DNA from: Gemmatimonadales bacterium | GTDB lineage: Bacteria > Gemmatimonadota > Gemmatimonadetes > Gemmatimonadales > GWC2-71-9 | Assembly (NCBI GenBank): GCA_965249575.1 | Contig: OZ252244.1 | Coordinates: forward strand, 1,935,127 to 1,999,126 | Direction: 5' to 3' | Length of the DNA stretch: 64,000 bases | Shown: positions 1-64,000 of the stretch, piece after piece | Numbering within the stretch: position 1 is the first letter of the stretch | Layout of the letters: each line of letters opens with the position of its first letter | Program-made: the position numbers and the translations under genes | Notes under the pieces: generated by a model | Database searches by the model: none | What the model saw: the letters and a program-made list of their open reading frames with translations, nothing else | Told to the model about the DNA's origin: nothing

Positions 1-16
1 GTCCTGTCCCCGCTCG

Positions 17-1090
17 TTACAGTGCCTTCGACACCGCGTAGGCGGCATTCCGGCCTGACCGGACAGCGCCCGGTAGACCCGCCCGGTGGTACGCCGAGCC
101 CGCGACCTCGACTGGGCCGTTGCGCCGAAGCTCCTCCGTGATTGCTCCGAGCACCTGTTCGTGATCGGTCCCGTATTGGGATAGGGCATCGGGCCACCGT
201 GAGACCCAAGCCCGTGTGGTCGGTCCCGTCAGGCCGATCACCGGAGAGAGCGCTTCGACGGCGCGGGCCACCCACACGCCGTCAGGTCGATACATCCAGT
301 CCGGGCTCGGCCTGAAAAACGCCCTGAGGAGCACGGACTCCTCACCAGCGCGTCCCGAAAACTTGGATGAGCTATACGCACATGCTCGCAACTCGGAGTC
401 AATGCCGGGGGCGGCCACGAATCCGCTGCCCATGAGTGCATCGGCGACCGCGTCGCGTGGGCAGCCCAAGGATACCGACACGTTCGACTGGAAACGCATG
501 GCTTCAGCCACGGCGGCCACTTTCGACGCCCAGGGCCGCACGAGTGGGGCCATCACGTGTGGCGGGATCGCCAAGACGACAGCGTCAAACCTGCGGGTCG
601 TTCCATCGGCGAATTGGACGGTGATGCCGGCCGCCTCGGGCGAGATGCCAACGGCACGCGTGTTTAGGTGAACCGGCCCCTGCAGCTGGGAGGCGAGCGC
701 GTCGGTCAGCTGACCCATGCCCCGCCTGAGAGACGTGAGCCCGCGTCCCAAGTCCGACCGGGTTATCTGGATTCCCAGCAGCGAAGCCGCTTCACCGGCT
801 GCGAGGGGCTCGAGCGCGCCGTCGCGAAGCGCGAACGATTCACGATGGCGCTGTTCGATCAGTTCATTTGCCAGGCCGAGCCTTTGGCAGAGGCCGACGA
901 CGTCCTCGTCCCCGGCGACAAATCCCTCCGCGCCGTCGTCCACCACAAATCCATCGGCTCGCCGGGTCCACACCTGCCCCCCAACTCGAGGGCTCGCCTC
1001 AAACACCGTCGCGGTTATTCCAGTGGTCGTGAGATCGAACGCCGCCGTGAGACCGGCGACGCCCCCACCGACCACGGCGACGCGGCTCAC
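17..1090 (-). CDS. hemY: Protoporphyrinogen/coproporphyrinogen III oxidase, HemY/CgoX family (compact, 357 aa)
   Basis: ORF 17..1090. N-terminal FAD dinucleotide fold VAVVGGGVAGLTAAFDL. C-terminal AGSAYHRAGLPGAVRSG is typical of amine-oxidase-fold PPO. GTG start (cac at 1088-1090). Last gene of the hemD-hemQ-hemE-hemY string. Confidence 0.75.
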   Translation of the reverse strand: MSRVAVVGGGVAGLTAAFDLTTTGITATVFEASPRVGGQVWTRRADGFVVDDGAEGFVAGDEDVVGLCQRLGLANELIEQRHRESFALRDGALEPLAAGEAASLLGIQITRSDLGRGLTSLRRGMGQLTDALASQLQGPVHLNTRAVGISPEAAGITVQFADGTTRRFDAVVLAIPPHVMAPLVRPWASKVAAVAEAMRFQSNVSVSLGCPRDAVADALMGSGFVAAPGIDSELRACAYSSSKFSGRAGEESVLLRAFFRPSPDWMYRPDGVWVARAVEALSPVIGLTGPTTRAWVSRWPDALSQYGTDHEQVLGAITEELRRNGPVEVAGSAYHRAGLPGAVRSGRNAAYAVSKAL

Positions 1091-1199
1091 TCGGGCCGGT
1101 GGAGCATTGGCACCGTCGCCGATGTCCCACCACTCCCAGCGGGGCGTCGGAAAAAGGAAGGAGGGAGGGGCTCAAGGACCTGGAAGGCCGCGCCGCGCA

Positions 1200-2234
1200 T
1201 CACACCCGTGCGGCGCTCCACTCGTGTACCATTTCGACCACTGCTCGCGCCCGATCGGGATCCGTTCCCTGTAGCACGCCATGCCCGAGATTGAAGACGT
1301 GGCCCGGACGTCCCTTGGCTCGCTCCAGAATGTCGTGTACCTGGGCGGTGAGCTCGCCGAGCGGGGCGAACAGCGCGGCAGGGTCGAGGTTGCCCTGAAC
1401 ACCCCGGTCTGGGACCGCCATCCATGCCTGGTCCAATGGAAGCCGCCAATCGACGCCGATGACATCTCCCCCTGCTTCGGCCATGAGGTCCAGCATCGCG
1501 GAGGCGCCGGTGGCAAAGTGAATTAACGGCACGTCCGATGTCGTGGCTCGGGAGATCGCCTTTGCGCTATGCGGCTGGACATACCGCCGGTAATCGCTTC
1601 GAGACAGACAGCCCACCCAGCTGTCGAAGAGTTGCAAGGCCTGCGCTCCCGCTGCTGCCTGGGCGTCGAGAAGGCTGCCGACAGTGGTAGCCAAGTGATC
1701 GAGCAGCCGGTGCCACGTGTCGGGATCGTTGTACATCAGCCGTTTCGTTCTCAGAAAGTCGCGGGTCGGCCCCCCCTCGACGGCGTAGCTGGCCAACGTG
1801 AACGGGGCGCCGGCGAAGCCGATCAATGGCACGCCGTCGTCCAACTCGGCGCGAGTGCGCCGAACCGCCTCGAGGACATGTCCCAGATCGCTTTGTGGGT
1901 CGATCGTCGGAAGGGTCGAGACGTCGGTCGGCGAGCGCACGGGGTTCGTGATCCTCGGTCCCTCACCCGCGGTGAACTCGAGTCCCAGACCGAGTGGCTC
2001 GAAGGGGAGCAAGATGTCGGCGAACAGGATAGCGGCGTCGACTCCCAGTCGCTCCACCGGTTGCAATGCCACCTCGCACGCCAGTTCCGGTCGGTGGCAA
2101 ATCTCGAGGATCGATGCCCGCTTCCGAATGTCCTGGTACTCCGGCAAGTAACGGCCCGCCTGGCGCATGAACCAAACGGGCGTGTGCGAAGCGGGCGCGC
2201 CACGACACGCCGCCAGGAAGGGATCAGCCGACAA
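1200..2234 (-). CDS. hemE: Uroporphyrinogen decarboxylase
   Basis: Signature PVWFMRQAGRYLPEYQ near the N-terminus, with full-length similarity pattern (ILFADILLP, GFAGAPFTLA). The ORF-track start at 2363 overlaps the upstream gene by 140 nt. TTG at 2232-2234 gives about 344 aa and a 10-nt overlap with the hemQ stop. Confidence 0.9.
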   Translation of the reverse strand: MSADPFLAACRGAPASHTPVWFMRQAGRYLPEYQDIRKRASILEICHRPELACEVALQPVERLGVDAAILFADILLPFEPLGLGLEFTAGEGPRITNPVRSPTDVSTLPTIDPQSDLGHVLEAVRRTRAELDDGVPLIGFAGAPFTLASYAVEGGPTRDFLRTKRLMYNDPDTWHRLLDHLATTVGSLLDAQAAAGAQALQLFDSWVGCLSRSDYRRYVQPHSAKAISRATTSDVPLIHFATGASAMLDLMAEAGGDVIGVDWRLPLDQAWMAVPDRGVQGNLDPAALFAPLGELTAQVHDILERAKGRPGHVFNLGHGVLQGTDPDRARAVVEMVHEWSAARV

Positions 2235-3261
2235 GTATCCGGCCTCCTTCGACCTCCACGCGATACGTCTTGATCGGTGTGACCGGCGGCCCGCCGAGGG
2301 GTTTGCCCGATGCGAGCTCGAACTTGCCCTGGTGCCAGGGGCATGTGAGTACCAGTCCGTCACCGTCGACGACGCCTTCGCTCAATGACGCTCGGCCGTG
2401 GGTGCACCGGTCGCTCACGGCATAGAAGCGCCCACCGACGTTGAAGAGCGCTATGGCGTCGCTCCCGAGGTAGATCCGCTTGCTGGACCCGGGAGGGACA
2501 TCGTCGACGTCCGCTACGGGGTAGAGGCCATTGCCACGACCGGCGTCCGCGGCTGCCGGCTTCGGCAGTGCGGCGCCCCCAAGTGAGTCGAGGACCTCGT
2601 ACAGAGACATTTGCACGCAGGTAAATGTCGGCGTGTCCTTGAGCGTGTACGACGACGCCTCGCTCTCCCGCAGCTCCATCACCAAGTCGAGGAACTCGCC
2701 CGGGTCGTCACCTTCGAACGCCACGATGAATTCCTGGTCGTCCAGGCCGAACGAATACGTCGTGTTGAGCCTGATTGATGGGTACTTTCTCCCTATCCGC
2801 ACGTGTTCGTTCATCATTTCCTGGCGGCGCTCCAGGGACGCGGAGTACCACTCCCGCTTCTTGATGAACGGGTACACGAAGAAGTAGCGATTGTCCGCCG
2901 GTCGGGTGACAAGCTGGTCGTGCTTGCCCTTGTGGTCTGGGAACTTGTAAAGCGAGCGCTTGGTCATCGCGAGGTAGCTATAGGGGATCGTCAAATAGCC
3001 GCCGAGGCGTGTCGAGAAGAGCGCGGTCTGGATGTGCTGGAGTGTCTCGACGTCCTCAGTAGCCTGCCACAGGAGGAAGTCCGAGTCCCCCCGAGTCCCG
3101 GCGAGGCTGTACGTGCGGAGCAATAGCTTCGCGTGAAAACTCTTTACCGCATGTGCGAACTGTTCTTTGTGCTCGATCTGCTCCGCGGCCTCGAGTCGCC
3201 GCCACGCAGCATCGAGCTTGTAGAACACATACCGGACAACCTGGCGCTTTTCCTTACTCAT
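2224..3261 (-). CDS. hemQ: Chlorite-dismutase-family coproheme decarboxylase (HemQ/ChdC) fused to a C-terminal Rieske [2Fe-2S] domain
   Basis: Residues 1 to about 235 look like HemQ/Cld family (VRYVFYKLD, FFVYPFIKKREWY, EFIVAFEGDDPGEF). After an Ala/Pro linker, residues about 255-345 carry the Rieske motif CTHGRASL...CPWHQGKF. Position between hemD and hemE. Confidence 0.75.
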   Translation of the reverse strand: MSKEKRQVVRYVFYKLDAAWRRLEAAEQIEHKEQFAHAVKSFHAKLLLRTYSLAGTRGDSDFLLWQATEDVETLQHIQTALFSTRLGGYLTIPYSYLAMTKRSLYKFPDHKGKHDQLVTRPADNRYFFVYPFIKKREWYSASLERRQEMMNEHVRIGRKYPSIRLNTTYSFGLDDQEFIVAFEGDDPGEFLDLVMELRESEASSYTLKDTPTFTCVQMSLYEVLDSLGGAALPKPAAADAGRGNGLYPVADVDDVPPGSSKRIYLGSDAIALFNVGGRFYAVSDRCTHGRASLSEGVVDGDGLVLTCPWHQGKFELASGKPLGGPPVTPIKTYRVEVEGGRILVG

Positions 3262-4024
3262 GTCCTGCTGGTCCTTTAGTCAAATCGGCGAACGCTGCAA
3301 CCAGCGCCGCCAGCAGTCCGTCTTCGGTGTACTCTTCGGCGACTTCTGTCACTTCGAGGCCGTACTCGCGGGCAGTCCGAGCCGTTATCGGTCCGATGCA
3401 GACGATCTTCGTTTTCGGCGGCGGTGGCCCTGCTTCCAGGAACCCTCGGACGGTGGACGAGCTGGTGAACGTGACGGCGTCGACGCCCGACAGGTTCGGC
3501 CGCTCTGTGGCGAGCGAGCGCGTATGATACACGGGGATCTCGTCGACGGTACCCCCTCGTGCCCGCAACCCTTCGGCCAATGCCTGTCGTGCGATGTCCG
3601 CTCTCGGGAGCAAGAACTGCTGGCCTTCAACGTCTCCCAGCCCTGCGAGAATCGCCTCCGCCACGTACTTGCTCGGCACGAGGTCAGGCTCGATCCCGTA
3701 CTTTCGGAGCGCGCTCGCCGTAGCCGGTCCAATTGCCGCGATCCGCGGTCCCTCGATCCCGGGTGTTCTCTGCAAAACCGCGTCAACCCCGTGCTTGCTG
3801 GTGAAAATGACCCAATCATACTCGGGGAGGCGGGCGAGGGCGGCTTCGAGCGGCGCTGAATCGGCCGGCTCGATTCGAATGGCCGGAATGACCACGGGCT
3901 CGGCTCCGAGAGCTTCGAGCCGGGCGGCGAGGCGGCCCGCATCGGGCTCGGGACGCGTGATGACGATCCGGCGGCCGGCCAGGGGATGTCTGGGGTTGGG
4001 GTGGGCTACAGCAGCGTGCTTCAT
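3254..4024 (-). CDS. hemD: Uroporphyrinogen-III synthase
   Basis: 256-aa ORF with RRIVITRPEPDAGRLAARLEALGAEPVVIPAIRIEP and two-lobe HemD-like repeats (DWVIFTSKHGV / VTFTSSSTV). Stop overlaps the hemQ start. Confidence 0.85.
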   Translation of the reverse strand: MKHAAVAHPNPRHPLAGRRIVITRPEPDAGRLAARLEALGAEPVVIPAIRIEPADSAPLEAALARLPEYDWVIFTSKHGVDAVLQRTPGIEGPRIAAIGPATASALRKYGIEPDLVPSKYVAEAILAGLGDVEGQQFLLPRADIARQALAEGLRARGGTVDEIPVYHTRSLATERPNLSGVDAVTFTSSSTVRGFLEAGPPPPKTKIVCIGPITARTAREYGLEVTEVAEEYTEDGLLAALVAAFADLTKGPAGHE

Positions 4025-4032
4025 GGACTAAA

Positions 4033-4210
4033 GGTGTAGGGGGTAGGGGGTAGGGGGTAGGGGTTGGGGAGTAGGGAGTGGAGACTTCCGATTGACGCGC
4101 GACAGCTCAGTGGTCGCCGGGCTCGCCGATGCACTACCCCCTACCCCCTACCCCCTACCCCTACGCCCTACCCTTCACTCCCTACTCCCCAATCCCTACT
4201 CCCTATCTCT
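4033..4210. repeat. G-run arm (TAGGGGG)n / about 50-nt spacer / C-run arm (CCCCCTA)n dyad, G-quadruplex-competent on both strands
   Basis: Arm 4033-4083 is ggtgtagggggtagggggtagggggtaggggttggggagtagggagtggag. Arm 4133-4210 is cactaccccctaccccctaccccctacccctacgccctacccttcactccctactccccaatccctactccctatc. It lies between the stop of ORF 4196..4627 and the hemD start codon (4024). Confidence 0.85.
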
Positions 4211-4627
4211 CAGTTCTTCCGCGTCCGGATACCGCTCCTTCACCACAGCGATGATCTGCCGAGCACGCTCCGGGTCCTTCTTGACCGTCTCGTAGATCTC
4301 CGCGAGCCGGAGCGCCGAGTTGATGTCCACCTGCCGGGATGCCCCCCGCCTTACATGGCTTTCTAGGAGTCTGATGGTGTCGTCCATGGTGGGTCGGGTC
4401 TGGGGTGGAGGTTCGCCAACCGCACCCTCCATGAGAAGGCGGCGCGCGAAATCCTCGATTGGGGAGAACACGTATTCCAGCACGAGGTCCCATGCCCACC
4501 AACAGACTCCGAAGGCACCCGATGCCGCGAACAGGCGGGGATCGCCGCTCGCGAACCCGAGCACGCCGAACGCGACGGTCGCCACCGCGAACATCGACCG
4601 AATCACGGTGCTAATGGAGACGGACAT
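4196..4627 (-). CDS. Hypothetical membrane protein (two predicted TM helices, charged helical C-terminus)
   Basis: ORF 4196..4687. The internal ATG at 4625-4627 (MSVSISTVIRSMFAVATVAFGVLGF...) avoids overlap with the upstream TonB receptor stop. No recognisable family. Confidence 0.5.
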   Translation of the reverse strand: MSVSISTVIRSMFAVATVAFGVLGFASGDPRLFAASGAFGVCWWAWDLVLEYVFSPIEDFARRLLMEGAVGEPPPQTRPTMDDTIRLLESHVRRGASRQVDINSALRLAEIYETVKKDPERARQIIAVVKERYPDAEELRDRE

Positions 4628-4646
4628 GGCGTTAAAGAAAGGGTGG

Positions 4647-7298
4647 TTAGAAGGTCGCCGTGACCCCTCCCAAGAATCTCCGCCCAATCACTGAGCCACC
4701 GTAGAGCTGGAACCGCTCCTGGTCGAATACGTTCGTCGCGACGGCATGGATACGGACGTTGTTGTTGATCTGGTAGCCCGCGTTGACGTTGAAGATCTGG
4801 GTCGCCGTTATGTAGCCGCTGAACACGCCGGCGGCCCAGGAATACCCATCCACCAGTCGTGCTGTCACACCAAAATCGACTCCCTGGAAGCCGCTGTAGC
4901 TGAGCGAGATGTTCCCTTTGTGCTTGGGCGTGTTGGGAAGCAGCATGTCGCCGACCTGCTGGCTCTTCACGTCAAAGTCGAAGAATGTGTAGGAGCCGTC
5001 TAACTTCCACTCGTCGGTAAGCAAGAAGCCCATCCCCAGCTCTACGCCACCTTCCGTGACCTCACCCGCGTTGGTATAGGAGACGACGATTGCGCGTGAG
5101 CCGTCGGGGAGCGTCGCCACCGGCTGGCCGCTGGCGGTGAGCCCATCTGCAAGCTGCTTGTAGCCGGCCTGGAGGATCGGGATGTTCGCGCGGAGCGGGT
5201 GGCCGGATGGGAGCATGGCCGCGGCCAGCGCTGCATCGAGCTGTGAAAGGTTCGTCGGGATATCGATACCCCCGTCGGTCAGCAGGTAACGGGGGTAGTC
5301 CGGGTTCACACCGGGCAGCAGGTCGGTGATGAAGTTGTCCAGGGTGTTGATGTACAGGTCGACGCTAGCGTATACGCGCGGGGTGAGGTTCCCCTTGTAG
5401 CCGAGCTCCCATCCCGTCAGTTTCTCGACGTCTAACGCATCGTTCCCGAGCGCCAACACGGGCGTCATAGCCGAGAAATCCCAGGGAATGTCGTTCGGGA
5501 GATTCAGGCCGGCGAGCAGGGGGCCAAGCGGAGAACCGTTCGCGCTCCGGAACAGCGATTCGAGCCCCGCCTCGAGCGTCGCCTGGCGAGCGTCGGGAGC
5601 GCCAGCCGCCGCACGGAGGAAGAACTCCGAGTAGTTTGCCGACTGGAACGCGCGATTGAACGTGAAGCGGATCGAGTGGTTCTCGTTCGGGCTGAACACC
5701 AAGCCTGCCTTAGGCGAGAATTGTGCGCTGAACAGATCGCCGTTGTCGTAGCGGGCGGCCGCTACCGCCTTGAACATCGGCGAGAACCTGTACTCGACTT
5801 GGCCGTAGGCCGAGTAGTACTTGTCGTTGCGGTCGTCGTTGATCGCGTCCATCAGGGTCGCCTTGGTGTTAACCCCGTAGTTCCGGAACGACGCGCCGAG
5901 GACGACACGGCCGCGATCCTCTGCGAACGGTTGGTTTACCTGTCCCTCGACGTGGATGATGTTCGACACGTCGCTGATCGGTTGGCCGGAGGACAGGGAG
6001 ATCTGGCCGCCGCCGGATCCGGTCCGCTCGCCGCTGCGGCCCGAGTACCAGGCCATGACGTTGAACCGTTCGGCTGACCAGGCGAGCCGAGCCCACGGAC
6101 GGAAGGCCTCGACGACCTGGACCCTGCCGATCCCGGTCACGAAGATCTCGTTGTGGACTCGTGTGAGGCCGCCTTCTGCCGTGCCGATCGAGCCATCCCC
6201 AGCGTAGTAGTCGAAGCGGGCCGAGCCGTAAATGCTCTCTAGATCGTCACGCTCGCCCGTGGCACGCCCGGTGGTGGGATCGACGCTTTGGCCGTTCAAC
6301 GGTATCGGCTCGATGTTAGGCAGGACGAGGAAGTCGGTGGTGCCGGCGTACTCGCGTCGCAGATCGAGGGAATCGAAGGCCGTGCGCGAGCGCGACCAGG
6401 TGTCGCTCCGCGTGTAACCGAAGTTGACGCGATACCCGAACTGCCCGTACGCGGCCACGCCGGCGTGCCGGATGTCTCCACGGAACGTGCTCAGCTCGCC
6501 GCCCGCCAGGCTGATTTTCGTTCCCACGATCTCCCTGGCAGTTGGCGTCGTGATGTTGACCACGCCACTGAATGCGTTGGCTCCGTAAAGAGCCGAACCC
6601 GGCCCACGCACCATTTCGATCCGCCCCATGTCTTCGAGCGGGGTCGAGAGGCCGTTCCACTCCTGGTTTCCGAGGAGCGCGATCGCGAGGTCTCGCCCGT
6701 CGAGAAGGACCAGGACTCGCCGGTTGAGGGACGAGTTGAAGCCTCGTGCGTTGAGGTTGATGTCGTTGACCCCACTTTGGACGACATCGACGCCAGGGAC
6801 GGAGGCGAGTGCCAACGGCGCCTGCGCCGTCATCGACAGCGCCTGGACGTCGCGGGTATCGATCATGGTCACGGCGGCCGGAGCCTCGACCACCCGTTCG
6901 GGCGCGCGGGAAGCCGCCTGCACCACGATCTCACCGAGCGAGATCGGCTGGGATTCCAGGGCTACGTCGACGGTCTGGGTGGTCCCTGCAGTCACGGTCA
7001 CCGGAACTTCGCGTGGCTTGTATCCCAGCCACCGCACGAAGATCGCGTGTTGTCCGACCGGCACGCGCTGCAACGCGTATCTGCCGTCGGTTCCGGTCGC
7101 GGCTTCGATGCCGGTTCCAACGACCCGAACGAGGGCACCCGCCAGCGCCGCGCCGTCGACGGCGCGTGTGACGTTCCCCTCGATCTGGCCGGTCTGGAGT
7201 TGTGCCACGGCGGGTCGGCCGAAGCAGATCGTCGCGGTCAAGCAAAACGCCAGCCCAGTCCCCAGTCGCGACCGAAAGGGTGTGGAACGCTCGAGCAT
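4647..7298 (-). CDS. TonB-dependent receptor with N-terminal carboxypeptidase-regulatory-like domain
   Basis: Signal peptide LAFCLTATICFGRPAVAQ. CarboxypepD_reg-like GNVTRAVDGAALAGALVRVVGTGIEAATGTDGRYAL. Plug (DVQALSMTAQ...VVQSG...NARGF) and a long beta-barrel ending in the terminal aromatic residue ...GGVTATF. Start taken at ATG 7296-7298. Confidence 0.85.
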   Translation of the reverse strand: MLERSTPFRSRLGTGLAFCLTATICFGRPAVAQLQTGQIEGNVTRAVDGAALAGALVRVVGTGIEAATGTDGRYALQRVPVGQHAIFVRWLGYKPREVPVTVTAGTTQTVDVALESQPISLGEIVVQAASRAPERVVEAPAAVTMIDTRDVQALSMTAQAPLALASVPGVDVVQSGVNDINLNARGFNSSLNRRVLVLLDGRDLAIALLGNQEWNGLSTPLEDMGRIEMVRGPGSALYGANAFSGVVNITTPTAREIVGTKISLAGGELSTFRGDIRHAGVAAYGQFGYRVNFGYTRSDTWSRSRTAFDSLDLRREYAGTTDFLVLPNIEPIPLNGQSVDPTTGRATGERDDLESIYGSARFDYYAGDGSIGTAEGGLTRVHNEIFVTGIGRVQVVEAFRPWARLAWSAERFNVMAWYSGRSGERTGSGGGQISLSSGQPISDVSNIIHVEGQVNQPFAEDRGRVVLGASFRNYGVNTKATLMDAINDDRNDKYYSAYGQVEYRFSPMFKAVAAARYDNGDLFSAQFSPKAGLVFSPNENHSIRFTFNRAFQSANYSEFFLRAAAGAPDARQATLEAGLESLFRSANGSPLGPLLAGLNLPNDIPWDFSAMTPVLALGNDALDVEKLTGWELGYKGNLTPRVYASVDLYINTLDNFITDLLPGVNPDYPRYLLTDGGIDIPTNLSQLDAALAAAMLPSGHPLRANIPILQAGYKQLADGLTASGQPVATLPDGSRAIVVSYTNAGEVTEGGVELGMGFLLTDEWKLDGSYTFFDFDVKSQQVGDMLLPNTPKHKGNISLSYSGFQGVDFGVTARLVDGYSWAAGVFSGYITATQIFNVNAGYQINNNVRIHAVATNVFDQERFQLYGGSVIGRRFLGGVTATF

Positions 7299-7376
7299 GG
7301 TTGGATCCCTCGCTAGGGTCGATGATCGGTCAGGCCGCGCGGGGCGGCACCGCCAAGAATGCATCGTATCAAGGAT

Positions 7377-7404
7377 TTGCGGGAGGGGGGTGCCCCCTTA
7401 TAAT
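7377..7404 (+). promoter_or_regulatory. Candidate sigma70-type promoter for tRNA-Phe (TTGCGG-16 nt-TATAAT)
   Basis: TTGCGG at 7377-7382 and TATAAT at 7399-7404, about 80 nt upstream of the tRNA. The spacer contains the palindrome aggggggtgccccct. Consensus match only; promoter rules for this lineage are unknown. Confidence 0.25.
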
Positions 7405-7482
7405 TCACGGCCTTCGGCTCAACGAATTGTCTAATGCGGTCGGCCGAGGGACAACCGGCCTGCGGGCGGAGCCGCTTTTTGA

Positions 7483-7555
<73 letters not shown>

Positions 7556-7824
7556 CTGGAGTCGTCGTGGAGCCCCCGCCACATTTGGGTAGGGGGATGG
7601 CGCTAGCGGATGGATGAGTGGATGGCGTCCCGCGAAGCCGGACGACAGCACTCGAGCGCCTCCAACGCCAGTCCGGACTCCCCTCTCGATCGGTAGAGAT
7701 CTTGAATAGTCGAGTTCGACAACCGCCGCACCGCGCCTACCCACCCAGCTCAGCACGACTGGCGCCGTCCGGGGTCGCCACGTACCCGGAGCGCGGCGAG
7801 CTGCCCCAGAGCGCCGAGCCCACC

Positions 7825-8007
7825 GTCGTGTTCTCGGGCATCATGGCCTACGATCCCAATATTCAAATGGCCAAGTGCGTTACCCGTCTGTTTCGGGACG
7901 ACCAAGAACGCAAGCGCCTGGGTCGGATCGGCTACGAGGCGGCCCGCGCGATGAATTGGGATCGAACGGCCGCGCAACTCTCGAGGCTGCTCCGGGCTGC
8001 GGATTGA
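7825..8007 (+). pseudogene. Remnant of the C-terminal ~50-60 aa of a family-1 (GT4-like) glycosyltransferase
   Basis: Tail of ORF 7618..8007. The sequence ...DPNIQMAKCVTRLFRDDQERKRLGRIGYEAARAMNWDRTAAQLSRLLRAAD matches the usual GT1 C-terminus pattern (D..la.ai..ll.d......g..ar......fsW...a..l). Nothing upstream resembles the rest of the fold. Confidence 0.45.
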
Positions 8008-8196
8008 CCTGCTCGAATCTCCCGAGTCGAACCTGTACTTGGTACGACGACCGCTTGACCCGGAGCTTCACGCCGGTTTGCCGGAATCGGACACGTACTG
8101 CTGAGGGGCTTGCTCGCATGGCCAGCGGGCTGCGCCAGAGGGGACGGGACAGCGCCGAGCAATTTCGCCGAGTCCTACACGCCACCGCTTGACTCC

Positions 8197-9077
8197 CTAC
8201 CCGCTCTTCCGCACCGCCCGCCCCACGATGATCGTGATGTTGTCGGTGCCGCCGTCGTCCAGCGCGTCCTGCAGTAGGTCCTCGCACACCTGCTTCGCCA
8301 ATGTCATCGCGCCCAGCCGTTCCTTGATGCGATCGTCCGACACGTGCTTGGTGAGGCCGTCGCTGCAGAGCAGGTGGACGTTTCGCCAGTCGGATTGTAT
8401 GCGCGTCACGACGGGAGCGGTCTGCGGCCCCCCGATCGAGCTCGAGAGCGTGTGCGCCCACCGAGTCCGGAATGCTTCGGTCCGCGTAAACACCCCTTGT
8501 TCGACCAGCTCCTCGGCCATGGTCTGGTCCCGCGTGACCTGGTTCAGCTCCCCCTCACGGTACACGTAGTACCGCGAGTCGCCGACTTGCACGAGGTACA
8601 CCCAACCCCAAACGCCTATCCAAAGCGTCAGCGTGGTGGCCATCCCGCGGTATTCGGAATCCGCCTCGGCGCGCTCGACGATGGCCGAGTGGCACTGCAT
8701 GGCCGCCTCCTGCAGCGCATCGATGAAGCTGTCCTTGTCGGCGTCGGCGCTGTAGTAACACCGCATGCTCGATGCCACGTATTGGGACACCTGCTGGAGC
8801 GCGAGCCGGCTGGCTCCTCGCCCTTCTTGCTGCCCCCGACCCCGTCCGCGACCATTGCCAGTGAGGCGAGACGCTCGTCCCCCAGGGGAAGCTGATCCAG
8901 ATCGGGGAGGCTGGTCATGTAGACGTCCATTCGCTTGCGGAGCGAACAGAGGAGAAAATGGTCCTGATTGGTCTTTCGCACCTTGCCTGGGTGGGTGAGG
9001 CCATGGACGTCGATCTGATCGTCGAGTGGTCTCGGGGTAGGCGTGGGGCGGCTGGTTGTGGTCTCGAGCGATGGCAT
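8197..9077 (-). pseudogene. PP2C-family Ser/Thr phosphatase interrupted by a 1-nt frameshift near 8812
   Basis: N-terminal part lies in the frame of ORF 8628..9077 (VHGLTHPGKVRKTNQDHF...LAMVADGVGGSKKGEE). The remainder lies in the frame of ORF 8197..9186 (ASRLALQQVSQYV...TTLTLW...VQVGDSRYYV...LLCSDGLTKHV...GGTDNITIIVGR). Inserting one G in gaggag^cc restores ...KKGEEASRLAL... Confidence 0.8.
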
Positions 9078-9192
9078 GGCTGGCTTCCTGGTCAGGCACT
9101 CTCAAAACGATACGGTCGCGGGGCCAGGCCCGATAGATCGCCACTCTCAAAGCACGCAGAACAGGCGCCCCTCCCCCCGTGGGCACGATGTC

Positions 9193-9501
9193 TCAACCGG
9201 TGAGAAACCGATGCGCCCCGATGGTATGTAGCTCGACGGCCACCGGGGGTTCGTCGCATCGATCTTTGATCTCTGCCTGGAACGCCTTGAACGCGGCAGT
9301 CTCGGAGAGCGGATTGCGGCCGTCTGAGGTTTCGATGGACGCGATATGCACGAAGCTCAGGCCATCGTCGAGCTTGAACGATGCATATCGCAAGTCCTCG
9401 GGACTCTGCTCCGCCAACTCCGCAAACACCTTGCGAATGAGAGCCTCGTTTTCGTCGCCTCGGCCAGGCTTGATCTTGTAGCGGACCATGACTCGCTTCA
9501 T
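9193..9501 (-). CDS. Small ABM/Dabb-like (ferredoxin-fold) protein
   Basis: ATG at 9499-9501 gives MKRVMVRYKIKPGRGDENEALIRKVFAELAE...FVHIASIETSD...AFQAEIKDRC, about 102 aa. The pattern is typical of antibiotic-biosynthesis-monooxygenase-like domains. The family call is tentative. Confidence 0.5.
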   Translation of the reverse strand: MKRVMVRYKIKPGRGDENEALIRKVFAELAEQSPEDLRYASFKLDDGLSFVHIASIETSDGRNPLSETAAFKAFQAEIKDRCDEPPVAVELHTIGAHRFLTG

Positions 9502-9574
9502 GGGAGTGACCCTTCCATTCGTTGGGACCCGCGAGTGACCCAAATCGCCACTCGCCACTCGCAAATCGCCCATC

Positions 9575-12520
<2,946 letters not shown>

Positions 12521-12564
12521 ACGATACGGCTCGGATCATCACGCGGCCAGACGGCGGGACTCGG

Positions 12565-12790
12565 TGGGGGAGTCGTGAGTGGTGAGAGGTAGTAGTGAGA
12601 TGTGAGAAGTGAGTGGTGAGTGGGGGGCAGCAATGTTGCTTTAGCGACAGACTAGCCGAGCCGCGACTTCAGTCGCGAGAACATTGAGGTCAGGCCCGAT
12701 AGAGCGGCGATTGGCGATTCCCGATTGGTCCGCCCGCAACCCATTCGCACTCGCCAATCGCCACTCTCAAATTGCCACTCCAGTCGTCGC
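12565..12790. repeat. Composite intergenic repeat: (GTGAG)-rich arm, small hairpins, complementary C-type arm
   Basis: Arm 12565-12627 is ggggagtcgtgagtggtgagaggtagtagtgagatgtgagaagtgagtggtgagtgggggg. Tetraloop hairpin cgcgac-ttca-gtcgcg at 12662-12677. The 12-bp perfect pair ggcgattggcga (12706-12717) / tcgccaatcgcc (12751-12762). C-type arm at 12746-12781 overlaps the EamA 3' end. Confidence 0.6.
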
Positions 12791-13657
12791 CGGTCGCCGG
12801 TTCACCATGGCGATGCTGATTCCGACGAGGGCTAGACCCACGAAGACACGTAGTCCCAGTGTCTCGCCCAGTGCCAACGCTCCGAGGAACACGTCTACGA
12901 CCGTCTCGAAGATCACCCCCATGCTGACGAACGTCGCGTCGAGGCGTTTGAGGACCCAGAAGAGTCCGAGATAGCACCCGACGGTGACCACCAGTGCGAG
13001 ATAAACGACGCTGAGCGCGGCCGTCGGGGTGACGCGCACGTCCATACCATACTCGAGAGCGAGTGCCAGGATCGAGAGAAACGCCGCGCCTGACGATACC
13101 TGGAGGGCTGTGAGCCAAATAGTCGAGGTATTGCGGCCGTGGCGCCTAACCATCACCGCGCCGAACGAGGCCGAAAGGGCGGCGATGAGAACCGCGGCAA
13201 CCGGTGCTACTGCCGGCGCCCCGACCGCGCCGCTGGATCCTACGACCGTGACGACTGCAGCCACGGCCAGCAAAGTCCCGCCCAGCTTCGTCGCGGTCAA
13301 CGGCTCTTCCTTTAAGAGGAAATGCGCCACGATCGCCGTGGAGACCGGAAACGTCGCAAACAGCATCGCGGTGAGGCCAGAAGTGATGGTCTGTTGCGCC
13401 CAAAAGATCAGCGCGTAGGGCACCCCGAGCTGCGGGACGCCGACCATGAGCCAGAAACGCACCTCTCTCCAATGGGGCCTACGATTCGCCTGGAACCAGC
13501 GCGCCGCCAACAGGAGAACGCCGGCGGCGAGAACCGTGCGAGCGGCTGCAAATGTGAGGGGCGGGAGGTCTCGCAGCCCCACCCGGATGACGGCCCACGT
13601 CGTACCCCAGACGAGACCGATAGTGAGCCATACGATGTAAGGGAGAGCGCGAGACAA
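12767..13657 (-). CDS. EamA/DMT-family transporter
   Basis: 296-aa ORF with ten hydrophobic segments and two EamA-like halves (LVWGTTWAVIRVGL..., FGAVMVRRHG...). Confidence 0.8.
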   Translation of the reverse strand: MSRALPYIVWLTIGLVWGTTWAVIRVGLRDLPPLTFAAARTVLAAGVLLLAARWFQANRRPHWREVRFWLMVGVPQLGVPYALIFWAQQTITSGLTAMLFATFPVSTAIVAHFLLKEEPLTATKLGGTLLAVAAVVTVVGSSGAVGAPAVAPVAAVLIAALSASFGAVMVRRHGRNTSTIWLTALQVSSGAAFLSILALALEYGMDVRVTPTAALSVVYLALVVTVGCYLGLFWVLKRLDATFVSMGVIFETVVDVFLGALALGETLGLRVFVGLALVGISIAMVNRRPATTGVAI

Positions 13658-13746
13658 CTATCTATCGGTTCTCGTTGAGTAACTGGTGGCCGCGAGCGAG
13701 CACGGGAATCAAAGGGGGGAGGGGCGCGTCGGCAAGGATGGAGAGC

Positions 13747-13838
13747 AGTGAGAGGTGAGAGTGAGAAGCGCTATGCCGTAAGGGTGCCGGACAGGTGCCG
13801 GGCCCCATCGAGGGACCTCTCACCTCTCACCTCTCACA
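13747..13838. repeat. Imperfect hairpin with GTGAG-type arms
   Basis: Left arm agtgagaggtgagagtgagaag (13747-13768). Right arm cctctcacctctcacctctcaca (13816-13838). 14 consecutive complementary bases (gtgagaggtgagag) plus 5 more after a 1-nt bulge, with a loop of about 47 nt. Lies between the stop of 13847..14233 and the EamA start. Confidence 0.85.
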
Positions 13839-13846
13839 TTTGTATT

Positions 13847-14233
13847 TCATCGAGGGAGCTTCTTCCCCGTGACGGTTCCGTTGCCCCGGCTGCCCGAGAA
13901 GGTGCCCGCGAAGCTGCCGCCTTCGAAGGTGACCGATGTGATTATTTCCCCGCCGTCTTCGGTATCGATGGTCATCTCCACCACGTTGCCCTCGATAGCA
14001 AACCGTGTGATCGGCACGGGACTCTCACCGTCCGCGGCCATGGTTCCTTCATAGTCACCCGGCGCTCCCGTTATCTTCATTCGGCCCTCGATTGTGCGGT
14101 CGGGCTGAACCGCCTCGAAGTCGTACAGGCCTGCCAGGTCGAGAGCGGCTTCTCCCTCCGTGGCGCTTTGTGCCAGGGCGCTTCCGGTCGCGCCTACGCC
14201 AAGTGCAAGAATCAATGCTAGGGTGCGTGACAT
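13847..14233 (-). CDS. Small secreted hypothetical protein
   Basis: Signal peptide MSRTLALILALGVGATGSALAQ. 128 aa with a beta-rich Gly/Thr/Glu composition. No family recognised. Confidence 0.6.
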   Translation of the reverse strand: MSRTLALILALGVGATGSALAQSATEGEAALDLAGLYDFEAVQPDRTIEGRMKITGAPGDYEGTMAADGESPVPITRFAIEGNVVEMTIDTEDGGEIITSVTFEGGSFAGTFSGSRGNGTVTGKKLPR

Positions 14234-14315
14234 TTGGCCTCCCGGTCGAGATTGAGCTAACCACCGTACGGGTGAAGCCCCCCAAGGGTTTCGGGGCGGA
14301 CGTCACGGGAGAGGC

Positions 14316-15197
14316 CTAGGGTAGCTCTTGCAGAAACTCTTCCAGCACGCGATTGAAGCGCTTGGGGTCGTCGACAAATAGGGCGTGCCCGGCTTGCTCG
14401 AAGATCTCGACCTTCGCTTCGGGAGCCCGCTCGCGAATCTGGCGTGCGACTTCACGCGTAGCCGCAGTTCCCACGAACAACAGTGGACGGTCCACGAGGC
14501 TCAAAGCCGGCCGCCAGTCGGCGTCGCCCAACGAAAACGTGCTCGCCATCAGCGTGTAGGCGGTGGGAGTCAGCGTGGCGAGTGACGCCCGGGTGATTCG
14601 TTCGAGGTAGTGCTCCGCCTGTGGCGTCCGATACATGCTGCGCACGAACTCCTCGGTGGAGTTCCGGCGGTCGCGAAGCAAGTCCACGAGCATTGTGTCC
14701 ACGAATGCCGAGGCCCAGGCGTCGATGGACACCAGGCCGTCGACGAGCACGATGCCCGCGAGCCTATCGGTGCCATGGTGTTCGATCAGGTGGAGGATCT
14801 CGGGCACGGCCAGGGACCACCCGACAAGCACGGCGTGGCCATCGCTCACATGCTGTAGGAGTTCTTCGATGTCCTGTACTCGTCGATCGATGAAGTTGCC
14901 CTCCGCGGTTATCTCTGACCTTCCCTGTGACCGTGGGTCGAGGGCGACGACGCGGTGGGATCGAACGAAGTGGCGGAGCTGGTGCTCCCAAATGTCGGCC
15001 GGCATCGTCCAGCCAGGTACGAAAACGAGCGCGCGGCCCGACCCACCGCTCAGGTAGTGCAGCCGAACGTCATCACTCGTTGTGAACCAGCCGCTCGCGA
15101 CCCCAGGGATGCTCCCATCTTGGGAGCGCGCCGGTTGCGCTGCGGCGAGGAGGGCTAAGAACGACACTGCGGGCCGGGCGGCTAATCTGCGTGACAT
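14316..15197 (-). CDS. Secreted alpha/beta-fold hydrolase
   Basis: Signal peptide, then HYLSGGSGRALVFVPGW (oxyanion region), nucleophile elbow LVGWSLA, and C-terminal ...QAGHALFVDDP (catalytic His). Confidence 0.8.
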   Translation of the reverse strand: MSRRLAARPAVSFLALLAAAQPARSQDGSIPGVASGWFTTSDDVRLHYLSGGSGRALVFVPGWTMPADIWEHQLRHFVRSHRVVALDPRSQGRSEITAEGNFIDRRVQDIEELLQHVSDGHAVLVGWSLAVPEILHLIEHHGTDRLAGIVLVDGLVSIDAWASAFVDTMLVDLLRDRRNSTEEFVRSMYRTPQAEHYLERITRASLATLTPTAYTLMASTFSLGDADWRPALSLVDRPLLFVGTAATREVARQIRERAPEAKVEIFEQAGHALFVDDPKRFNRVLEEFLQELP

Positions 15198-15279
15198 GGA
15201 CCTATCTCCCGGGCGTTGATGGTGGGAGCGGCCTCCTTACGCATCACCCGGAGGCGCGGGGTGTGGGGCCTCCTCACTG

Positions 15280-16686
15280 CTACCCCACCTTGATGTCCCG
15301 CCATTTGCCCTGCCGGAACCGGAGCACGCTCAGCACACAGCGCGTCGTGTGGCCAAGAAGAATCGCAATCCAGATGTCGGCCGGGTTGAGTCCGCGCGTC
15401 GCCTGTAGCACCGCGCAGATGCCGAGTGGCACGGCGATCTGCGATACTAACGAGATGTAAAACGGGCTCTTGGTATCCCCCGTCCCCTGAAGCCCGCCGG
15501 TATAGGCGAGGGCGACGGTAATGAACAATCCGGAGACGCTCAAGAAGGCCAATAGCTGCACGCCCAGCTCGACGACGCTTGGATCAGTCATGCCGAAAAG
15601 CGCGAGTAGCGAGCTGGGGATCGTGAGGAACAAGAGCCCGAAGAACGCGGCGAGTGCGAGGCCGATACCGGAGGCCACCCTCACGGCTCTCACGGTCCTT
15701 TCGGGGCGTCCGGCCCCAAGGTTCTGACCGGCGACGGCAGCGGTGGCTCCCATGATCCCGACGGACGTCCAGGTGATGAGCGAGAAAAGCTCGGTGTAAC
15801 CGACGGCGTAAGCTGCCTGCGCTTCTGCACTGCGTTCGAGGGATCCGACAAAGCGGAGCAGCATCACGCCCCCGATGTTCATAGCGACCCCCTGATACCC
15901 GGTCGGCAGTCCGAACCGAAACAGCGACCGGATGATGGGCCAGTCGGGCTTCCAATTCATGCCCCGATGCCAGGTGACGACCAGCCTGCCGGAAAAAATG
16001 AGGTACACGGCGATCAGGCTCATGATCAGGCCGGCGAGCACGGTTCCGGCGGCCGCCCCAGCGGTCCCGAGAGCGGGTATTGGGCCAAGGCCGCGTATGA
16101 GGATGACGTTGAGCACCATGTTCAGGACGGTCATCGCGACGCCCAGACGGAGCGGCGTCCGAGCGTCGCCGGCAGACCGGAGGGCTCCGCCGACCATGAA
16201 GAACATCAGCATCCCGAAGCTGCCCAGGAACATGATGCGGAGGTACGGTAGCGCCTCCGCCCGGACCTCGGGTGCGGCGTTCACTATCCCGAGGAGGGAG
16301 GGTGCTGCCAGGTAGCCTACCGGCGCCATGATGCCCATCGATAGCACCACCGACGCAAGGAACGCCTGATAGACAGCTCGGTTGACCTTGTCGGACTCGC
16401 GTGCGCCTGCGAACCGGGCCACGAGCACACCCATCCCGGTGTAGAGCGAGCTGATGAACACGATGACGACGAGGAAGATCTGCCAGGCGACGCCGATCGC
16501 AGCGTTCCCGGTGTAGCCTACGAAGTGCCCGACCATCGCGTGATCGACGATCCCCTGGAGGCCGCCGATCACGTTTTGGAGCATGGTCGGCCACGCGAGC
16601 ATCCAGACCGCGCGAGCAATCGGCCCATCGACGATTGAGCGATCGAATGTCTTGGTGGGACGGGACGGCTTAGGCGGCGCGGTCAT
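15280..16686 (-). CDS. MATE-family multidrug/toxin efflux transporter
   Basis: 468 aa with 12 hydrophobic segments. N-terminal ...WMLAWPTMLQNVIGGLQGIVDHAMVGH is typical of MATE/NorM-like proteins. Confidence 0.85.
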   Translation of the reverse strand: MTAPPKPSRPTKTFDRSIVDGPIARAVWMLAWPTMLQNVIGGLQGIVDHAMVGHFVGYTGNAAIGVAWQIFLVVIVFISSLYTGMGVLVARFAGARESDKVNRAVYQAFLASVVLSMGIMAPVGYLAAPSLLGIVNAAPEVRAEALPYLRIMFLGSFGMLMFFMVGGALRSAGDARTPLRLGVAMTVLNMVLNVILIRGLGPIPALGTAGAAAGTVLAGLIMSLIAVYLIFSGRLVVTWHRGMNWKPDWPIIRSLFRFGLPTGYQGVAMNIGGVMLLRFVGSLERSAEAQAAYAVGYTELFSLITWTSVGIMGATAAVAGQNLGAGRPERTVRAVRVASGIGLALAAFFGLLFLTIPSSLLALFGMTDPSVVELGVQLLAFLSVSGLFITVALAYTGGLQGTGDTKSPFYISLVSQIAVPLGICAVLQATRGLNPADIWIAILLGHTTRCVLSVLRFRQGKWRDIKVG

Positions 16687-16894
16687 GGGGATGGAGGATC
16701 GCGGCGGGTCAGGGTTTGGACAAGTGGGGGATAGTGAGTGGTGAGAAGTGAGGACGAGTCAGCGGCCTCTACTGCGGTTCCCAGCTATTCGATGCGAACA
16801 CGGGGGACTTACCTCCAGCGGGACCGCGGTTATTGTAAAATGGGTGCCGGTAGACGCCGGCTTCGTGAGAAGACCATCGTGGGAGTGGAGCACC

Positions 16895-17143
16895 ATGACC
16901 GTGACCGTTCGCCAACCGATCGTCGAGCGCAAAGAGCGCCGATCTCTTCCCGACCGCCCCTGTGGCGTCTGTGCCCGCGGCGTGTACGTGACGAAGATGG
17001 AAACCGACTCGTACGCCGGCCGCGGCGTACTCCAGCGGTTCGGAGTCGACTCGAGGGAAGAGGGTCTGCTGTGGCGCGTCGAGGCCTGCGACAGGTGCGG
17101 ACACGTGCAGATCTTCCGGCAGGACTGGCGGCGGGTGGGGTAG
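16895..17143 (+). CDS. Possible small zinc-ribbon protein (82 aa)
   Basis: ATG 16895 is preceded by ggagtggag. Two CxxC pairs (CGVCARG ... CDRCGH). No homology recognised, so it could be a spurious high-GC ORF. Confidence 0.35.
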   Translation: MTVTVRQPIVERKERRSLPDRPCGVCARGVYVTKMETDSYAGRGVLQRFGVDSREEGLLWRVEACDRCGHVQIFRQDWRRVG

Positions 17144-17164
17144 GGAGTGGCGAGGGCGGGCTAG

Positions 17165-17629
17165 CTATGGCGCCCCCACCGTGAAGTCGCGTGCCACCCT
17201 CCAAGAACCGTCGGGCTGTCTGCGCCAGAACGTAACGTAACGCGTGAGTGTGGTGTCCGGCGCAGCCGTTGGAGCGTCCTTCCGGCGCAAAACGCTGATA
17301 TCGTGGCCAAACTCGTACGCGAAATCGCCGCGGATCTCGAGCCCCTCGGTCACGATCTGTAGCTCGAGGTACTCCGTCTCACTCTTCTCGAAGCTTCGAG
17401 CGCTCGTCTCGACGTAGGCCTCCCGGCCGTTCAGGTCATTTCCATCGACCCGCATGCTCGTAAAATCTTCCGTGACGACGTTGCGGAGCGCGGCGGCGTC
17501 GGCCTGTTTGTACGCGACCGCCCACACCTCGTTGGTCGCGGCGATGGCGGCGCGGTCGGCGGCGTCGTCGGGTGGTGATCCCAAACAGGCTGAGACGAGT
17601 AGAGCCGTGGGGAGTACGTAGGGTCTCAT
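17165..17629 (-). CDS. SnoaL/DUF4440-like (NTF2-fold) lipoprotein
   Basis: ATG 17627-17629 gives MRPYVLPTALLVSAC (lipobox-like). Then AIAATNEVWAVAYKQADAAALRNVVTEDF...YVTFWRRQPDGSWRVARD, typical of NTF2-like DUF4440 domains. Confidence 0.65.
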   Translation of the reverse strand: MRPYVLPTALLVSACLGSPPDDAADRAAIAATNEVWAVAYKQADAAALRNVVTEDFTSMRVDGNDLNGREAYVETSARSFEKSETEYLELQIVTEGLEIRGDFAYEFGHDISVLRRKDAPTAAPDTTLTRYVTFWRRQPDGSWRVARDFTVGAP

Positions 17630-17648
17630 CTGTGTGCTGACCTCGGTT

Positions 17649-18114
17649 TCAGATCTTGTCCCAGTTCCAGATCGCGTATTGCGTGTCCTTGTGGAGGTTG
17701 TGCCCACATTCTTTGAGAGTCAGGAGGATGTTCCCCCTTGGTGACTCTCGTGTGCGACGAAATACGCGAGCGTGGTGGGCACCCCCTTCTTGAATCCGCG
17801 GCGCTCGCCGCCCCCGAGAGCAGCCCGCTGAAAAACGCCTCGATCGCCGTGCCGGATGCGGTGAGCGCAGCCCTGAGCTGTTTCTTGGTTGGACGCGTCT
17901 TGGACTCAAAAACCTCAAGGCCAGCGGCGAGGTCTCGGGCACGTTTCTCCAATTGCCACACCCGGTTGTCGTGCAGGTGCCCGAACTGTCGTGCGACGTC
18001 GCGCCCGCCACGCTTGGACAGGGTACAACGCATGCCCGCATCGCTGATGTGATCGATCAGAAAGAGGTTGATACGGTTGTTCGTGCGCCACGCCTCCAGG
18101 AAATCCTCCGTCAT
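17649..18114 (-). pseudogene. DinB-family protein with two closely spaced frameshifts
   Basis: N-terminal 110 aa in the frame of ORF 17626..18372 from ATG 18112-18114 (MTEDFLEAWRTNNRINLFLIDHI...HLHDNRVWQLE). The middle segment GFKKGVPTTLAYFVAHESH is only in the third frame. The C-terminus RGNILLTLKECGHNLHKDTQYAIWNWDKI is in the frame of ORF 17649..18041. Shifts lie at about 17790-17815 and about 17738-17742, both at C5 runs. Confidence 0.7.
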
Positions 18115-18124
18115 GTGTCGAGGC

Positions 18125-18562
18125 TCAGCCGGTCCAAGGGTCGTACGTGCCGAAGTTCCACAGGTGCCCCTCCGGGTCACGGCACGAGTAACCCCGTCCT
18201 CCGTAATCTTCATCTTTGATGTCGTAGACGATCTCGGCACCGGCCGCGACGGCGCGGGCGTAGTGTACGTCCGCATCCTCCACGATGATGTACGGACTCT
18301 GGGACCCGACGCCACCGAGGTCCCGCGGGGTCTTCTGGAGCTTCCCGAATTCGTTGTCGAGCGCCGAGCCAAGCATGATCATTCCGTCGCCCAGCACCAG
18401 TTGGGCGTGGGCGATCGTGCCGTCCTCGCCCGGTACTACCAAATGCTCGCGGAACCCGAATGCCCTACACAGCCACTCGATGGCCGCCGCGGCGTCGTGG
18501 TAGCGCATGGTGGGGATAATGGTCGCCCTTGTCTCGCTGGGGTTGTCATTCAACGAGATCAC
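18125..18562 (-). CDS. VOC (glyoxalase/bleomycin-resistance/dioxygenase) family protein
   Basis: IIPTMRYHDAAAAIEWLCRAFGF...AHAQLVLGDGMIMLG...YIIVEDADVHYARAVAAGAEIV...YGGRGYSCRDPEGHLWNFGTY. GTG start at 18560-18562 was chosen to avoid overlap with the upstream gene. Confidence 0.75.
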   Translation of the reverse strand: MISLNDNPSETRATIIPTMRYHDAAAAIEWLCRAFGFREHLVVPGEDGTIAHAQLVLGDGMIMLGSALDNEFGKLQKTPRDLGGVGSQSPYIIVEDADVHYARAVAAGAEIVYDIKDEDYGGRGYSCRDPEGHLWNFGTYDPWTG

Positions 18563-18609
18563 CCTTGGTTGGTCCCATCTGAGTCGCTTGGGCTGGGTCG
18601 GATCAGCGC

Positions 18610-18909
18610 TCACGAGCGGTAGTAAGCGCCTTTCGGCGGGCCGGCCAGCATCGCCATGGCCTTCTCGAGCGCGTCTGGTGGTACGTTCTTCGCCGAGGCC
18701 TTGTGCGCGTCCTCGGTGTCCCACACTTCGATAACCACGACCCTCGTTGGGTCACCCTGGCGCTGGAGCAGTTGGCAGGATCGACATCCGTCCGAGGCCT
18801 CTATCGTCGGCACGAACGACCGGATTAGGTCCGCGAGATCGTCCCCCTTACCCCCCTGAGCGTGAAACTCGTTGATTCGTGTTACGGTCACCGATTCGCT
18901 CTCCTTCAA
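18610..18909 (-). CDS. Antibiotic-biosynthesis-monooxygenase (ABM) domain protein
   Basis: 99 aa. TVTRINEFHAQGGKGDDLADLIRSFVPTIEASDGCRSCQLLQRQGDPTRVVVIEVWDTEDAHKAS is the typical ABM ferredoxin-fold pattern. Confidence 0.7.
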   Translation of the reverse strand: MKESESVTVTRINEFHAQGGKGDDLADLIRSFVPTIEASDGCRSCQLLQRQGDPTRVVVIEVWDTEDAHKASAKNVPPDALEKAMAMLAGPPKGAYYRS

Positions 18910-18961
18910 CCGCTCTGCGAGTACCCCCTAACAGTGTCCAACATCGAAGGCGCCACGCTCC

Positions 18962-20533
18962 TTAGTTCTCCGCGCCCGGGTACGTCCGTTCGGGCTCCCT
19001 GCAAGCAGGCCACGTCATCGTTTCCCCCGTGCGCGGGTCCGTCGGGAACGCGGTTCGTCGTTCGCGCGCGACGCGCTCCGGGTCTTCTGCGGCAGCGTAC
19101 GTCATCGCCGCGATCAGGGTCGCGTTGTGCCGCACTTCCTCGAAGACCAGCTTGTCGAAGGTGTCCCGGTTCGTATGCCACGTGTACGTGAAGTAATCCC
19201 ATTCCCGCCCGCCGAAGCGAAAAGCTGGGACGCCGTAGCAGAGAAAAGAGGCGTGATCCGTTCCCCCGCTGTGCGGTATCCCAGGCAGCGTGAGCTTCAA
19301 GGGGTCGCTCAGCTCGCTGGGCATCTGCGCGAACCAGCGGGAGAAGTGCGCGCCGGACCCCATCATCCCCTGCATGGAGATGTCATTCACGAGGCCGGTG
19401 CCGATGTCGAAGTTGAGGAGGACATGGAGGCCCTCGACGACGTGCGGGTTGTCCTCCGCGAACGCCCGCGAGCCGTTCAGTCCCTGCTCTTCGCCACCCC
19501 AGTGTCCCACCAGGATGGTCCGCTTGGGCGCTGGATAGACCATCTTGAGAATGCGCATCGCCTCGAGTAATGCGATCGTTCCGGCCCCCGTGTCGGTGGC
19601 CCCCGAGCCTCCGTCCCACGAATCGAGATGGGACGATAGCACGACGTACTCGTCGGGGAGCTCTACCCCGCGGTACTCGGCGATGGTGTTGTAGGTCGGC
19701 ACGTCGCCTAGCAGCTCTCCTCCGGCGTCCACCCGAAGTGCGGGCCCCTGGGAGTTGGCGGCGAGCCGATACAGCAGGCTGTAGTCCTCGCAACTGAGAT
19801 CGAGCGAGGGAACCTCGTCGGTTCGGGCGCCGAAGATCCGGGTGACCCCCCATCCTCCGGACCACGTGGATGTGAGCATGCCCGCAACGCCTCCCCGCTC
19901 GAGCGCGCCGGGGAGCGTCCGCGCCGTGTAACCGGTCCGCTCGATGCGGGTTCTCCAGTCCCGAGTGCTCCGCTCCCGGATCTCTAGCATGTTCCGGTAG
20001 ACGTTCGTATCCGCGAATCGCTCCCAGCTGCGGTCCGGCCGGCAGGTCATCTGCGGGGGAGAGATCATCACGAACTTCCCGCGCGCTGTCGCGAGCCACG
20101 CGCCGAAGCGGTCCGGGCCGTCGACCATTGGGAGCGCGACGACCTCGCCTTCGATGGGGGCTGAGGTCCCCGGGCTCCAGGCGAGCATGGTGGCCTCGAG
20201 TGTCCGAACGCGGGGGCGGATGAGGTCGACGTGCGTCGGGCCACGGCGCCACCCTCTCCAAGTTCCATATTGCTCGGTTCGCGCGGGTATCCCCCACGAG
20301 GCGTAGTGCGAGACCAGCCAGTCACCCGCGGCCTTCAGCTCAGGCGTGCCGGTCAGGCGTGGGCCGATCGAGTCCATCAGTACCTGTGCGAACTCGTAGG
20401 TCCTCGAGCTGTCCATACCGATGGCCCAGATACGGCGGAGAACGGGGTCGTCGGTGGTGAACGTCTGGGCCTCGGCGTTGGAGGGACGCAGACATACGGT
20501 CAATGCGATCGAGGCGGCGAGTAAAGCTCTCAT
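18962..20533 (-). CDS. Secreted M28-family aminopeptidase with PA-like insert
   Basis: Signal peptide MRALLAASIALTVCLRPSNAEAQ. Zn-ligand blocks SHLDSWDGGSGATDTGAGTIALLEAMRIL and HWGGEEQGLNGSRAF. C-terminal GGTDHASF. Confidence 0.8.
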   Translation of the reverse strand: MRALLAASIALTVCLRPSNAEAQTFTTDDPVLRRIWAIGMDSSRTYEFAQVLMDSIGPRLTGTPELKAAGDWLVSHYASWGIPARTEQYGTWRGWRRGPTHVDLIRPRVRTLEATMLAWSPGTSAPIEGEVVALPMVDGPDRFGAWLATARGKFVMISPPQMTCRPDRSWERFADTNVYRNMLEIRERSTRDWRTRIERTGYTARTLPGALERGGVAGMLTSTWSGGWGVTRIFGARTDEVPSLDLSCEDYSLLYRLAANSQGPALRVDAGGELLGDVPTYNTIAEYRGVELPDEYVVLSSHLDSWDGGSGATDTGAGTIALLEAMRILKMVYPAPKRTILVGHWGGEEQGLNGSRAFAEDNPHVVEGLHVLLNFDIGTGLVNDISMQGMMGSGAHFSRWFAQMPSELSDPLKLTLPGIPHSGGTDHASFLCYGVPAFRFGGREWDYFTYTWHTNRDTFDKLVFEEVRHNATLIAAMTYAAAEDPERVARERRTAFPTDPRTGETMTWPACREPERTYPGAEN

Positions 20534-20822
20534 CGAGGTTTTTGGGTATTGAGGTGAGGTGGCGAGACCGCATCGAAGCGATCCAATGCGGGAAAAGCTA
20601 CAGAAGAACGCGGTGCCGCGTCAGGTGCCAGGGTACCGGGTGCCGGGCGCCAGGGGGCGGAGGTGGGTTAACACCAATTCCGACGAAAATGCGGGCCCGA
20701 AACTCAGATCTGAACTGGGACCTGGAACCCGGGACCTGGCCTCTGACACCTGATTTCCCCCCCGCTGGCCCAACCCTTTTCTTTCCTCTAACTTCTCGCG
20801 TGATCAGGAGCGTTTTCGCGAA

Positions 20823-22406
20823 ATGAGTGACCTCGAGACCCGTCTCCAAGCAGCGGTCGGCGACGCGTTTCGCCTCGAGAGGGAGCTAGGCGGCGGGGGT
20901 ATGTCCCGCGTCTTTCTCGCAGAGGAACGCCGCCTCGGACGCCGCGTCGTCATCAAGGTGCTCCCGCCCGAGATGGCCGCTGGTGTCAGCATCGAGCGGT
21001 TCGAGCGCGAGATCCAGCTCGCGGCCAAGCTGCAGCACCCCACATCGTACCGCTACTCACCGCCGGCTCGAAGGGCGACCTGTTGTGGTACGCGATGCCC
21101 TTCATCGAGGGGGAATCCCTTGCGAGCCCGTTTGGCCCGGGAGGGCGAGCTGCCAATCACCCAGACGATCCGCATTCTGCGCGACGTTGCGGACGCCCTC
21201 GCCTACGCACACCGGCACGGCGTCGTCCACCGCGACATCAAGCCCGACAACGTGCTCCTGTCCGACGGGCACGCCGTGGTGACCGATTTCGGTGTGGCCA
21301 AGGCGGTGAGTGAATCTACGGGTGAAAAATCGCTGACATCGCTTGGCGTCGCGCTGGGTACCCCGTCATACATGGCGCCGGAGCAGGCCGCGGCCGATCC
21401 ACACGTCGACCATCGGGCGGACATCTACGCCTTCGGCGCGTTTGCCTACGAGATGCTGACGGGCCGGCCACCATTCACCGGAATGAACGCTCAGGCGGTG
21501 CTGGCGGCGCATCTCACCCAGGCACCCGAGCCGGTGACGCAGCACCGTACGGCGGTGCCCGAGTCGCTGTCCCAGGTGGTCATGAAGTGCCTCGAAAAAC
21601 GGGCGGCGGACCGCTGGCAACGTGCGGACGAGTTGCGAGCCGAGCTGGAAGGCCTCGCGACTCCCACTGCGGGTCTCACACCGGCCGGCACTCAGCCGGT
21701 CATGCCGGCGGCCTCGGCGGCTGGACCGGCTCCCGAGCACCATGCGCGGCACGCGCACCCGGTGCGGGTGGCTGCCCTGTTTGGCGTGGGGGCGGCCGCG
21801 GTTCTACTGGTCGTCTACGGCTTGATGATCGCCTTGGGCCTACCGGACTGGGTGTTCCTAGGAGCCGTGATGCTACTTGCGATCGGGTTGCCCATCATGC
21901 TGCTGACCGGGCATCACGAGCATCGTCGCGCCGCTGCGCGAGGCGCCGGAGTGCACGTGACTACCCCGGCAGGCCTCGAGCGGCACTTCACGTTCCGAAA
22001 AGCCCTCATGGGTGGCGGACTCGCCTTTAGCAGCCTCACGGTTCTCACCGGCGGGTTCTTGGGTCTCCGAGCCATGGGAGTTGGACCGTTCGGAACGCTC
22101 ATCACGAGCGGTGTTCTCGGAGTACAAGAGCGCCTCATCCTCGCCGATTTCGAGAACGCCACGGGAGACTCGATGCTTGGCGGGACGGTAACGGAGCTCC
22201 TTCGCATCGATCTCACCCAATCTCCCGTCGTGTCGGTCATGGAGGGCGGCCAGCTAGCCGAGATCATGGCCCTGATGCAACGGAGCCGGGACGAGCCGCT
22301 TACGCCGGAGCTCGCGAAGGAGATCGCTACGCGGGAAGGCATCAAGGCATACGTGCACGACGATGTTCGGCCGCTCGGGAGACCGCTGATGAGCCGGGAG
22401 ATGTGA
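20823..22406 (+). CDS. Ser/Thr protein kinase, N-terminal part (kinase + TM + start of periplasmic domain); carries a compensated double frameshift and ends prematurely
   Basis: GGGGMSRVF, VVIKVL, HRDIKPDN, DFG and APE are all present. Between about 21041 and about 21122, 27 codons are out of frame: the main frame reads TSYRYSPPARRATCCGTRCPSSRGNP, while the +1 frame reads HIVPLLTAGSKGDLLWYAMPFIEGESL, as seen in ORF 21083..21313. TM region at about 21750-21900. Confidence 0.75.
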   Translation: MSDLETRLQAAVGDAFRLERELGGGGMSRVFLAEERRLGRRVVIKVLPPEMAAGVSIERFEREIQLAAKLQHPTSYRYSPPARRATCCGTRCPSSRGNPLRARLAREGELPITQTIRILRDVADALAYAHRHGVVHRDIKPDNVLLSDGHAVVTDFGVAKAVSESTGEKSLTSLGVALGTPSYMAPEQAAADPHVDHRADIYAFGAFAYEMLTGRPPFTGMNAQAVLAAHLTQAPEPVTQHRTAVPESLSQVVMKCLEKRAADRWQRADELRAELEGLATPTAGLTPAGTQPVMPAASAAGPAPEHHARHAHPVRVAALFGVGAAAVLLVVYGLMIALGLPDWVFLGAVMLLAIGLPIMLLTGHHEHRRAAARGAGVHVTTPAGLERHFTFRKALMGGGLAFSSLTVLTGGFLGLRAMGVGPFGTLITSGVLGVQERLILADFENATGDSMLGGTVTELLRIDLTQSPVVSVMEGGQLAEIMALMQRSRDEPLTPELAKEIATREGIKAYVHDDVRPLGRPLMSREM

Positions 22407-23935
22407 TCGCCGCTGTCGACCGGCTCGGCGCCAAGCTCCGCGAGCGGATCGGGGAATCGCTGCGCACGGTGCGGGCCGACCCGCCGCTCGAGCGTGCCAC
22501 TACGAGGTCGGTGGACGCCCTCCGCGTGTACGCCCAGGCCACTCGCATGGCCAACCTGGGAGACTACGACCGGGCCATTGCTCCCCTGGAAGAGGCGACG
22601 CGTTTGGACACGACGTTCGCGATGGCGTATCGGCGGCTGGCCGCGTTCTTGGGCAACCGCGGGGACGCCATGAGCCAAGAGCGTTCGAGGGTCGCGGTGG
22701 CGCGGGCGTTTACGCTGCGTGACCGGCTCTCCAATAGGGAGCGCCTCCACGTCGAAGCCTACGCGGCCCTGGGCGCAAGGGATATTGAGCGGGCCGTAAC
22801 GGCGTACTTGGCGCTCCTCGAACGATATCCAACCGACCAGACTGCGCTTAACAACGTGGCCGTCTCGTACATGAACCTCAACCGGCCGGGGGAACGGGAC
22901 CGCATGCTTTGGCGCGCCATAGACGCGCAGGTAGCCATCGCGATCTCGTACACCAATTTGATCGCTTACCGGCTGTGGGCCGGCGACCTGGAAGAGGCTG
23001 ACTCGGTACTCCGGCTCTTTGAGCAGCGTTTCCCCGAAAGCGCTGACGTTTTCCGCAGGCGATCCGGTATCGAGCTTGCACGCCAGAACTTAGAGGGCGC
23101 CGGAGAAGCGGCGCGTGGCGCGCTCGGAGCCGCGCCGGGACTGAGAGTTTGGGCGAACTACCGTCTGAGGTCGATCGCCGAGATGACTGGGAGAATGGCG
23201 GAGGCCAGACAGTACGCCCGAGAGGCGCTGCGCGTTCAGGCCGAGCGGGTTGCGATGACCGACGAGGAGCACGCGATTCAGGCGGAGTTCGAGGATCTAA
23301 CTCGCCGGATGACCCACGCTCAGGACCCCAATGAGTTGGGCGGTGATTTCGAACGTCTGTGGGACCGGTTGGCGCCGATCACCGCCGACTGCGAGCCGAC
23401 CGAGCGTGGCCACCTCGAGTACGTGGCGGCGCTGGCGCGCAGCGGACGTCCCCAGCTTGCGCGGGAGTTGCTGGAGGAGTTCAAGAAGGCCATCGAGCGA
23501 GAAGAGTACGTCAACCGCTTCACGCGGGCTGGTGTGTTAGACCGGGAGGGCGATGTTGCACTCTCCGAAGGCAACATTCAAGAGGCGATCGATGCCTATC
23601 GAGCGAGTTGCGACCCTTGGCGCGAGACCTTTGCGGGCTGCGATGCGAGGCCCGGGCTAGCTCAGGCCTACGAAAGAGCCGGCGATACTGACTCCGCGCT
23701 AGCGATCTTCCAGCGGTTCGTCAATCTCCAGGCCGATCGCGGCTTCGAAGAGCGAATCTGGTACGCGAGCTCTCGCAGGCGCGTAGGTGAGCTCTACGAG
23801 ACGCGCGGAGACCGTGAAAAAGCGGTCGAGTACTACGGCAGCTTCGTCGATCTCTGGAAGGACGCGGACTCTGAGCTACAGCCGGTGGTGGAAGAGACGA
23901 AGCGGAGGATCGCGCGGCTGGCTGGAGAACCGTAG
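22403..23935 (+). CDS. TPR-like C-terminal part of the same kinase, now a separate ORF (GTGA overlap)
   Basis: Begins ...IAAVDRLGAKLRERIGESLRTVRADPPLERATTRSVDALRVYAQA. The frame is open upstream, reading RETADEPGDV. TPR-like repeats run to YYGSFVDLWKDADSELQPVVEETKRRIARLAG. The paralogue at 9575-12520 shows the same architecture. Confidence 0.7.
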   Translation: MIAAVDRLGAKLRERIGESLRTVRADPPLERATTRSVDALRVYAQATRMANLGDYDRAIAPLEEATRLDTTFAMAYRRLAAFLGNRGDAMSQERSRVAVARAFTLRDRLSNRERLHVEAYAALGARDIERAVTAYLALLERYPTDQTALNNVAVSYMNLNRPGERDRMLWRAIDAQVAIAISYTNLIAYRLWAGDLEEADSVLRLFEQRFPESADVFRRRSGIELARQNLEGAGEAARGALGAAPGLRVWANYRLRSIAEMTGRMAEARQYAREALRVQAERVAMTDEEHAIQAEFEDLTRRMTHAQDPNELGGDFERLWDRLAPITADCEPTERGHLEYVAALARSGRPQLARELLEEFKKAIEREEYVNRFTRAGVLDREGDVALSEGNIQEAIDAYRASCDPWRETFAGCDARPGLAQAYERAGDTDSALAIFQRFVNLQADRGFEERIWYASSRRRVGELYETRGDREKAVEYYGSFVDLWKDADSELQPVVEETKRRIARLAGEP

Positions 23936-24113
23936 GGAGGCGAGCCCGCCGTACGGCCGCCGCCGCGATCAGCACCAAACCGAAGACGCACGCACAGCGA
24001 TCGGGAAGGAGCCCGTTCTCCGGCCCGGTTCGTGTGAGATCGTTGGCATCATGATGCGATGGCAAATATAAACCGGGACGCGGCGTAGGTTCACGGCCGG
24101 TCCACTACGTCCA

Positions 24114-25316
24114 TCACCAACTCACAGGCTTGCGGCGCCCGAATCCCAGCCAGATGTCGAGTCTGAGCATCAGCGCTCGAAGCGGCGTCCCCGCCAACCA
24201 AGGCCCCACTCGGTAGAGCCACCTCGAGTAATCCTTGTTGTATGGACAGACGCGAATACAAATGGAGCAGTCACTGTTCTGCCGTGCCCAGAAGCTGAAG
24301 CACTTCTCGGCGTCGACAGTCCACTTCCGCACACCCTTGAGGTTGGAAACATTGTGGACTTCGTCACTAGGATCGTCGTTGGGGATCGCTTTGGGTGGAC
24401 AGGCCTGCGTGCAGCGCCGGCAGACGGAGCAGAACTGCTTCACGCCGAACGAGATCGGCCGGTCGTGCGACAAGGGCATATCGGTGAAGACCTTGCCCAG
24501 CCGCACGGGACCGAATTCCTTGGTGATCAGCAAGCCGTGCCGCCCGTACTCGCCTAGGCCGGCGCGGATGGCGAAGGGAATGGCTAGCGCGGAGTCGTTC
24601 AGACTCGGCACCGCTAGGTACCCGAGGTTCCGGATGTACTGCGCCAGGGACAGGACGGTGACGACGTCCCTTGAGTAGCCCAAACCGGTGGCCGCCCCGC
24701 TGAGGGCGGATGGAACGGTCCGGACGAGGTCGTAGTCCATGGCCGTCGCGACGACGATCACGTTTTCGAGGCCCGCGGAGACCTCGTTCGGCTTCCCTTG
24801 CTGTGTCTGGGCGCTGTAGCAATGGGTGTAGATCCAGCGGTCGTCATTGTGCGTGATGCCCACCCGGTCCGCACCGCACGCCCTCGCGACTCGCTTGATC
24901 TCCCTAGCCATTGCCCCGGCGGACGGGATGGATCGCTTCTCGTCCGCCCCCTCCCGGAGGACCGAGTACTCGTTGAGGAACCCCTCACGTCTGTCTTCCC
25001 TCTGCTTCAGCTCGGCGAAGATGTCGGGAACGTGCCACGTGGCATTCCGGAAGGAGTAGTCGCGGTGCCCGTAGCCATCCACCTCGCGATAGTGCTTCAG
25101 CGGCTTGCGGTAGGTTTCGAAGAAGATGTCGGTTTTCTTAGAGCGAACCGCAGGATCCCAGAATGCACGACAGAACACATCGTTACGCTGATTGAAGCGC
25201 TCGAACCCGTCGAGAATGTCAAAGTCAGCCTCCCGGTCGAGCTCGACGCGCGGAACGGAACCCAGTAGCTCTCGTCTCGACTGGTCGGTGTCGGGTCGGT
25301 TCACTAGGTCGGCCAT
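24114..25316 (-). CDS. Reductive-dehalogenase-family (RdhA-like) iron-sulfur protein, no functional Tat leader
   Basis: Two Fe-S motifs in RdhA arrangement: CSVCRRCTQACPPKAIP (C-x2-C-x2-C-x3-CP) and CFSFWARQNSDCSICIRVCPYNK (C-x11-C-x2-C-x3-CP). N-terminal FERFNQRNDVFCRAFWD. SRRELLG resembles a Tat motif but no hydrophobic h-region follows. No rdhB-like anchor gene adjacent. Confidence 0.55.
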   Translation of the reverse strand: MADLVNRPDTDQSRRELLGSVPRVELDREADFDILDGFERFNQRNDVFCRAFWDPAVRSKKTDIFFETYRKPLKHYREVDGYGHRDYSFRNATWHVPDIFAELKQREDRREGFLNEYSVLREGADEKRSIPSAGAMAREIKRVARACGADRVGITHNDDRWIYTHCYSAQTQQGKPNEVSAGLENVIVVATAMDYDLVRTVPSALSGAATGLGYSRDVVTVLSLAQYIRNLGYLAVPSLNDSALAIPFAIRAGLGEYGRHGLLITKEFGPVRLGKVFTDMPLSHDRPISFGVKQFCSVCRRCTQACPPKAIPNDDPSDEVHNVSNLKGVRKWTVDAEKCFSFWARQNSDCSICIRVCPYNKDYSRWLYRVGPWLAGTPLRALMLRLDIWLGFGRRKPVSW

Positions 25317-25526
25317 TCGAGCTCCCCTTCTCGCCGAGACTCATTCGTGCGGGCGCGTGGCCGGGGGACGACGAACCGGGAAAGAGGAAACGGAATGCCC
25401 AGGCACGAGCGGTTAGCGAAATGGTACCATTACCTGCGATAGGGCGCTATGAGTGGAGTGTCTCGCCCAGGCATCCCCAGCTGACGCCTTCATTGGCGAA
25501 GACGGCTATCCCGACCGGCGGAAACG

Positions 25527-25652
25527 AGATGAGTGGAGGTGGTGATTAGTGAGTCGTGAGCGGTGTTCGTCCTGGTAATGTGTCCGTGGGGTCGGGTCGA
25601 GCCCCCCGCCGCTCGCCCACCCCCACTTACTACGTCACTTCCTTATCACCGT
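25527..25652. repeat. Imperfect inverted low-complexity repeat (GTGA-type arm / complementary C-type arm)
   Basis: Arm 25527-25565 is gagatgagtggaggtggtgattagtgagtcgtgagcggtg. Arm 25605-25652 is cccgccgctcgcccacccccacttactacgtcacttccttatcacc. Only patchy complementarity (ggtgat, gtga, gagcgg). Lies between the stop of 25646..27133 and the start of the RdhA-like gene. Confidence 0.5.
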
Positions 25653-27133
25653 ATCGGAATCGATATCGACACCTGGTGCGTCATCACGGTGGCATCTTGC
25701 AGCGTAAGTGGACCGGACGGTGCTACGAGGACGTCATTGGCCTCGGCGGCGGCCGTGGCCCGGTCGGCGGCCACTCCTGTCCAGGCGACCCCCGGCCTGC
25801 CCGTCCCCGTGGTCACGCGACCCATGTAACGCAACTCGAAATCCGCCAGCGGGACCCGGATACCCCAGCTCGGCACCCACTCCATCCAGTTTTCGTCCTG
25901 ACGTCGAAACGATTCGTCGACGTTGTCCCACTGGTCGAGGTGAAAGTCGTAGGCCCTCACGTTTAGCCCGAGCTGAAATGATGCGGGGCCAAGATCGTGG
26001 CTGACACCCATGCTGACGAAAGCGTTCGAGAAGCTGAACGAGTTCTCTACCGTCTTGCCACCGGCCGGGATCGTGTCCCCGCCGGTGGTCTCGACTGGAG
26101 CCGCTGCCTCGGCCCACGTCTCACTGGTCGCAGGTTCATAGATGACGTCGACTCCGAAGGCGGTTTGCTTGGTGACTTTCGCCAGGCCGAACCCGATATC
26201 GTACGCGTTGCTGTGCCCGGGGTCCCGGGGAATGTTCATGATCTCGTAGTTCGGTATCTGCGGGTGCGACTTTCGGTTGGCCGTCAAGGTGCCGCCCACC
26301 CGCCATCCGGTCGTGCCGACCGGCTGGTGGTAGCCTACGTGCGCCCCCCAAGTTCTCGAATGATCTCGGTTGATTTCCAGGCGCGCCTGCGGCTCCCAGA
26401 TCCAGTTCGTGGTATCCACGATGACCCAGTCGACGTACATGACGTCATGCCGCACTTCGAACCGGTGATGGAGCACGGATGCCTCGAGCCGCCGGTCACC
26501 GTCGAAAGTCTTGCTCAACCCAAGCCGGAGGTCGATCATGTTCCCGTTCTGCGCGACGCCGCTCGCCGACGCGTAGAGGTGCTCGACGCCGTCGATTGCC
26601 CCCAGATCGCTGAAGTAGCCACTAACACCCAGGGACAGGTCGTCGCCGAACGTTCTGCCGATGCTCATGTGCGCGTACTTGTTGGTCGCAGAACGATTGC
26701 GAAGGGCGTTTGGCGCAATCACGGGTTCGAGGACGGGGACGGGACCAAAGAAGAACTGCTCGCCTCTCTTCAGCTTCTGGAGGGCGGCGAATATGCCTCC
26801 GAACCACCCGCTGGAGTTGAACCTGCCGCCCAACGGCAGTGTTCGGGCACTGCCGGCGCGATTGGAGACGCTATAGAACGTGGGTGCCGAGAAGACGTAT
26901 GGCTCCCCCGACCGCGCCCCCGTAGCGGGGTTGACGAACGGATCGTGAACGACGTCATCGAGCGCGATGGAGACGCCCCCCATCGCGAGGTTGTCTGAAG
27001 GGAAGATGAGAAATTGATCGCCGGCAGCCACGGGGACGGTCTTGAGAGATATGAGCTGCGCTGCAAGTGCCGTCGGCAACGTCGAAAGAGCCGCCAAGAA
27101 GAGTACAACTCGGCCGGACGAGAGAGCTGGCAT
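25646..27133 (-). CDS. Hypothetical outer-membrane beta-barrel protein
   Basis: Signal peptide VVLFLAALSTLPTALAAQ. 495 aa with alternating beta-strand-like pattern rich in Gly/Tyr/Asp. No family recognised. Divergent from the ECF sigma operon. Confidence 0.55.
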   Translation of the reverse strand: MPALSSGRVVLFLAALSTLPTALAAQLISLKTVPVAAGDQFLIFPSDNLAMGGVSIALDDVVHDPFVNPATGARSGEPYVFSAPTFYSVSNRAGSARTLPLGGRFNSSGWFGGIFAALQKLKRGEQFFFGPVPVLEPVIAPNALRNRSATNKYAHMSIGRTFGDDLSLGVSGYFSDLGAIDGVEHLYASASGVAQNGNMIDLRLGLSKTFDGDRRLEASVLHHRFEVRHDVMYVDWVIVDTTNWIWEPQARLEINRDHSRTWGAHVGYHQPVGTTGWRVGGTLTANRKSHPQIPNYEIMNIPRDPGHSNAYDIGFGLAKVTKQTAFGVDVIYEPATSETWAEAAAPVETTGGDTIPAGGKTVENSFSFSNAFVSMGVSHDLGPASFQLGLNVRAYDFHLDQWDNVDESFRRQDENWMEWVPSWGIRVPLADFELRYMGRVTTGTGRPGVAWTGVAADRATAAAEANDVLVAPSGPLTLQDATVMTHQVSISIPIR

Positions 27134-27288
27134 GGACTTCCTCCTTCAAAGTGTGCCGTTGGCCGTGAGGAAACCGGCTGGCGTGTGGCTCGTCATGCTC
27201 GAATACCCAACACTGCGCTGGTGCGTCACGTGTCCATGGTGGGGGTTCCTGTGGGTGACCAACCGGGCGGCACGCGGGTATCCCGTAC

Positions 27289-27828
27289 GTGAGCCAAGAC
27301 AGCGACGGGCTGCTGGTGCGTCGTGTGCTGGCGGGGGAGACCGCAGCCTATGCTGGATTGGTGGAGCGCTACACCGGCCGGCTGACCCGGTATGCGCAAC
27401 GCATGCTGGGCCAGGGGCCGGACGCGGAGGAAGCGGTTCAGGACACCTTCGTGCGGGCGTACCGGTCCCTCGCCCGGTGCACTGACGGAGAGCGGTTCGG
27501 GGCATGGATTTTCGGGATATTGGTCAATCGGTGCAGGACCTACGGTTCCCAGCGCGCCCGCCGAGAGCGCGTGGTGGTGCATGACGAGCGCGCCTTCGAG
27601 AGCGCGTCCGTCGACCCCGCGGCCGATCGGTACGCGTGGCGGGAAGCGATAGCTTTGGCGTTGGACAGACTTGCGCCAGATTTGCGAGAGGCGTTCTTGT
27701 TAAAGCACGTGGAAGAAATGAGCTACGACGAAATGCATGACGTGACGGGCGCCGGCATCTCGGCGCTGAAGATGCGAGTCAAGCGGGCGCGGGACGAGCT
27801 GCGCCGGCTCCTGGTCGAGGCCGACTGA
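27289..27828 (+). CDS. ECF-type RNA polymerase sigma-70 factor
   Basis: GTG start. Region 2 has YAGLVERYTGRLTRYAQRMLGQGPDAEEAVQDTFVRAYRSL. Region 4 has LREAFLLKHVEEMSYDEMHDVTGAGISALKMRVKRARDELR. Confidence 0.85.
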   Translation: MSQDSDGLLVRRVLAGETAAYAGLVERYTGRLTRYAQRMLGQGPDAEEAVQDTFVRAYRSLARCTDGERFGAWIFGILVNRCRTYGSQRARRERVVVHDERAFESASVDPAADRYAWREAIALALDRLAPDLREAFLLKHVEEMSYDEMHDVTGAGISALKMRVKRARDELRRLLVEAD

Positions 27829-28397
27829 TGACCGAGCGGGACGAACTCCTCGATCGGGTCGCGGAGACGCTCAGGGCGCCGGTGCCGGTCGACCGCAACC
27901 AGGTCGTGGCGCGGGTGATGTCGGAAGTCGAGAAGCTCCCGGCACCGAGCAGGCCAGCGTCGCCCGACCGGGTGATAGGTTGGCTGAAGCGCCGCCGCAC
28001 GATCCGCTTGAGTCCCCTCGGCGGGCTGGCCCTCGCGACGGGCTTCGCCGCGCTGGTGCTAGTGAGCAGCCGTGTGCTTGCTCCGGGGCCGTCGACTGGT
28101 GCCGAAGGCGCGTCGGTGCCTGGGGGAAGGGCGACCGTCCAGTTTGTGCTCGTGGCACCGGAGGCGGGTTCGGTCGCTCTGGTCGGCGATTTCAACGACT
28201 GGAATCGGTCGGCAACTCCATTGGCGCAGGAAGCCGGCGCCGGTGTGTGGTCCATCTCGGTACTACTGGAGCCCGGCCGGTATAAGTATTCTTTCCTCGT
28301 GGATGGCTCGACGTGGATCGACGATCCTCGCGCCGTACCGGTGGTCGAAGACGAGTTCGGCCGGCCGAGCTCGATGCTGACGGTGGGAGAGCTATGA
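27828..28397 (+). CDS. Anti-sigma factor-like membrane protein with C-terminal CBM48/AMPK-beta-like (E-set) domain
   Basis: TGATG overlap with the sigma gene. Single TM GLALATGFAALVLV. C-terminal VQFVLVAPEAGSVALVGDFNDWNRSATPL...GVWSISVLLEPGRYKYSFLVDGSTWIDDP is the glycogen-binding-domain pattern. Confidence 0.7.
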   Translation: MTERDELLDRVAETLRAPVPVDRNQVVARVMSEVEKLPAPSRPASPDRVIGWLKRRRTIRLSPLGGLALATGFAALVLVSSRVLAPGPSTGAEGASVPGGRATVQFVLVAPEAGSVALVGDFNDWNRSATPLAQEAGAGVWSISVLLEPGRYKYSFLVDGSTWIDDPRAVPVVEDEFGRPSSMLTVGEL

Positions 28398-29068
28398 GCG
28401 GCTGGCGGCGTCTCACCTGGGTCTTGTGGGGAGTCATGTCCGCCGGCATCATGTCACCCGCCGTGATGTCAGCTCAGGAAGCCCGCCTGGTGTCGCGGCT
28501 TTCCGAGGCAGCACGGCCGGAAGTCGATGCCGTGTTGGATTCGGCGCGCGCCACCGGGACCCCAACGGAGCCGCTCGTAGACCGGGCGCTTGAAGGAGCC
28601 GCGAAGGGGGCCTCTGACGAGCGTATCCTGGCGGCCGTGCGCCGACTTTGGGCGGAGCTGGGAGTCGCGCGCACGGCGTTTGGTGATTCCGCGTTGGCGG
28701 CGGAGCTTCGAGCGGGCGCGAGCGCGCTGAGGGCGGGTGCCACCCGGTCCGATCTCAAGACCCTCCGCGCCCGCCGGCCGAACCGACCCCTCATCGTGGC
28801 CGCTGGGGTGCTCGCCGATCTCGTTGCGGTTGGAGTGCCGTCGGACACTGCCATTGCGGCCGTGCTCGCGCTGGCCGAAGATGCGGGGGATGGTGACTAC
28901 ATCGCGTTCAGACGCAACGTCGAGAGCGATATCGCGCTCGGGGCTTCGCCCGCCGCCGCGCTCGCGGTTCGGCTGCGAGTGGCCACCGAGCTTACCGGGG
29001 TTGTGGCGGGAGCCGCGGCTGCCGACGCCGGCAGCCCGGCGGCACCCCCGGGGAAGCGAAAGCCGTAA
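28394..29068 (+). CDS. Secreted Ala-rich hypothetical protein
   Basis: ATGA overlap with the upstream gene. Signal peptide MSGWRRLTWVLWGVMSAGIMSPAVMSAQ. Helical Ala/Leu/Arg-rich body. No family recognised. Confidence 0.55.
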   Translation: MSGWRRLTWVLWGVMSAGIMSPAVMSAQEARLVSRLSEAARPEVDAVLDSARATGTPTEPLVDRALEGAAKGASDERILAAVRRLWAELGVARTAFGDSALAAELRAGASALRAGATRSDLKTLRARRPNRPLIVAAGVLADLVAVGVPSDTAIAAVLALAEDAGDGDYIAFRRNVESDIALGASPAAALAVRLRVATELTGVVAGAAAADAGSPAAPPGKRKP

Positions 29069-29074
29069 CGAGAG

Positions 29075-30230
29075 ATGCCGGATCGCGTGGCGCGGCGGCG
29101 CGGCGCTCACGGCGGCTTGCCTATCGGTTGGATCGTCCCTTCACAGCCAAACGGCTGGAACGATTGATGTCGGAGCCTCGGCCGTCGAGTACGACGGCTT
29201 CTTGCTGTCCGGTGCAGCGGTCCTCTCCCCCACACTTCAACACGACGCACGCAACTTGTCCCTAGGTGCCCAGGGCACCTGGGTCGTATTCGAGAGCGGC
29301 AACGAGATCCTACAGGGAACGGCGGCGGCCGCCTGGCGAACGGCCTCGTACAACGGGTGGCGCGCCGAGTTCTCAGGCTCGCTGGGTGCGAGCAAGTACG
29401 CCGACTCGCCCCCGAGCGGTCATGCCCTGGGTCGGGCACGCATACACCTTCACGGGACCCGAGCGGGGGGCTGGGTGAGCGGGATGACGGGCGGCACGTT
29501 CGGCGACACCGACGGGACGCCGGTCGAGCTATCAGTCGGCCTGTGGACCATACAGGATCGGTTCGCGCTGGTGGGGACGGCCAATGGCACCTGGATCTCG
29601 GGCGCCAGCTACGTAGACCTCGTTGGGGCGGTACGATGGTCCGAATCCCGGGTACAGGTCGACGCGCAAGCCGGCGTCCGTCCGTGGCGCAGCGCGAGTG
29701 GGTCGGTCGGAGCGCCGCGCCGGAGTGCCTACGCGGAGCTGGCGGCTCGGGTCTCGGTGAGTGAGCGGATAAGCATTGCGGTGAGCGGGGGTCGCTACCC
29801 CGCCGATCCGACGCGAGGCGTTCTCGCGGCTTCGTTCGTCAACGTCGGCCTCAGTCTGAGTCTCCTCAAGGCACGGGTCCCGAGAACGACCACCATCTCG
29901 ACCGCGTTGCGATTGTCTGCGCGCGCCGTGGTCGCGTCCAAGCACGGAAGCGAGGCGCGCATCGAGGTCGATCGGGCGGGCAACCCTCGCGTCTTGCGAG
30001 TCCACGTGGAAGACGTCACGTCTGTGGAGCTAATGAGTGACTTCACTGACTGGTTGCCGGTCGCGCTCACTCGTCTGAGCGCAGGCACGTGGCAGGCGAG
30101 GGTCCATGCCTCCCCGGGGGTTTACCGGCTGAACATCCGCGTCGACGGCGGACCGTGGCTGGTTCCGCGAGGCACGAGGCTCGAGCAAACGGAGTTCGGG
30201 GGGGCGGTGGGAGTGATCGTGATTCCGTAA
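29075..30230 (+). CDS. Secreted beta-rich protein with C-terminal CBM48/AMPK-beta-like domain (start region ambiguous or frameshifted)
   Basis: Main frame (ORF 28737..30230) has the signal-like ...GGAALTAACLSVGSSLHSQ but no ATG/GTG/TTG nearby. ATG 29075 (MPDRVARRRG...) is in a different frame and would join it after a 1-nt indel in gcgcggcggcgcggcgc (about 29090-29105). C-terminal LRVHVEDVTSVELMSDFTDWLPVAL...GTWQARVHASPGVYRLNIRVDGGPW. Confidence 0.55.
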
Positions 30231-30359
30231 ATGGTGAGGAGGCCCTTGTTCCCACCCCACCCAAGTGAGGAGTGAGGAGGTGAAAACGTGAGAGCCGTCG
30301 AGGCTGCTCATCACGAGCTACAACGGGAGATTCTCGCTAGTACGAGGACATCCGCTGCT

Positions 30360-31133
30360 ATGGTAGATCTCACGGACCGAGTAGTGCTGTTGACGGGCGC
30401 TTCCCAGGGGATTGGCGCAGCAACGGCCACGATTCTCGGCGACAAAGGCGCCGATCTGATCGCCCACTATCGCGTGAAAAAAGACCGTGCGGGCGCCGAG
30501 TCAGCACTCGGGGCGGTCGCAAGCGCGCACAAGCACTTCGTCGCTGGAGACTTTGAGGACGATGCGGCTGTCGAGCAGGTCTGGCAAAAGGCCGTTGCCT
30601 GGCGTGGCCACGTCAACGTACTCGTGCTCAACGCTGCAATGATGGAACCCACGGGCGGGATCGACGATGATGAAGACGCGTGGAACAGCGCGTGGCGCCG
30701 TCATTATCAGGTCAACGTCCAGGCGCCCGCGCGCCTGATGCGGGCCGCCGTTCGTCATTTTAGAACTCGCGGCGGCGGCACGATCATCCTGGTGTCTAGC
30801 TGGGTGGCACAGCGGGGCGTCACCAATCCACGAATGATCGCGTATGCCGCGTCCAAGGGCGCGATCAAGGCAGTGGCCCAGTCGATTGCCCGTGGCTATG
30901 CCAGCGAGGGCATCCTCACATACATCGTCGCGCCCGGCGTCGTTCGGACGAAGATGTCCGTGGATTTCGCGGACCTTCAGGGAGGCGAAGAGGCAGTAAC
31001 GAGAACGCTCGCCATGCGTGAATGGGTACCGCCTGGTGAGCTGGGCGAGTTAATCGCGTTTCTTGCCACCGGCTCAGTGCGGCACCTCTCCGGTGCGACG
31101 CTCGATGTGAACGGTGCTACGTACGTCAGGTAG
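30360..31133 (+). CDS. Short-chain dehydrogenase/reductase (SDR)
   Basis: ATG 30360. VVLLTGASQGIGAATA (TGxxxGxG), NAAM, and catalytic YAASKGAIK. Confidence 0.8.
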   Translation: MVDLTDRVVLLTGASQGIGAATATILGDKGADLIAHYRVKKDRAGAESALGAVASAHKHFVAGDFEDDAAVEQVWQKAVAWRGHVNVLVLNAAMMEPTGGIDDDEDAWNSAWRRHYQVNVQAPARLMRAAVRHFRTRGGGTIILVSSWVAQRGVTNPRMIAYAASKGAIKAVAQSIARGYASEGILTYIVAPGVVRTKMSVDFADLQGGEEAVTRTLAMREWVPPGELGELIAFLATGSVRHLSGATLDVNGATYVR

Positions 31134-31145
31134 GGAGCTGCGGAC

Positions 31146-31646
31146 ATGACCGATCAAGCGTTGCGGGAACTCGTCGATCGCCAACAGATCAATGATACGC
31201 TGATCGCGTATTGCTGCGCGTTAGACCGGATGGACCTTCCCGCAATCGCCGCGCTGTTCACGCGGGATTGCGTCGTCGACTATGGCCCCGACGATCGGCT
31301 GCGAAGCCATGGATCCGCTGCGCTTGCGACGTCGCTTGCCCGGATGTGGCGCTGGTCACGCACGTCACACCATCTGTCAAATATCCAAGTCACGTTCGAC
31401 GATGCGAGCAGTGCGACCGCGGTTAGCTATGTCCACGCCTGGCACGAGCGACCGGACGGTTCGACCGCGACGATCCTCGGACAGTACGAGGACCGGCTCG
31501 TGCGCGAGAGCGGTGGCTGGCGTATCGCCAAACGTCGCATGCTCATGAACGGCTGCGATGCAGGGTTCACCGTCGACATCCATCGATTCGAGCGCATCCC
31601 TCCGCCTGACGGGTGGGTCGCTCCCGACTTGGATGGGCCGCGGTGA
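31146..31646 (+). CDS. SnoaL-like (NTF2-fold) protein
   Basis: 166 aa. LVDRQQINDTLIAYCCALDRMDLPAIAALFTRDCVVDYGP...HHLSNIQV...YEDRLVRESGGWRIAKRRM is the typical SnoaL_4 pattern. Confidence 0.65.
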   Translation: MTDQALRELVDRQQINDTLIAYCCALDRMDLPAIAALFTRDCVVDYGPDDRLRSHGSAALATSLARMWRWSRTSHHLSNIQVTFDDASSATAVSYVHAWHERPDGSTATILGQYEDRLVRESGGWRIAKRRMLMNGCDAGFTVDIHRFERIPPPDGWVAPDLDGPR

Positions 31647-31691
31647 CACGGTACGCCGCCAAGCGAATCGCGAGCCTCGCTCGGGATCCGC

Positions 31692-32742
31692 TCAAATACC
31701 TGGCCTTTGGTAGCCACCGAGTTGCGTTTCCACGAACCGCGCCACCGCGAGCGCCACGTCGTCGCGGCCGAGCCGTGCGATCACCTGGACACCGATCGGC
31801 AGCCCTTCGGGCGACGTACCAGCCCTCACCACGACCCCGGGCCAGCCGGTCATGTTGTAGGTCACCGTATAACTGAATGCCGGTAGCATGTCGCCTCCCT
31901 CGGCCACCCCGTGTGGGAGCGCTGGGAGCGCGTTCACCGGGCACACGATGACGTCGACATTCTCGAGGAACGACTCCAACACGCTCCGGAACTGGAACCA
32001 GCGCGTGACCAGCACATCCAGCTCGGCGCCCGTCACCGCCTCCATGCTGGTGAGCGACTCGAGGGTGTGCCGAGTGGTCCCAGCGTTTCGCAGCAGTCGG
32101 CTGATCGCAGCTCCTCCATCCCAGAAATAGAGCGGCAACCCGACATCGAGCGTTTGCTCGATCCCGGGCGGACGCTGCTCCGTTACGGCGGCGCCCTCAC
32201 CAGCCAACGCCGTGGCGACAGCCTCGACGGTCAGTACGGTCTCGCGTGTCGGCGTCATGATCCCGTTGTCGGTGTGGTACGAGACCCTGAGCGAGCTCAA
32301 GTCGACGTCCCGGGGGTCGTTCCACGGCAACGGCCAGACACCCGGGTCGATCCAGTCGGGTCCGGCAATCAGCGGCAGAATGAGGCTCAGGTCGTCCACG
32401 GAGCGCGCCATCGGTCCGAGCTGTTGGAACGCATCCTCCGTAGTCACTTCCTATGTCGAAGGGAGATCCCCCGGCGGCGACGATGGCCGCGGCCCCACCG
32501 CTGCTGCCGCCGGTGGTGCGCGTGGGATCGTACGGATTGCTCGTTCGCCCGTATATCAAGTTGCCGGTTTCGAAGGACAGCGTGAGCTCCGGCGTGTTGG
32601 TCTTGCCGAGAAGAATCGCACCCGCGTTACGCAGCCGCTCCACAACCGTCGCGTCCCGCTCCGATGCCTCCCGAAACGGTAGTTGTATAGGCCGTCCAAC
32701 GACCAGCGTATCCAATCGAATCCGGGAACCAACAGATGACAC
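31692..32742 (-). pseudogene. Amidase-signature (GatA-like) amidase remnant: N-terminally truncated, internal deletion plus frameshift
   Basis: ORF 32197..32742 holds ...DATVVERLRNAGAILLGKTNTPE...GGSSGGAAAIVAAGGSPFDIGSDYGG. ORF 31692..32447, in a different frame, continues at ...FQQLGPMARSVDDL... to the C-terminus. About 35-40 aa normally lying between these blocks, and about 70 N-terminal aa, are absent. The 5' end abuts the cytochrome c gene. Confidence 0.75.
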
Positions 32743-33647
32743 TGAAACGTGCGGTGAAATGGGCCGGAGTTGCCCTGACTGCGGTCGTCGTTGTCCTCTT
32801 GCTTTTTGTTGGCGTCCTGCTCATCGGCTACGAGCGTGCAGTGGCCAAGCGCTACGACGTGCCGCCGCCGAGCGTGATTTCCAGCACTGATTCCGCGGTC
32901 GTGGCGCGCGGGAAGCACCTCGCCGAATCGATAGGAGGATGCCTGGACTGTCACGGCCCCGGGCTCGGTGGCAGAGAGGGTGACGACATGGGGCCCGTCG
33001 GTGCCTTCCACGCCCCGAATATCACGCGGGGAGAAGGGGGAGTAGGCGATACATACACCGATGCCGAAATGGCACGGCTGGTCCGACACGGCATAAAGTC
33101 CGATGGCCGAACGGTCCTGTTCATGCCGTCCATGGACTTCAACTGGTGGCCCGATGAGGATCTGACGGCGCTCGTTTCGTACGTGCGCAGTCTGCCTCCT
33201 GTCGACGGGAAGGTGCGCGAGCTGAGAGTTGGGTTGCTGGGCAAGTCGCTGAATCAGCTCGGTGTTTTCCCTTTGGCTGTTGCGGCGGCCATCGACCACA
33301 CGGCCGAGCGGCCTGACGTGCCCGACCCGGAGCCCACGGCGGAATACGGCCGCTTTCTCGCTATGAGCTGTCAGGGGTGTCACGGGGTCGGGTTGAGCGG
33401 TGGGCGCCTTCCCGGCTCGCCGGCTGACCTGCCGACCCCCACCAACCTGACGCGTCATGAGACCGGACTTGCCGGTTGGGGACAGGAGGACTTTGTGAGG
33501 CTCCTCGACACCGGTATCCGACCGAACGGCAGCAGAATCGATCCGTTCATGCCGGTCACGGCGACTCGAAACATGAGTGAGATCGAAAAGTCAGCCCTCT
33601 GGGCGTATCTCCAGAGTCTGGAGCGACGGGAGTTTGGGGGCCGTTGA
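32736..33647 (+). CDS. Membrane-anchored dihaem c-type cytochrome
   Basis: N-terminal TM VALTAVVVVLLLFVGVLLIGY. Two CxxCH motifs (CLDCHG, CQGCHG). Confidence 0.8.
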   Translation: MTLKRAVKWAGVALTAVVVVLLLFVGVLLIGYERAVAKRYDVPPPSVISSTDSAVVARGKHLAESIGGCLDCHGPGLGGREGDDMGPVGAFHAPNITRGEGGVGDTYTDAEMARLVRHGIKSDGRTVLFMPSMDFNWWPDEDLTALVSYVRSLPPVDGKVRELRVGLLGKSLNQLGVFPLAVAAAIDHTAERPDVPDPEPTAEYGRFLAMSCQGCHGVGLSGGRLPGSPADLPTPTNLTRHETGLAGWGQEDFVRLLDTGIRPNGSRIDPFMPVTATRNMSEIEKSALWAYLQSLERREFGGR

Positions 33648-33784
33648 GGGGACTCCTGGTCGCGCCGTCCCACAATTGACCGTGCCCTCCCGAGCCCCGG
33701 CTGCCCGCGAGACCTGCGGGCCCCCGCCGGGTGGCTAAGGAGGTGCGAAGCCCCGTCCGATACTCATAGCCACCCTGACTCCGG

Positions 33785-35251
33785 TTGATCATGGACGAGC
33801 GGACCAAGATCGAGTTGCATCGCTTGCAGGCAGCGGTAACCCCTCGCTATGTCGTCGAGCGGCTGCTAGGTCGCGGCCGGATGGGCGTGGTGTTTCTCGC
33901 GCGTGACGTATCCCTCGAGCGTCCGGTGGCGATCAAGCTACTGCCCCCCGAGTACGCATCCGACTTAGATGCGAGGGAACGCTTTCTCAGGGAGGCGCGT
34001 ACCGCCGCCCGACTGGAGCATCCGGGCATCGTTCCGATCCACTACGTTGACCACAGCGACGAACTCGTCTATTACGTCATGAAATACGTCAGCGGCGAAA
34101 CCCTCCGGCGGCGAATCGAAGCGGCCGAGCAACTGCACGCGCAAGAAGTCGCCCGAATCGTCGTGGAGGTGGCCGGCGCACTCGACTACGCCCACCGCAA
34201 TGGCGTGATTCACCGCGATGTCAAGGCAGACAACATACTCTTGGAGGGCGCCACTCCACGTGCGATGGTCACCGATTTCGGCGTAGCCAGGATCGCCGAC
34301 CACCGAACACTCACAGCGACCGGTGAGCTCCTGGGCTCCGTTCATTACGCGAGCCCCGAACAGTTGTCCGGCAGCTCCGTGGATGCGCGTAGCGATCTCT
34401 ATTCTCTGGGGGTGGTCACTTATTACGCGCTGGCGGGAGCCCTCCCGTTTGACGCGCCGACGATCGCCGGGGTGATCGGACAGCACCTGGTCGATCCGCC
34501 GCCGCCCATCGCCGCGAGCCGACCGGATCTCCCCCGGGAGCTGGAAAGAGTAATCGAGCGCGCGCTCGCCAAGGATCCTGCCGAACGGTTTGAATCCACG
34601 GGGGAGTTCGCGGGCGCCCTGCGCGCCGCCTTGAATGGCCAGGCCGTCCAAGAGGCCGGCGGTGCTATCCGCAAGTGGTTCAGGAGGTTGAGCCGCCGAA
34701 GCCAACCAGCGCTCGCCCCCCCCGATACGTCGGTCCCCGTAGAGCAGGCCGCCCCGGTGCAGTCAGCGGACGACCTCTATGCATCCCTGCCACCTCCTGT
34801 CCGGGAGCAGCTGGCGGGCGTGCCGATCGTGGTCCAGCTCATGCGGCAGCAGGTCGAAGCGACCAGGCGGCGGGAGGCCGAGCTCGTCGGCGCACTCACA
34901 GAAGCCGGCGGGAATTCCCTAGATGGCGACCGAGCTAAACTGCAGACCCTAAAGCGCGACCCCGCGAGGCGCCGAGCAGCCACGCTCCTCGAGCGTCGCG
35001 TGAGTGCCGTGTCCGATCTGAGCGGTGCGTGCGAGGCCGTGCGCGACAGTAGGGCGTCGGCGCTTTCCGCGCTCGAGTCCCTTCGGGTTGGGCTCATACG
35101 CCTCCGTGCTGGGGTTGCCACCGTGGGCGAGGTCGCCAGCGACGTCCAGACGGCGAGGGTGACCAGCCGGGAAATTGACACTGTCTTGAGCGGCGCCCCC
35201 TCGGCTGCCCCACCCGAGGATACACTCTTCAGCCAGCTGCATCGGCTTTGA
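33785..35251 (+). CDS. Ser/Thr protein kinase (intact), C-terminal coiled-coil-like region
   Basis: GRGRMGVVF, VAIKLL, HRDVKADN, DFG and SPE are all in one frame. TTG 33785 or ATG 33791 as start. No TM segment. Ala/Arg/Leu-rich C-terminal 180 aa. Confidence 0.85.
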   Translation: MIMDERTKIELHRLQAAVTPRYVVERLLGRGRMGVVFLARDVSLERPVAIKLLPPEYASDLDARERFLREARTAARLEHPGIVPIHYVDHSDELVYYVMKYVSGETLRRRIEAAEQLHAQEVARIVVEVAGALDYAHRNGVIHRDVKADNILLEGATPRAMVTDFGVARIADHRTLTATGELLGSVHYASPEQLSGSSVDARSDLYSLGVVTYYALAGALPFDAPTIAGVIGQHLVDPPPPIAASRPDLPRELERVIERALAKDPAERFESTGEFAGALRAALNGQAVQEAGGAIRKWFRRLSRRSQPALAPPDTSVPVEQAAPVQSADDLYASLPPPVREQLAGVPIVVQLMRQQVEATRRREAELVGALTEAGGNSLDGDRAKLQTLKRDPARRRAATLLERRVSAVSDLSGACEAVRDSRASALSALESLRVGLIRLRAGVATVGEVASDVQTARVTSREIDTVLSGAPSAAPPEDTLFSQLHRL

Positions 35252-35445
35252 GCGGCCGGCCGGCTTAGCGCCCAGGATCACCGGGCGTACCTGTGACCTA
35301 CGGCACTCGAAATCGGGTGACGCATTGCCCTCCCTGGGTGACCCAGCCCGCAGCGCCGGAGCGCTGGTTTGGTGCATATTAGTTGAGCATTCGACACTGA
35401 CCAGCTGGAAGTCACTCCTTCGGGCCTGAAAGCGGAGAAACCGAG

Positions 35446-35970
35446 ATGAGATGCCTGATGCCCTTCCTGCTTGTTCTTGCTCTGGGTACGGCCACCAGCT
35501 CTCGCGCCCAGGCCCAGGACGGCGTGTATGTGAATGGACGGCTCGTGGGCCAGGAGCAGTTCACGGAACAGCTGGCAATGTTCGGCATCGTGCTGCCGAC
35601 CCCAGTCCAGGACGGGGCGTACTGGTACGATCGCTTGTCCGGCCTGTGGGGGCTAATTGGCGGTCCCACTCTGGGTCAGCTCCCCTCCGGCTTGGAGTTG
35701 GGCGGGCCGCTTCGCGAGGATGCTTCGGGCGGGCAGTCCTCGGTGTTCATCAACGGCCGCACGCTTCACCCCACCGAAGTGCAGTACCTCCAGATGGTCT
35801 TTGGTTGCGTCATCCCTGGCCGCTACTGGATGAATGCCCAGGGAATCGGCGGCCCCTGGAGGGCGGCCCGCCGATGTTCAATCTGGCGGCCGCAGCTCAG
35901 TCGAAGAGCGGGAGCGGGAGCAGCTACACTCGACGTGGTTTGTGCGGACAGGTTCTGCCGGCGGGTGTGA
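35446..35970 (+). CDS. Secreted hypothetical protein (3' end uncertain; overlaps the convergent GGDEF remnant)
   Basis: Signal peptide MRCLMPFLLVLALGTATSSRAQAQ. The body is plausible up to ...RYWMNAQGIGGP (about 35855). After that, two frames remain open, both Arg/Ala-rich or antisense to the GGDEF remnant. Confidence 0.4.
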   Translation: MRCLMPFLLVLALGTATSSRAQAQDGVYVNGRLVGQEQFTEQLAMFGIVLPTPVQDGAYWYDRLSGLWGLIGGPTLGQLPSGLELGGPLREDASGGQSSVFINGRTLHPTEVQYLQMVFGCVIPGRYWMNAQGIGGPWRAARRCSIWRPQLSRRAGAGAATLDVVCADRFCRRV

Positions 35971-36650
35971 TGCCGAAGGACTTCCGCGAAGACGCGAAGG
36001 ACGTCGTCGCCCGCCGCGTGTCCGTGGCGGTCGTTGAATTGCTTGAAGTAGTCGACATCGTAGATGACCACGCCAACCCTCCTCCCACGCAGCCCGGCCG
36101 CGAAGTCCCGGTCCAGCGCCAACTCCACGTGTCGCCGGTTGGGGAGCTGGGTGAGGGGATCGACCAACGCCAACGCCTCAGCTGCGTGGAGCTCCCTCCG
36201 CAGAAGCTCCGTGAACAGGGAGAAGCCGGCGGCGACCACGAAGTACGTCGTAAGTACCACCACCATGACGGGCCAGTTTGGCGTGGCGAGATCTGCCGCA
36301 ACGACAACTGCTTGAGTGGATGCCATCGCCAGCACCATCGCGAATAGAGACTCAGCGGTCCCTCTAAGCCGGCGGTAGTGCGTCAGCGTAAACAGTGTGG
36401 CTAGGGCAGCGAGCCAGATCGCCGGCCCCAGCCTTTCGGCCGCGACGTTCGAAAGCGCGATGGAAGCCACTATCGGTACCACGAGGCCAGCCGCGGCGAT
36501 CAACACGGCCCACGCGGGCAAGTCCGGCGGGGGCCGACCTGCGTTTAATGACGGGTGAACGGTCACGGCCTCGGGGTCTCCGGCGTCCGGCGAAGGTGAG
36601 CGAGCTTCAATGTGGCCGCTCCATGGCACGCCCGCCAGGGATCGTGACAC
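35823..36650 (-). pseudogene. Membrane-bound GGDEF (diguanylate cyclase) gene truncated before the GG[DE]EF active site
   Basis: About 5 TM segments, then LVDPLTQLPNRRHVELAL...VGVVIYDVDYFKQFNDRHGHAAGDDVLRVFAEVLRHH. The expected R.GGEEF is found in none of the three frames downstream. The ORF runs on into sequence antisense to 35446..35970. Confidence 0.65.
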
Positions 36651-36689
36651 CCCGGCGCGCTAGGCTGTACGAGACTCGGATCCGGTTGG

Positions 36690-37712
36690 TTAGGCCGCAC
36701 CGTCGTCCCACCGGCCGTGAATCACGAAGTCGTCTATTTGGATCTCCTTACCGTAATCTGCGTAATCCCCATCGGTGCGGGCCCTGCGAAACTCTCCCCA
36801 ATTCACGGTCCTGTATCGCGGTCTATCGCCGGCCACCGCTGGGATCGGAGCGCAGTCCGTCTCGTACGCGGGATTGAAAAAGAAGGGAATACTGTACCGA
36901 GGGGTGCCCGTGACCGGCCGGACGCGGTGGAGAGCGGCCCGGTATCTCCCGTTCGACCAGATCTGCATCATGTCCGCCACGTTGATGACCAGCGCGCCCT
37001 CGATCGGCGGGACATCGAGCCAGACGTCATCTGCAAGAATCTGAAGACCGCCGACTTCGTCCTGCAGCAGAATCGTGAGAGCGCCGGCGTCGGTGTGATG
37101 GTGCAGTGCCATCTCGCCGAGCTGCGTGGTCTGTGCCCTCTGGTTCTCCTCCACCGGATCGGCGAGTGGATAGTAGTTGAGGCGAACAAAACTCGTGTGG
37201 ACCGGTATGAAATACCGGTGCAGCGCTTTCGGCCCGACACCGAGCCCCTCGCACAGAGCCGCCAGGAGCACGAGCCCTAGCTCTTCGCACGCTTGAAAGT
37301 ACCCAAGCATGGTCGGCTTGAAGAGGGGAAGCGGGGCGGGCCACTGGTTCGAGCCGTCGACCGCCGCTCGATTGTCTGGATGCTCCTCGGCCAGCCGGCG
37401 GTCACGAGCTTGAGCGAAATCGAAAACCTCTTTGAGATCTCGCTTGTTCTTGGTGAGCTCGCGATCGAAGTAGCCCCTCGGGTTTTCCTTGGTGCGGGAT
37501 ACGGCGAGCTTGGCGGCCCGAGGGAGTTCGAAGAAGCTGCGCGTTTGATTCCACACGTCTTCGACCAGGGAATCCGGCAATCCGTGATTCACGACCTGAA
37601 AGAACCCATACGCCTCGGACGCGCGTCCGATCGCCTGGTGAGGGCTCGCGCGTGGGGTGGAAAGCGGGGCGTCACGGAGGGCCGCGATGTCGATGATCGG
37701 AATGCTTTTCAA
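36690..37712 (-). CDS. 2-oxoglutarate/Fe(II)-dependent oxygenase (isopenicillin-N-synthase-like)
   Basis: MKSIPIIDIAAL (DIOX_N-like), the H-x-D triad in HHHTDAGALTILLQD, and the distal His in RYRAALHRV. Confidence 0.8.
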   Translation of the reverse strand: MKSIPIIDIAALRDAPLSTPRASPHQAIGRASEAYGFFQVVNHGLPDSLVEDVWNQTRSFFELPRAAKLAVSRTKENPRGYFDRELTKNKRDLKEVFDFAQARDRRLAEEHPDNRAAVDGSNQWPAPLPLFKPTMLGYFQACEELGLVLLAALCEGLGVGPKALHRYFIPVHTSFVRLNYYPLADPVEENQRAQTTQLGEMALHHHTDAGALTILLQDEVGGLQILADDVWLDVPPIEGALVINVADMMQIWSNGRYRAALHRVRPVTGTPRYSIPFFFNPAYETDCAPIPAVAGDRPRYRTVNWGEFRRARTDGDYADYGKEIQIDDFVIHGRWDDGAA

Positions 37713-37917
37713 GCTACCTCACGAATCGACTGTGGGTGCACGGATTCTCTAGCAGTATGTACGTATGGCGCCGAGAGCGCGAGGCGAGGGCATCAATGTT
37801 CGTGCCATTTTTGGGGCTCCGCCGCGCGAGGTGGCGAGGCCGCGGGCTGCTGCCCATTTTGTTAGGGACCGCTTGGGAACCGCCGGCATTCACCGCTCCG
37901 GAGGCCAATCGATCGTC

Positions 37918-40900
37918 ATGCCCGAGACTTTGACCGAAAAGCGAAACGAGCGGGGACAACCCCGCTCTCCGGAATCGGATGTCCAGTGGAAGCAAGCCGT
38001 GTGCGGCATCTGCCCGGCGGGATGTTGGGTGGAGGTTGGCCTTCAGAACGACGAGATAGTCGATATCCGGCAGGATACGGGTCATCCGCTCGGGATGATC
38101 TGCCGACGCGGCCGGCACGCGCCCGAGATCGTCCACTCCAAGCACCGCCTCAAGCATCCGATGAAACGCGTTGGTCTCAAGGGATCGCACGATTTCGAGA
38201 AGATCTCATGGGACGAGGCCTACGAGCACATTGTCGAGCGGCTGGAAACCATCAAGAGTGAGTCGGGTCCCGAAGCCGTCGCTATCTACACCGGCCGCGG
38301 AGCCTTTGAGCTCTCGCTGTGTGACATGTTCCAGCCGGCGGGGGTCGAAGTTTCTTCGGCCTCGAATGTGCTGTTCCCGTTCGGCTCCCCGAACACGATG
38401 GGTGTGGGCGCGTTGTGCTACGTCTCATTCGCCATGATCGCGCCGCACGTGACCCTGGGCCGCATGCTCGTCAACATGTTCACGGATATCGAGAACGCGG
38501 AGCTTCTGGTGGTGTGGGGCGCCAATCCCGCGACCGACTCTCCGCCGCTCGACATGCATCGTCTCGAGGCGGCGGCGAAACGGGGTGCCGAGATCTTCGT
38601 CATCGATCCACGCCGAACCGAGACCGCAACGCGCACGAACGGGCAGTGGATCCCGCTTCGTCCGGGGACGGATGCTGCGCTGGCGCTGAGCATGCTCGAG
38701 GTCATGATCGATGAGGAGCTGTATGACGAGCCGTTCGCCGAACAATGGTGTCACGGCTTTGGTGAGCTGCAGAACTACGTACAGCACTTCCGGCCGGAAG
38801 TGGCCGAGGGCATTACGGGGGTGCCTGCCGATACGATCCGGACGCTGGCGCGTCGAATCTGCCGTGCCACGGGTGCGTGCCCCGTCATGTACACGGGACT
38901 CGAGTATTCTAACAGCGGAATCCAGTCCATCAGAGCGGTACTCACATTGTTTGCGCTTGCCGGCCAGCTCGATGTTCCCGGAGGCATCGGTCTCTCGATG
39001 CGGGGAACACACTTCCCCATCAACCGCTCCAGCCATCAGAGCAACCCCGATTTGAATCTCGCCGTCGCCCGTCAAAAGTTTCCCCTCTACAGCCACTACC
39101 GAGGGGAGTCACACGCCTCCGGGCTTGTGAACTCCGTGCTCGAGGGAGATCCGTACCGTATTCGTGGGCTCATAGTGCACGGAGCGTCGCTGCTCACGTC
39201 GTGGCCGCAGACGGCCGTGTGGCGGGACGTGCTGTCGAAACTCGACTTTCTCGTGTGCATCGATCGCCAGCTCACCGCCGATTCCGCCTATGCGGATATC
39301 GTATTGCCGGCCACTACGATGTTCGAGATCGATTCCTACATGGTGTACGGGCCGATATTCCGCCTGCGCGAGAAGCTGATCGAGCCGGTTGGCGAAGCCC
39401 GCAACGATTACCTGATCATGGCGGAGTTGGCGCGGCGTCTCGGGTACGGCGATCTGTACCCGCAGACCGAAGAGGCAATGATCCGCAACGCCCTGGACGG
39501 TTCGGGCTATTCGCTCGAGGACGTGAAGAAAGCCGGCGGATGGGTGAAGCTGCAAACACCGATGACGCAGTACAAGAAGTGGGAAAAGGGCGGGCTCCGG
39601 GAGGACGGGCAACCCGGCTTCGACACGCCGAGCGGGAAGTTCGAGATTTGGTCCTCGACGCTCGAGGATTACGGGTACGAGCCACTGCCCAAATACGTGG
39701 AGCCCACCGAAGGCCCGTTGGGGAGCCCACAGGTCGCCGAGGCCTTCCCGTTGGTGTTCAACTCAGGCGCTCGGCCACACACCGATTTTCGATCGCAGCA
39801 CCACGGCATCGAGGGGCTGACAAAGGACAACCCGGAGCCCACCGTTGAGTTGAACACGCGCGATGCCGCCGAGCGCGGTATTACCGCGGGCGATCTCGTC
39901 GAGGTGCGCACACCGAGGGGAGCGGTCTCGTTTCGGGCGAGAGTGACTGACGACATCGTACAGGGCGCCGTGGAGTGCAACATGGGTGGCGGGACGCCGG
40001 TGGGGCCGAAAGCGTGGCGGGAATGGAACGTCAATGAGCTAACCGACCTCTCGAATCGCGACGAGATCTCGGGCTTCCCGGTGTACAAGGCGTTGCTGTG
40101 TGACGTCGTGCGCAAGGAGGCCGGCACGCCGCAGGCCCGACGCGCTTCAGCCAAGGCCGCCGAGGCGTGTGGTCCCGTACCGCTCCAGACGGCGAGCCCG
40201 GGCAAGAAACCGCGCCGCCGGATCTACCTCGACAACAACTCGACGACGCAAGTCGCTGACGAGGTACGGGAGGCAATGCAGCCCTTCCTCGATGCGACGC
40301 ATGGGAACCCCTCGAGCATCCACTCGGTTGGGCGGGAAGCCCGGGAGGGAGTGGAGAAGGCGCGCCGGCAGGTCGCGGAGCTCATGAACTGCCGTCCCCG
40401 TCGAATCCTCTTTACCGGTGGTGGCTCCGAGTCGGACAACCTGGCAATCAAGGGGGTTGCCTTCGCGGGCCGCGAAAAGGGACGGCACATCGTGACGAGT
40501 GCCATAGAGCATCCCGCGGTGCTTCAAACCTGCAGGTTCCTCGAGCGGATGGGCTACGAGGTTACGTACCTCGACGTTGATCGGCAGGGGCTCATTAGTG
40601 CCGAGCAACTGGATGAGGCCATTCGAGACGACACGATCCTAGTATCGCTGATGATGGCAAATAACGAGGTCGGAACCATTCTTCCGATCAAGGAGCTCTG
40701 TACGACTGCACGCGCCAAACAGGTCCCTTTCCACACCGACGCGGTCCAGGCCGTCGGGAAAGTCCGGGTCGACGTGCAAGAGCTGGACGTGGATCTGCTG
40801 AGTCTGTCGGGCCACAAGTTCCACGCACCGAAGGGTATCGGCGCGCTGTATATGAGAAAGGGAGTCGAAATCGAGCCGCTGATACACGGCGGAAAGCAGG

Positions 40901-41373
40901 AAAGCGGCCTGCGAGCGGGCACGGAGAACGTTCCGGCCATCGTTGGGTTGGGGATGGCGGCGGAGTTGGCCGGCCGTTCTCTGCGAGAGTCCGAAGGAAT
41001 GGGGAAACTGCGGGACAAGCTCGAAGCGGGCATCCGTGCGCTCATCCCTGCGGCTGAGTTAAACGGACACCCAGACGACCGGCTGCCCAACACGCTGAAC
41101 ATGACGCTTCCCGGATTGCGCGGGGAATCACTGGTCGTGGCCCTGGACCAGCACGGCATCTCGCTCTCCTCGGGATCGGCCTGCAAGTCCGGCTCACCGG
41201 ATCCCACGCACGTTTTGATGGCGATGAGCAGGACGGCGGAGGAGGCGCATTGCGCCGTGCGTTTCTCGCTGTCGCACGGTACGACTGCGAGCGACATCGA
41301 CGAAACGCTATCGATGGTCGGGCGCTTGCTCCAAGAGATGGAAACGACGGTTCGATTCCTACCGTGCAAGTAA
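37918..41373 (+). CDS. Fusion protein: cytoplasmic molybdopterin (Mo/W-bisPGD) oxidoreductase + NifS/IscS-type cysteine desulfurase (1151 aa)
   Basis: ATG 37918 (MPETLTEKRN). [4Fe-4S] motif VCGICPAGCW...GMIC. MopB core and C-terminal barrel ending FPVYKALLCDVVRKE (40119). A 34-aa linker AGTPQARRASAKAAEACGPVPLQTASPGKKPRRR (40120-40221) has no in-frame start codon. Then IYLDNNSTT..., PLP Lys in SLSGHKF and active Cys in SSGSACKSG. TAA at 41371. Confidence 0.8.
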   Translation: MPETLTEKRNERGQPRSPESDVQWKQAVCGICPAGCWVEVGLQNDEIVDIRQDTGHPLGMICRRGRHAPEIVHSKHRLKHPMKRVGLKGSHDFEKISWDEAYEHIVERLETIKSESGPEAVAIYTGRGAFELSLCDMFQPAGVEVSSASNVLFPFGSPNTMGVGALCYVSFAMIAPHVTLGRMLVNMFTDIENAELLVVWGANPATDSPPLDMHRLEAAAKRGAEIFVIDPRRTETATRTNGQWIPLRPGTDAALALSMLEVMIDEELYDEPFAEQWCHGFGELQNYVQHFRPEVAEGITGVPADTIRTLARRICRATGACPVMYTGLEYSNSGIQSIRAVLTLFALAGQLDVPGGIGLSMRGTHFPINRSSHQSNPDLNLAVARQKFPLYSHYRGESHASGLVNSVLEGDPYRIRGLIVHGASLLTSWPQTAVWRDVLSKLDFLVCIDRQLTADSAYADIVLPATTMFEIDSYMVYGPIFRLREKLIEPVGEARNDYLIMAELARRLGYGDLYPQTEEAMIRNALDGSGYSLEDVKKAGGWVKLQTPMTQYKKWEKGGLREDGQPGFDTPSGKFEIWSSTLEDYGYEPLPKYVEPTEGPLGSPQVAEAFPLVFNSGARPHTDFRSQHHGIEGLTKDNPEPTVELNTRDAAERGITAGDLVEVRTPRGAVSFRARVTDDIVQGAVECNMGGGTPVGPKAWREWNVNELTDLSNRDEISGFPVYKALLCDVVRKEAGTPQARRASAKAAEACGPVPLQTASPGKKPRRRIYLDNNSTTQVADEVREAMQPFLDATHGNPSSIHSVGREAREGVEKARRQVAELMNCRPRRILFTGGGSESDNLAIKGVAFAGREKGRHIVTSAIEHPAVLQTCRFLERMGYEVTYLDVDRQGLISAEQLDEAIRDDTILVSLMMANNEVGTILPIKELCTTARAKQVPFHTDAVQAVGKVRVDVQELDVDLLSLSGHKFHAPKGIGALYMRKGVEIEPLIHGGKQESGLRAGTENVPAIVGLGMAAELAGRSLRESEGMGKLRDKLEAGIRALIPAAELNGHPDDRLPNTLNMTLPGLRGESLVVALDQHGISLSSGSACKSGSPDPTHVLMAMSRTAEEAHCAVRFSLSHGTTASDIDETLSMVGRLLQEMETTVRFLPCK

Positions 41374-41509
41374 TCCGATCCGCGTTGTCGCAAGCGTCGA
41401 GTCGAGTGTTGCGCTGTTCCCACGCTTCGCGGTTCTGAAAGAGGTGCTGGGCGCCGGCCCACTGGAACGGTTCCTGCCAGGCTAGTCCGTCGGTCTTCTG
41501 CATATCCCT

Positions 41510-43003
41510 ATGAGACGTACGGTTGTCACAGATCGGTCGATGCTTCGGGCTCTCGTGCCCTCTCTTTCGGGGAGCGCACGGTCCGGTGCGCCCGCGTTTC
41601 GGATAGCTGTCATCGCCGTGGTCGCGATCGGGCTCGCCGGATGCGGTGACGAGATGCCGACGGGCAACACGGCGATCACCCCACCGGCGCCCCCATTGCC
41701 GGTCGTTCAATCCATTTCCGTGGATACGGCAGGTGCTTTGGTGCGCAGCCTCGAGTTGACCCTCGACATTCCCGCCGCCGTCGAGGTGGAGTACTGGACC
41801 GATCAGTCTCCAAAGCTCCAGATCGCGAGTGTCCGGGATACCTCACATGAATTGACACTCGGGCAGCTCGTGCCGGATGCGACATATGAGTTGGTGGCGT
41901 GGGCCATCGGTTCGGACAGGAGCCGCGCGGAAATCGCTCGGGACAGTTTTGTTACCGACACCCTGCCCAGCGACCTCGCTCAGGTGACGTTCGTCTCGAG
42001 CGGCACCTCCACCGCCCCGCTGGTCATGCTCGAGGTGGGGGTCTTCCCAAACGGTTATCTCGGGTTTGTAGCAGTGAATTCCGTTGGCGCGGTCGTGTCG
42101 TATCACTCCACTAGCGGCTTCCCCTGGGGCTGGGACAGGAGGGCAAACGGGAACTTCCTCCTGCTCGATACGGACGGCGGTTTGAACGAAGTGAGCCCGA
42201 ACGGGGACGTGATTGCCAGCCGGCCCCACCTGGGAGGCAAGGTCATCCATCACGACGTGCTCGTGACTCCCGGTAACACCGTTCTCTTCATGGTCCGCGA
42301 CACGCGCGAAGTGGCGGACACGTTTTACACGGGGGAGACGATCTTCGAGTGGGTTCCGGAAACCGATGCGCTGGAGGAGCGCTGGACGGCGTTTGATTTC
42401 CTATCCCCGACGGTCGACGTTGGGCCTCGGACGCGAAACAGCGACTGGCTCCACTCCAACTCCCTGTCGTACAGCCCAAGCGGGGACATCCTCATGTCCC
42501 TGATGTTCCTCGACCAGATCATCTCGATCGCGCCCGACTTCCAGTCGCTCAACTGGAGACTGGGCGGGGTCGGGAACACTTTCACACTGGGAGAAGGCGC
42601 GGTTTTCTCGGGGCAGCACACGGCAAAGGAGTTGGATGGTGGTCGTGTCCTCATGTTTGACAATCGCCACGTTCCAGTCGACAGCATGTTGTACTCGCGA
42701 GCGCTCGAGCTGGAGCTCAATCTGACGGATAGTACCGCAACCAAGGTATGGGAGTTTCGGGCTCCCAACGACAACTATTCGAAGATCATCAGCTCCGCGC
42801 GACGGCTCGCTAATGGCAACACCATGGTCACGTTCGGAGCTGGCGATGGCCTCGTGGGGTCCGTGGGCCCAATCGAGGTCTACGAGGTGACACGTGGGGG
42901 CGACATCGTGTGGAATCTCGTGATCGAGGGAGCGGGATCGGTATACCGCGCGACACCGTTCGGGCACCTGTTTGGGGAAGTGCCCGTCCCCGACGACGAG
43001 TAA
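41510..43003 (+). CDS. Arylsulfotransferase (ASST)-like beta-propeller lipoprotein
   Basis: Lipobox-like VVAIGLAGC. IHHDVLVTPGNTVLF..., GETIFEWVPE..., WTAFDFL...NSDWLHSNSLSYSPSGDILMSLMFLDQIISI...LNWRLGG...SGQHTAKELDGGRVLMFDNRH match the ASST/Arylsulfotran_2 pattern. Confidence 0.65.
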   Translation: MRRTVVTDRSMLRALVPSLSGSARSGAPAFRIAVIAVVAIGLAGCGDEMPTGNTAITPPAPPLPVVQSISVDTAGALVRSLELTLDIPAAVEVEYWTDQSPKLQIASVRDTSHELTLGQLVPDATYELVAWAIGSDRSRAEIARDSFVTDTLPSDLAQVTFVSSGTSTAPLVMLEVGVFPNGYLGFVAVNSVGAVVSYHSTSGFPWGWDRRANGNFLLLDTDGGLNEVSPNGDVIASRPHLGGKVIHHDVLVTPGNTVLFMVRDTREVADTFYTGETIFEWVPETDALEERWTAFDFLSPTVDVGPRTRNSDWLHSNSLSYSPSGDILMSLMFLDQIISIAPDFQSLNWRLGGVGNTFTLGEGAVFSGQHTAKELDGGRVLMFDNRHVPVDSMLYSRALELELNLTDSTATKVWEFRAPNDNYSKIISSARRLANGNTMVTFGAGDGLVGSVGPIEVYEVTRGGDIVWNLVIEGAGSVYRATPFGHLFGEVPVPDDE

Positions 43004-43021
43004 AGTCCTGCCGTTACAGTC

Positions 43022-43918
43022 TCATTTTAGTATCGAGACTATCTCCATGCCGCCCGGGAAGCTGACCGTCGATCGCAGCATGATACGAGAGTCCTTCCCA
43101 ATCCAGTAAAGCGTCGCCGGGCCGTCGGCGACGGTCCCGCTCTGAACGACCCAGCAGTCGGTTTTCTCTCCTTCGCGATCGAGCGATTCGGATCCCGTGA
43201 CGCTAAGGAGAACGAATCGCTCGCCACTCAGGTCGAAAATGGGAACGGCGACCTCGTATCCCTCCCGAAGCGGCAAGTGGGGCACGAGCAGCTCCAGTGC
43301 TGCCCCGTCGAATGGCTCATTGAACAGCTGGGCCGCAATCCGCTGGCGCGAGCTGCCCGGGACGATGAACTCTCCAACCGGGACTCTCACTTCCGGACGG
43401 CTGGAATCGTCAAACGTCCCGGCGACGAAGGACCCCGAATACGTCCACCGCGCGATTACCCGTGGGGTGCGATGTGAGAAGCTCAGGGGAGCCAGACTGC
43501 GGGACCGGATGATGAGTGTGTCCAGCGACTCGCCACCTGGAACCGGCGCTCGTGACACCACCAAATATGCTTCCTCACCGCCTACGTACGTGCGGGTGAC
43601 CGCACGCGTGAAATCTCCCCAGTCGGTCCGCTTACCGTCACGGACCAGCGACCGCGTGAGTGTATCTACTCGTTCCAGAAGCCCAACGTGCACCAACCGT
43701 GAATCGCCGGCCCGGATGGTGTCCTGAGTTAGCGGCGATCCGCCAGCGATCACGACGCCGGCCATGAGCCACCCTAGAGCGAGCAGAGCAACCCCCTCAT
43801 GTCGAAATGACCTCGCCCCGCCCGAAGGACGCCCACCGAATGGGCACTCCTCATTCAAGCTACTCGCCCCATCCGTCGATTCTACATGAGGGCCCCGGAG
43901 TGGGGTTAGGAGATCCAA
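43022..43918 (-). CDS. Hypothetical secreted/periplasmic protein (start uncertain)
   Basis: 298-aa ORF. The hydrophobic segment GVALLALGWLMAGVVIAGG suggests a signal/anchor, and the true start is probably downstream of 43918. No confident family. Confidence 0.45.
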   Translation of the reverse strand: MDLLTPLRGPHVESTDGASSLNEECPFGGRPSGGARSFRHEGVALLALGWLMAGVVIAGGSPLTQDTIRAGDSRLVHVGLLERVDTLTRSLVRDGKRTDWGDFTRAVTRTYVGGEEAYLVVSRAPVPGGESLDTLIIRSRSLAPLSFSHRTPRVIARWTYSGSFVAGTFDDSSRPEVRVPVGEFIVPGSSRQRIAAQLFNEPFDGAALELLVPHLPLREGYEVAVPIFDLSGERFVLLSVTGSESLDREGEKTDCWVVQSGTVADGPATLYWIGKDSRIMLRSTVSFPGGMEIVSILK

Positions 43919-44027
43919 GAGAAGCGTTCAGAGTCCTCGGCTCGCCAACGGTGACGCAGCGCACAGCCGGCCGGACGCCTGAGGGCGTTGTTGCTAGAAA
44001 CCTCGAATCGAAAGGCGGGTTAATCCC

Positions 44028-44561
44028 GTGAATACGATCAGAGTTGCATGTGCCGGAGCCATTGTGCTTGCGTTGCTCGCCGTTCCGCGCGTAAACGCCA
44101 ACGCACAGTGGGCACTCGGCGTGAGCGGAGGTTATGACGCCGACATGGAGGAGTTTCTCGTCGGCGCGAACGCGAGAATCCAGCTTCCGAAGGCCAGAAT
44201 CAATGGGGTGCCTCTCGTGTTGAGTCCTGGATTCGAGTTCTATCCCTTCTTCGATCCGACTCCGGGTTCACCAGCGACCGGAGGTAGTGTCTTCATCGCG
44301 AGCTTCGATGGCCACTACACGATTCAAACGCAGGGTGCCGAGCCCTATTTCGGGGCCGGTCTCCACGTGCGGCGCGTGAGCGTAGAGCTCGGGTCTCCCT
44401 TCGGAACCGTTGGCGATACCGATACTGGCCTCAATCTCGTCGGCGGCGCGGTTTTTGGCCGGTCGGGATCCGTCAGGCCATTCGGGGAAGCAGGGCTGAG
44501 GCTCGGCGACGGGGCGACGTTCCTCATCAAAGGCGGGGTGTACTTCCGGATCGGACGGTAG
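44028..44561 (+). CDS. Small outer-membrane beta-barrel protein
   Basis: Signal peptide ACAGAIVLALLAVPRVNANAQ. 8-strand-like alternating pattern. C-terminal ...GGVYFRIGR. Confidence 0.6.
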   Translation: MNTIRVACAGAIVLALLAVPRVNANAQWALGVSGGYDADMEEFLVGANARIQLPKARINGVPLVLSPGFEFYPFFDPTPGSPATGGSVFIASFDGHYTIQTQGAEPYFGAGLHVRRVSVELGSPFGTVGDTDTGLNLVGGAVFGRSGSVRPFGEAGLRLGDGATFLIKGGVYFRIGR

Positions 44562-44691
44562 CCCCGCCCCAATCCCTCTCGATGGCGGCCGATCACGGCG
44601 GCCGAGGGCCGGGGACTCTAGTTCCTCGGCCCTCCTATTTGGGCACGAGTGGCGAAGTAGCGGACCAATGAGGTTGGGAGCCCCCGCGGTC

Positions 44692-45093
44692 TCACGACTG
44701 CCCAATGACATAGAGAAAAACGAAATTGTAGATCCCGGTCAGCAGCGCGAGACACCAGACCAACACCACGTACGGGCCGGTCTTGGGATGTAGCGCGCGT
44801 AGCGGTGCCGCGCGGGATGTCAGTTGCCAGGCAATGCCAGCCAGCGTTGCGATTGCAAAGGCAAGGTGAATCTTGAAAATGGGAAGCGCCTGGAGCTCGG
44901 GTCGGCGCGGGCTGGGATCCATCAGAAAGCTGAACGATATGAAGGTACCGAGCTCAACGACTACCCACGCCACCATCAGCGAGGCATGCACCTTGACCTC
45001 ACCACGCCGCACGCGCGTCGCAGCGTAAATGATCAGCGGCGGACCCAGTATGGCCCAGACGAGGGCGACGAGGGCCTGTGGTGGTGCGCTCAC
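44692..45093 (-). CDS. DUF420-family membrane protein
   Basis: 133 aa with four hydrophobic helices. RRGEVKVHASLM...FKIHLAFAIATL resembles DUF420. Adjacent to the DUF411 gene. Confidence 0.55.
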   Translation of the reverse strand: MSAPPQALVALVWAILGPPLIIYAATRVRRGEVKVHASLMVAWVVVELGTFISFSFLMDPSPRRPELQALPIFKIHLAFAIATLAGIAWQLTSRAAPLRALHPKTGPYVVLVWCLALLTGIYNFVFLYVIGQS

Positions 45094-45132
45094 GGGGGCT
45101 GGGGTGGGGGGTTGATCAGTGCGGGTGGCATC

Positions 45133-45657
45133 TCACCTGCGTTCGAAAATCGTGCTCCGTCCCTGCCCATCGAACGTAAGGATGTTGTATGGGTCCTTTC
45201 TCGGTCCCTCCATACCGGGCGTTCCCATTGGCATGCCGGCAACGGCAAGACCCACAGCGTCCGGACGCTCCCTGAGAAAGCGCCGCAGCGCGTCGGCCGG
45301 TACGTGTCCCTCAACCACATAACCTTCGACGATGGCCGTGTGACATGCTGTGAGCGCGGACGGCACGCCGGCCCTCACCTTGATTTCCCGCAGATCCGAC
45401 ACGTCGTGAGTGGTGACCGTGAAGCCATTGTCCCGAAGGTGGTCGACCCACTTCGCGCAGCACCCGCACGAGGGGCTCTTGTACACCGCTATTTCGGGTC
45501 CCGCGTCATCGGTTCGGAGCGTGACAGCGCCGGCGACTCCTCCCACGATCAGTACGAGAGCTCCACCCGCTACATATCGTTTCCAAGCCGCCCCGGAACT
45601 CGCTGAACGATTCCCTGCGTCGCGCGCAGCCGAGCGAGTTCGTGGTGCCTTTGACAT
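45133..45657 (-). CDS. DUF411 (CopG-like) metal-binding protein
   Basis: VYKSPSCGCCAKWVDHLRDNGF...TACHTAIVEGYVVEGHVPA...LAVAGMPMGTPGME is the typical DUF411/CopG pattern. N-terminal anchor. Confidence 0.75.
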   Translation of the reverse strand: MSKAPRTRSAARDAGNRSASSGAAWKRYVAGGALVLIVGGVAGAVTLRTDDAGPEIAVYKSPSCGCCAKWVDHLRDNGFTVTTHDVSDLREIKVRAGVPSALTACHTAIVEGYVVEGHVPADALRRFLRERPDAVGLAVAGMPMGTPGMEGPRKDPYNILTFDGQGRSTIFERR

Positions 45658-45820
45658 TTCTCGACCTCAGTGGGCGCTCGTATTCGGCCCGTTGTGAGCG
45701 AACTCCTTACACCGGGTTCAACTTCTCAGGACGGCGCAGAGAAGGGAAGAGGCGGCGCTGGACACGTGGTTGGCCGAGGGGCAACCTAGGAACCGCTCGA
45801 GGCTGGGGAGACCGTGACCT

Positions 45821-46946
45821 TTGGATAACCGAACGGCTGGCCGGATTCGGGTCACCTATGTCCTGAAATGCGCGGCTGGGGAAGATCCTCTTGCCAAGGC
45901 CAGGGACATCGCGTTCGAACAAACCGTCGAGCTCCCACCGGAGTGCGTCGAATCCGATATCGTCGACCGAGTCGTTGGCCGGGTGGAGGAGATCGAGCCG
46001 GTCGGCGGCCGTCGGTGGCGTGCCACGCTCACGTATTCAGCCGACGCCGTGGGACGGGACGTTCTCCAGCTATTCAACCTTTTGTTCGGGAACATCTCAC
46101 TCAAGAATGGCGTCCTGGTTACGCGGCTCGAGCTCCCGCCATCCGTGCTGCGATACTTTCTTGGGCCCCGACACGGGGTCGAGGGCCTCCGCTCGCTTTG
46201 CGCGGTGTCGTCCCGTCGACCGCTTTCCTGTGTCGCGGTCAAGCCGCTGGGATCCTCGGCGGCAGAACTGGCCGACCGGTGCGGCGGGTTAGCTCTTGCC
46301 GGGATCGACATCGTCAAAGACGATCATGGAATCGCCGACCAACCGCCTGCCCCCTTTTGAGGAGCGTGTATCTCGCTGCCAGGAAGCGGTTTCGACCGCG
46401 AACGACCGTACGGGCGGCGCGACCCTGTATCTCCCCAACATCACGGGCGCTACCGAACTGCTCGAGCGGGCGGAGTTCGTTCGGTCGCTCGGGTGTAAAG
46501 GGGTCCTCGTCAGTCCGCTCTTGGTTGGCTTGGAAGCCGTTCGCCGGCTATCCGAACGATCCGGGTTGGCGATCATGGCCCACCCATCGGTTGCCGGTGC
46601 GTTCTTTCGCCCGGACCACGGAGTCGCTCCGGAAGTGCTCCTCGGACGGCTCTTTCGGATGGTCGGAAGCGACGCGGTGATTTTCCCGAATTCCCGCGGC
46701 AGATTCCCTTTCTCCCAGCGCACGTGTAGGGCGATCAGCCAGCGTCTCTTGGAGCCCCTCGGATCCATGCGTCCCGCCTTTCCCGTTCCGGGTGGAGGGA
46801 TGGAGGTTGATTCTCTCCCACGCTGGATGAGGCTGTACGGTACTGACGCGATCTTCCTCATTGGGAGCAGTCTGTATTCAGCCCCCGATCTGGAGCGCGC
46901 GGCTCGTGGATTCGCGGGACAAATTCGGCGGTTCGACCACCAGTAG
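45821..46946 (+). pseudogene. RuBisCO-like protein (form IV-like large-subunit homologue) split by a 1-nt frameshift at about 46350-46358
   Basis: ORF 45821..46360 has ...LFNLLFGNISL..., VAVKPLGSS (KPKLG equivalent) and GIDIVKDDHGIADQPPAPF*. ORF 46296..46946 continues with ...PPFEERVSRCQEAV...LYLPNITG...IMAHPSVAGAF...FPVPGGGM...IFLIGSSLYS. Removing one base from ccccctttt joins them. Confidence 0.75.
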
Positions 46947-47043
46947 GAGCAGGGTCCGCGAAGAACCTCGGGTGGGGACTGCCTGTTACGAAGTACAGGA
47001 GGGGAATCGGATCGACACATCCCTGCTCGAGGAGCGAGGCGCA

Positions 47044-47919
47044 GTGGCACCTGCACGCCGGACCCGAATTGCCCAGCACTGGTTGCTCTTAGCGGCGACA
47101 CTGATATTGCTCTGCGGCTCGGTGAACGCGCAAGAAAGGCGGGTGGGGTTGAGAGGCGTCGTAGTGGATTCGGTCAGCGGAGATCCAGTTGCCGGGGCAA
47201 CTCTGTCGCTCAACGGTCGGCCGGCCTTGACCGAAACCCGGCGCGATGGATCGTTCGTTTTCACCGCTGTCTCCGCCCCCGGCGAGCGAATCAGCGTCAG
47301 GAAAATCGGTTACGAGCCCATGGAGGCCCCGGTGCAAGCGCCGTCGAGGGATGGTTGGATCGACGTCGGGACGATCCACATCTCGCCGATCTCCGCCGCG
47401 CTGCCGGCTGTGGTAATCAGAGGTGGAACGCGCGTGCGAGGCGAGATGGCGGGGTTCACCGGGCGTGCCGAAAGGGGTATTGGGACGTTCTTGTCGAGGG
47501 GCGACATCGAGAGGCATCGTTTTCGCCGGAGCTCCGAGATCCTCCGCACGATCCCAGGGCTGATCGTCGAATGCCGCACGGGGCAGTGTCTCGTGGGGTT
47601 CAGCCGAAACCGGCGGCCGGGCGTGCTGGACGGAACCCGCACCCGGTTCGAGACCGACGGGGGGCAGGGCTTGGGTGGGGATGCCCCGAACGAAGCGTTG
47701 TCCAGGGTGCCCAGCGGATCTGCCCCGGGGCGGATCTGCCCGGTTGCGTACTACGTGGACGGCATGCGATTCGAGGGAAACCTCGGAATTGACGAGTTTC
47801 CCCCGGAGGAGATCGAGGCGATCGAGCTGCACAAAGGGCCGGCGACCACGCCAATGAGATTTCGGTCACGCGGCTCCACGTGTGGCACAATTGTGATCTG
47901 GACACGCGCTCCGAACTGA
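47044..47919 (+). CDS. CarboxypepD_reg domain + TonB-plug-like domain outer-membrane protein (no barrel)
   Basis: GTG 47044. Signal WLLLAATLILLCGSVNAQ. GVVVDSVSGDPVAGATLSLNGRPALTETRRDGSFVF. Plug-like SEILRTIPGLIV...YYVDGMRFEG...EEIEAIELHKGPA. Confidence 0.6.
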   Translation: MAPARRTRIAQHWLLLAATLILLCGSVNAQERRVGLRGVVVDSVSGDPVAGATLSLNGRPALTETRRDGSFVFTAVSAPGERISVRKIGYEPMEAPVQAPSRDGWIDVGTIHISPISAALPAVVIRGGTRVRGEMAGFTGRAERGIGTFLSRGDIERHRFRRSSEILRTIPGLIVECRTGQCLVGFSRNRRPGVLDGTRTRFETDGGQGLGGDAPNEALSRVPSGSAPGRICPVAYYVDGMRFEGNLGIDEFPPEEIEAIELHKGPATTPMRFRSRGSTCGTIVIWTRAPN

Positions 47920-48187
47920 AACCGGGCGGCGACAGCCCCCGGGGCCGGTGGGGTGGGCGGTCGAAATCGGGCTGGCGCTGCCAGGTACGCTGTAGTAGAT
48001 GTTAGGACACGGGCGGAATCGGCTCGAAGCAGCCCGGCTGAATCAGGCCGACACCGTCCCGAAACGCGCGCAACACACGAGCCCCTGTGACGAGCGTTAC
48101 AGCACCGGGTAAAGTTATATCACATCTTTGCCGACCTTTAGTGCGGCGCCTCTATGGATGGGCGCCGGTCGCGAGCACCCGGTCGTT

Positions 48188-48203
48188 CCGGTTCGCGAAC
48201 CGG
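48188..48203. promoter_or_regulatory. Perfect 16-nt palindrome ccggttcgcgaaccgg, 20 nt upstream of ATG 48223
   Basis: Read directly from the sequence. Candidate operator for a dimeric regulator. No other evidence. Confidence 0.3.
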
Positions 48204-48222
48204 CTTCTACGGGCCGCGGGCC

Positions 48223-48576
48223 ATGGATCCCGGTAGGAAGTTTCGAGCGTGCCGGTTCTGTGGGTTCTGGCAGGAGGTGGGAAAGAAGCCAGTGCGCTTC
48301 CGGCCCGTTGCCCACGACTGCGAGGAGTGGCCTCAGTGCGCAAAGGCGCCCTATATCTGGTGGGTCGAGCCGAACGAGAAGTGGTTCAACTGCGTGTACT
48401 GTGGGAAGCGGGCACCGGTTGAGGGGTCGAATCCTTTCGCGAAGGGTGTTTTGGTAAGGGCCCCGTCCGACGATCAGGATCATCCGTGGTGGCGTGTCCC
48501 GCAGAACCGACCTTACCAATTCTACTATCGATTCTGGGAAAACTGGCCGGCTACGAAAGGTCGGGCCTACCTCTAA
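48223..48576 (+). CDS. Trp/Cys-rich zinc-ribbon-like hypothetical protein (117 aa)
   Basis: MDPGRKFRACRFCGFWQ...HDCEEWPQC...WFNCVYCGKRAP...HPWWRVPQNRPYQFYYRFWENW. Two CxxC pairs. Preceded by about 300 nt of non-coding sequence. No family recognised. Confidence 0.45.
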   Translation: MDPGRKFRACRFCGFWQEVGKKPVRFRPVAHDCEEWPQCAKAPYIWWVEPNEKWFNCVYCGKRAPVEGSNPFAKGVLVRAPSDDQDHPWWRVPQNRPYQFYYRFWENWPATKGRAYL

Positions 48577-48669
48577 AAGGCGCCGTCGCGGTTCGTCTGA
48601 GGTATTCGGCTCTCCCCCCTTCAAGCGGCACTCCGGTGCTCCCTCGCTGCTCAGTCATTCCACGCGCAA

Positions 48670-49386
48670 TCACAGGATTTCGCGTAGCATCACGGTCATC
48701 GCTCCCGCAGTGGAGACCGTGAGGACCGACGCTCGTGTGTATCCCTTGTCGAGCAATGGGGCCACCTTTCCGGACACCGCGAACCCCAGGAGCATTCCGG
48801 GGAGGAGTATCAGCCCCCACTGAAGCTCCACGCGTCCGAACAGCCCGGCACTGCGGAGTGCGGTGAGAGACATCAGAACCCCCAGTGCGAAGTACAGGCC
48901 GAGAGTGCCGCGGAGCCTCGGGCCGGCAGAATACTGATAGACCAAGGCCATCGGTGGCCCACCGATGGACGATGCAGTGCCCATGAAACCCGATACGGCG
49001 CCCACGGTGAGCAACGACCAGGTTCTTTCCGGAAACCGGAGGCCCGAGGCGCTCATGGCAATCGCCACCAGTACCAGCGACGCGAAGGCAAGCGTCATCT
49101 GTTCGCGTGGGAGGGTCGCCAAGAGCCCAACGGCTAGCAGGACCCCGGGGATCCGGCCGGCCAGGGCCAGGGTCACTCCCGCCACGTGGACGGACGCCCG
49201 GTACTTGATCGAAACGAGAATCGAGAGGAAGAGCGCAACGAACAAGAGCGGTCCCGGGACCAAACGCGGCTCGATAAGCACGAGGAGCGGCGCTGCCAGC
49301 AGCCCAAGCCCAAATCCAACCGACCCCTGGAGAGTGGCTCCGGCTGTAACGACCGCCAGGGCCATCCAAGTCTGAGCGAGCGTCAA
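48670..49386 (-). CDS. TauE/SafE (DUF81) family anion exporter
   Basis: TTG at 49384-49386 (or ATG 49363-49365). GATLQGSVGFGLGLLAAPLL and GAVSGFMGTASSIGGPPMAL are the two TauE half-repeats. 7-8 TM segments. Confidence 0.75.
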   Translation of the reverse strand: MTLAQTWMALAVVTAGATLQGSVGFGLGLLAAPLLVLIEPRLVPGPLLFVALFLSILVSIKYRASVHVAGVTLALAGRIPGVLLAVGLLATLPREQMTLAFASLVLVAIAMSASGLRFPERTWSLLTVGAVSGFMGTASSIGGPPMALVYQYSAGPRLRGTLGLYFALGVLMSLTALRSAGLFGRVELQWGLILLPGMLLGFAVSGKVAPLLDKGYTRASVLTVSTAGAMTVMLREIL

Positions 49387-49722
49387 TTCGAGGCTGTCTC
49401 CTTCTACTCGATAAACGGGAGGCCCGGCGATCCGAATGCTGAGGCACCCAAAACGCTGGTGGCGGCGGCGTAGTATAGCATCCCTGCGCGCCGATGTGTC
49501 ACTTACCGATGGGCGTGGGCCGTTGCTCTTGTCGCCGCAAGTCGGCAGATTACGGTCTTCTCGAACGCAACCGCCCCCCAAAAGACAGTGCCGTGGAGGT
49601 TTCTTCATAAATGGGCGGTGGTCGGGCCCCTCGACCGGTGCAGGCGGCTCAACGGGCGGGGGCAACGAAGCCTCGTTTAGCCATACTTGACGGTCAACGC
49701 AACGCTACCCACCAAGAAAAGG

Positions 49723-50331
49723 ATGAGTGCAATGAGCATGTTCGGAAGACTCGCGGTGAGTGTCACGACTCTGACGGTGTTCGGAGTGGTTGGGTGCGGA
49801 GGTGGCGACACCGGGGGTGGTGGAGGTGGGGCACCAGCCGGCGGAGCGCCTGCAGCCCAGCAAACCGGCGGTGGAGCGGGCCTCTCGGTTCCTGAGTGGA
49901 TGACCGTCAACGAGGGTGGCAAGACCGTGACGCTCAGGATCGAGGCAGGTTCGACCGCGGACAACAACAGCTGGAACTTCAATGGTCGCTACAACGGCGA
50001 CGCCACGGTCGTAGTACCTGAAGGGTTCGCCGTGACCATCGAGTTCAAGAACAACGATCCCGAGCTGGCGCACAGCATCGGTGTCGATAGCCGGACGGGC
50101 GGATTCCCTCCAATGTTCGACACCGCGGAGCCCTTGTTCCCAGGTGCGATTTCTTCGAACCCGATGTCGGCTACGGATGCGACTCGCCGCGGGGCCTCGG
50201 AGACGATCGAGTTCACCGCATCGACCGCGGGCGAATACTCGCTCGTGTGCTACGTTCCGGCCCACGCGCTCGCCGGTATGTGGATTGGATTCACGGTGTC
50301 GGCGGACGGCGAGGCGGGCGTTCGGATGTAA
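49723..50331 (+). CDS. Sulfocyanin-like type-1 (blue) copper lipoprotein
   Basis: Lipobox VFGVVGC followed by a poly-Gly linker. Cupredoxin ligands: His in ELAHSIGV, and C-x4-H-x4-M in LVCYVPAHALAGMW. Confidence 0.75.
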   Translation: MSAMSMFGRLAVSVTTLTVFGVVGCGGGDTGGGGGGAPAGGAPAAQQTGGGAGLSVPEWMTVNEGGKTVTLRIEAGSTADNNSWNFNGRYNGDATVVVPEGFAVTIEFKNNDPELAHSIGVDSRTGGFPPMFDTAEPLFPGAISSNPMSATDATRRGASETIEFTASTAGEYSLVCYVPAHALAGMWIGFTVSADGEAGVRM

Positions 50332-50505
50332 GGGCCTGAGGCGTTCCGGCGCGCCCGGCTCCGAATACCACGGATCGGCCGCCCGGTGTCTCGGACGGGG
50401 GAAGGACTTCATGGTTATCGAGCGGCGCTCTCCGATGGGGAGCGCTCGCGCCGGTCGCTCCGCGCAGGACAGCATTCCGGCCATTCTTCAAGAAGGAATA
50501 GTCTC

Positions 50506-51867
50506 ATGCTAGAAAGACGGTTCGCGTCACTAATTCCCATCGTGGCGCTGGTTCTTGGCGTGCTCGTAACCACTCCGGCGCTGTCCCAGTTCCCACCCGG
50601 TAGGGAGGGCAGCTCCAACCTGACGATCGTGTCGCACCTGCCGCTCGACGGCGTGGCGTTCAGCACGTCGGACATCGAGGTTGAACAAGAGTTGTCGCGC
50701 CCATTCGTCTACGTGGACAAACGGCTCATTCCGTCGGGTTTCGATGTGATCAGTATCAAGGACCCCTCGAAACCCGAGATCATCTACTCGTGGCGGATCG
50801 AAGATCCAGAGCTGCATCAGGGATCCGGGTCTCTGGCGCCGACATACCTGAAGAGCAGCGGGCGATACTACTTGTTCAATGGCTACGAGTTCAGAAGAGG
50901 CGGACCGGACGCCGACCTGGCCGCGACGGTACATGATGTCACCAGCCTGCCCGATACCTCTGGCGTCAGGCTGATCGCTCGGATACGTCTTCCCGAAGCG
51001 CCGGGCGGGTTTCATGAGACGTTCTCATACAAGCACTCGAACGGGCAGGCGTTGGTCTTCGCGGCGCCACAAATCAGCTTCGCCTACATCTACGATATCG
51101 ATCGAATCGCCGCTGGAGGCCCGGATCAGGGGCTCGTCGCAAAGATCGAGGTGCCAGAGTCCGACATGAATCGCGGCTGGCATGACTTCTATGTCGGCTA
51201 CGATCCGGCCACTCGTCAGGACAGGATGTTCGGCGCGGGCGGCAAGGGGTATTACGTATTCGACGTCAGCAACCTCCAAGAGCCTAGGCTCCTCACTTCC
51301 GTGACTGGCGCCGCTGGCGTGCCTCGAGGGCACACCTTCACGCCGACGCCGGACGGGAGGTACGCGTTCTCCATCTCCGAGCCGACCTATCAGTATGCCC
51401 CGATGCGCGTGTTCGATCTGAAGCCGGGTCTGGACGGTGAAGTGAAAAACATCAGTCGCCCCGTGGGTGCGTGGTCCCCGGACTGGCGAGGAGCCGTTCA
51501 CTACTTCGAGGTGCGCTGGCCCTACGTCTTCGTGGCTGGCCAGAGTGACGCGTTGCAAGTCATCAACGTCATGGATGCTACGAATCCCTACACGGTGGCC
51601 TACTACGACACGAAGCAAGGCCCCTACCTCCATGGTGTCGACTTCCGGACCGGGGGCAGGTCAACGAATAGCGTATACGACGGTCTGTGGGGCATCGACG
51701 TGCGTAACGCCGACGGGCTGATCGTGGTGAGTGATTTGAATACTGGGTTCTGGGCGTTTCGCATGGATGGATTCAGTGGGTGGGATGGACACGACTGGGG
51801 TATGCCAAACCAGTCGAGCGCACAGGATTGGGACAAGGGGCCGGACGGCGCCCCGAAAGTCAGTTGA
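50506..51867 (+). CDS. LVIVD-repeat beta-propeller protein, secreted
   Basis: ATG 50506. Signal IPIVALVLGVLVTTPALSQ. Repeated ...G.DV.V...PYVFVAG..., ...GLIVVSDLNTGFWAF... motifs characteristic of LVIVD repeats. Confidence 0.6.
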   Translation: MLERRFASLIPIVALVLGVLVTTPALSQFPPGREGSSNLTIVSHLPLDGVAFSTSDIEVEQELSRPFVYVDKRLIPSGFDVISIKDPSKPEIIYSWRIEDPELHQGSGSLAPTYLKSSGRYYLFNGYEFRRGGPDADLAATVHDVTSLPDTSGVRLIARIRLPEAPGGFHETFSYKHSNGQALVFAAPQISFAYIYDIDRIAAGGPDQGLVAKIEVPESDMNRGWHDFYVGYDPATRQDRMFGAGGKGYYVFDVSNLQEPRLLTSVTGAAGVPRGHTFTPTPDGRYAFSISEPTYQYAPMRVFDLKPGLDGEVKNISRPVGAWSPDWRGAVHYFEVRWPYVFVAGQSDALQVINVMDATNPYTVAYYDTKQGPYLHGVDFRTGGRSTNSVYDGLWGIDVRNADGLIVVSDLNTGFWAFRMDGFSGWDGHDWGMPNQSSAQDWDKGPDGAPKVS

Positions 51868-51872
51868 AGATT

Positions 51873-51954
51873 GTGGGGTAGACGATAGGGCTAGGGTGTA
51901 GGGAATACCGTTGGCAGCTGATAACCGAGCTCCCTACTTCCTAATCCTACCCCG
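51873..51954. repeat. Imperfect hairpin with TAGGG-type arms between convergent genes
   Basis: Left arm gtggggtagacgatagggctagggtgtagggaat (51873-51906). Right arm ctccctacttcctaatcctaccccg (51930-51954). Outer stem ggggtag/ctacccc and inner stem gtaggga/tccctac. Lies between the LVIVD stop (51867) and the proline-racemase-family stop (51986). Confidence 0.7.
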
Positions 51955-51985
51955 TATGCATGCAGTGTTTCCTTTCGTGAGTTTC

Positions 51986-53047
51986 CTAATCGCCGCCCCA
52001 GATATCACCCATCGTAAAGCCCTCTGGAAACGGGTCGGTTGGATCCAGAACGTAGTGGCTGAATCCGGTGATCCAGGCTTGTCCGCTGAGTGTGGGTACG
52101 ACGGCGGGGTACCGCCCGATGGTTGTTTCCTCGACTAGCCTGCCGGTGAATACGGTGCCGAGAACACCTTCGTGGCGAAAGTCCTGGTCGAGCGGGAGCT
52201 GTCCCTTGGCGTGCATGACGGCCATCCTTGCGCACGTCCCCGTTCCGCAGGGTGATCGGTCGATAGCGCCGGTCCACGACCCCCGTCTACTCCAGTCCAA
52301 GGTACCGGTCGATACGATCACGGCGTTCTTCGAGGCGGCGTCGGGGCTGCTAGGCGGACCAGAGAGCATCGCGATGGTGACCCCAGCGATGTCCGGATTT
52401 TCCGGATGCACAACTGGCAGCTGTTCCCTCGCTGCGGCCTTGATCATCTCGCCCACACGGACGATATCGCTCCCCTCGTCGGGCGTGAGCTCCAGTCCGA
52501 GTCGCGCGGCGTCGGCGATGACGTAGAACATCCCGCCGTAGGCGACGTCGACTTTCATTGATCCCAGATCGGGGACGTCGATAGCGGCGTCGATGTACGC
52601 CGCGAACGCCGGCACGTTCTGGAACGTGACCTGTTTGACCTTCCCGTCGGCCACTTCGGCTCGTATTGGGATGAGCCCCGCAGGCGCCTCGAGCACCAGC
52701 TCGGTGAAGGGCTCCTGCACAGGTACCATGCCGGTTTCGATGAGCACTGTAACCACGCAGATGGTGTTCGTACCGGACATGGGCGGGTACTCGACCTGCT
52801 CCATGATGACGAAGCCCGCGTGTGCCTCCGGTTTCGTGGGTGGCAGGAGGAGATTGCAATTCGACGCGGGGTATCCCCTCGGCTCTCGAAGCATACGACG
52901 GCGTAGCTCGTCACCGTGCTGTTCGAGGTAAAGCTTCTTTTCGAACATGGTGTTACCCGGTACGTCCGGTACCCCGCTTACGATGACCCGTCCCGGCTCC
53001 CCGCAGGCGTGTGCGTCGACTGCGGTGATGAGGCTGGAGAGGCGCAT
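51986..53047 (-). CDS. Proline racemase superfamily protein (hydroxyproline epimerase/dehydratase-like), Ser/Cys active-site pair
   Basis: ATG 53045-53047. VDAHACGEPGRVIV. The first catalytic motif reads EYPPMSGTNT (Ser where racemases have Cys). The second motif DRSPCGTGTCA is retained. Confidence 0.8.
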   Translation of the reverse strand: MRLSSLITAVDAHACGEPGRVIVSGVPDVPGNTMFEKKLYLEQHGDELRRRMLREPRGYPASNCNLLLPPTKPEAHAGFVIMEQVEYPPMSGTNTICVVTVLIETGMVPVQEPFTELVLEAPAGLIPIRAEVADGKVKQVTFQNVPAFAAYIDAAIDVPDLGSMKVDVAYGGMFYVIADAARLGLELTPDEGSDIVRVGEMIKAAAREQLPVVHPENPDIAGVTIAMLSGPPSSPDAASKNAVIVSTGTLDWSRRGSWTGAIDRSPCGTGTCARMAVMHAKGQLPLDQDFRHEGVLGTVFTGRLVEETTIGRYPAVVPTLSGQAWITGFSHYVLDPTDPFPEGFTMGDIWGGD

Positions 53048-53222
53048 CGGGTCTCCTGTTAACGGTTCCCGTTTCGCGGTCGCTACCAAGATAAGCGCGT
53101 GCACCGCTTGGGAGATCACGCGTTTGCCGCAGGCATCCCGGGGGGCTATTATCTCGGCGCTTTTTTCGACTGGACGTGATCGCGCGGCCGTAGCGCCGTA
53201 TCATCCACTAGCCAATCGGGAC

Positions 53223-54293
53223 ATGTCGAACGGAGACACAATGCGGGCCGTGGTGATTCACCGGCACGGCGGCCCCGAAGTACTCACTCTGGAGCCGGCG
53301 TGGCCTCGGCCCGTCCCAGGCCCCGGGGACATTGTCGTGCAAGTGAAGGCCTGCGCGCTCAACTATCTCGACATCTTCGTCCGGAACGGGATGCCAGGGG
53401 AGCCGACACCGTTACCCACGATAACCGGAGGCGACATCGCGGGTGTTGTGCACAGCGCTGGAGATGGGGTCGAATGGCCGCCAGTCGGCGAGCGGGTGGT
53501 GCTCAATCCCAACTGGGGGTGTGGCCGCTGCGAATATTGCCGGGACGGTGACACGCAACTGTGTCTCAGACCGAGAATGTTGGGGGAGATAGATCCAGGC
53601 GGGCTGGCCGAGTACGTGAAATGCCCTGCACGCCAGGCCATCTCCGTCCCGGCTGATTTCCCATTGGAGAATGCGGCGTGCCTGCCGGTCGCCTACGGTA
53701 CTGCGTGGCGGATGGTCACAGTCCACGCGGCAATCGTGCCCGACGACGTCGTGCTCGTGCTCGGCGCGGGCGGCGGTGTGGCGATGGCTGCCATTCAAAT
53801 GGCAAAACTGATGGGTGCTCGGGTGATCGCGACCGCGTCTACCGACCGGAAGCTCGAGCGCGCGAAGCAGCTCGGGGCCGACGAAGTGATCAACTACTCT
53901 GCTGATACCGACTGGGATCTGACCGTTCGAAAACTCACCCGCAAGCGCGGGGCGGACGTGATTATCGACAGCGTCGGTGCTGCGACGTGGGAGCGGAGCA
54001 TTCGCGCACTCGGAAAACGCGGGCGGCTCGTTACCTGCGGCGCGACCTCCGGTCCCATCGGCAGGACCGACATTCGCTACGTCTTCAGGAGGGAGCAGAG
54101 CATCATCGGTAGTGAAGGGTGGACACATTCGGAGCTCGTGCGCATGACGGGGCTGGCGTTTCAGGGGAAGCTCGAGTCCGTCATCGACCGGGTTCTATCC
54201 CTGGAAGAGACCGCGCAGGGCGAGTTGGCCCTCGAGCGGAGGGAGGTGTTCGGGAAAGTCATCGTCCGGCCGGAGCCGCCGGATGCTTCCTGA
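53223..54293 (+). CDS. Zinc-type alcohol dehydrogenase / quinone oxidoreductase (MDR family)
   Basis: ATG 53223. MRAVVIHRHGGPEVL, GGDIAGVV, structural-Zn Cys cluster CGRCEYCRDGDTQLC, and NAD fold LVLGAGGGVAMAAIQMAKLMGA. Confidence 0.8.
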   Translation: MSNGDTMRAVVIHRHGGPEVLTLEPAWPRPVPGPGDIVVQVKACALNYLDIFVRNGMPGEPTPLPTITGGDIAGVVHSAGDGVEWPPVGERVVLNPNWGCGRCEYCRDGDTQLCLRPRMLGEIDPGGLAEYVKCPARQAISVPADFPLENAACLPVAYGTAWRMVTVHAAIVPDDVVLVLGAGGGVAMAAIQMAKLMGARVIATASTDRKLERAKQLGADEVINYSADTDWDLTVRKLTRKRGADVIIDSVGAATWERSIRALGKRGRLVTCGATSGPIGRTDIRYVFRREQSIIGSEGWTHSELVRMTGLAFQGKLESVIDRVLSLEETAQGELALERREVFGKVIVRPEPPDAS

Positions 54294-55860
54294 GAACCTG
54301 GGACATCTCTTCGCGACCGCGTTGAAACTCTCCCCCTCCCAACCTGCGGTCTTCCAGGGAGATACGGTTCTCACCTATCGAGAGCTGGACGAGCGCTGTA
54401 ACCGCGTCGCAAACGCGCTATGCGGGCTGGGCGTGGAAACCGGAGGGCGCGTTGCCCTCATGTTCGGAAACGACTTCCGTTTTTTGGAGTGTTTCTTCGG
54501 CCCGATGCGGATGGGAGCGGTATCGGTTCCGCTCAACACGCGGCTCGGTGACGACGCACTGACGTTCATACTCGATGATGCCGAGGCGACGGTCGTCATT
54601 GCGGATGCGTCCATGGCCGCCCGAGCCGCTCGGGTGGCCGGCGGAAGGCCGGCCGTGCAGGTCGTGGTAGGCGGTCCGAACCTCCAGAACACGCTGTCAT
54701 ACGGTGAAATCCTCGAGGCGGCGTCACCCCTTCCAACGCCGCGCAAAACGGATGCGCGGGAAATCTGTATGCAGCCTTATACGTCGGGGTCAACCGGCAA
54801 GCCCAAAGGCGCGCTACTCGATCATGGCGGCCAGATCTGGAACGCCGACACGATGCGAAAGGCGATGATGCTCGATGAGACCGATCGGGCGCTCGTAGCG
54901 GTGCCGCTATTCCACAAGAACGCCATGGCGGGCGCGGTCAAGCCATTTCTCATCGCCGGAGCGTCGATCGTCATCCTCCCGGCATTCGACGCTGTGGAGG
55001 TGATTCGGGCAATCAGCCGATACAAGATCACGTATCTCACCGGCGTGCCGGCGATGTACAAAATGATACTGGCCGAGAGTGATGCGCTGCAGAAACACTC
55101 CGTCGAGTCGGTCAGATACGCCATGATCGGATCTGCTGAGGTACCCGATGAATTGGTCTCGGAATTCACGCGTGTGTTCGGCGCAGCGATGGCCGAGGGT
55201 TACGGTCTCACCGAGGGCGGTCCGGTGCCGCTGTTCAACACGCGATGGGGTTTGCAACGGCGTGGTAGCTGCGGAAGAGTGGTCCCCGGATCGGATGTCC
55301 GGATCGTAGCGGACGACGGCATCACGGACGTCGATCCTGGCGAGATCGGCGAGCTCGTCGTTCGCAATCCCGGAATGGCGCAAGGATACTGGAAGCGTCC
55401 GGCAGAGACGGGCCGCAAATTCCGCGATGGATGGCTGTTCACCGGCGACCTCTTCCGTCGCGACAGTGACGGCTATTTCTATTTCGTCGGACGAAAGGAC
55501 GACGTGATCAATGTGTCGGGTGAGAAGGTCTATCCGAAGGAAGTGGAGGACATCCTGATGCGGCACGCGAACGTTCGGGACGCGTGTGTCGTTGCGGCTC
55601 CCCACCCCGTCAAGGGCGAAGTTCCGGTCGCGTTCGTACTCGAGAAAAAGCGGGGGAGGACGACCGAAACGGAGCTCCAAGACCACTTCCTGCTGCACGG
55701 TGCCCCGTATGCCTACCCTAGGAAGTTCTACCTTCGCGAGTCGTTGCCGCTTCTGGGTACCGGCAAGCACGATCGAAGCGCGATGAAGCAGCTAGCACGG
55801 GATGATGCGGCGAGCCTCGTTCGCGAGCGCGAGCCCCGCGGGACCGGTCGTCGCGCCTGA
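54283..55860 (+). CDS. AMP-dependent acyl-CoA synthetase/ligase
   Basis: AMP-binding signature MQPYTSGSTGKPKGA, YGLTEGG, TGDLFRRDSDGYFYFVGRKDD, GEKVYPKEVE. Start overlaps the upstream stop by 11 nt. Confidence 0.85.
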   Translation: MLPENLGHLFATALKLSPSQPAVFQGDTVLTYRELDERCNRVANALCGLGVETGGRVALMFGNDFRFLECFFGPMRMGAVSVPLNTRLGDDALTFILDDAEATVVIADASMAARAARVAGGRPAVQVVVGGPNLQNTLSYGEILEAASPLPTPRKTDAREICMQPYTSGSTGKPKGALLDHGGQIWNADTMRKAMMLDETDRALVAVPLFHKNAMAGAVKPFLIAGASIVILPAFDAVEVIRAISRYKITYLTGVPAMYKMILAESDALQKHSVESVRYAMIGSAEVPDELVSEFTRVFGAAMAEGYGLTEGGPVPLFNTRWGLQRRGSCGRVVPGSDVRIVADDGITDVDPGEIGELVVRNPGMAQGYWKRPAETGRKFRDGWLFTGDLFRRDSDGYFYFVGRKDDVINVSGEKVYPKEVEDILMRHANVRDACVVAAPHPVKGEVPVAFVLEKKRGRTTETELQDHFLLHGAPYAYPRKFYLRESLPLLGTGKHDRSAMKQLARDDAASLVREREPRGTGRRA

Positions 55861-56273
55861 TGGGAGGCCGTATTCCCCGCGAGGGCCTTCGCGCGCTGTT
55901 GGAGGCCGCTCCCTACCACGCGTTCCTGCGAGTGAAGCTGACGTCCGTCGAGAAGGGTCGCGTGAGCGTCACATTGCCGTTCCGCGAAGAGTTTCTTGGA
56001 GACCCGGAGGGGCCGTTCCTCCACGGCGGCATCATTGCGGCGCTGCTCGACATCGCCGCGTGTTTCGCCATCATATCCGAGCTGGAGCGCGACGTACCGA
56101 CCGTGGATCTTCGCGTCGACTATCTACGCCCAGCCGGCAGCGTCGACATCACTGCAGAGGGAAGCGTCGTGAGAGTTGGGCGGTCACTCGGCGTGGCCGA
56201 TGCAAAAGCCATCGACGCGAATGGCCGGCTCATTGCCGTCGGCCGTGGCCAGTTCAATACGGTGAAAGCATGA
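55860..56273 (+). CDS. PaaI/hotdog-fold thioesterase
   Basis: ATG overlaps the ligase stop. HGGIIAALLDIAACFA and the VDLRVDYLRPA pattern of PaaI-type thioesterases. Confidence 0.75.
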   Translation: MGGRIPREGLRALLEAAPYHAFLRVKLTSVEKGRVSVTLPFREEFLGDPEGPFLHGGIIAALLDIAACFAIISELERDVPTVDLRVDYLRPAGSVDITAEGSVVRVGRSLGVADAKAIDANGRLIAVGRGQFNTVKA

Positions 56274-56289
56274 CGGTCAGCGAGGTCCG

Positions 56290-57688
56290 ATGGTGACAGA
56301 CGAACGAGACATGACACCGGGTGGGGAACAAGCGAGCGCGCTCATACAGCGATATCCGCTCGCCGAGGCGATACCGCCCGAGAAGCTCGAAGCGGAGATC
56401 GCGCAGATCGACCGGCTAGAAGCGGCGCCGTTCGGCAGGAGGGTCTCTGGCTACCTCCGGCTGACCGGACCGGGCTTCATGGGAGCGGCGCTCACCTTGG
56501 GAGCGGGCACGCTCGCAGGGGCGATGCTGTCGGGCGCCCGGTTTGGATATCGGACGCTTTGGATGGTGTGGCTCTCGGTTGGGCTGGGGATGTTCATGCT
56601 GGCGGCCTCGGCCCGCTTTACGAGCAAGGGCGGGTTCCGCGTCATACCTACCCAGAACCGGCTTCACGGGCGCCTGGTCGGATCGGTGCTCACCGGTATC
56701 GTCGGATGCGCCTTCGTCGGAATCGTGTTCAGCTTCGGTCAGTACTCCCTCTCCACGCATCTCATCGAATCCCTGGCGGCGCTGAGCGGATTCGAGTTCC
56801 CCCGTACGATGAACTGGGTTCTCGTCTTCGCTCTCACGGCCTCCTTGACCCTGCTCTATGGCAGGAAGGACGGGCGTGGTATCGGTCGTGTCGAATCGTT
56901 CATGAAGGTTTGCGTCCTCATCAATGTTGCTTGGTTTCGGCGCGACGCTGCTCGTCGTCGGAGTGCAGTGGAACGAGTTGCTCCGGGGGATCTTCGTCCC
57001 ATGGTTGCCTCGAGGGTTCGAAGGTATCACGCTGTTCGTGGCGTCCTCGACCGCGGCGATCGGAGTGATGGACTGGGTGTTTTTTCACTATGCCGGACTC
57101 GCGCGGGGCTGGGGACCGAAACACGAAGGGCTGGCGCGGTATGACATGTTCGTTGGTTTCTTTCTGCCCTTCGTTCTCATCAACTGCATGGTCATCGCCG
57201 TCTTCTCGGAGACTCTGTATGGTAAGGCTCATCCCGAGACGGCCGCCGATCTGGCGCGGTCGCTCCAGCCCCTCCTCGGCGCGTATTGGTCGCAGGTCTT
57301 GTTTTACCTCGGATTTCTTGCGGTTCCGGTCAGTACGATCGTAGGCATGAGCATCGTGACGGCGATTGCCATTCACGAAGCGTTCGGCTGGACTCCGGAC
57401 ACGACGTCGCTCAGGTGGAAGGTCACTGCCCTTCTACCACAGATTGGATTCCTCGGTGTTTGGCATCCACGGCCCGTCTGGTTGATAATCATCATCGGCG
57501 CGTTCCTGTCGCTGTCGCAGAACTTCGTTGGGTGGAGCTTTTATCTCCTCGCGAACAACAAGAAGCTGCTGGGTGAAGACCGCTGCAAGAGCCGGTTCTG
57601 GAACGGCGGTATGCTCCTCGACGTGACGCTCATCAACTGCGTCAGCATCATCTACGTTTTGAGCTTGTTGAACCTGTGGCCGGAGTAA
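56290..57688 (+). pseudogene. NRAMP-like membrane transporter split by a 1-nt insertion near 56923
   Basis: ORF 56290..57144 has ...LTGPGFMGAALTLGAGTLAGAMLSGARFGYRTLWMVW...FMKVCVLI. ORF 56924..57688 continues with MLLGFGATLLVVGV... to the C-terminus. Deleting one A in atcaatg joins them. LGAGT replaces the NRAMP DPGN motif. Confidence 0.65.
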
Positions 57689-57904
57689 ACGACAGATGCA
57701 CCTAAACCAACGAATCGGGCCGTTGACGCTGCGAACATGGGGCCTCGTCCTCAACCTAGTCGGTAACGTGCTGCTTCTGCACGGTGCGGTCACCTTTCTC
57801 ACCGGCGGCGCCGGACCTCTCGAAATGGCGGTCGGCGGTGCCGTTACGGCGGCTTGTCTTTTCATTCTGTCGGCGCCCACGACTTGATGATGGAGGCTCG
57901 AACC

Positions 57905-59221
57905 ATGAAGTCCGTACTAGCGCTGCTCTACATCGGATTGGGCGCTGTCGGTGCGCAGGCTCAGACGCCCATCGTCATTAGAAACGCCGTCATCATTGAC
58001 GGCAGTGGCGGGTCGCCGATCGAGAATGGCTCTGTAGTCATCCGCGGCCGGACGATCGAGGCCGTCGGGGCGGCCGCGAACGTTGTGCCACCCCCTGGCG
58101 CCCGGGTCATCGACGCGAAGGGAAGCGCGGTCATGCCCGGCTTGGCGGACATGCACGTGCACTTGACCGGCGGGTGGGACGGGATCTCTGTGGACTTGCT
58201 CAGTTATCGGAGATACCTCAACGCGCTGCTGTTCGCTGGCGTGACGACTGTACTCGACGTCGGCAACGTGCAGCCCTACGTGCTTCAACTGCGGCAGGAG
58301 GTAGCAGCGGGCCGGCTCGCCGGGCCGCGAATCTACGCGGCGGGCGCACTGCTCGACGGAGCCGATCCGGCATGGCCCCCGATCTCTTACACGGTCTCGT
58401 CGGTGGAACAGGTCCCGGCGCTCGTGCGGCGGCAGAAACGAGACGGTGTCGACATCCTCAAGGCCTATCACGGGCTGTCGCTCCAGATGATCGGTGCTCT
58501 CGCGCGAGAGGCAAACAAGCACTCACTAGCCGTGATCATGGACAACAGGTCGGTATCGTGGGATCGTGTCGTCGATTCCGGCATCCGGGCGTTCGCTCAC
58601 CTGCCGGCCGGCATCTCGAACGAGGCCGTGGCGTCGATGAAGGAAAACGGTGTTCACGTCATAACGACGCTCGCCGTCAGGGAGCGGCGGCGTCGGTTGG
58701 CGGATCTCACGTTCGTTGAGCATCCTGTCATTCGCGATGCGTGGCCCACGTTTTTCCTGGACGACCTCCGGGCCCGAGCCGCGCAGTCCGATGCACCGGA
58801 CGCTGAGACGCTCGCCCGGATCGATCTCACAATGCTCGAGACCAAGCGGCTGTTCGATGCGGGAATAATGCTGGTGGGCGGAACCGACGCCCCCTATCCC
58901 GGAGTCTTTCAGGGAGAGAGCATCCACCACGAGATGGAACTGTTCGTGGAGGCGGGGCTCACACCGCTGCAGGCTATCTCAGCGGTCACCAAGAACGCCG
59001 CGATCCTGATGGGCGCGGGAGACGAGTGGGGGACGCTCGCTCCGGGGCGCGCGGCGGACATGATCGTGGTCGCGGGACGCCCCGATCGAAACGTCGGTGA
59101 TTCACGAAACATCGAGATGGTCATTCAGCAGGGGAAGGTCCTGGATCGGAGTGACCTCGCGTACGATCCCGAGCGGGATACTGGATTCTTAGTCGGCGCG
59201 TCGGCCTCGTCGACGCAGTAG
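57905..59221 (+). CDS. Secreted amidohydrolase-family metallo-hydrolase
   Basis: ATG 57905. Signal MKSVLALLYIGLGAVGAQAQ. VIIDGSGG...VMPGLADMHVHL (HxH motif). ...GGTDAPYPG..., ...PGRAADMIVV. Confidence 0.8.
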   Translation: MKSVLALLYIGLGAVGAQAQTPIVIRNAVIIDGSGGSPIENGSVVIRGRTIEAVGAAANVVPPPGARVIDAKGSAVMPGLADMHVHLTGGWDGISVDLLSYRRYLNALLFAGVTTVLDVGNVQPYVLQLRQEVAAGRLAGPRIYAAGALLDGADPAWPPISYTVSSVEQVPALVRRQKRDGVDILKAYHGLSLQMIGALAREANKHSLAVIMDNRSVSWDRVVDSGIRAFAHLPAGISNEAVASMKENGVHVITTLAVRERRRRLADLTFVEHPVIRDAWPTFFLDDLRARAAQSDAPDAETLARIDLTMLETKRLFDAGIMLVGGTDAPYPGVFQGESIHHEMELFVEAGLTPLQAISAVTKNAAILMGAGDEWGTLAPGRAADMIVVAGRPDRNVGDSRNIEMVIQQGKVLDRSDLAYDPERDTGFLVGASASSTQ

Positions 59222-59307
59222 CGTCGGTTTCAGAGGTCGCCGCATGCCCGAGGGCCAGCATGTCGATTGACCTACGCCAAGGTCTGCGCTGAATCGTTGG
59301 AGGGTCG

Positions 59308-60177
59308 CTAGCCCACGATCGCCAGGCGTGTCCCAAGAATCTTCTCGGGATCGACCCATGCGATGCGGCGACCGAACCACGAAGTGGCGGGACCGAGTGG
59401 AAGCCGGATTGCCGTGGCCTGGAAATCGCGTGTCTTCAAGAGGACGGCGCAAGGGCCTTCTCCCAGGCGGTTGAGGCGGTCACTCAACCAGTCGCTTGGT
59501 GAGTCGGGAATCGCGAGCGCGACAGGAGTGTCCGGAAATCGGCTCACGGTGGCGCCGAGAGGTGCGTGGCGCTCGCTCATCAAGCCGTTCCAGCCGAAGA
59601 GCGCTTGGAAACGGGAAGCAACGGGCCCAAGAGCGTGGACGGCGATGACCACGCTGTCGACTCCCTCGAGTTCGCTTCCCGTCACGCTCGCCGATGGCTG
59701 GACTCGGTGACTCCGAGGCGTCCGGTCGTGGATCACGAAGGGCAGCGTCTGTCCGGGCTGGCCGTCGCCTAGAAACGCCATGTCCCATTCGACGAGCGTG
59801 CCGTCAGGCCGCTGCCGGTGGTAGTATGTGGGTCCCTCGACTGGGATGGAGACCGCATTGGCGCGTGCGACTTCGGCGGCCACGTCGGCGACCTCCGTCG
59901 CCCACCCTGCGGGCCCCGCGTCCTGTTCGATGTAACGCGACCAGAGTGGCGCGGGAATGCCGGGTCGCACGGTCGAGATTAGCTCGAGGTAGGAGCCGTC
60001 GTCAAACGCGAGAAGCGACATGTGCGTCGCTTCATTGGAGTGCACGCCACCGTACTCAGGCTCAAGCCCGATTCCGGCGAATGCTCGCTGCATCTCTGAG
60101 AGATCTCGCCCCGCGATTGCCACGTGGTCGATTCTCAGTTCGTCCCCCACTGTCTGCCTGACGGACGCGGATGCCAT
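59308..60177 (-). CDS. Glyoxalase-like (VOC-fold) domain protein
   Basis: 289 aa. IDHVAIAGRDLSEMQRAFAGIGLEPEYGGVHSNEATHMSLLAFDDGSYLELIS is the typical Glyoxalase_like domain, with a second VOC-like half. Confidence 0.6.
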   Translation of the reverse strand: MASASVRQTVGDELRIDHVAIAGRDLSEMQRAFAGIGLEPEYGGVHSNEATHMSLLAFDDGSYLELISTVRPGIPAPLWSRYIEQDAGPAGWATEVADVAAEVARANAVSIPVEGPTYYHRQRPDGTLVEWDMAFLGDGQPGQTLPFVIHDRTPRSHRVQPSASVTGSELEGVDSVVIAVHALGPVASRFQALFGWNGLMSERHAPLGATVSRFPDTPVALAIPDSPSDWLSDRLNRLGEGPCAVLLKTRDFQATAIRLPLGPATSWFGRRIAWVDPEKILGTRLAIVG

Positions 60178-60246
60178 CGATCGCGCGGCGAGTCATGTGA
60201 GGGGCGGCCGGCATGCCACCCCTCAACCGTCGCGTGCGACCCGACC

Positions 60247-60510
60247 TTAAAAAGAAAAGCTCGTATCGATGAAGAACAACCGCCCCGGCTCTGGTATCGG
60301 CAGCCTAGAGAAGGGGTTTTTGGCGTTCAGGTGGTTTGAATAGTTCTTATCTCCGATGTTCAACACACCGCCTCGGATCTCGAGGCCGCGTACCGGCCTC
60401 AAGCCCCCACGGAAGTCGAAGGTCGCATACGAGTCGGTTTGGATTTCACCGCGCCTCGCCGCGACCTGGTTCTGTCTGGCGACGGGGTGGGCATATTCAC
60501 TCGACGTAGT
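60247..60510 (-). pseudogene. C-terminal remnant of a TonB-dependent receptor (boundaries approximate)
   Basis: The end of ORF 60247..60648 reads ...IQTDSYATFDFRGGLRPVRGLEIRGGVLNIGDKNYSNHLN...PEPGRLFFIDTSFSF*. These are the last barrel strands with a terminal Phe. No plug or barrel lies upstream. Confidence 0.55.
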
Positions 60511-60910
60511 ACCGTACCGCCTCCTCTTCGTATCGCAAATGCAAGTCCGCCGGCCGGGCTCTAAAACCGACCTGAATCTGGCCTGAAGGGCCGGCTCTAG
60601 CGATCTCCGCCGGCCAGCGGTTTGGCTGTTCCGGGGTGCCGCGGCCAATCACTCAAGTCCCCCACTCGACTCGCCGATACCGTTAAGAGTCGTCCGGTCG
60701 TGTGGCCCGGGCTATCTTCGCCTTTTGTTCGGGTCGCGGCTCCGGGCACGCGGATCATATCCCGCCCGGTCCACTCCTTCTTCTGGTCCGAGGCGTGGTG
60801 ATGGCTATTGTCCTAGTACCGTCGATCGAGCGTCCCTCCCACAACTTCATCGAGCGCGAGGTAGAACTCGCCGGCTTCGGCCGAAACGCTCGGGATGCGG
60901 AGGGGTCCTC

Positions 60911-61987
60911 ATGAGAGCGAGCGGCAGCGAGCGGCGAACGGTCTCGAAGGCTGAACGGGGCGTGCTTCACGCCTCTCCCTCGCGAGCATCGAGCGAGCCG
61001 GTCGTTCTGGTCGTAGATGACGATGACGCCGTTCGGTCGACGCTCCAGAAGCTCCTCAGAAGGGAAGGGTATCAGGTGCTCACGTCGTGCGACGGGAGCA
61101 GCGCCCTCCAGGCATTCCGGCGGCACCGGCCCGATCTGGTGCTGCTCGACGTAATCATCCCGGAGCTCGGCGGCTTCGAGGTTTGTCGGATCTTAAAGGA
61201 GAATCCAGAGACGTGTCTCACGCCCGTGGTTCTGCTAACGGGACTGGGTGACGTATCCGACAGGGTACTTGGAATCGAGGCGGGCGCCGACGACTTTCTG
61301 TCGAAGCCTTTCGAGCCGGTCGAGCTCCTGGCCAGAGCGCGATCGTTGGTGCGGCTCAAGGGGTACACTGACGAGCTCGAACACGCCGAGTCTGTGCTGT
61401 TCGCGCTTGCACGAAGCATCGAGGCTCGCGATCCGTACACCGAGGGCCACTGCGAGCGTCTCTCGAGATATGGAAGCGACCTTGGGAAGCGCCTGGGGAT
61501 GCCGCTCGAAGACCTAACGGCGCTCCGCCGCGCTGGAGTCCTCCACGACATCGGAAAAGTCACCGTGCCCGATGCCATTCTTCTAAAGGACGGTCCGCTG
61601 AACCCCGAAGAACAGGGAGTCATGCGCGAACACCCGGTTACCGGAGAGAGAATCTGCGCTTCATTGAGATCCTTCAGTCCTGTGCTACCGATCATTCGCT
61701 ATCACCACGAAAAACTCGATGGCTCAGGGTATCCGGACGAGCTGAGGGGCGACCAGATACCGCTCACCGCCCGGCTACTCCAGATCGTCGACGTGTATGA
61801 CGCATTGACGACGTCCCGGCCGTATCGGCGGGCGCTTCCGCCAAGTGAAGCGTTCGACATCATGGACTCCGAGGTGAGGCGTGGGTGGTGGGATCCCGAG
61901 GTGTTCGCGGAGTTCAGCTCCATGGTGCGGCAACAGTCTGCCGATGATGCAAGTTGCGCAGTATGCGCGGGGCTCGAGGACGGGTGA
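60911..61987 (+). CDS. Response regulator with HD-GYP domain (RpfG-like c-di-GMP phosphodiesterase)
   Basis: ATG 60911. REC has VLVVDDDD...DLVLLDVIIPELGG...DFLSKPF. HD-GYP has GHCERLS...AGVLHDIGKV...HHEKLDGSGYPD. Confidence 0.85.
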   Translation: MRASGSERRTVSKAERGVLHASPSRASSEPVVLVVDDDDAVRSTLQKLLRREGYQVLTSCDGSSALQAFRRHRPDLVLLDVIIPELGGFEVCRILKENPETCLTPVVLLTGLGDVSDRVLGIEAGADDFLSKPFEPVELLARARSLVRLKGYTDELEHAESVLFALARSIEARDPYTEGHCERLSRYGSDLGKRLGMPLEDLTALRRAGVLHDIGKVTVPDAILLKDGPLNPEEQGVMREHPVTGERICASLRSFSPVLPIIRYHHEKLDGSGYPDELRGDQIPLTARLLQIVDVYDALTTSRPYRRALPPSEAFDIMDSEVRRGWWDPEVFAEFSSMVRQQSADDASCAVCAGLEDG

Positions 61988-62112
61988 TCTGGTGAGCGCC
62001 GGACGCCTCGACAGTGGCCATGCACCTCAAGTTGGCGGCGGCTCCTGCCGATACTCTCCGTGTGGAGGTCTGAACTCTCGGATCGCCCCGACGCGTGTTA
62101 GTTGAGGAGCCC

Positions 62113-62427
62113 ATGAGAATCATGATAGCGGACGATGACGCCACCACCCGGGCTAGCTTGCGGATCATGCTCGGGGATCTTGGCCATGAAGTGCTTCAGG
62201 CGTCCGATGGAGCCGAAGCCTGGCAGTTCCTCCAACGCGACTGGGTGCCCGTCGTGATTACCGACTGGTTAATGCCCGAGCCGGATGGTCTTGAGCTATG
62301 CCGTATGATCAGGGAGGAAAACCGGCCGCGCTACACGTATGTAATCCCACGGCGTTTGCCCCGCGTGTTACCAGAGCAAGATAGCTCCACAGCTCGCGCG
62401 TTGCGTGCATCAGTAGCGCACTCATAG
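62113..62427 (+). pseudogene. CheY-like receiver domain, truncated after beta-4
   Basis: MRIMIADDDATTR...VVITDWLMPEPDGLELCRMIRE..RYTYVI, then unrelated PRRLPRVLPEQDSS...*. No frame continues with the expected LTA...K...P(F) elements. Confidence 0.5.
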
Positions 62428-62496
62428 TCCTTCCAGCGGCTGCCGATAATCCCAGAGCGCATTGTCGCCTGCCGTCGCGCTTCTGGAGGATCGAGT

Positions 62497-63363
62497 TTGG
62501 TTGCAATCATCGGGATTCTGGTCGTCATTGGGTCCGTCCTGGGTGGCTTCATGATGGCCAACGGACCGATCCACGCCCTCGTGGTGCCCAGCGAATACGT
62601 GATCATTGGTGGCACGTCAGTGGGGACCATGCTCATTTCGACGCCCCGAACAGTCCTCGCCTCGATCGCTGGAAAGCTGAAGGGAGTGTTGGCCGCTAAC
62701 CCCTTCAACCAGGGGTACTATCTCACGGCACTCAATCTGCAATACGAGCTGTTCCAGCTGGCCCGCAAGGACGGGCTCGTGGCGCTCGAGGCCCACATTG
62801 AGCGGCCGGAGGAGAGCAAGGTCTTCCAGAAGTACCCCGAGGTCTTGGCCCGGCATCACGCAGTCTCGTTCCTCTGCGATTCCCTCCGCCTGGTACTGGT
62901 CGGGAGCGTTCCACCTCACGATCTCGAGCAACTCATGGAGTCAGAGATCGAGGTGCACCACGAGGAAGAGGAAAAGTCCGTCACGGCCCTGACGAAGGTC
63001 GCTGACGCGCTGCCCGCCATCGGGATCGTGGCGGCGGTTCTTGGCATCGTGGTAACCATGCAATCCATCGCCGGTCCCATCGAGGAGATCGGCCACCACG
63101 TCGCCGCGGCGTTAGTCGGTACGTTTTTGGGAGTGCTCCTGTCATACGGATTCGTTCACCCGATCGCCTCCAACATCGAAGCACTCAACCAGGCCGAGGG
63201 CCGCTTTCTGAGTGTCATCAAGGCCGGAGTCGTCGCCTTTGCCAAGGGATTGGCGCCGATCATCTGCGTGGAGTTCGCTCGCCGCGCCATCTTCGCCGGC
63301 GACCGCCCAACCTTCCAAGTGATGGAAGACTCCTGCAAGGGCCTGAAGGGCAAAGTAGCGTGA
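62497..63363 (+). CDS. motA: Flagellar motor stator protein MotA
   Basis: TTG start. MVAIIGILVVIGSVLGGFMMANG...; C-terminal ALPAIGIVAAVLGIVVTM...ALVGTFLGVLLSYGF is the typical MotA/TolQ/ExbB channel region. Followed by motB with a GTGA overlap. Confidence 0.85.
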   Translation: MVAIIGILVVIGSVLGGFMMANGPIHALVVPSEYVIIGGTSVGTMLISTPRTVLASIAGKLKGVLAANPFNQGYYLTALNLQYELFQLARKDGLVALEAHIERPEESKVFQKYPEVLARHHAVSFLCDSLRLVLVGSVPPHDLEQLMESEIEVHHEEEEKSVTALTKVADALPAIGIVAAVLGIVVTMQSIAGPIEEIGHHVAAALVGTFLGVLLSYGFVHPIASNIEALNQAEGRFLSVIKAGVVAFAKGLAPIICVEFARRAIFAGDRPTFQVMEDSCKGLKGKVA

Positions 63364-64000
63364 AAACCGACCGCGAACAGCCGATTGTCATCATTCGCAA
63401 GAAACGCAAGCACAGCGCCCACCACGGCGGTGCGTGGAAGGTGGCGTTCGCGGATTTCATGACGTCGATGATGGCTCTGTTCCTCGTGATGTGGCTGGTT
63501 ACGCAGAGCTCGGACATCAAGTCGGCCGTCGCCGGATACTTTCAGGATCCTTTGGGACGGGCGTCGGAGTTCGGGAGCTCCATCATTCCTGGAGAGGGGG
63601 CCCAGGCCGCAAACGTGCGGCCGCTTTCCCAGCAACAGCTGCTCGACATGACCCGCGATCGCCTCAGGCAGATGGGCGAGCAGATCCGCAGAACGCTTGC
63701 TAGCGCCGAGGAGGGGTCGCACCTGAGCGACCAGATAGAGGTCTCAGTTACCGAAGAGGGACTTCGCATAGAGCTATTGGAAGACTCTGCGAGCACGTTC
63801 TTCCAGACCGGAGTCGCGACTCCCAGCGGCCATGGGGCTGGGCTTCTACACCTCTTGGGCACCGAGCTCAGTGCGCTCACCTACCCCGTGGTCGTCGAAG
63901 GCTACACGGATGCTACGCCCTTCTCACGAGCCGATGGCTACACCAACTGGGAGCTCAGCGTCGACCGGGCAAACGCGGCGCGGCAACTTCTGCGTTTGGG
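63360..64000 (+). CDS. motB: Flagellar motor stator protein MotB (3' end outside the window)
   Basis: Not in the ORF track because no stop falls within the window. My translation from GTG 63360 gives VKTDREQPIVIIRKKRKHSAHHGGAWKVAFADFMTSMMALFLVMWL...VVVEGYTDATPF...NWELSVDRANAARQLL: the MotB plug/TM with conserved Asp, and an OmpA-like domain. Confidence 0.8.
   Translation, partial: MKTDREQPIVIIRKKRKHSAHHGGAWKVAFADFMTSMMALFLVMWLVTQSSDIKSAVAGYFQDPLGRASEFGSSIIPGEGAQAANVRPLSQQQLLDMTRDRLRQMGEQIRRTLASAEEGSHLSDQIEVSVTEEGLRIELLEDSASTFFQTGVATPSGHGAGLLHLLGTELSALTYPVVVEGYTDATPFSRADGYTNWELSVDRANAARQLLRL

Follow-up and report, generated by a model that had tools for sequence, protein, structure and literature searches.

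The coproporphyrin-dependent pathway ends with coproheme decarboxylase (ChdC, also termed HemQ), its terminal haem synthase, whose chemistry has been elucidated in vitro with H2O2. The same net reaction, from coproheme to haem b, is carried out by the haem b synthase AhbD, which differs in being an unrelated radical-SAM/SPASM enzyme that is O2-independent. A switch from peroxide to O2 and NAD(P)H by way of an Fe-S partner is known from the P450 decarboxylase OleT supplied with redox partners and from fusions of the P450-RhF type; these offer a functional analogy only, with unrelated folds and a thiolate as proximal ligand. In the ring-hydroxylating oxygenases, Rieske ferredoxins (BphF, CarAc, TodB, and HcaC) carry electrons to an O2-activating iron, and the sequence type of a Rieske protein predicts its redox potential.

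According to a haem-biosynthesis review of August 2026, the oxidant used by ChdC in cells is unsettled, with H2O2 and FMN both working in vitro. This agrees with the background given in an initial annotation of the DNA studied here, which described the physiological electron partner as unsettled and H2O2 as effective in vitro. ChdC-bound coproheme has also been reported to auto-activate dissolved O2 to peroxide with slow turnover (review), a precedent for the use of electrons and O2. Between them, the August 2026 review and a review of ferrochelatase clusters mention a single ChdC fusion, the HemH-HemQ (CpfC-ChdC) protein of Cutibacterium acnes.

A fusion of another kind was found in the window, the whole stretch of 64,000 nucleotides from a Gemmatimonadales bacterium that was analyzed here. 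It likewise ties ChdC to another component, but whereas the N-terminal partner in C. acnes is the enzyme acting one step earlier in the pathway, here an electron carrier, a Rieske [2Fe-2S] ferredoxin domain, is joined at the C-terminus. No solved ChdC has such a domain, and matches of the fusion to ChdC entries of the PDB cover only ~235 columns. The literature searched, which included the August 2026 review, yielded no description of a ChdC-Rieske fusion. The fusion is therefore presented as an apparently undescribed variant of the coproporphyrin-route enzyme, occurring in at least three bacterial phyla. Other added domains occur in Haloferax PitA, which joins a Cld-like and an ABM domain, and in a PCP_red::ChdC fusion of Nitrospiria found in this analysis, neither of which includes a Rieske domain. 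On the basis of these two cases, the ChdC lineage repeatedly gains extra domains.

Organization of the fusion gene and the haem operon

The fusion gene, chdC::Rieske, is encoded on the minus strand, a detail absent from the initial annotation. The ORF list and its translation bore out the ORF proposed at 2224 to 3261 as intact, starting with ATG and encoding 345 aa. Gene order in the window is hemD, chdC::Rieske, hemE, and hemY, and the features are as follows:

3254..4024, minus strand: hemD (uroporphyrinogen-III synthase), the upstream neighbour (Pfam HEM4, 4.6e-63)
2224..3261, minus strand: chdC::Rieske, with 345 codons followed by the stop codon TGA (2224-2226) (ORF list; Pfam Chlor_dismutase and Rieske)
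2578..3261, minus strand: coproheme decarboxylase (ChdC/HemQ) domain, residues 1-228 (Pfam, solved relatives, and alignment with LmChdC and SaChdC)
2527..2577, minus strand: Ala/Pro-rich interdomain linker, residues 229-245 (17 residues)
2227..2526, minus strand: Rieske [2Fe-2S] ferredoxin domain, residues 246-345 (Pfam, NCBIfam, and PDB matches)
2398-2406, minus strand: Rieske box I, C286-T-H288, in CTHGRASL
2332-2343, minus strand: Rieske box II, C307-P-W-H310, in CPWHQGKF, with 18 residues between the boxes
1200..2234, minus strand: hemE (uroporphyrinogen decarboxylase), with a predicted start (URO-D, 3e-126; TIGR01464, 401.5 bits against a cutoff of 302.95)
17..1090, minus strand: short HemY/CgoX-like FAD oxidase, 357 aa (Amino_oxidase, 3.6e-44; TIGR00562, 124.7 bits against a cutoff of 97.85)

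The placement of the gene between hemD and hemE with overlapping stop and start codons was likewise upheld, with the hemE start being a prediction. The TAA stop of hemD (3254-3256) overlaps the chdC ATG (3261-3259), the overlap amounting to 8 nt. The longest ORF for hemE extends back to 2363, with homology beginning only at about residue 46; a tblastn search with the HemE of locus L007 gave a match beginning at 2228, and 8 nt past a GGAGG at 2247-2243 there is a TTG at 2234. This TTG is the likely start of hemE and would give an 11-nt overlap with the 3′ end of chdC (stop 2224-2226). The fusion gene is thus predicted to be translationally coupled to hemD upstream and to hemE downstream. The HemY encoded at the end of this gene series is missing ~110 internal residues. 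Its best solved match is HemY of B. subtilis (3i6d), to which residues 3-106 and ~110-349 align at positions 7-113 and ~225-460, respectively.

A Pfam scan placed both predicted domains in the one ORF, with Chlor_dismutase (PF06778; E 8.1e-58, 195.6 bits) spanning residues 32-217 and Rieske (PF00355; E 1.4e-19) spanning residues 247-333, the latter region also being matched by Rieske_2. The strings quoted previously were all found, namely the linker AALPKPAAADAGRG, CTHGRASL (C286, H288), and CPWHQGKF (C307, H310), and no stop or frameshift was seen between the two domains. The window protein is a 100% match to database cluster P0001. The architecture of ChdC plus Rieske was found in all of the best 120 database clusters and at 80 of 80 genome loci, which excludes chance or an assembly artefact as its origin.

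In an alignment of 65 Gemmatimonadota fusions the linker was found to be variable in sequence, with a length constant to within one residue. Mean pairwise identity is 0.37 for the linker, compared with 0.70 for the ChdC domain and 0.65 for the Rieske domain. The AF2 model of the fusion has a pLDDT of 84 (falling below 50 at linker residues 236-241) and a pTM of 0.68, a value that does not fix the packing of the domains.

Identity of the N-terminal domain

Domain scans, alignment, structures, and operons support the description of the protein as a HemQ/ChdC body to which a Rieske ferredoxin is tethered, encoded in a haem operon. Real hemQ genes of L. monocytogenes and S. aureus, obtained by tblastn of plasmids, were used as references (LmChdC and SaChdC), and their published residue numbers were reproduced; the tblastn of plasmids found no true chlorite dismutase (Cld). 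The expected catalytic Tyr is present as Y130 (codon 2872-2874), which aligns with Y147 of LmChdC and Y145 of SaChdC (MAFFT) and with Y135 of CdChdC (phmmer). The proximal His, H153 (2803-2805), aligns with LmChdC H174 and SaChdC H172, and K134 aligns with LmChdC K151 and SaChdC K149. All three residues, Y130, K134, and H153, are kept in each of the 244 full-length fusion proteins.

In functional Clds a distal Arg is essential for chlorite turnover. Its expected absence was confirmed, as L165 aligns with LmChdC Q187 and SaChdC Q185, which we take to mark where the distal Arg of Clds lies. The adjacent R164 was considered as a displaced Cld-type Arg and rejected, since proven ChdCs of Actinobacteria have the same Arg and its counterpart in LmChdC is Q186, not Q187. 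The residue four after the Tyr binds propionate 4 and is a Lys in Firmicutes and an Arg in Actinobacteria (review).

The closest solved proteins in a PDB search are the ChdCs of S. coelicolor (9miq; 1e-26) and C. diphtheriae (6xub/6xuc), which rank ahead of chlorite dismutases. Comparison of the AF2 model with ChdC structures gave TM scores (target) of 0.72–0.83 and a double ferredoxin-like fold of the Cld type. The actinobacterial ChdCs, which act at the same pathway step, are thus the best match in both sequence and fold. They share with the fusion the catalytic Tyr, the proximal His, the basic residue four after the Tyr, and a (V/I)-R-x-N-T strand in which the place of the Cld Arg is taken by a residue that is small or hydrophobic. 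They differ in that identity is only ~28% and the fusion falls under the cutoff of the actinobacterial model, HemQ_actino (NCBIfam; 129.8 bits, with an equivalog cutoff of 235). The score with PRK12276 is similarly low (86, with a cutoff of 253), which places the fusion subfamily outside both curated HemQ models. The Chloroflexota and Armatimonas fusions likewise score below the NCBIfam HemQ cutoffs.

The distal base of CdChdC, His118, aligns with H114 of the fusion; however, H114 is not conserved across the fusion family, and no distal base is conserved anywhere in the 103–126 loop. By itself this argues for poor reactivity with H2O2, as in the Firmicute ChdCs (review).

The low scores against the NCBIfam HemQ equivalogs, together with the sole name in public records, "chlorite dismutase family protein," could be taken to mean that the domain is a chlorite dismutase, a DyP/EfeB protein or some other Cld-fold protein outside haem synthesis, or that the fusion is an artefact of assembly or frameshift. 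Such readings are essentially refuted. A Leu and not an Arg occupies the Cld distal position, and Clds rank below ChdCs; the Pfam and NCBIfam scans returned no DyP-type family, including EfeB, at E ≤ 0.01; and the gene lies in haem operons in three phyla. An artefact is contradicted by the intact ORF and by the 244 full-length homologues of the same architecture.

The Rieske domain

The nearest NCBIfam families to the C-terminal domain are the ferredoxin subunits HcaC and AndAb, and the nearest PDB matches are BphF (2e4p), CarAc (1vck), and TodB (3dqy), with the b6f Rieske protein far weaker. Its boxes, CTHGRA and CPWH, have no Cys at the disulfide positions (CxHxGC and CPCH) of the high-potential bc1/b6f type. 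From its sequence, the domain is predicted to be a low-potential ferredoxin of the BphF, CarAc, and HcaC type. With the oxygenase ferredoxins (BphF 2e4p/1fqt, CarAc 1vck, TodB 3dqy, and HcaC) it shares the fold, the CxH...CxxH boxes, a length of ~100 aa, and the lack of the bc1 disulfide Cys. In contrast, those ferredoxins are free proteins, whereas the present one is covalently joined to a haem enzyme with no oxygenase or reductase partner nearby. A further difference is Cys303, four residues ahead of ligand C307, which is found in 241 of the 244 fusions and sets them apart from the oxygenase ferredoxins, although it is absent from the window protein. Fusion-specific conservation was noted for R10, Q28, Q66, E69, R164, and Cys303, which may form a docking or relay surface.

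All four cluster ligands are kept in every one of the 244 fusions. Taken with the identity values, the linker length, and the single clade formed by the N-terminal domains, ligand conservation indicates that the Rieske domain is probably functional and under selection.

Distribution and genomic context

A survey of how widespread the fusion is, as proposed in the initial annotation, found it in at least three phyla. The set comprises 244 full-length homologues from Gemmatimonadota, Chloroflexota (Anaerolineae), and Armatimonas, the N-terminal domains of which form one clade, a large monophyletic subfamily. Stand-alone ChdCs without a Rieske domain share 40–50% identity with the fusion.

The order chdC::Rieske, hemE, ferrochelatase, and short hemY was found in 59 of the 80 Gemmatimonadota loci. 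At the Armatimonas locus the order is hemA-C-D-B-E-Y-L, chdC::Rieske, and ferrochelatase, and at the Anaerolineaceae locus chdC::Rieske is followed by ferrochelatase, an AhbD-like gene, and then hemA-C-D-B-E-Y. Ferrochelatase is thus an immediate or near neighbour of the fusion in all three phyla. In Gemmatimonadales this enzyme has 305 aa with one Cys and is cluster-less, whereas the ferrochelatases beside the Anaerolineae and Armatimonas fusions each have a Cys motif at the C-terminus. Replacement of an absent [2Fe-2S] cluster of ferrochelatase by the Rieske cluster was therefore rejected as a general rule, since the Cys motif is kept in the latter two groups. HemY is of normal length where it accompanies the fusion in Armatimonas and Anaerolineaceae (458 and 486 aa).

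The gene setting is aerobic: in most Gemmatimonadales the genes immediately upstream are those for heme O synthase and an operon for an aa3-type oxidase; no oxidase operon was found in the stretches examined at the Armatimonas and Anaerolineaceae fusion loci. A Pfam scan of the conserved clustered neighbours of the 80 loci and of the ten upstream genes of the window detected no linked ferredoxin reductase, and no reductase gene lies beside the fusion at the Armatimonas or Anaerolineaceae loci examined.

Possible role of the Rieske domain

It had been suggested that the tethered Rieske centre is a built-in redox partner enabling O2- or acceptor-linked turnover, and from the sequence features this is plausible. 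In the reading favoured here, to which somewhat less than an even chance is given, the low-potential ferredoxin would feed electrons to the coproheme iron of ChdC, with O2 taking the place of free H2O2. This donor role is suggested by the nearest relatives of the Rieske domain, which carry electrons to O2-activating iron. The aerobic gene setting, the lack of a conserved distal base, and the auto-activation of O2 by ChdC-bound coproheme also speak for it. The presence of an O2-independent AhbD-like decarboxylase at the same Anaerolineaceae locus implies that, of the two enzymes, the fusion is the one using O2.

In such a scheme the Rieske cluster would be reduced by an NAD(P)H-dependent reductase encoded elsewhere, or alternatively by the CgoX flavin, and would hand electrons one at a time to the ferric iron of coproheme. 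Once ferrous, the coproheme would bind O2, and a second electron with protons would yield a ferric-hydroperoxo species and from it Compound I. The remaining steps would follow known chemistry, with formation of the Tyr130 radical, H-abstraction at the propionate β-carbon, and loss of CO2. Decarboxylation would run twice to give haem b, each vinyl group costing a net O2 + 2 e− + 2 H+ with no need for free H2O2. Some observations speak against electron transfer to coproheme: a Rieske cluster is a one-electron carrier and two electrons are needed per O2; stand-alone ChdCs work without the domain, which may thus be regulatory; and there is no linked reductase in the window or at the loci examined. 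Also on this side are the score below the HemQ equivalog cutoff and the lack of Cys303 in the window protein.

The fusion could instead use H2O2 as the stand-alone ChdCs do, with the Rieske domain serving as a redox, O2, NO, or Fe-S sensor, or as a structural element, that gates haem synthesis or aids a complex with ferrochelatase. Functions of this sort have long been considered for the [2Fe-2S] cluster that many ferrochelatases have. That ChdCs at 40–50% identity need no Rieske domain, that ferrochelatase adjoins the fusion in all three phyla, and that no reductase is linked to it would all fit this explanation, as would the recurrence in the haem pathway of [2Fe-2S] centres without an assigned role (ferrochelatase-cluster review). 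It is nevertheless considered unlikely, as the nearest Rieske relatives are dedicated electron-shuttle ferredoxins and not sensors. In addition, conservation of the domain almost to the level of the ChdC domain, together with a linker length that is constant across phyla, suggests a precise catalytic geometry, and the Cys motif of the Anaerolineae and Armatimonas ferrochelatases means that the Rieske domain is not simply replacing a ferrochelatase cluster. The Rieske domain might also be a relay for the whole haem-synthesis complex, accepting electrons from the FAD of the short CgoX/HemY, reducing Fe(III) for ferrochelatase, or feeding haem O/A synthesis. In Gemmatimonadales the fusion does travel with a truncated HemY and a cluster-less 305-aa ferrochelatase, with heme O synthase and the aa3 oxidase operon directly upstream, and an interaction between ChdC and CpfC has been reported (August 2026 review). 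However, the normal-length HemY and the lack of an oxidase operon in the Armatimonas and Anaerolineaceae stretches mean that the Gemmatimonadales partners cannot explain the fusion generally, and the covalent tether points to ChdC as the client, making a general relay quite unlikely.

A role for the cluster as electron acceptor, an outlet permitting decarboxylation without O2 or peroxide and passing electrons on to the respiratory chain, is very improbable. Decarboxylation is a net two-electron oxidation per propionate, and anaerobic turnover is conceivable given that FMN can replace H2O2 for ChdC in vitro (August 2026 review); but a ferredoxin of the predicted low-potential class would be a poor oxidant, and in known ChdC chemistry the formation of Compound I and the Tyr radical depends on a strong two-electron oxidant (reviews). 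An anaerobic ChdC would, moreover, be made redundant in Anaerolineaceae by the AhbD-like enzyme encoded beside it, and the oxidase genes near the fusion in Gemmatimonadales make its setting an aerobic one.

Significance of the ChdC-Rieske fusion

The natural and strongly conserved union of ChdC with a domain for electron transfer serves as a Rosetta-stone clue, suggesting that electrons are part of the reaction, at least in the fusion subfamily. The significance of the fusion is raised by its forming a large monophyletic subfamily that spans three or more phyla. The fusion also offers a single polypeptide in which to ask whether O2 and a reductant can replace peroxide, and it may be relevant to the [2Fe-2S] clusters, so far without explanation, at other points of the haem pathway.

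A much broader and rather doubtful proposal is that the final haem step is peroxide-free in Gemmatimonadota, Anaerolineae, and Armatimonadota, where ChdC would act as an O2- and electron-dependent, monooxygenase-like enzyme. Its electrons would possibly come from the six-electron oxidation of coproporphyrinogen by CgoX (truncated in Gemmatimonadales), so that the pathway would recycle reducing equivalents and release no H2O2. On this proposal, ChdC would have a redox partner of physiological standing and a second means of activation found in nature. The phyla bearing the fusion, at least three, are abundant in the environment, and the finding adds a distinctive enzyme form to the coproporphyrin pathway and widens the range of the pathway to diderm phyla of soil and water that have been little studied biochemically.

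Gene organization and domain architecture

The ChdC/HemQ–Rieske fusion gene of the window (chdC::Rieske) and its neighbours were located as follows:

17–1090, minus strand: HemY/CgoX-like flavoprotein (FAD oxidase), 357 aa, an adjoining haem gene
2234 (inferred TTG start, 8 nt behind GGAGG), minus strand: hemE
3261 down to 2224, minus strand: chdC::Rieske, a single unbroken ORF of 345 codons with an ATG start
3254–4024, minus strand: hemD
4196–4687, minus strand: ORF of 163 aa upstream of hemD, no Pfam match
4647–7364, minus strand: TonB-dependent receptor of 905 aa with a CarboxypepD_reg domain, upstream of hemD
7483–7555, plus strand: tRNA gene in the region upstream of hemD

The initial annotation had described a HemQ body, a linker and two Rieske boxes in this ORF, and the linker AALPKPAAADAGRG and the boxes CTHGRASL and CPWHQGKF were all found in the translation of the minus strand. 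The domain scan proposed there matched both parts, Chlor_dismutase at residues 32–217 (Pfam, E 8.1e-58) and Rieske [2Fe-2S] at residues 247–333 (E 1.4e-19). The placement between hemD and hemE with overlapping stop and start codons was also borne out, as the TAA stop of hemD overlaps the chdC ATG by 8 nt and the inferred start of hemE gives an overlap of 11 nt; hemE homology starts exactly at the chdC end.

Identity of the N-terminal domain

By sequence and predicted fold, the nearest solved proteins are the coproheme decarboxylases (ChdCs) of Streptomyces coelicolor (9miq, 9mhq) and Corynebacterium diphtheriae (6xub), with chlorite dismutases ranking behind the actinobacterial ChdCs. Residues were mapped by alignment with the hemQ gene products of Listeria monocytogenes (Lm) and Staphylococcus aureus (Sa), which reproduced the published residue numbers. 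The radical-forming tyrosine (LmChdC Y147, SaChdC Y145) corresponds to Y130, which is kept in 244/244 fusions, the propionate-4 ligand (K151, K149) to K134 and the proximal histidine (H174, H172) to H153. L165 aligns with LmChdC Q187 and SaChdC Q185, the position at which chlorite dismutases have their essential distal Arg; this Arg is thus absent, as expected for a HemQ. No DyP/EfeB family was detected at E ≤ 0.01 in Pfam and NCBIfam scans of the protein, which argues against the other assignment that had been considered.

The window protein is below both NCBIfam HemQ equivalog cutoffs (129.8 vs. 235), as are the fusions from Chloroflexota and Armatimonas, so that neither of the curated models, Firmicute or actinobacterial, covers the subfamily. 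With the exception of this score, every sequence-level feature of a ChdC that could be checked was found. The C. diphtheriae enzyme has a distal His base, whereas the aligned residue of the window protein, H114, is not conserved among the fusions, and no conserved alternative base was found in their distal loop by alignment. The domain scans, the aligned catalytic residues and the haem operon context support the identification as HemQ/ChdC, and the protein probably works like a ChdC.

Identity of the C-terminal domain and conservation of the fusion

The nearest relatives of the C-terminal domain are soluble Rieske ferredoxins of ring-hydroxylating oxygenase systems, namely BphF (2e4p, 4e-21), CarAc and TodB, and its NCBIfam matches are the HcaC and AndAb ferredoxin subunits. 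The ligand pattern is CxH-X18-CxxH, and the additional cysteines typical of high-potential (bc1/b6f) Rieske proteins are missing. Ferredoxins of the oxygenase type, with potentials of around −150 mV, serve to shuttle electrons one at a time from an NAD(P)H reductase to the iron centre that activates O2.

Among 244 full-length fusions, the catalytic Tyr, the Lys, the proximal His and the four Rieske ligands are each 100% conserved, and the non-ligand Cys215 of the ChdC domain is conserved at 99%. In 241 of the 244, across phyla, the second Cys ligand of the cluster is preceded at a distance of four residues by a further cysteine (C-x-x-x-C-P-W-H); the window protein has Leu at this codon (303, positions 2353–2355), the sole Leu case. 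Pairwise comparison of the Gemmatimonadota fusions gave mean identities of 0.70 (ChdC domain), 0.65 (Rieske domain) and 0.37 (linker), and linker length differed by no more than one residue. Purifying selection therefore acts on both domains, and their spacing is constrained. As judged from sequence, the Rieske domain is intact, selected and donor-type, on a fixed-length tether of a bona fide ChdC.

Distribution and origin

Full-length fusions make up all of the best 120 database clusters, at 62–70% identity, and all the organism-named ones are labelled Gemmatimonadota or Gemmatimonadales. One genome of each GTDB species was scanned, and 317 stretches were found to encode a relative; the best 80 of these all encode full-length fusions, nearly all from Gemmatimonadota-labelled assemblies, with two labelled only "uncultured bacterium". 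When 1.84 billion cluster representatives were scanned exhaustively without a profile, only a handful of 50%-identity clusters (P0121, P0122, P0123, P0125) showed the full architecture, followed in rank by stand-alone HemQ-like proteins at 40–50% identity. A search with P0122 identified a second large fusion clade, 45% identical to the window protein, in Chloroflexota (Anaerolineae, Anaerolineaceae) and Armatimonas. The question of how widespread the fusion is can thus be answered with at least three groups, and it is neither an artefact nor rare; the stop between the domains that had been envisaged occurs neither in the window nor in the best 120 clusters, which share the architecture. In a neighbour-joining tree of the N-terminal domain, built without bootstrap, every fusion falls in one clade separate from the stand-alone forms, consistent with a single origin.

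Haem gene context

The order chdC::Rieske, hemE, 305-aa ferrochelatase and short HemY was found in 59/80 Gemmatimonadota loci; it places the fusion ahead of hemE-H-Y, the classic gene block of the coproporphyrin pathway. Directly upstream on the same strand, most of these loci carry cytochrome c, COX2, COX1, COX3, COX4 and heme O synthase genes. Haem synthesis and haem-copper oxidase genes thus form one supercluster in Gemmatimonadales (e.g., L036:5921-7705, L064:5872-6591, L061:8453-8740, L046:2109-2960). The window lacks this supercluster arrangement and has a minority order (hemD, chdC::Rieske, hemE, short hemY), with no ferrochelatase gene found within the 64 kb.

In Armatimonas, the fusion is part of a complete operon (hemA-C-D-B-E-Y-L, chdC::Rieske, ferrochelatase), and a ferrochelatase follows it at the P0122 locus. 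An Anaerolineaceae genome has the order chdC::Rieske, ferrochelatase, AhbD-like radical-SAM gene, hemA-C-D-B-E-Y; the radical-SAM/SPASM gene (L090:10342-11457, between ferrochelatase and hemA in one operon with the fusion) scores 461 bits on TIGR04545 (cutoff 500), which suggests that aerobic and anaerobic coproheme decarboxylases are paired there. Three Gemmatimonadota loci (L007:5401-14066, L001, L004) hold two late haem gene sets in one cluster. The first comprises a true hemN (525 bits) together with genes for a 364-aa ferrochelatase and for HemY of full length; in the second, hemD, chdC::Rieske and hemE are followed by a ferrochelatase of 305 aa and the short HemY. Branches of the protoporphyrin and coproporphyrin types seem to be adjacent in these loci. 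Coproheme is common to the coproporphyrin and siroheme routes, and coproheme decarboxylation is therefore the function indicated by all of these gene contexts. The setting of the fusion is that of aerobic haem synthesis.

The short HemY (357 aa in the window; also L007:12978-14066) aligns in its N-terminal FAD-binding and C-terminal parts with Bacillus subtilis HemY (3i6d), from which it differs by lacking about 110 residues, roughly Bacillus 115–225. A HemY of about 356 aa is conserved beside the fusion in Gemmatimonadales; that of Armatimonas and Anaerolineaceae is of normal length. The ferrochelatases of Anaerolineaceae (L090:9144-10193), Armatimonas (L092:9130-10170) and the P0122 locus (L083:3412-4461) have a Cys-rich tail, C-x(3-9)-C-x3-CC, a possible [2Fe-2S] motif; only one Cys is present in the 305-aa enzyme of Gemmatimonadales (L007:12064-12981).

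Variant fusions

In cluster P0123 (L081:1867-4077; 736 aa), which four metagenomic contigs encode intact, the ChdC and Rieske domains are joined to a fused siroheme decarboxylase of the AhbA/AhbB-like type. This triple fusion may point to a hybrid pathway in which siroheme is converted via coproheme to haem and ChdC rather than AhbD acts last. At L082, a stand-alone HemQ relative overlaps an AhbA/AhbB gene. Sister lineages show a recurrent association of HemQ with an aldo-keto reductase of about 335 aa (L081:713-1726, L082:3928-4944, L094:2504-3511, also L095 and L096), the gene for which immediately precedes that of HemQ or that of its AhbAB partner. Three different contexts share this arrangement, including one with a Rubrobacteraceae-labelled member in its cluster. 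In another fusion (L084:1277-2269; P0128, P0281), a PCP_red domain (protochlorophyllide-reductase C-terminal) is N-terminal to a closely related ChdC; it occurs on metagenomic contigs, and its cluster includes a Nitrospiria-labelled member. On one such contig, a stand-alone Rieske protein gene (L085:877-1248) lies two genes away on the opposite strand.

Proposed mechanism and alternatives

Cluster-driven O2 activation is a plausible and the best-supported reading of the fusion. The Rieske cluster would reduce the coproheme iron, and O2 would be activated in place of free H2O2 via oxy-ferrous, hydroperoxo and Compound I states, after which the known Tyr-radical decarboxylation would come. The ferric/ferrous couple of ChdC-bound coproheme is reported to lie near −200 mV; should this value and −150 mV for the cluster hold, electron transfer would be roughly isoenergetic and driven on by O2 binding. 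The lack of a conserved distal base for H2O2 supports this reading, as does the report that ChdC-bound coproheme auto-activates dissolved O2 and turns over slowly (review). Further support comes from the O2-independent AhbD-like enzyme co-encoded in Anaerolineaceae, which casts the fusion as the aerobic enzyme. Against it counts that no ferredoxin reductase gene was found linked to the fusion in the window flank, among the conserved neighbours of the 80 loci or at the Anaerolineaceae and Armatimonas loci. The AF2 model of the protein has a pLDDT of 84 and a pTM of 0.68.

A sensor or structural cluster, akin to the unexplained [2Fe-2S] of ferrochelatases, is unlikely though the foremost of the alternatives, and an electron relay to enzymes encoded nearby (truncated CgoX or ferrochelatase, for example) is slightly less probable still. 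That the cluster serves as the electron acceptor for peroxide-free anaerobic turnover is improbable: the AhbD-like enzyme of Anaerolineaceae argues against such an anaerobic role. It is very improbable that the protein is an artefact or not a ChdC.

Significance

Public records of the domain combination carry automatic names only ("chlorite dismutase family protein", "Rieske 2Fe-2S domain-containing protein", a JGI double label). The combination is absent from solved structures among the PDB matches, and full-text literature searches, with incomplete coverage of the relevant papers, found no paper discussing it. A history of haem biosynthesis (Chem Rev, August 2026) states that ChdC may use H2O2 or FMN and mentions only one fusion, Cutibacterium acnes HemH-HemQ; there ChdC is joined to HemH, whereas in the window protein it is joined to a Rieske domain. 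The sequences point to a distinct, monophyletic, multi-phylum subfamily of terminal haem synthases with a built-in electron-transfer domain. With this fusion, a long-standing question, namely which oxidant or redox partner ChdC uses physiologically, can be put to a direct test in one protein.

Follow-up and report, generated by a model that had tools for sequence, protein, structure and literature searches.

The window, a stretch of 64,000 nucleotides, carries strand-asymmetric low-complexity tracts between ordinary genes. Those beside the tracts were identified by Pfam as hemD, EamA, MatE, a peptidase, a dehydrogenase and a proline racemase. One tRNA is the only RNA gene that Rfam detects in the window, and no 23S rRNA insertion was found there. 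Gene coordinates come from a home-made, crude codon-score gene caller; 12 of the 20 window ORFs scanned have Pfam support. The tracts are listed in Table 1 under the locus numbers of an earlier sequence-only reading. They are indeed present at the positions given by that reading, in which their 7-nt tandem period went unnoticed.

Table 1. Heptamer arrays and related tracts of the window (window coordinates).
Feature	Positions	Strand	Description
Locus 1, G-arm	4026..4081	+	About 6 GTAGGGG units; 8 nt from the hemD start codon (hemD 3254-4024, minus)
Locus 1, C-arm	4125..4207	-	About 10 CTACCCC units on +; overlaps the stop of ORF 4196-4627 (minus)
Locus 2, single array	9537..9577	-	GGCGAKT family (TCGCCAC on +)
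Locus 3, outer G-arm	12568..12630	+	About 8 degenerate GTGAGNG units
Locus 3, inner G-arm	12706..12728	+	GGCGATT x 3.3 (TRF); same-family partner of 12748-12780
Locus 3, C-arm	12748..12780	-	ACTCGCC/AATCGCC; spans the stop of the EamA transporter gene 12767-13657 (minus)
Locus 4, G-arm	13747..13768	+	GTGAGAG units, one of them 6 nt
Locus 4, C-arm	13808..13847	-	ACCTCTC x 3.3; stop of ORF 13847-14233 (minus) 8 nt away
Locus 5, single tract	16724..16762	+	Degenerate, GTGAG-type, weak 7-nt period; 37 nt from the MatE gene start (minus)
Locus 6	17135..17181	.	Array status unconfirmed: no 7-nt period, no excess folding energy (z +0.2/-1.3)
Locus 7	20544..20567	.	Unconfirmed as an array; lag-7 identity 0.29
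Array near locus 7, G-arm	20620..20663	+	CAGGTGC family, divergent intergenic region
Array near locus 7, C-arm	20709..20740	-	GGACCTG/GAACCCG on +; partner of 20620-20663
Locus 8, G-arm	25527..25569	+	GTGAGNN-type, degenerate
Locus 8, C-arm	25605..25652	-	Degenerate, no clear 7-nt period; overlaps the stop of ORF 25646-27097 (minus)
Locus 9	30232..30282	+	Separate dispersed element, sequence-conserved: GTGAGGAGGCCC..CCCCACC..AGTGAGGAGTGAGGAG
Locus 10, G-arm	51873..51906	+	TAGGG-type units; 5 nt past the stop of ORF 50506-51867 (+)
Locus 10, C-arm	51930..51954	-	31 nt from the stop of the proline racemase gene 51986-53119 (minus)

Both kinds of arm, G-rich and C-rich, consist of degenerate heptanucleotide units of the GTAGGGG, GTGAGNG, GGCGAKT and CAGGTGY types, and TRF reports GTAGGGG, CTACCCC, TCGCCAC, GAGTGGT, GGCGATT, ACCTCTC and AGTGAGG as units in the window. 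Lag 7 was the top autocorrelation lag in segments 1a, 1b, 2, 3a, 3b, 4b, 8a, 9c, 10a and 10b; another lag ranked first in segments 4a, 5, 6a, 6b, 7, 8b, 9a and 9b. Eight lag-7 tracts were found in the window, compared to one or two at the control periods 5, 8, 10, 11 and 13 (15 of 21 matches). The scan of the 3.86-Mb genome at 18 of 21 matches gave 37 period-7 tracts, 34 of them intergenic in a genome whose non-coding share is 12.7%, and 0, 4, 3 and 0 tracts at the control periods 8, 10, 11 and 13, respectively. The genome holds about 100-150 arrays, mostly 28-60 nt long, which belong to five or six main unit families, although TRF distinguishes 114 canonical 7-mers; GTGAGTG is the commonest unit. 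The window loci are very probably tandem arrays of heptanucleotides in intergenic DNA, a form of long simple-sequence repeat of the STRR or Xanthomonas kind.

The first reading had placed the tracts between genes, often at stop codons, and this holds: each of the arms 1b, 3b, 4b, 8b, 9a and 10a either runs over a stop codon or has one at most 8 nt away. The C-arm of locus 1 overlaps the stop of a minus-strand ORF, so that the G-rich strand is the sense strand. Locus 9 starts 1 nt past the stop of the plus-strand ORF 29001-30230, and locus 10 lies between convergent genes. Locus 2 has an uncertain gene context: it falls within a doubtful ORF or at its beginning. Locus 6 falls in a 1032-bp stretch missing from other strains. 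The list of loci needs correction: the C-arm of locus 3 has 12706-12728 as its partner, and locus 7 has no 7-nt period. An array pair that had been overlooked lies 60 nt past locus 7 (20620-20663 / 20709-20740). The claim that arms are not copies of one another between loci is just half right, since the arms group into five or six unit families and locus 9 is a sequence-conserved dispersed element. The view that this is not a REP or MITE with a single consensus is upheld. The single-consensus palindrome characteristic of REP/BIME is absent, the arms being tandem repeats of several families, and so is a MITE-like conserved interior, since the spacers of the 18 pairs detected in the genome vary in sequence and in length (6-296 nt).

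Strains that are about 99% identical yielded contigs in four other samples, and these show exact 7-nt differences in the arrays at 4134, 13815 and 20642. One unit is absent at 4134 (locus 1 C-arm) in run X7, and one at 13815 (locus 4 C-arm) in runs X5 and X7; runs X6 and X8 lack 8 nt at 20633 and 7 nt at 20642, both in array 20620-20663. Contigs from other strains also break at 4040-4071, within the G-arm of locus 1. These data in part demonstrate that strand slippage gains and loses whole 7-nt units, as the sequence-only reading had suggested in its alternative of a local slippage mechanism, and the strain contigs speak against the periodic arrays being absent from independent assemblies. No GTGAGTG array was found in 24 other genera of the family; thus single arrays are not conserved. 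Among the sampled relatives period-7 tracts are patchy, with 15 in G008, 18 in G020, none in G031 and GC-rich noise only in G005.

The variable unit number among near-identical strains, the lack of conservation of GTGAGTG arrays and this patchiness favour a non-adaptive by-product, a somewhat unlikely reading according to which the replication machinery slips most readily on heptamers, and functionless arrays form at any site but persist only at positions and in orientations that are harmless. The strong clustering of arrays along the chromosome (index of dispersion 3.9) speaks against it. For heptamers, the portions of PMC4692102 drawn on here refer to a proposal of polymerase slippage.

Arrays start at gene ends, mostly at or inside the stop codon, and their C-poor, G-rich strand points away from the gene. 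G-type arrays are closer to the left gene (39:10) and C-type arrays to the right gene (36:10). In 47 of the 95 oriented arrays the G-rich strand is the sense strand and a stop codon lies at most 10 nt away, whereas random placement would yield 3.3. Twelve of the 95 stand at starts with the C-rich strand as the sense strand (3.4 expected at random), a count that could be too high, given that no start codon fits into a G-poor array and that gene ends were set by the home-made caller. The opposite orientations occur twice at stops and once at starts, compared to random expectations of 2.7 and 3.0. The polarity rule is obeyed within each unit family (20:4, 55:10, 10:1 and 16:2), and the CAGGTGN family follows it even though it contains no stop codon in the G orientation. 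Convergent intergenic regions are enriched in arrays (33 of 109, for 14.5% of intergenic bases) and divergent ones are depleted (10 of 109, for 28.7%). What had been described as a restricted vocabulary is better expressed as a fixed period of 7 combined with a strand rule: C-poor when leaving a gene, G-poor when entering one.

Under the orientation rule, leaders would stay free of start codons and Shine-Dalgarno-like words, as the G-poor strand offers no ATG, GTG or TTG, and genes would be followed by stops in all three frames. The non-adaptive reading turns the same properties into tolerance: a C-poor strand behind the stop, with stops in all frames, would make stop loss or read-through cheap, and a G-poor strand ahead of a start would offer no false starts. 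In its favour, the stop codon is often itself an array unit, such as TAGGTGT at the head of CAGGTGT arrays, and TAG is over-used at array genes (28 TAG, 26 TGA and 2 TAA, compared to 1138, 1934 and 443 in the genome). However, the 14-fold excess at stop codons requires more than tolerance. Moreover, the order in which a G-arm precedes a C-arm is also kept between the tRNA genes of a tRNA cluster (genome position 2414644), in spacers where translation is irrelevant.

C-rich RNA is a good loading site for the termination factor Rho, and G-rich RNA readily forms hybrids with DNA. The arrays could accordingly be directional signals: the G-poor, C-rich strand in an antisense or incoming transcript at the gene border would load Rho, or G-rich RNA behind a stop, where ribosomes leave, would promote RNA:DNA hybrids that in turn favour slippage. 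We regard this explanation as quite unlikely. It would fit an orientation tied, for any unit, to transcripts leaving or entering genes, arrays that begin where translation ends, the convergent-gene enrichment and the two Rho-like genes of the genome. Genes followed by an array also have a slightly higher codon-score density (0.211 compared to 0.188, p 0.0014). On the other hand, no general G-over-C skew is seen behind stops once arrays are excluded (-0.004 to +0.008), most arrays are short for a Rho site, and in pairs the G-arm would sequester the C-arm.

With the G-rich strand thus pointing outward from the gene, a transcript crossing an intergenic region in either direction meets a G-arm and then a C-arm. 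All 18 inverted pairs within 400 nt have this G..C order and none has the C..G order. Twelve G..C pairs share one intergenic region, compared to about 1.1 expected if the arms were independently placed. The pairs are real units, and their order is the same in the sampled relatives. In 4 of the 18 the two arms come from different unit families; the detector mis-paired no fewer than two of them, at window locus 3 and in the tRNA cluster. The RNA folding energy of the window loci was scored on both strands against dinucleotide shuffles. Folding was better than in the shuffles at five of the seven paired loci, namely 1, 3, 4, 8 and 10 (z -1.9 to -5.7), with z values of -4.1/-3.0 at locus 1 (4026-4081 with 4125-4207), -4.4/-5.7 at locus 4, -2.5/-2.0 at locus 8 and -1.9/-2.5 at locus 10. 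At locus 9 no hairpin was supported by energy (z -0.3/+0.1). The within-locus complementarity described by the sequence-only reading finds support at these five loci, but loci 6 and 9 do not exceed the shuffles.

The same reading took this complementarity as selection for secondary structure, which the genome-wide data do not bear out. Just 4 of 18 G-arms have their own, cognate C-arm as best partner; among 14 co-directional pairs, the sense strand gives the more stable RNA in just 5; and 71 of the 95 oriented arrays have no detectable partner. The excess complementarity is unit-family concordance, not locus-specific compensation. Overall, what that reading observed is partly confirmed and its interpretation is partly supported. 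The lack of locus-specific arm matching and of a sense-strand preference is in line with a non-adaptive origin, in which inverted partners would arise via template switching, but the arms co-occur about tenfold above independent placement.

Intrinsic (Rho-independent) termination was considered and rejected, as a T-run of at least four lies near the C-arm end in 1 of the 18 pairs. Between window positions 3000 and 22999, hairpin-plus-U terminator-like sites are no more frequent than in shuffles (12 compared to 10.8), and none of the 12 coincides with an array.

REP/BIME elements of enterobacteria are extragenic, lie at gene 3' ends or within operons, and often form inverted hairpin pairs that shield the upstream mRNA. 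REPs conform to a single consensus, an imperfect palindrome, and depend on a Y1 transposase (RAYT) for their spread. They are the closest analogue for how the pairs might work, although the arrays here are tandem 7-mers with no such consensus, and no Y1 transposase was detected in the genome (PF01797, E up to 0.01). By this analogy, we tentatively propose that the arrays may act in cis as gene-end boundary structures. An array built by slippage often has, at a distance of a few tens to some hundreds of bases, an inverted counterpart from its own unit family, so that the two can pair. When the transcript leaving the gene reached the second arm, a long hairpin enclosing the spacer would form, and it might hinder 3'-to-5' exonucleases or the read-through of RNA polymerase into the neighbour. 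In other bacteria, RNase III is the enzyme that cuts such stems. No match to its domains (PF14622, PF00636 and PF00035) was found in the genome, its signature motif is absent from all six frames, and PF14622 matches in 1 of 41 genomes of the order. The lineage thus seems to lack RNase III, which counts against a selected hairpin, and the proposed boundary action would work without it. As a whole, an account that combines heptamer arrays, an origin by slippage, the gene-end layout and boundary action in cis is on balance probable and explains the data best.

STRR heptamers of heterocystous cyanobacteria such as Calothrix PCC 7601 are tandem and intergenic, with several unit families per genome. 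Their units are AT-richer and stand in low-GC genomes, unlike the present ones. The polarity rule and the inverted pairing found here are absent from the STRR description insofar as it is cited in the relevant part of PMC4692102. Closer likenesses are the G-rich 7-nt tandem repeats GGGAATC of Xanthomonas campestris and X. axonopodis and GGGGA(C/T)T of Nostoc PCC 7120, which are found genome-wide and over-represented outside genes according to the sections of PMC4692102 consulted. The same sections report that each Xanthomonas genome contains 70-75 "convergent" inverted pairs, that arrays stand near the 5' neighbouring ORF regardless of its orientation and are rare between divergent genes, and that repeat length varies among relatives (Rehm et al. 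2015). On this partial description, the present arrays share period 7, intergenic bias, convergent pairs, 5'-ORF adjacency and unit-number variation with the Xanthomonas type. They differ in having five or six unit families instead of a single unit, most of them unable to form G-quadruplexes, and in their host, which belongs to a different phylum (Gemmatimonadota); its genome gave no RNase III match, and a perfect array of about 50 units is a further difference. The array type described here adds a member to the known bacterial intergenic heptamer repeats.

The comparison brings in G-quadruplexes, which have been proposed for the GGGAATC and GGGGA(C/T)T repeats and which related units form in vitro (PMC4692102, in the part cited above). 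At least four G-tracts of at least three G occur in 22 of the 109 arrays, those of the GTAGGGG family alone, for example locus 1. The other 87 are incapable of this fold, and GTGAGTG, which has no G-run, obeys the same placement rules. The G-quadruplex reading is not general here, and we rate it as highly improbable.

TAACTGA direct repeats of Beggiatoaceae, Cyanobacteria and Bacteroidetes are intergenic, stand a few nucleotides from coding borders and are suspected of a post-transcriptional role (MacGregor 2015, PMC4679880). In the sections available to us, that study describes one fixed unit in 2-6 copies, mostly just upstream of starts, with 1 inverted case in 170 sets; on that description they differ from the present arrays, which lie mostly behind stop codons and are in many cases paired. 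For TAACTGA as for the Nostoc heptamers (bioRxiv 10.1101/2022.06.06.494920), the parts of both texts that we draw on propose docking of a protein, and in the latter reporter activity was altered when heptamer repeats were deleted. A platform with multiple docking sites for a protein (cold-shock-domain, S1 or other) whose footprint on single-stranded RNA or DNA is 7 nt would account for a fixed period with a unit sequence free within the grammar, next to start and stop codons. It is a very unlikely explanation here, because the five or six unrelated units, with others again in relatives, imply many proteins or none that reads the sequence. In Haemophilus influenzae, a heptanucleotide SSR upstream of hmw1A changes its unit number by slippage (PMC12721329 and PMC8262952, as excerpted). 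According to these excerpts hmw1A is a contingency locus, with the repeat in the promoter or 5' UTR of a surface-protein gene. Phase-variation contingency repeats stand within the 5' portion of an ORF, or between the promoter elements, of a surface or virulence gene. This is not the placement of the present arrays, most of which abut stops and which in the window neighbour ordinary genes.

Intervening sequences of 23S rRNA consist of a long stem around a loop that may carry a PF05635 ORF, and they are processed by RNase III. The passage of PMC10053308 cited here likens PF05635 to the Avd protein of diversity-generating retroelements. Two PF05635 matches are present in the genome, at 2463918 and 1790078. 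Nineteen of the 27 loci of relatives with usable flanks have the PF05635 gene bracketed by an inverted repeat scoring at least 17, a score reached by 5 of 3514 genes of the genome, with its own PF05635 gene (1790078-1790386) on top. Tandem tracts flank both sides at 19 of the 27 loci (period 7 in 13, period 8 in 5 and period 9 in 1), and of the 50 period-7 tracts at the loci of relatives, 29 have such a gene no more than about 300 nt away. An enclosing stem is shared with intervening sequences; around the relatives' PF05635 genes it consists of G..C tandem arrays, whose units differ from relative to relative.

These data raise the possibility, which we consider unlikely, that a G-arm, loop and C-arm form a discrete element, akin to 23S rRNA intervening sequences but extra-ribosomal. 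In full form it would carry the Avd-like, four-helix-bundle gene in the loop, the ORF-less gene-end pairs would be derivatives, and the G..C order would be built into the element, not set by neighbouring genes. Its stem would be made and remade from 7-nt units, and the STRR, Xanthomonas, Bacteroidetes and other bacterial heptamers would be its ORF-less remains or satellites. When a lineage PF05635 profile was run against 15,157 intergenic reading-frame pieces, the best match was the spacer of the pair 467783/468135, whose first 24 residues align with the N-terminus of the genome's own PF05635 copy, with a score reached by 0 of 500 shuffles. However, this match is not significant (E 0.35) and the spacer has no Pfam match. 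None of the loops in the window holds a PF05635 ORF, nor does the window contain any PF05635 match; its loci lie outside rRNA, and RNase III, which processes intervening sequences, was not found. Just 1 of 20 scanned PF05635 loci is beside 23S rRNA. Array load and PF05635 are uncoupled in two relatives: G008 (97% complete) has no PF05635 match yet its period-7 tracts include G..C pairs, and G031 has eight matches and no period-7 tract in 375 kb. The pair loops differ in sequence, hence nothing appears copied, and no transposase is linked. Finally, the G-arm is upstream and the C-arm downstream of the relatives' PF05635 genes in 13 cases, and the reverse in none. This order fits a discrete element and also counts against the non-adaptive reading, since it is kept even though it places the C-rich arm on the sense strand after the stop.

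The arms at the ten intergenic loci (loci 1-10; a, b and c denote successive arms at one locus) are made of seven-base units repeated head to tail, beyond mere G- or C-richness, as seen on reading the sequence and with TRF. Seven is the best lag for arms 1a, 1b, 2, 3a, 3b, 4b, 8a, 9c, 10a and 10b, and not for 4a, 5, 6, 7, 8b, 9a and 9b. The sequence-only reading had described low-complexity arms at all ten loci; this is partly confirmed, and locus 7 is not an array. RNA folding energies were compared with those of 100 dinucleotide shuffles on both strands. The proposed complementarity of the arms within a locus is borne out at loci 1, 3, 4, 8 and 10 (z of -1.9 to -5.7, both strands), but loci 6 and 9 fold no better than shuffles. 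At locus 3 the C-rich arm has a partner of the same unit family inside what had been taken for the spacer. One array pair of the CAGGTGC family had been missed.

Arrays and other features located in the window and in the genome
Feature	Position	Unit or remark
Locus 1		GTAGGGG x 5.9; CTACCCC x 10.4 (TRF on window)
Locus 2		TCGCCAC (TRF on window)
Locus 3		GAGTGGT; GGCGATT; 14-mer equal to two heptamers (TRF on window)
Locus 3, same-family partner arm	window 12706-12728	
Locus 4		ACCTCTC (TRF on window)
Locus 9		AGTGAGG (TRF on window)
Missed array pair	window 20620-20663 and 20709-20740	CAGGTGC family
Long near-perfect arrays	genome 253996-254161, 951487-951648, 1372572-1372664, 1764943-1765296	GTGAGTG, ~13 to 50 units
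Locus 9 family copies	window 30232-30282; genome 519451, 1218863, 1737644, 1745610, 1790022, 1796446, others	
Four-tRNA cluster	genome 2414555-2415038, minus strand	Arg-ccg, Pro-cgg, Arg-acg, Val-gac
Bracketed PF05635 gene	genome 1790078-1790386	38-nt inverted repeat
Rho RNA-binding domain genes	genome 2374258 and 1215454	open frames 429 and 439 aa
Cumulative GC skew	window ~5066 (genome 1,940,192); near genome 5,673	minimum; maximum
Stretch without called gene	window 9574-11047	~1.5 kb
Molybdopterin oxidoreductase ORF	window 38029-41373 (+)	1114 aa

The genome is a single contig of 3,859,289 bp (~63% G+C), and the window spans its positions 1935127-1999126. Gene ends were taken throughout from a crude in-house caller based on codon log-odds trained on long ORFs, which gave 3515 genes and 87% coding sequence. 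Among the genome TRF rows scoring at least 60, period 7 tops all periods (15 rows; period 21 has 11, period 18 has 10); at 80 or more it has 7 rows and other periods at most 3. The chief canonical units are GTGAGTG, GAGGAGT, GTAGGGG, GCCAGGT/CAGGTGT, AGGGGTT and GGCGAGT. A unit-free scan of the whole genome, demanding 18 of 21 matches at a given lag, found 37 tracts at lag 7, compared to none at lags 8 and 13, 4 at lag 10 and 3 at lag 11. The intergenic share is 34/37 in a genome only 12.7% of which is non-coding. Looser thresholds gave 95 tracts (82 intergenic; controls 11-14). The longest array, at genome 1764943-1765296, consists of ~50 perfect GTGAGTG units. Arrays are clustered along the chromosome (84 loci, index of dispersion 3.9 in 100-kb bins, p ~2e-15), and a G-quadruplex pattern is possible in only 22 of 109 arrays.

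Placement was analyzed on 109 intergenic tracts (15 of 21 matches), 95 of which have a clear G-versus-C skew on the + strand. The nearest gene lies to the left of G-type tracts (39:10) and to the right of C-type tracts (36:10), at a median distance of 2 nt and 4.5 nt respectively. The G-rich strand reads away from the adjacent gene. Expected counts were derived from 200 random placements, randomly oriented, in the same intergenic regions. With the G-rich strand as sense, 47/95 arrays lie within 10 nt of a stop codon where 3.3 are expected; with the C-rich strand as sense, 12/95 lie within 10 nt of a start codon (3.4 expected), a count that may be inflated since a G-poor array holds no start codon for the caller to pick. 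The opposite orientations occur in 2/95 cases at stop codons (2.7 expected) and 1/95 at start codons (3.0 expected). The same polarity is found in the 71 unpartnered arrays (44 G-sense and 5 C-sense after a stop; 11 C-sense and 0 G-sense before a start) and in the CAGGTGN (20:4), GTGAGNN (55:10), GTAGGGG (10:1) and GGCGANT (16:2) families. Convergent gene pairs are enriched in arrays (33/109, compared to 14.5% of intergenic bases) and divergent pairs are depleted (10/109, compared to 28.7%). The idea of a gene cassette with a C-arm on its left and a G-arm on its right was discarded, one gene having both where 0.39 is expected.

Stop codons contain no C, and each of the three start codons contains G. 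Ribosomes that run past a gene therefore meet stops in all frames on a C-poor strand, and upstream of a gene a G-poor strand offers them no start. In many cases the stop codon lies inside the array itself, as in GGGG TAG GGGTAGGGG or in TAGGTGT at the head of a CAGGTGT array, and TAG is over-used by array-followed genes (28 TAG, 26 TGA and 2 TAA, compared to 1138, 1934 and 443 genome-wide). One idea considered was that the polarity arises solely from stops contained in the unit. The CAGGTGN unit holds no stop in its G orientation, yet it abuts stop codons in that orientation 12 times versus once, so that stop-codon supply is not the whole reason. Nor are the arrays the extreme of a general G-over-C skew after stops, which is absent once arrays are set aside. 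The translational logic of the orientation rule is attractive, yet not sufficient, because of array pairs in a tRNA cluster and of the arms that bracket PF05635 genes.

Oppositely skewed arrays at most 400 nt apart were counted at three thresholds: 7, 12 and 18 pairs have the G-arm before the C-arm on the + strand (G..C), none has the reverse order, and control periods yield 0-1 pairs in any order. With 49 G-type and 46 C-type arrays distributed over 2002 intergenic regions of at least 30 nt, ~1.1 regions holding both types are expected under independent placement and 12 are observed at this threshold. Since the reverse complement of G..C is again G..C, a crossing transcript meets the G-arm first in either direction. 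The spacers of a four-tRNA cluster contain G..C heptamer pairs and so keep this order where translation has no role; an apparent single pair enclosing two of the tRNA genes is actually two local pairs in these spacers.

PF05635 is an Avd-like four-helix-bundle family with two genes in this genome. One of them is bracketed by an inverted repeat with the top gene-spanning score of the 3514 genes tested, 5 of which score 17 or more. The family has matches in 34/41 genomes of the order (G014, a relative, included). One locus was taken per genome, and exclusion of the G014 locus (L045) and of two loci with short flanks gave 27 loci. An inverted repeat scoring 17 or more brackets the gene in 19/27, and tandem tracts flank it on both sides in 19/27 (of period 7 in 13 loci, 8 in 5 and 9 in 1). 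PF05635 genes of relatives are wrapped in arms in this way; in 13 loci the G-arm precedes the C-arm, and no locus has the opposite order. On the sense strand it is here the C-rich arm that comes after the stop codon, opposite to ordinary genes. The order is set by the hairpin module, not by the gene.

Within 152 kb of relatives' PF05635 loci, 29 of 50 period-7 tracts lie within ~300 nt of the gene. The test of the link cuts both ways: the genes are mostly wrapped in arms, but the arms do not need the genes. Two genomes speak against a causal link: G008, where PF05635 has no match, yields 15 period-7 tracts in 304 kb sampled (units GGGAAGC/GGGGAAC, G..C pairs included), and G031, despite eight matches, yields none in 375 kb. 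G020 (6 matches) has 18 tracts with the unit GGGGACG in 380 kb, and G005 (no match) has 5 GC-rich, noise-like tracts in 278 kb. Period-7 arrays are thus present but patchy in the sampled relatives. A scan for three GTGAGTG units, allowing a single mismatch, gave 106 occurrences here, none in the 24 genomes from other genera of the family, and one among 16 genomes of the order (tallies including G014). No PF05635 ORF was found in the loops of the window. The only candidate remnant in this genome, in the pair 467783/468135, scored highest among 15,157 intergenic frame pieces; it had an E value of 0.35 and no Pfam match, and counts as a hint. One of 20 PF05635 loci scanned lies beside 23S rRNA. 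In L034 (G038:C92, 1501-2075), from the sole relative in which RNase III has a match, a PF05635 gene begins inside or next to the 23S rRNA 3' end (model positions 2595-2925).

Contigs of four sequencing runs of other samples (X5-X8), from a near-identical strain, were compared with the window at ~99% identity (for example, 11 differences over 1086 bases). At least 12 indels were found over 20 kb, and 7-nt losses stand among those listed. Seven nt are missing at 4134 (arm 1b) in X7 and at 13815 (arm 4b) in X5 and X7; in the CAGGTGC array, X6 and X8 lack 7 nt at 20642 and 8 nt at 20633. Strain contigs break at 4040-4071 (arm 1a). Exact 7-nt differences between ~99%-identical strains indicate that whole units are gained or lost on a very short time scale. 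Exact 7-nt gaps in three window arrays are what slippage predicts, in agreement with the local mechanism that the sequence-only reading had offered as its alternative. A search for hemD relatives at intermediate distance found none close (best 46% identity in genome contigs, 45% in metagenome contigs). Larger differences were also seen: contigs of all four samples join 16814 to 17847, without 1032 bp (16815-17846) that include a DUF4440/SnoaL-like gene; an X5 contig passes from 4586 to 7335 with ~108 other bases (segment 4587-7334), the TonB-dependent receptor gene being absent; and the X6 and X8 contigs join 8778 to 13458 (segment 8779-13457).

Selection for local secondary structure, the main interpretation of that reading, was not supported when arm matching and strand preference were tested. 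The best-scoring partner of a G-arm is its cognate C-arm in 4/18 pairs. The summed cognate pairing score exceeds the permuted one (288 versus 219, p ~0.001) because the two arms mostly belong to one unit family, in which non-cognate arms match just as well, and no locus-specific co-evolution was seen. Among the four mixed-family pairs detected, that of locus 3 is resolved by its inner same-family arm and that of the tRNA cluster is a detector mis-pairing. A sense-strand preference of the RNA through G-U pairs was not seen, the sense strand being more stable in just 5/14 co-directional pairs. Nor were canonical terminators seen: a T-run follows the C-arm in 1/18 pairs, and a 20-kb part of the window has 12 terminator-like sites, compared to 10.8 in shuffles, none of them at an array. 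Two genes with a Rho RNA-binding domain are present.

By analogy with rRNA intervening sequences, RNase III would be expected to cut such stems. No match to PF14622, PF00636 or the dsRNA-binding PF00035 was found in this genome, and an RNase III signature motif is absent from all six frames. Across the order PF14622 matches 1/41 genomes (G038, on a small contig; G014 included), and eight control genomes match. The lineage thus seems to have no RNase III, and with it one popular account of such stems falls away. Strand slippage would generate the arrays, and the partner arm would arise by inverted duplication or be kept by selection. The module would act at gene ends as a hairpin barrier that does not depend on RNase III, a function we propose tentatively and rate as less likely than not. 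A purely non-adaptive reading of the arrays is only slightly less probable in our estimate; it owes its weight to the flat outcome of the arm-matching, strand-preference and conservation tests.

Heptamer repeats have been known from cyanobacteria for decades, and their over-representation in many bacteria was shown later. The loci are securely identified as intergenic heptanucleotide long SSRs with a polar convergent-pair layout as in Xanthomonas, a class already in print (PMC4692102, PMC4679880, bioRxiv 10.1101/2022.06.06.494920). Rehm et al. (PMC4692102) describe 70-75 convergent pairs per Xanthomonas genome, in arrays that adjoin the 5' neighbouring ORF whatever its orientation, are scarce between divergent genes, vary in length and have no known function; the Gemmatimonadales arrays resemble them in polarity and convergent pairing. 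Our literature search found no report of heptamer arrays from Gemmatimonadota, nor any that connects PF05635 genes with such repeats. This genome offers clean, quantified rules (start at the stop codon, C-poor strand leaving the gene, G-then-C order independent of unit sequence and kept in tRNA-gene spacers, unit number varying from strain to strain). Its value is that of a well-controlled case for class-wide study, not of a new system.

Locus 9, which had been counted among the arrays, belongs to a different, sequence-conserved repeat family in which GTGAGGAGGCCC is followed by a CCCCACC block and AGTGAGGAGTGAGGAG. The genome has 12 occurrences of the word GAGTGAGGAGTGAG, all of them outside genes, where 0.0 are expected. 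The family consists of nested inverted blocks (AGTGAGGAG / AGTAAGGAG) with CCCCACC-type words, and GTGAGGAG is present in 79 intergenic loci. It is concentrated at 1.2-1.8 Mb and supplies the arms that bracket the PF05635 gene at 1790078. No Y1 transposase was found in this genome.

Pfam families were assigned to 12 of the 20 window ORFs scanned. Those beside arrays are hemD, EamA, MatE, an M28 peptidase, a short-chain dehydrogenase and a proline racemase; a TonB-dependent receptor with a carboxypeptidase-regulatory domain and Hanks kinases are also present, and nothing in this content speaks against an assignment to Gemmatimonadota. The stretch without a called gene contains open ORFs of 311 and 147 aa, the former with no match in a Pfam search, and contig cover there is low or absent in other strains. 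The 1114-aa ORF combines a class-V aminotransferase domain with molybdopterin oxidoreductase and molybdopterin-binding domains, and is either an unusual fusion or the result of a missed stop or frameshift. Gene-strand bias flips in step with the minimum and the maximum of the cumulative GC skew; from the skew minimum and the strand switch, the window probably spans the replication-origin region. The four long GTGAGTG arrays all have their G-rich strand on +, and all lie in the replichore where + is lagging by GC skew.

Follow-up and report, generated by a model that had tools for sequence, protein, structure and literature searches.

A fused bis-pterin enzyme and cysteine desulfurase gene in a Gemmatimonadales genome probably encodes a metallopterin-dependent ergothioneine synthase

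Organization of the locus

The window, i.e., the whole stretch of 64,000 nucleotides that was analysed, contains a long gene flanked by genes coding for a 2OG-Fe(II) oxygenase and an arylsulfotransferase-like protein (Table 1). A first-pass annotation had described this gene as one unbroken frame with neither a twin-arginine leader nor an in-frame TGA; its translation agrees, giving 1151 stop-free amino acids in which neither feature is seen. The same frame holds a longer alternative ORF of 1202 aa starting at ATG 37765. We favour ATG 37918 as the probable start, as homologue lengths (1131-1153 aa, 1108-1171 aa at the widest) give the longer form no support.

Table 1. Features of the fusion gene and its flanks (window coordinates). 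CaMES, metallopterin-dependent ergothioneine synthase (MES) of Caldithrix abyssi.
Feature	Position	Strand	Remarks
2OG-Fe(II) oxygenase	36690-37712	-	flanks fusion
GGAGG, likely ribosome-binding site	37900..37904	+	13 nt before ATG 37918, read from sequence
Predicted MES gene	37918..41373	+	1151 codons + TAA; uninterrupted frame, four Pfam domains, end-to-end alignment with four active MES
Fe4S4-binding domain (Molybdop_Fe4S4), aa 23-74	37984..38139	+	Pfam PF04879
Fe4S4 cysteines Cys29, Cys32, Cys36, Cys62	38002, 38011, 38023, 38101	+	CaMES Cys14/17/21/48
Molybdopterin (bis-MGD) domain, aa 77-506	38146..39435	+	Pfam PF00384
Metal-ligand codon Cys167 (GALCYV)	38416-38418	+	aligns with W-ligand Cys of 2E7Z and CaMES Cys153
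Molybdopterin dinucleotide-binding barrel (Molydop_binding), aa 618-725	39769..40092	+	Pfam PF01568
Ala/Pro/Arg-rich interdomain linker, 34 aa (735-768)	40120..40221	+	in-frame start/stop absent
Class-V PLP cysteine desulfurase domain (Aminotran_5), aa 769-1128	40222..41301	+	Pfam PF00266, NifS TIGR03402, IscS/NifS structures
PLP Lys967	40816-40818	+	CaMES Lys952
Persulfide Cys1089	41182-41184	+	CaMES Cys1074
Conserved Cys1112	41251-41253	+	CaMES Cys1097
Penultimate-residue Cys1150 (RFLPCK-stop), family-specific sulfur-relay cysteine	41365..41367	+	CaMES Cys1135
Arylsulfotransferase-like gene	41510-43003	+	flanks fusion

Four Pfam domains, all scoring above their curated cut-offs, follow one another along the ORF. 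The profile scan agrees with the earlier reading of an Fe4S4/bis-pterin module of the DMSO-reductase type joined to a full NifS/IscS-type desulfurase, and the motifs VCGICPAGCW, GMIC, IYLDNNSTT, SLSGHKF and SSGSACKSG listed at that time were all found in the translation; the spacing of the cluster motif, given as x26, had to be corrected (C29-x2-C32-x3-C36-x25-C62). Among 124 aligned sequences, these four cysteines are 97-100% conserved and the metal-ligand Cys167 is invariably kept (124/124). The PF00266 match spans profile positions 1-369 of 371, while the C-terminal part scores 512-516 bits with NifS TIGR03402, slightly below the equivalog cut-off of 530.75, and up to 374 bits with solved IscS/NifS desulfurase structures. 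The hallmarks of NifS/IscS proteins are all present in this module, namely the class-V fold match, the PLP lysine (SGHK) and the flexible-loop persulfide cysteine (SSGSAC). Lys967, Cys1089 and Cys1112 are 99-100% conserved in the 124 sequences, all of which also retain Cys1150. Further family-conserved cysteines are Cys135 and Cys728; Cys751, located in the linker, is clade-specific. A reading of the 34 linker codons bears out the reported lack of ATG, GTG and TTG, and stops are absent as well.

Recurrence of the fusion

A base missing from the linker could have joined two adjacent genes, as the first-pass annotation had cautioned, in which case an error of assembly or sequencing would have created the fusion. 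The window does hold several genes that are split or truncated (amidase, Nramp, TonB-receptor plug), a sign that assembly errors or pseudogenes are present. However, the same four domains are found on one protein in at least 120 clusters defined at 90% identity and originating from many independent assemblies; these proteins are 74-79% identical to the window protein, the best relative reaching 78-79%. With 38 species-level genomes carrying it, the fusion does recur in relatives. Across 120 homologues the linker is variable in sequence and constant in length, the spacing between ALLC and RIYLD being 47-48 aa in the clade of the window protein, and identity to homologues, followed along the ORF, neither collapses locally within domains nor shows a frameshift signature. 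Furthermore, the desulfurase domain starts directly after a linker devoid of start codons, and fusions of this kind have been expressed from synthetic genes and are functionally obligatory (PMC9516567). Because the fusion recurs in many independent assemblies with a constant linker length, we regard it as genuine; an artefact is effectively refuted already, its probability being negligible.

Relationship to metallopterin-dependent ergothioneine synthases

Although the first-pass annotation took this architecture for uncharacterised, it is that of MES, an enzyme family described in 2022 on the basis of in-vivo activity, mutagenesis and isotope-exchange data (Beliaeva and Seebeck, JACS Au 2022, PMC9516567). 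MES moves sulfur from cysteine onto trimethylhistidine, yielding the antioxidant ergothioneine, and four such enzymes (CaMES, hvMES, EaMES and AbMES) make ergothioneine in E. coli (PMC9516567). The window protein shares their length and domain order, i.e., an Fe4S4 and bis-MGD module of about 720 aa, a linker and a desulfurase of about 385 aa, with no signal peptide. Full-length BLASTP revealed identities of at least 66% with hvMES (1152 columns), 58% with CaMES, 55% with EaMES and 54% with AbMES, which are lower bounds since the supplement sequence text was machine-read (alignments of about 1140-1156 columns). CGICPAGCW is the same in CaMES, hvMES and AbMES, and the residues used as a criterion in Table S1 of the MES paper (Cys153, Lys952, Cys1074, Cys1097 and Cys1135 of CaMES) correspond to Cys167, Lys967, Cys1089, Cys1112 and Cys1150. 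That table includes bacterium BMS3Abin03 along with Gemmatimonadetes, Acidobacteria and Dehalococcoidia (PMC9516567); the BMS3Abin03 protein (L013) is 72% identical to ours. Of the positions invariant among 15 homologues linked to an EgtD-type histidine methyltransferase gene, 415/421 are retained, including 283/284 in the pterin module.

The window protein, intact and full-length, is closely homologous to MES and has all its defining residues. On this comparative evidence the gene very probably encodes an MES, for which we infer the substrate from homologues. Unlike the assayed enzymes, it sits in a separate Gemmatimonadota-like subclade and its sequence is new.

The nearest solved relative of the N-terminal module is the tungsten acetylene hydratase of Syntrophotalea acetylenica (2E7Z, 231 bits, aa 25-673 aligned), followed by PsrA (2VPW); the MES paper likewise reports such structural relatives (PMC9516567). 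These similarities, together with partial NCBIfam matches to Fdh-alpha (294 bits), PhsA (253) and DmsA (254) and with the established theme of Mo-cofactor sulfuration by desulfurases (discussed in PMC9516567), would fit an ordinary redox bis-pterin enzyme or an acetylene hydratase in which the desulfurase installs a sulfido ligand once, at maturation. Yet the scores do not come near the curated cut-offs (666 for Fdh-alpha, 694 for PhsA, about 777-778 bits for DmsA), a twin-arginine leader is missing, and genes for electron-transfer partners, be they PsrB/PsrC-type, ferredoxin-type, membrane-anchor or other, do not adjoin the fusion at the window locus or at the homologous loci checked. A polysulfide or persulfide reductase, considered from the PsrA similarity, was rejected for want of a TAT leader, partner subunits and above-threshold family scores. 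Acetylene hydratase resembles the N-terminal module in being cytoplasmic, in its single Fe4S4 cluster and in its metal-ligand cysteine, but it has no desulfurase domain and catalyses a non-redox hydration instead of a sulfur transfer. It was dropped as a candidate function: its catalytic Asp13, in the motif C-x2-C-D, is replaced by Pro33 (C-G-I-C-P), a proline in 121/124 family members. In the alignment with it, the segment of Cys135 is gapped. Finally, the pterin module of CaMES K952A, whose desulfurase is dead, is still active in sulfur exchange, implying that the desulfurase serves turnover and not maturation (PMC9516567). A conventional redox enzyme or hydratase is consequently very improbable, and MES remains the preferred assignment.

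Genomic context and the sulfur acceptor

In 16 of the 38 species-level genomes, and likewise at locus L002, the fusion has a gene for an EgtD-type histidine methyltransferase at a distance of 18 bp to 1.5 kb. Unlike these relatives, the window harbours no EgtD/EanA-type methyltransferase gene in its 64 kb (tblastn, two EgtD-type queries), and among about 50 of its long ORFs scanned with Pfam there were neither Moco-biosynthesis nor ergothioneine genes. The six Gemmatimonadota loci closest to the window protein likewise show no EgtD-type gene in their vicinity (6/6). Such a pattern could mean that this subclade has kept the sulfur relay of MES while using another acceptor than trimethylhistidine, either a different heterocycle or some other metabolite; the MES authors do raise the speculation that uncharacterised Mo enzymes may commonly carry out oxidative sulfurization of other heterocycles (PMC9516567). 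The almost complete retention of the pterin-module positions invariant in EgtD-linked homologues nevertheless argues against a different acceptor, as do the identities of 75-76% to the EgtD-linked L002 and L007 proteins and of at least 66% to the assayed hvMES, and EgtD-linked and unlinked members are intermixed in the neighbour-joining tree. Only 55 of about 80 genomes encode the methyltransferase together with the fusion (PMC9516567), so its absence beside the fusion is not unusual. Another acceptor is therefore unlikely, although less so than a redox function; we infer that the window protein would use the same substrate as the assayed MES, with trimethylhistidine probably supplied by a methyltransferase encoded elsewhere in the genome, or by uptake.

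The flanking oxygenase and arylsulfotransferase-like genes were dropped as putative partners, being unrelated to ergothioneine and found beside the fusion at none of 85 related loci (tblastn). Also set aside was a link to EgtB, suggested by FGE-sulfatase (EgtB-like domain) genes that L001 and L003 carry no more than 4-5 kb away from the fusion, as these are short (218-353 aa), non-adjacent and non-recurrent. Like the lack of a local methyltransferase and of ergothioneine-related neighbours, a further point weighs against the MES assignment: O2-dependent enzymes are encoded in the window, whereas the hosts of MES were described as strictly anaerobic (PMC9516567).

Proposed mechanism

If the window protein operates as an MES, its C-terminal PLP domain would draw sulfur from L-cysteine to form a persulfide on Cys1089, which would be relayed within the same chain, via the penultimate Cys1150, to a Mo or W bis-pterin centre bound by Cys167 beside the Fe4S4 cluster. 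The resulting metal-sulfido species would then transfer sulfur onto the imidazole C2 of hercynine (N-alpha-trimethylhistidine), so that ergothioneine forms independently of O2, and the reduced metal would be re-sulfurated for the next turnover. This scheme follows the published biochemistry: the isolated C-terminal module of MES has desulfurase activity, the metal-ligand mutant C153S of CaMES is inactive, C1135S lowers ergothioneine 2000-fold, and the cysteine, lysine, cysteine and cysteine equivalent to residues 167, 967, 1089 and 1150 are essential (PMC9516567). Sulfur transfer in MES is obligatorily intramolecular, a Mo/W=S species has been proposed, and the pterin site supports a reversible exchange of sulfur between trimethylhistidine and ergothioneine (PMC9516567). 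The chemical mechanism is a proposal because full-length MES was never purified (PMC9516567) and no full-length structure was found in the PDB copy searched; its authors call the Mo(VI)=S electrophile chemistry tentative (PMC9516567), and we extend it to the window protein just as tentatively.

The first-pass annotation had guessed at an in-cis sulfuration of the metal centre, which matches the published intramolecular transfer; according to the MES work (PMC9516567), the sulfur does not stay on the metal but passes to trimethylhistidine in each turnover. The same delivery to imidazole C2 speaks against its two other suggestions, i.e., sulfur supply for the maturation of a formate-dehydrogenase-like enzyme, by analogy with FdhD/IscS, and an enzyme working on persulfide or polysulfide sulfur. 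The eukaryotic Moco sulfurases ABA3/MOCOS and the bacterial IscS-FdhD and NifS-XdhC systems resemble MES in using a NifS-like persulfide to place a sulfido ligand on the molybdenum cofactor. In these systems, however, the cofactor is sulfurated once, prior to insertion into another enzyme, and the partner domain is a Moco carrier and not a DMSO-reductase-family enzyme, while the metal of MES is loaded with sulfur anew in each turnover and that sulfur exits in the product. Conversely, the rhodanese-type anaerobic EanB and the O2-dependent sulfoxide synthase EgtB catalyse the same step as MES, forming the C-S bond on trimethylhistidine, and share with it an EgtD-family partner, but their folds, cofactors and sulfur donors (polysulfide for EanB; cysteine or gamma-glutamylcysteine plus O2 for EgtB) are unrelated.

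Because the region codes for O2-dependent enzymes and lacks an EgtD gene of its own, MES may not be limited to strict anaerobes, and the enzyme of this Gemmatimonadota-like lineage may use imported hercynine or another heterocycle; jointly with this, Cys135, Cys728 and Cys751 may add further steps to the persulfide relay, for which two cysteines were mapped in 2022 (PMC9516567). We regard this combined extension as doubtful, with a low probability of holding as a whole.

Significance

What seemed to be a Rosetta-stone fusion corresponds to a published enzyme class. This allows an annotation of the gene as ergothioneine synthase in place of the public-database names of its relatives, "cysteine desulfurase NifS" or "aminotransferase class V". 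Full-length MES has been neither purified nor solved, and well-behaved mesophilic homologues such as the window protein could help structural work. With thousands of database matches and members in Gemmatimonadota, Acidobacteriota, Dehalococcoidia, cable bacteria, Actinomycetota and Planctomycetota, the MES family is far larger and taxonomically wider than the approximately 55-80 genomes of 2022.

Open reading frame and domain architecture

As described in the first-pass annotation, a single frame without stop runs on the forward strand from ATG 37918 to TAA 41371-41373, and translation gives a product of 1151 aa. The four Pfam families which that annotation proposed to scan for were all found, well over their curated cut-offs. 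Its quoted motifs were likewise all present, save that 25 residues, not 26, separate the third cluster cysteine from the fourth (C29, C32, C36, C62). The C-terminal part matches the NifS profile TIGR03402 (512-516 bits, 373 of 379 profile positions) and solved IscS/NifS structures (up to 374 bits). The linker (40120-40221), previously noted to lack a start, contains neither start nor stop in any of its 34 codons. A mechanical ORF list offers an upstream ATG at 37765 (1202 aa), and one ENA gene call (P0001) likewise uses the longer upstream start. ATG 37918 is the better start because homologues measure 1108-1171 aa, alignment to them opens around residue 14-25, and a GGAGG lies 5' of it at 37900-37904.

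Reality and distribution of the fusion

Whether the fusion recurs in other genomes, as the first-pass annotation had asked, was answered by searching a 5.8-billion-protein collection. The best 120 of 6532 matches are each a distinct cluster at 90% identity and share 74-79% identity with the window protein at 96-100% coverage; all 120 combine PF00384, PF01568 and PF00266 within 1108-1171 aa. They originate from NCBI, JGI, ENA and Logan assemblies, with Gemmatimonadota, Calditrichaeota, Deferribacteres/KSB1, Methylomirabilia, Acidiferrobacterales and Alphaproteobacteria MAGs among the named sources. When one genome per GTDB species was scanned, the fusion appeared in 38 species-level genomes, including Acidobacteriota, Dehalococcoidia, Chromatiales, Candidatus Electronema, Actinomycetota and Phycisphaerae. 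In a 124-sequence alignment cut into 30-aa blocks, the window protein and its relatives share an identity of 0.54-0.95 inside the domains, with a drop only in the first 30 residues and the linker (0.52-0.53); the ALLC-to-RIYLD spacing is constant (47-48 residues) in the clade of the window protein. An assembly frameshift or lost stop as the source of the fusion is excluded by this independent recurrence, identity profile and constant linker length, and the fusion is real. When the tblastn match of one homologue, in a Calditrichia MAG (L032, 1573-4974), is translated directly, 5 internal stops appear, which are probably due to frameshifts in that assembly or to inexact match boundaries.

The fusion belongs to the metallopterin-dependent ergothioneine synthase family

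The first-pass annotation considered this architecture uncharacterised, which is wrong: Beliaeva and Seebeck (PMC9516567) described it as metallopterin-dependent ergothioneine synthase (MES), with residues 1-718 sharing 27% identity with their relative acetylene hydratase and 747-1136 forming a cysteine desulfurase. BLASTP aligned the window protein end to end, in single alignments, with the four enzymes assayed there: at least 66% identity with hvMES (1152 columns), 58% with CaMES (1140), 55% with EaMES (1156) and 54% with AbMES (1150), all lower bounds since the supplementary sequences were machine-read with some errors. All MES-defining positions are 97-100% conserved among 124 family members. 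The window protein is an ordinary member of this already known family.

Features of the window protein and of genes in the window. Domains are Pfam matches well over the curated cut-off; residue equivalences with CaMES (Caldithrix abyssi) are from the multiple alignment.
Feature	Position	Strand	CaMES residue or remark
Molybdop_Fe4S4	aa 23-74	+	
Molybdopterin (PF00384)	aa 77-506	+	
Molydop_binding (PF01568)	aa 618-725	+	
Aminotran_5 (PF00266)	aa 769-1128	+	
Fe4S4 cluster	Cys29/32/36/62		Cys14/17/21/48
Metal ligand	Cys167		Cys153
PLP lysine	Lys967		Lys952
Persulfide cysteine	Cys1089		Cys1074
Conserved cysteine	Cys1112		Cys1097
Penultimate relay cysteine	Cys1150 (...RFLPCK)		Cys1135 (...RFIPCR)
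HemY-like amine oxidase	20-1090	-	flavin oxidase
HemE	1203-2363		
Chlorite dismutase-Rieske ORF	2227-3261	-	
HemD	3257-4024		
4Fe-4S dicluster protein	24117-25316	-	
Amidase	31695-32447	-	
Cytochrome c, cbb3-type domain	32736-33647	+	
2OG-Fe(II) oxygenase	36690-37712	-	divergent neighbour of MES
Arylsulfotransferase (ASST)-family protein (PF05935/PF14269)	41510-43003	+	136 bp downstream of MES, same strand
TonB-receptor fragment	46861-47916	+	
Nramp	56290-57685	+	

According to PMC9516567, all four enzymes convert trimethylhistidine into ergothioneine in E. coli, and the C-terminal module alone is an active desulfurase. In CaMES, production was abolished by C153S and, 2000-fold, by K952A, C1074S and C1135S, while C1097S merely halved it. 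Complementary dead variants (n=2) did not rescue activity when co-expressed; sulfur transfer is therefore intramolecular, and the in-cis sulfuration of the metal centre proposed in the first-pass annotation comes close to this picture. Its analogy with FdhD and MOCOS overlooks that the sulfur ends in a small-molecule product. 34S exchange between ergothioneine and trimethylhistidine persists in K952A, hence the pterin site forms the C-S bond and the desulfurase is required at each turnover. The sulfur path from cysteine to ergothioneine, its essential residues, its intramolecular course and the reversibility at the pterin site are thus demonstrated in homologues.

Since full-length identity is 58-66% and every defining residue is conserved, we infer that the window protein performs the same reaction. 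Adopting the mechanism those authors proposed, persulfide would pass from Cys1089 to Cys1150 and on to the metal; the imidazole of trimethylhistidine would then attack an electrophilic Mo(VI)/W(VI)=S, and ergothioneine would leave behind Mo(IV), to be re-sulfurated. Three further cysteines are possible extra persulfide-relay stations: Cys135 (38320-38322, LSLCDMF; 89% conserved and shared by all four enzymes assayed, in a segment gapped against acetylene hydratase), Cys728 (40099-40101, ALLCDVV; 94% conserved) and linker Cys751 (40168-40170, ACG; 69% conserved in the clade of the window protein, absent from the assayed MES). The PDB copy searched held no MES structure.

The closest solved relatives of the N-terminal module are tungsten acetylene hydratase (2E7Z, 231 bits, aa 25-673) and, second, Thermus polysulfide reductase PsrA (2VPW). 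Acetylene hydratase identity is ruled out because its catalytic Asp, beside the second cluster cysteine, is replaced by Pro33 (Pro in 121 of 124 members). No NCBIfam equivalog cut-off was reached (Fdh-alpha, 294 vs 666 bits; PhsA, 253 vs 694; DmsA, 254 vs 778).

Methyltransferase linkage and sulfur acceptor

An EgtD/EanA-family gene (PF10017, Methyltransf_33), of the histidine methyltransferases giving trimethylhistidine, lies immediately downstream of the fusion at one locus (L002). With this protein and M. smegmatis EgtD as queries, tblastn located an EgtD-type gene near the fusion (distance 18 bp to 1.5 kb) in 16 of 38 species-level loci, as well as at L002, and none within the 64-kb window. 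Such partial linkage, and the absence in the window, fit the co-encoding in 55 of ~80 genomes reported in PMC9516567. Members without a linked EgtD, including the window protein, might instead use an acceptor other than trimethylhistidine. Against this, of the 421 alignment columns that do not vary across 15 EgtD-linked homologues, the window protein retains 415 (in the pterin module, 283 of 284), and a neighbour-joining tree intermixes linked and unlinked members, the window protein clustering with the Gemmatimonadota loci L006, L023, L034 and L048. We therefore regard a different acceptor as very improbable.

Genomic context and oxygen

Gene context around the fusion is not conserved among relatives. 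Neither the oxygenase nor the arylsulfotransferase-like gene stands beside MES in 85 other loci; the latter is probably unrelated to MES, which is effectively a stand-alone gene in the window. Functions that depend on O2 or are of aerobic type are encoded nearby, namely the 2OG-Fe(II) oxygenase, the HemY-type flavin oxidase and a cytochrome c that carries a cbb3-type domain. The O2-dependent enzymes of the region sit awkwardly with PMC9516567, which calls MES hosts strictly or "exclusively anaerobic", yet includes Gemmatimonas MAGs in its Table S1.

Within a haem-biosynthesis cluster (HemY, HemE, HemD), another candidate fusion, or lost stop, joins a HemQ-like chlorite-dismutase-family domain (aa 32-217) to a C-terminal Rieske 2Fe-2S domain (aa 247-333). 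The product of 24117-25316, which carries a 4Fe-4S dicluster domain and weakly matches the reductive-dehalogenase family, could be an enzyme resembling epoxyqueuosine reductase. Three genes are apparently split or truncated: the amidase covers no more of its profile than positions 185-442 of 445, Nramp no more than 127-354 of 357 (an upstream ORF overlaps it in a different frame), and the TonB receptor is a plug alone, without barrel. These genes point to pseudogenes or to sequencing frameshifts in this assembly; the 124-sequence alignment finds the MES ORF free of such defects.

Extent of the MES family

Table S1 of PMC9516567, which required conservation of Cys153, Lys952, Cys1074, Cys1097 and Cys1135, already includes Gemmatimonadetes, Acidobacteria, Dehalococcoidia and "bacterium BMS3Abin03", whose genome (contig L013) encodes a protein 72% identical to ours. 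Relatives are still annotated in public databases as "cysteine desulfurase NifS", "IscS subfamily" or "aminotransferase class V", and the MES family is far broader now than in 2022, when it was described.
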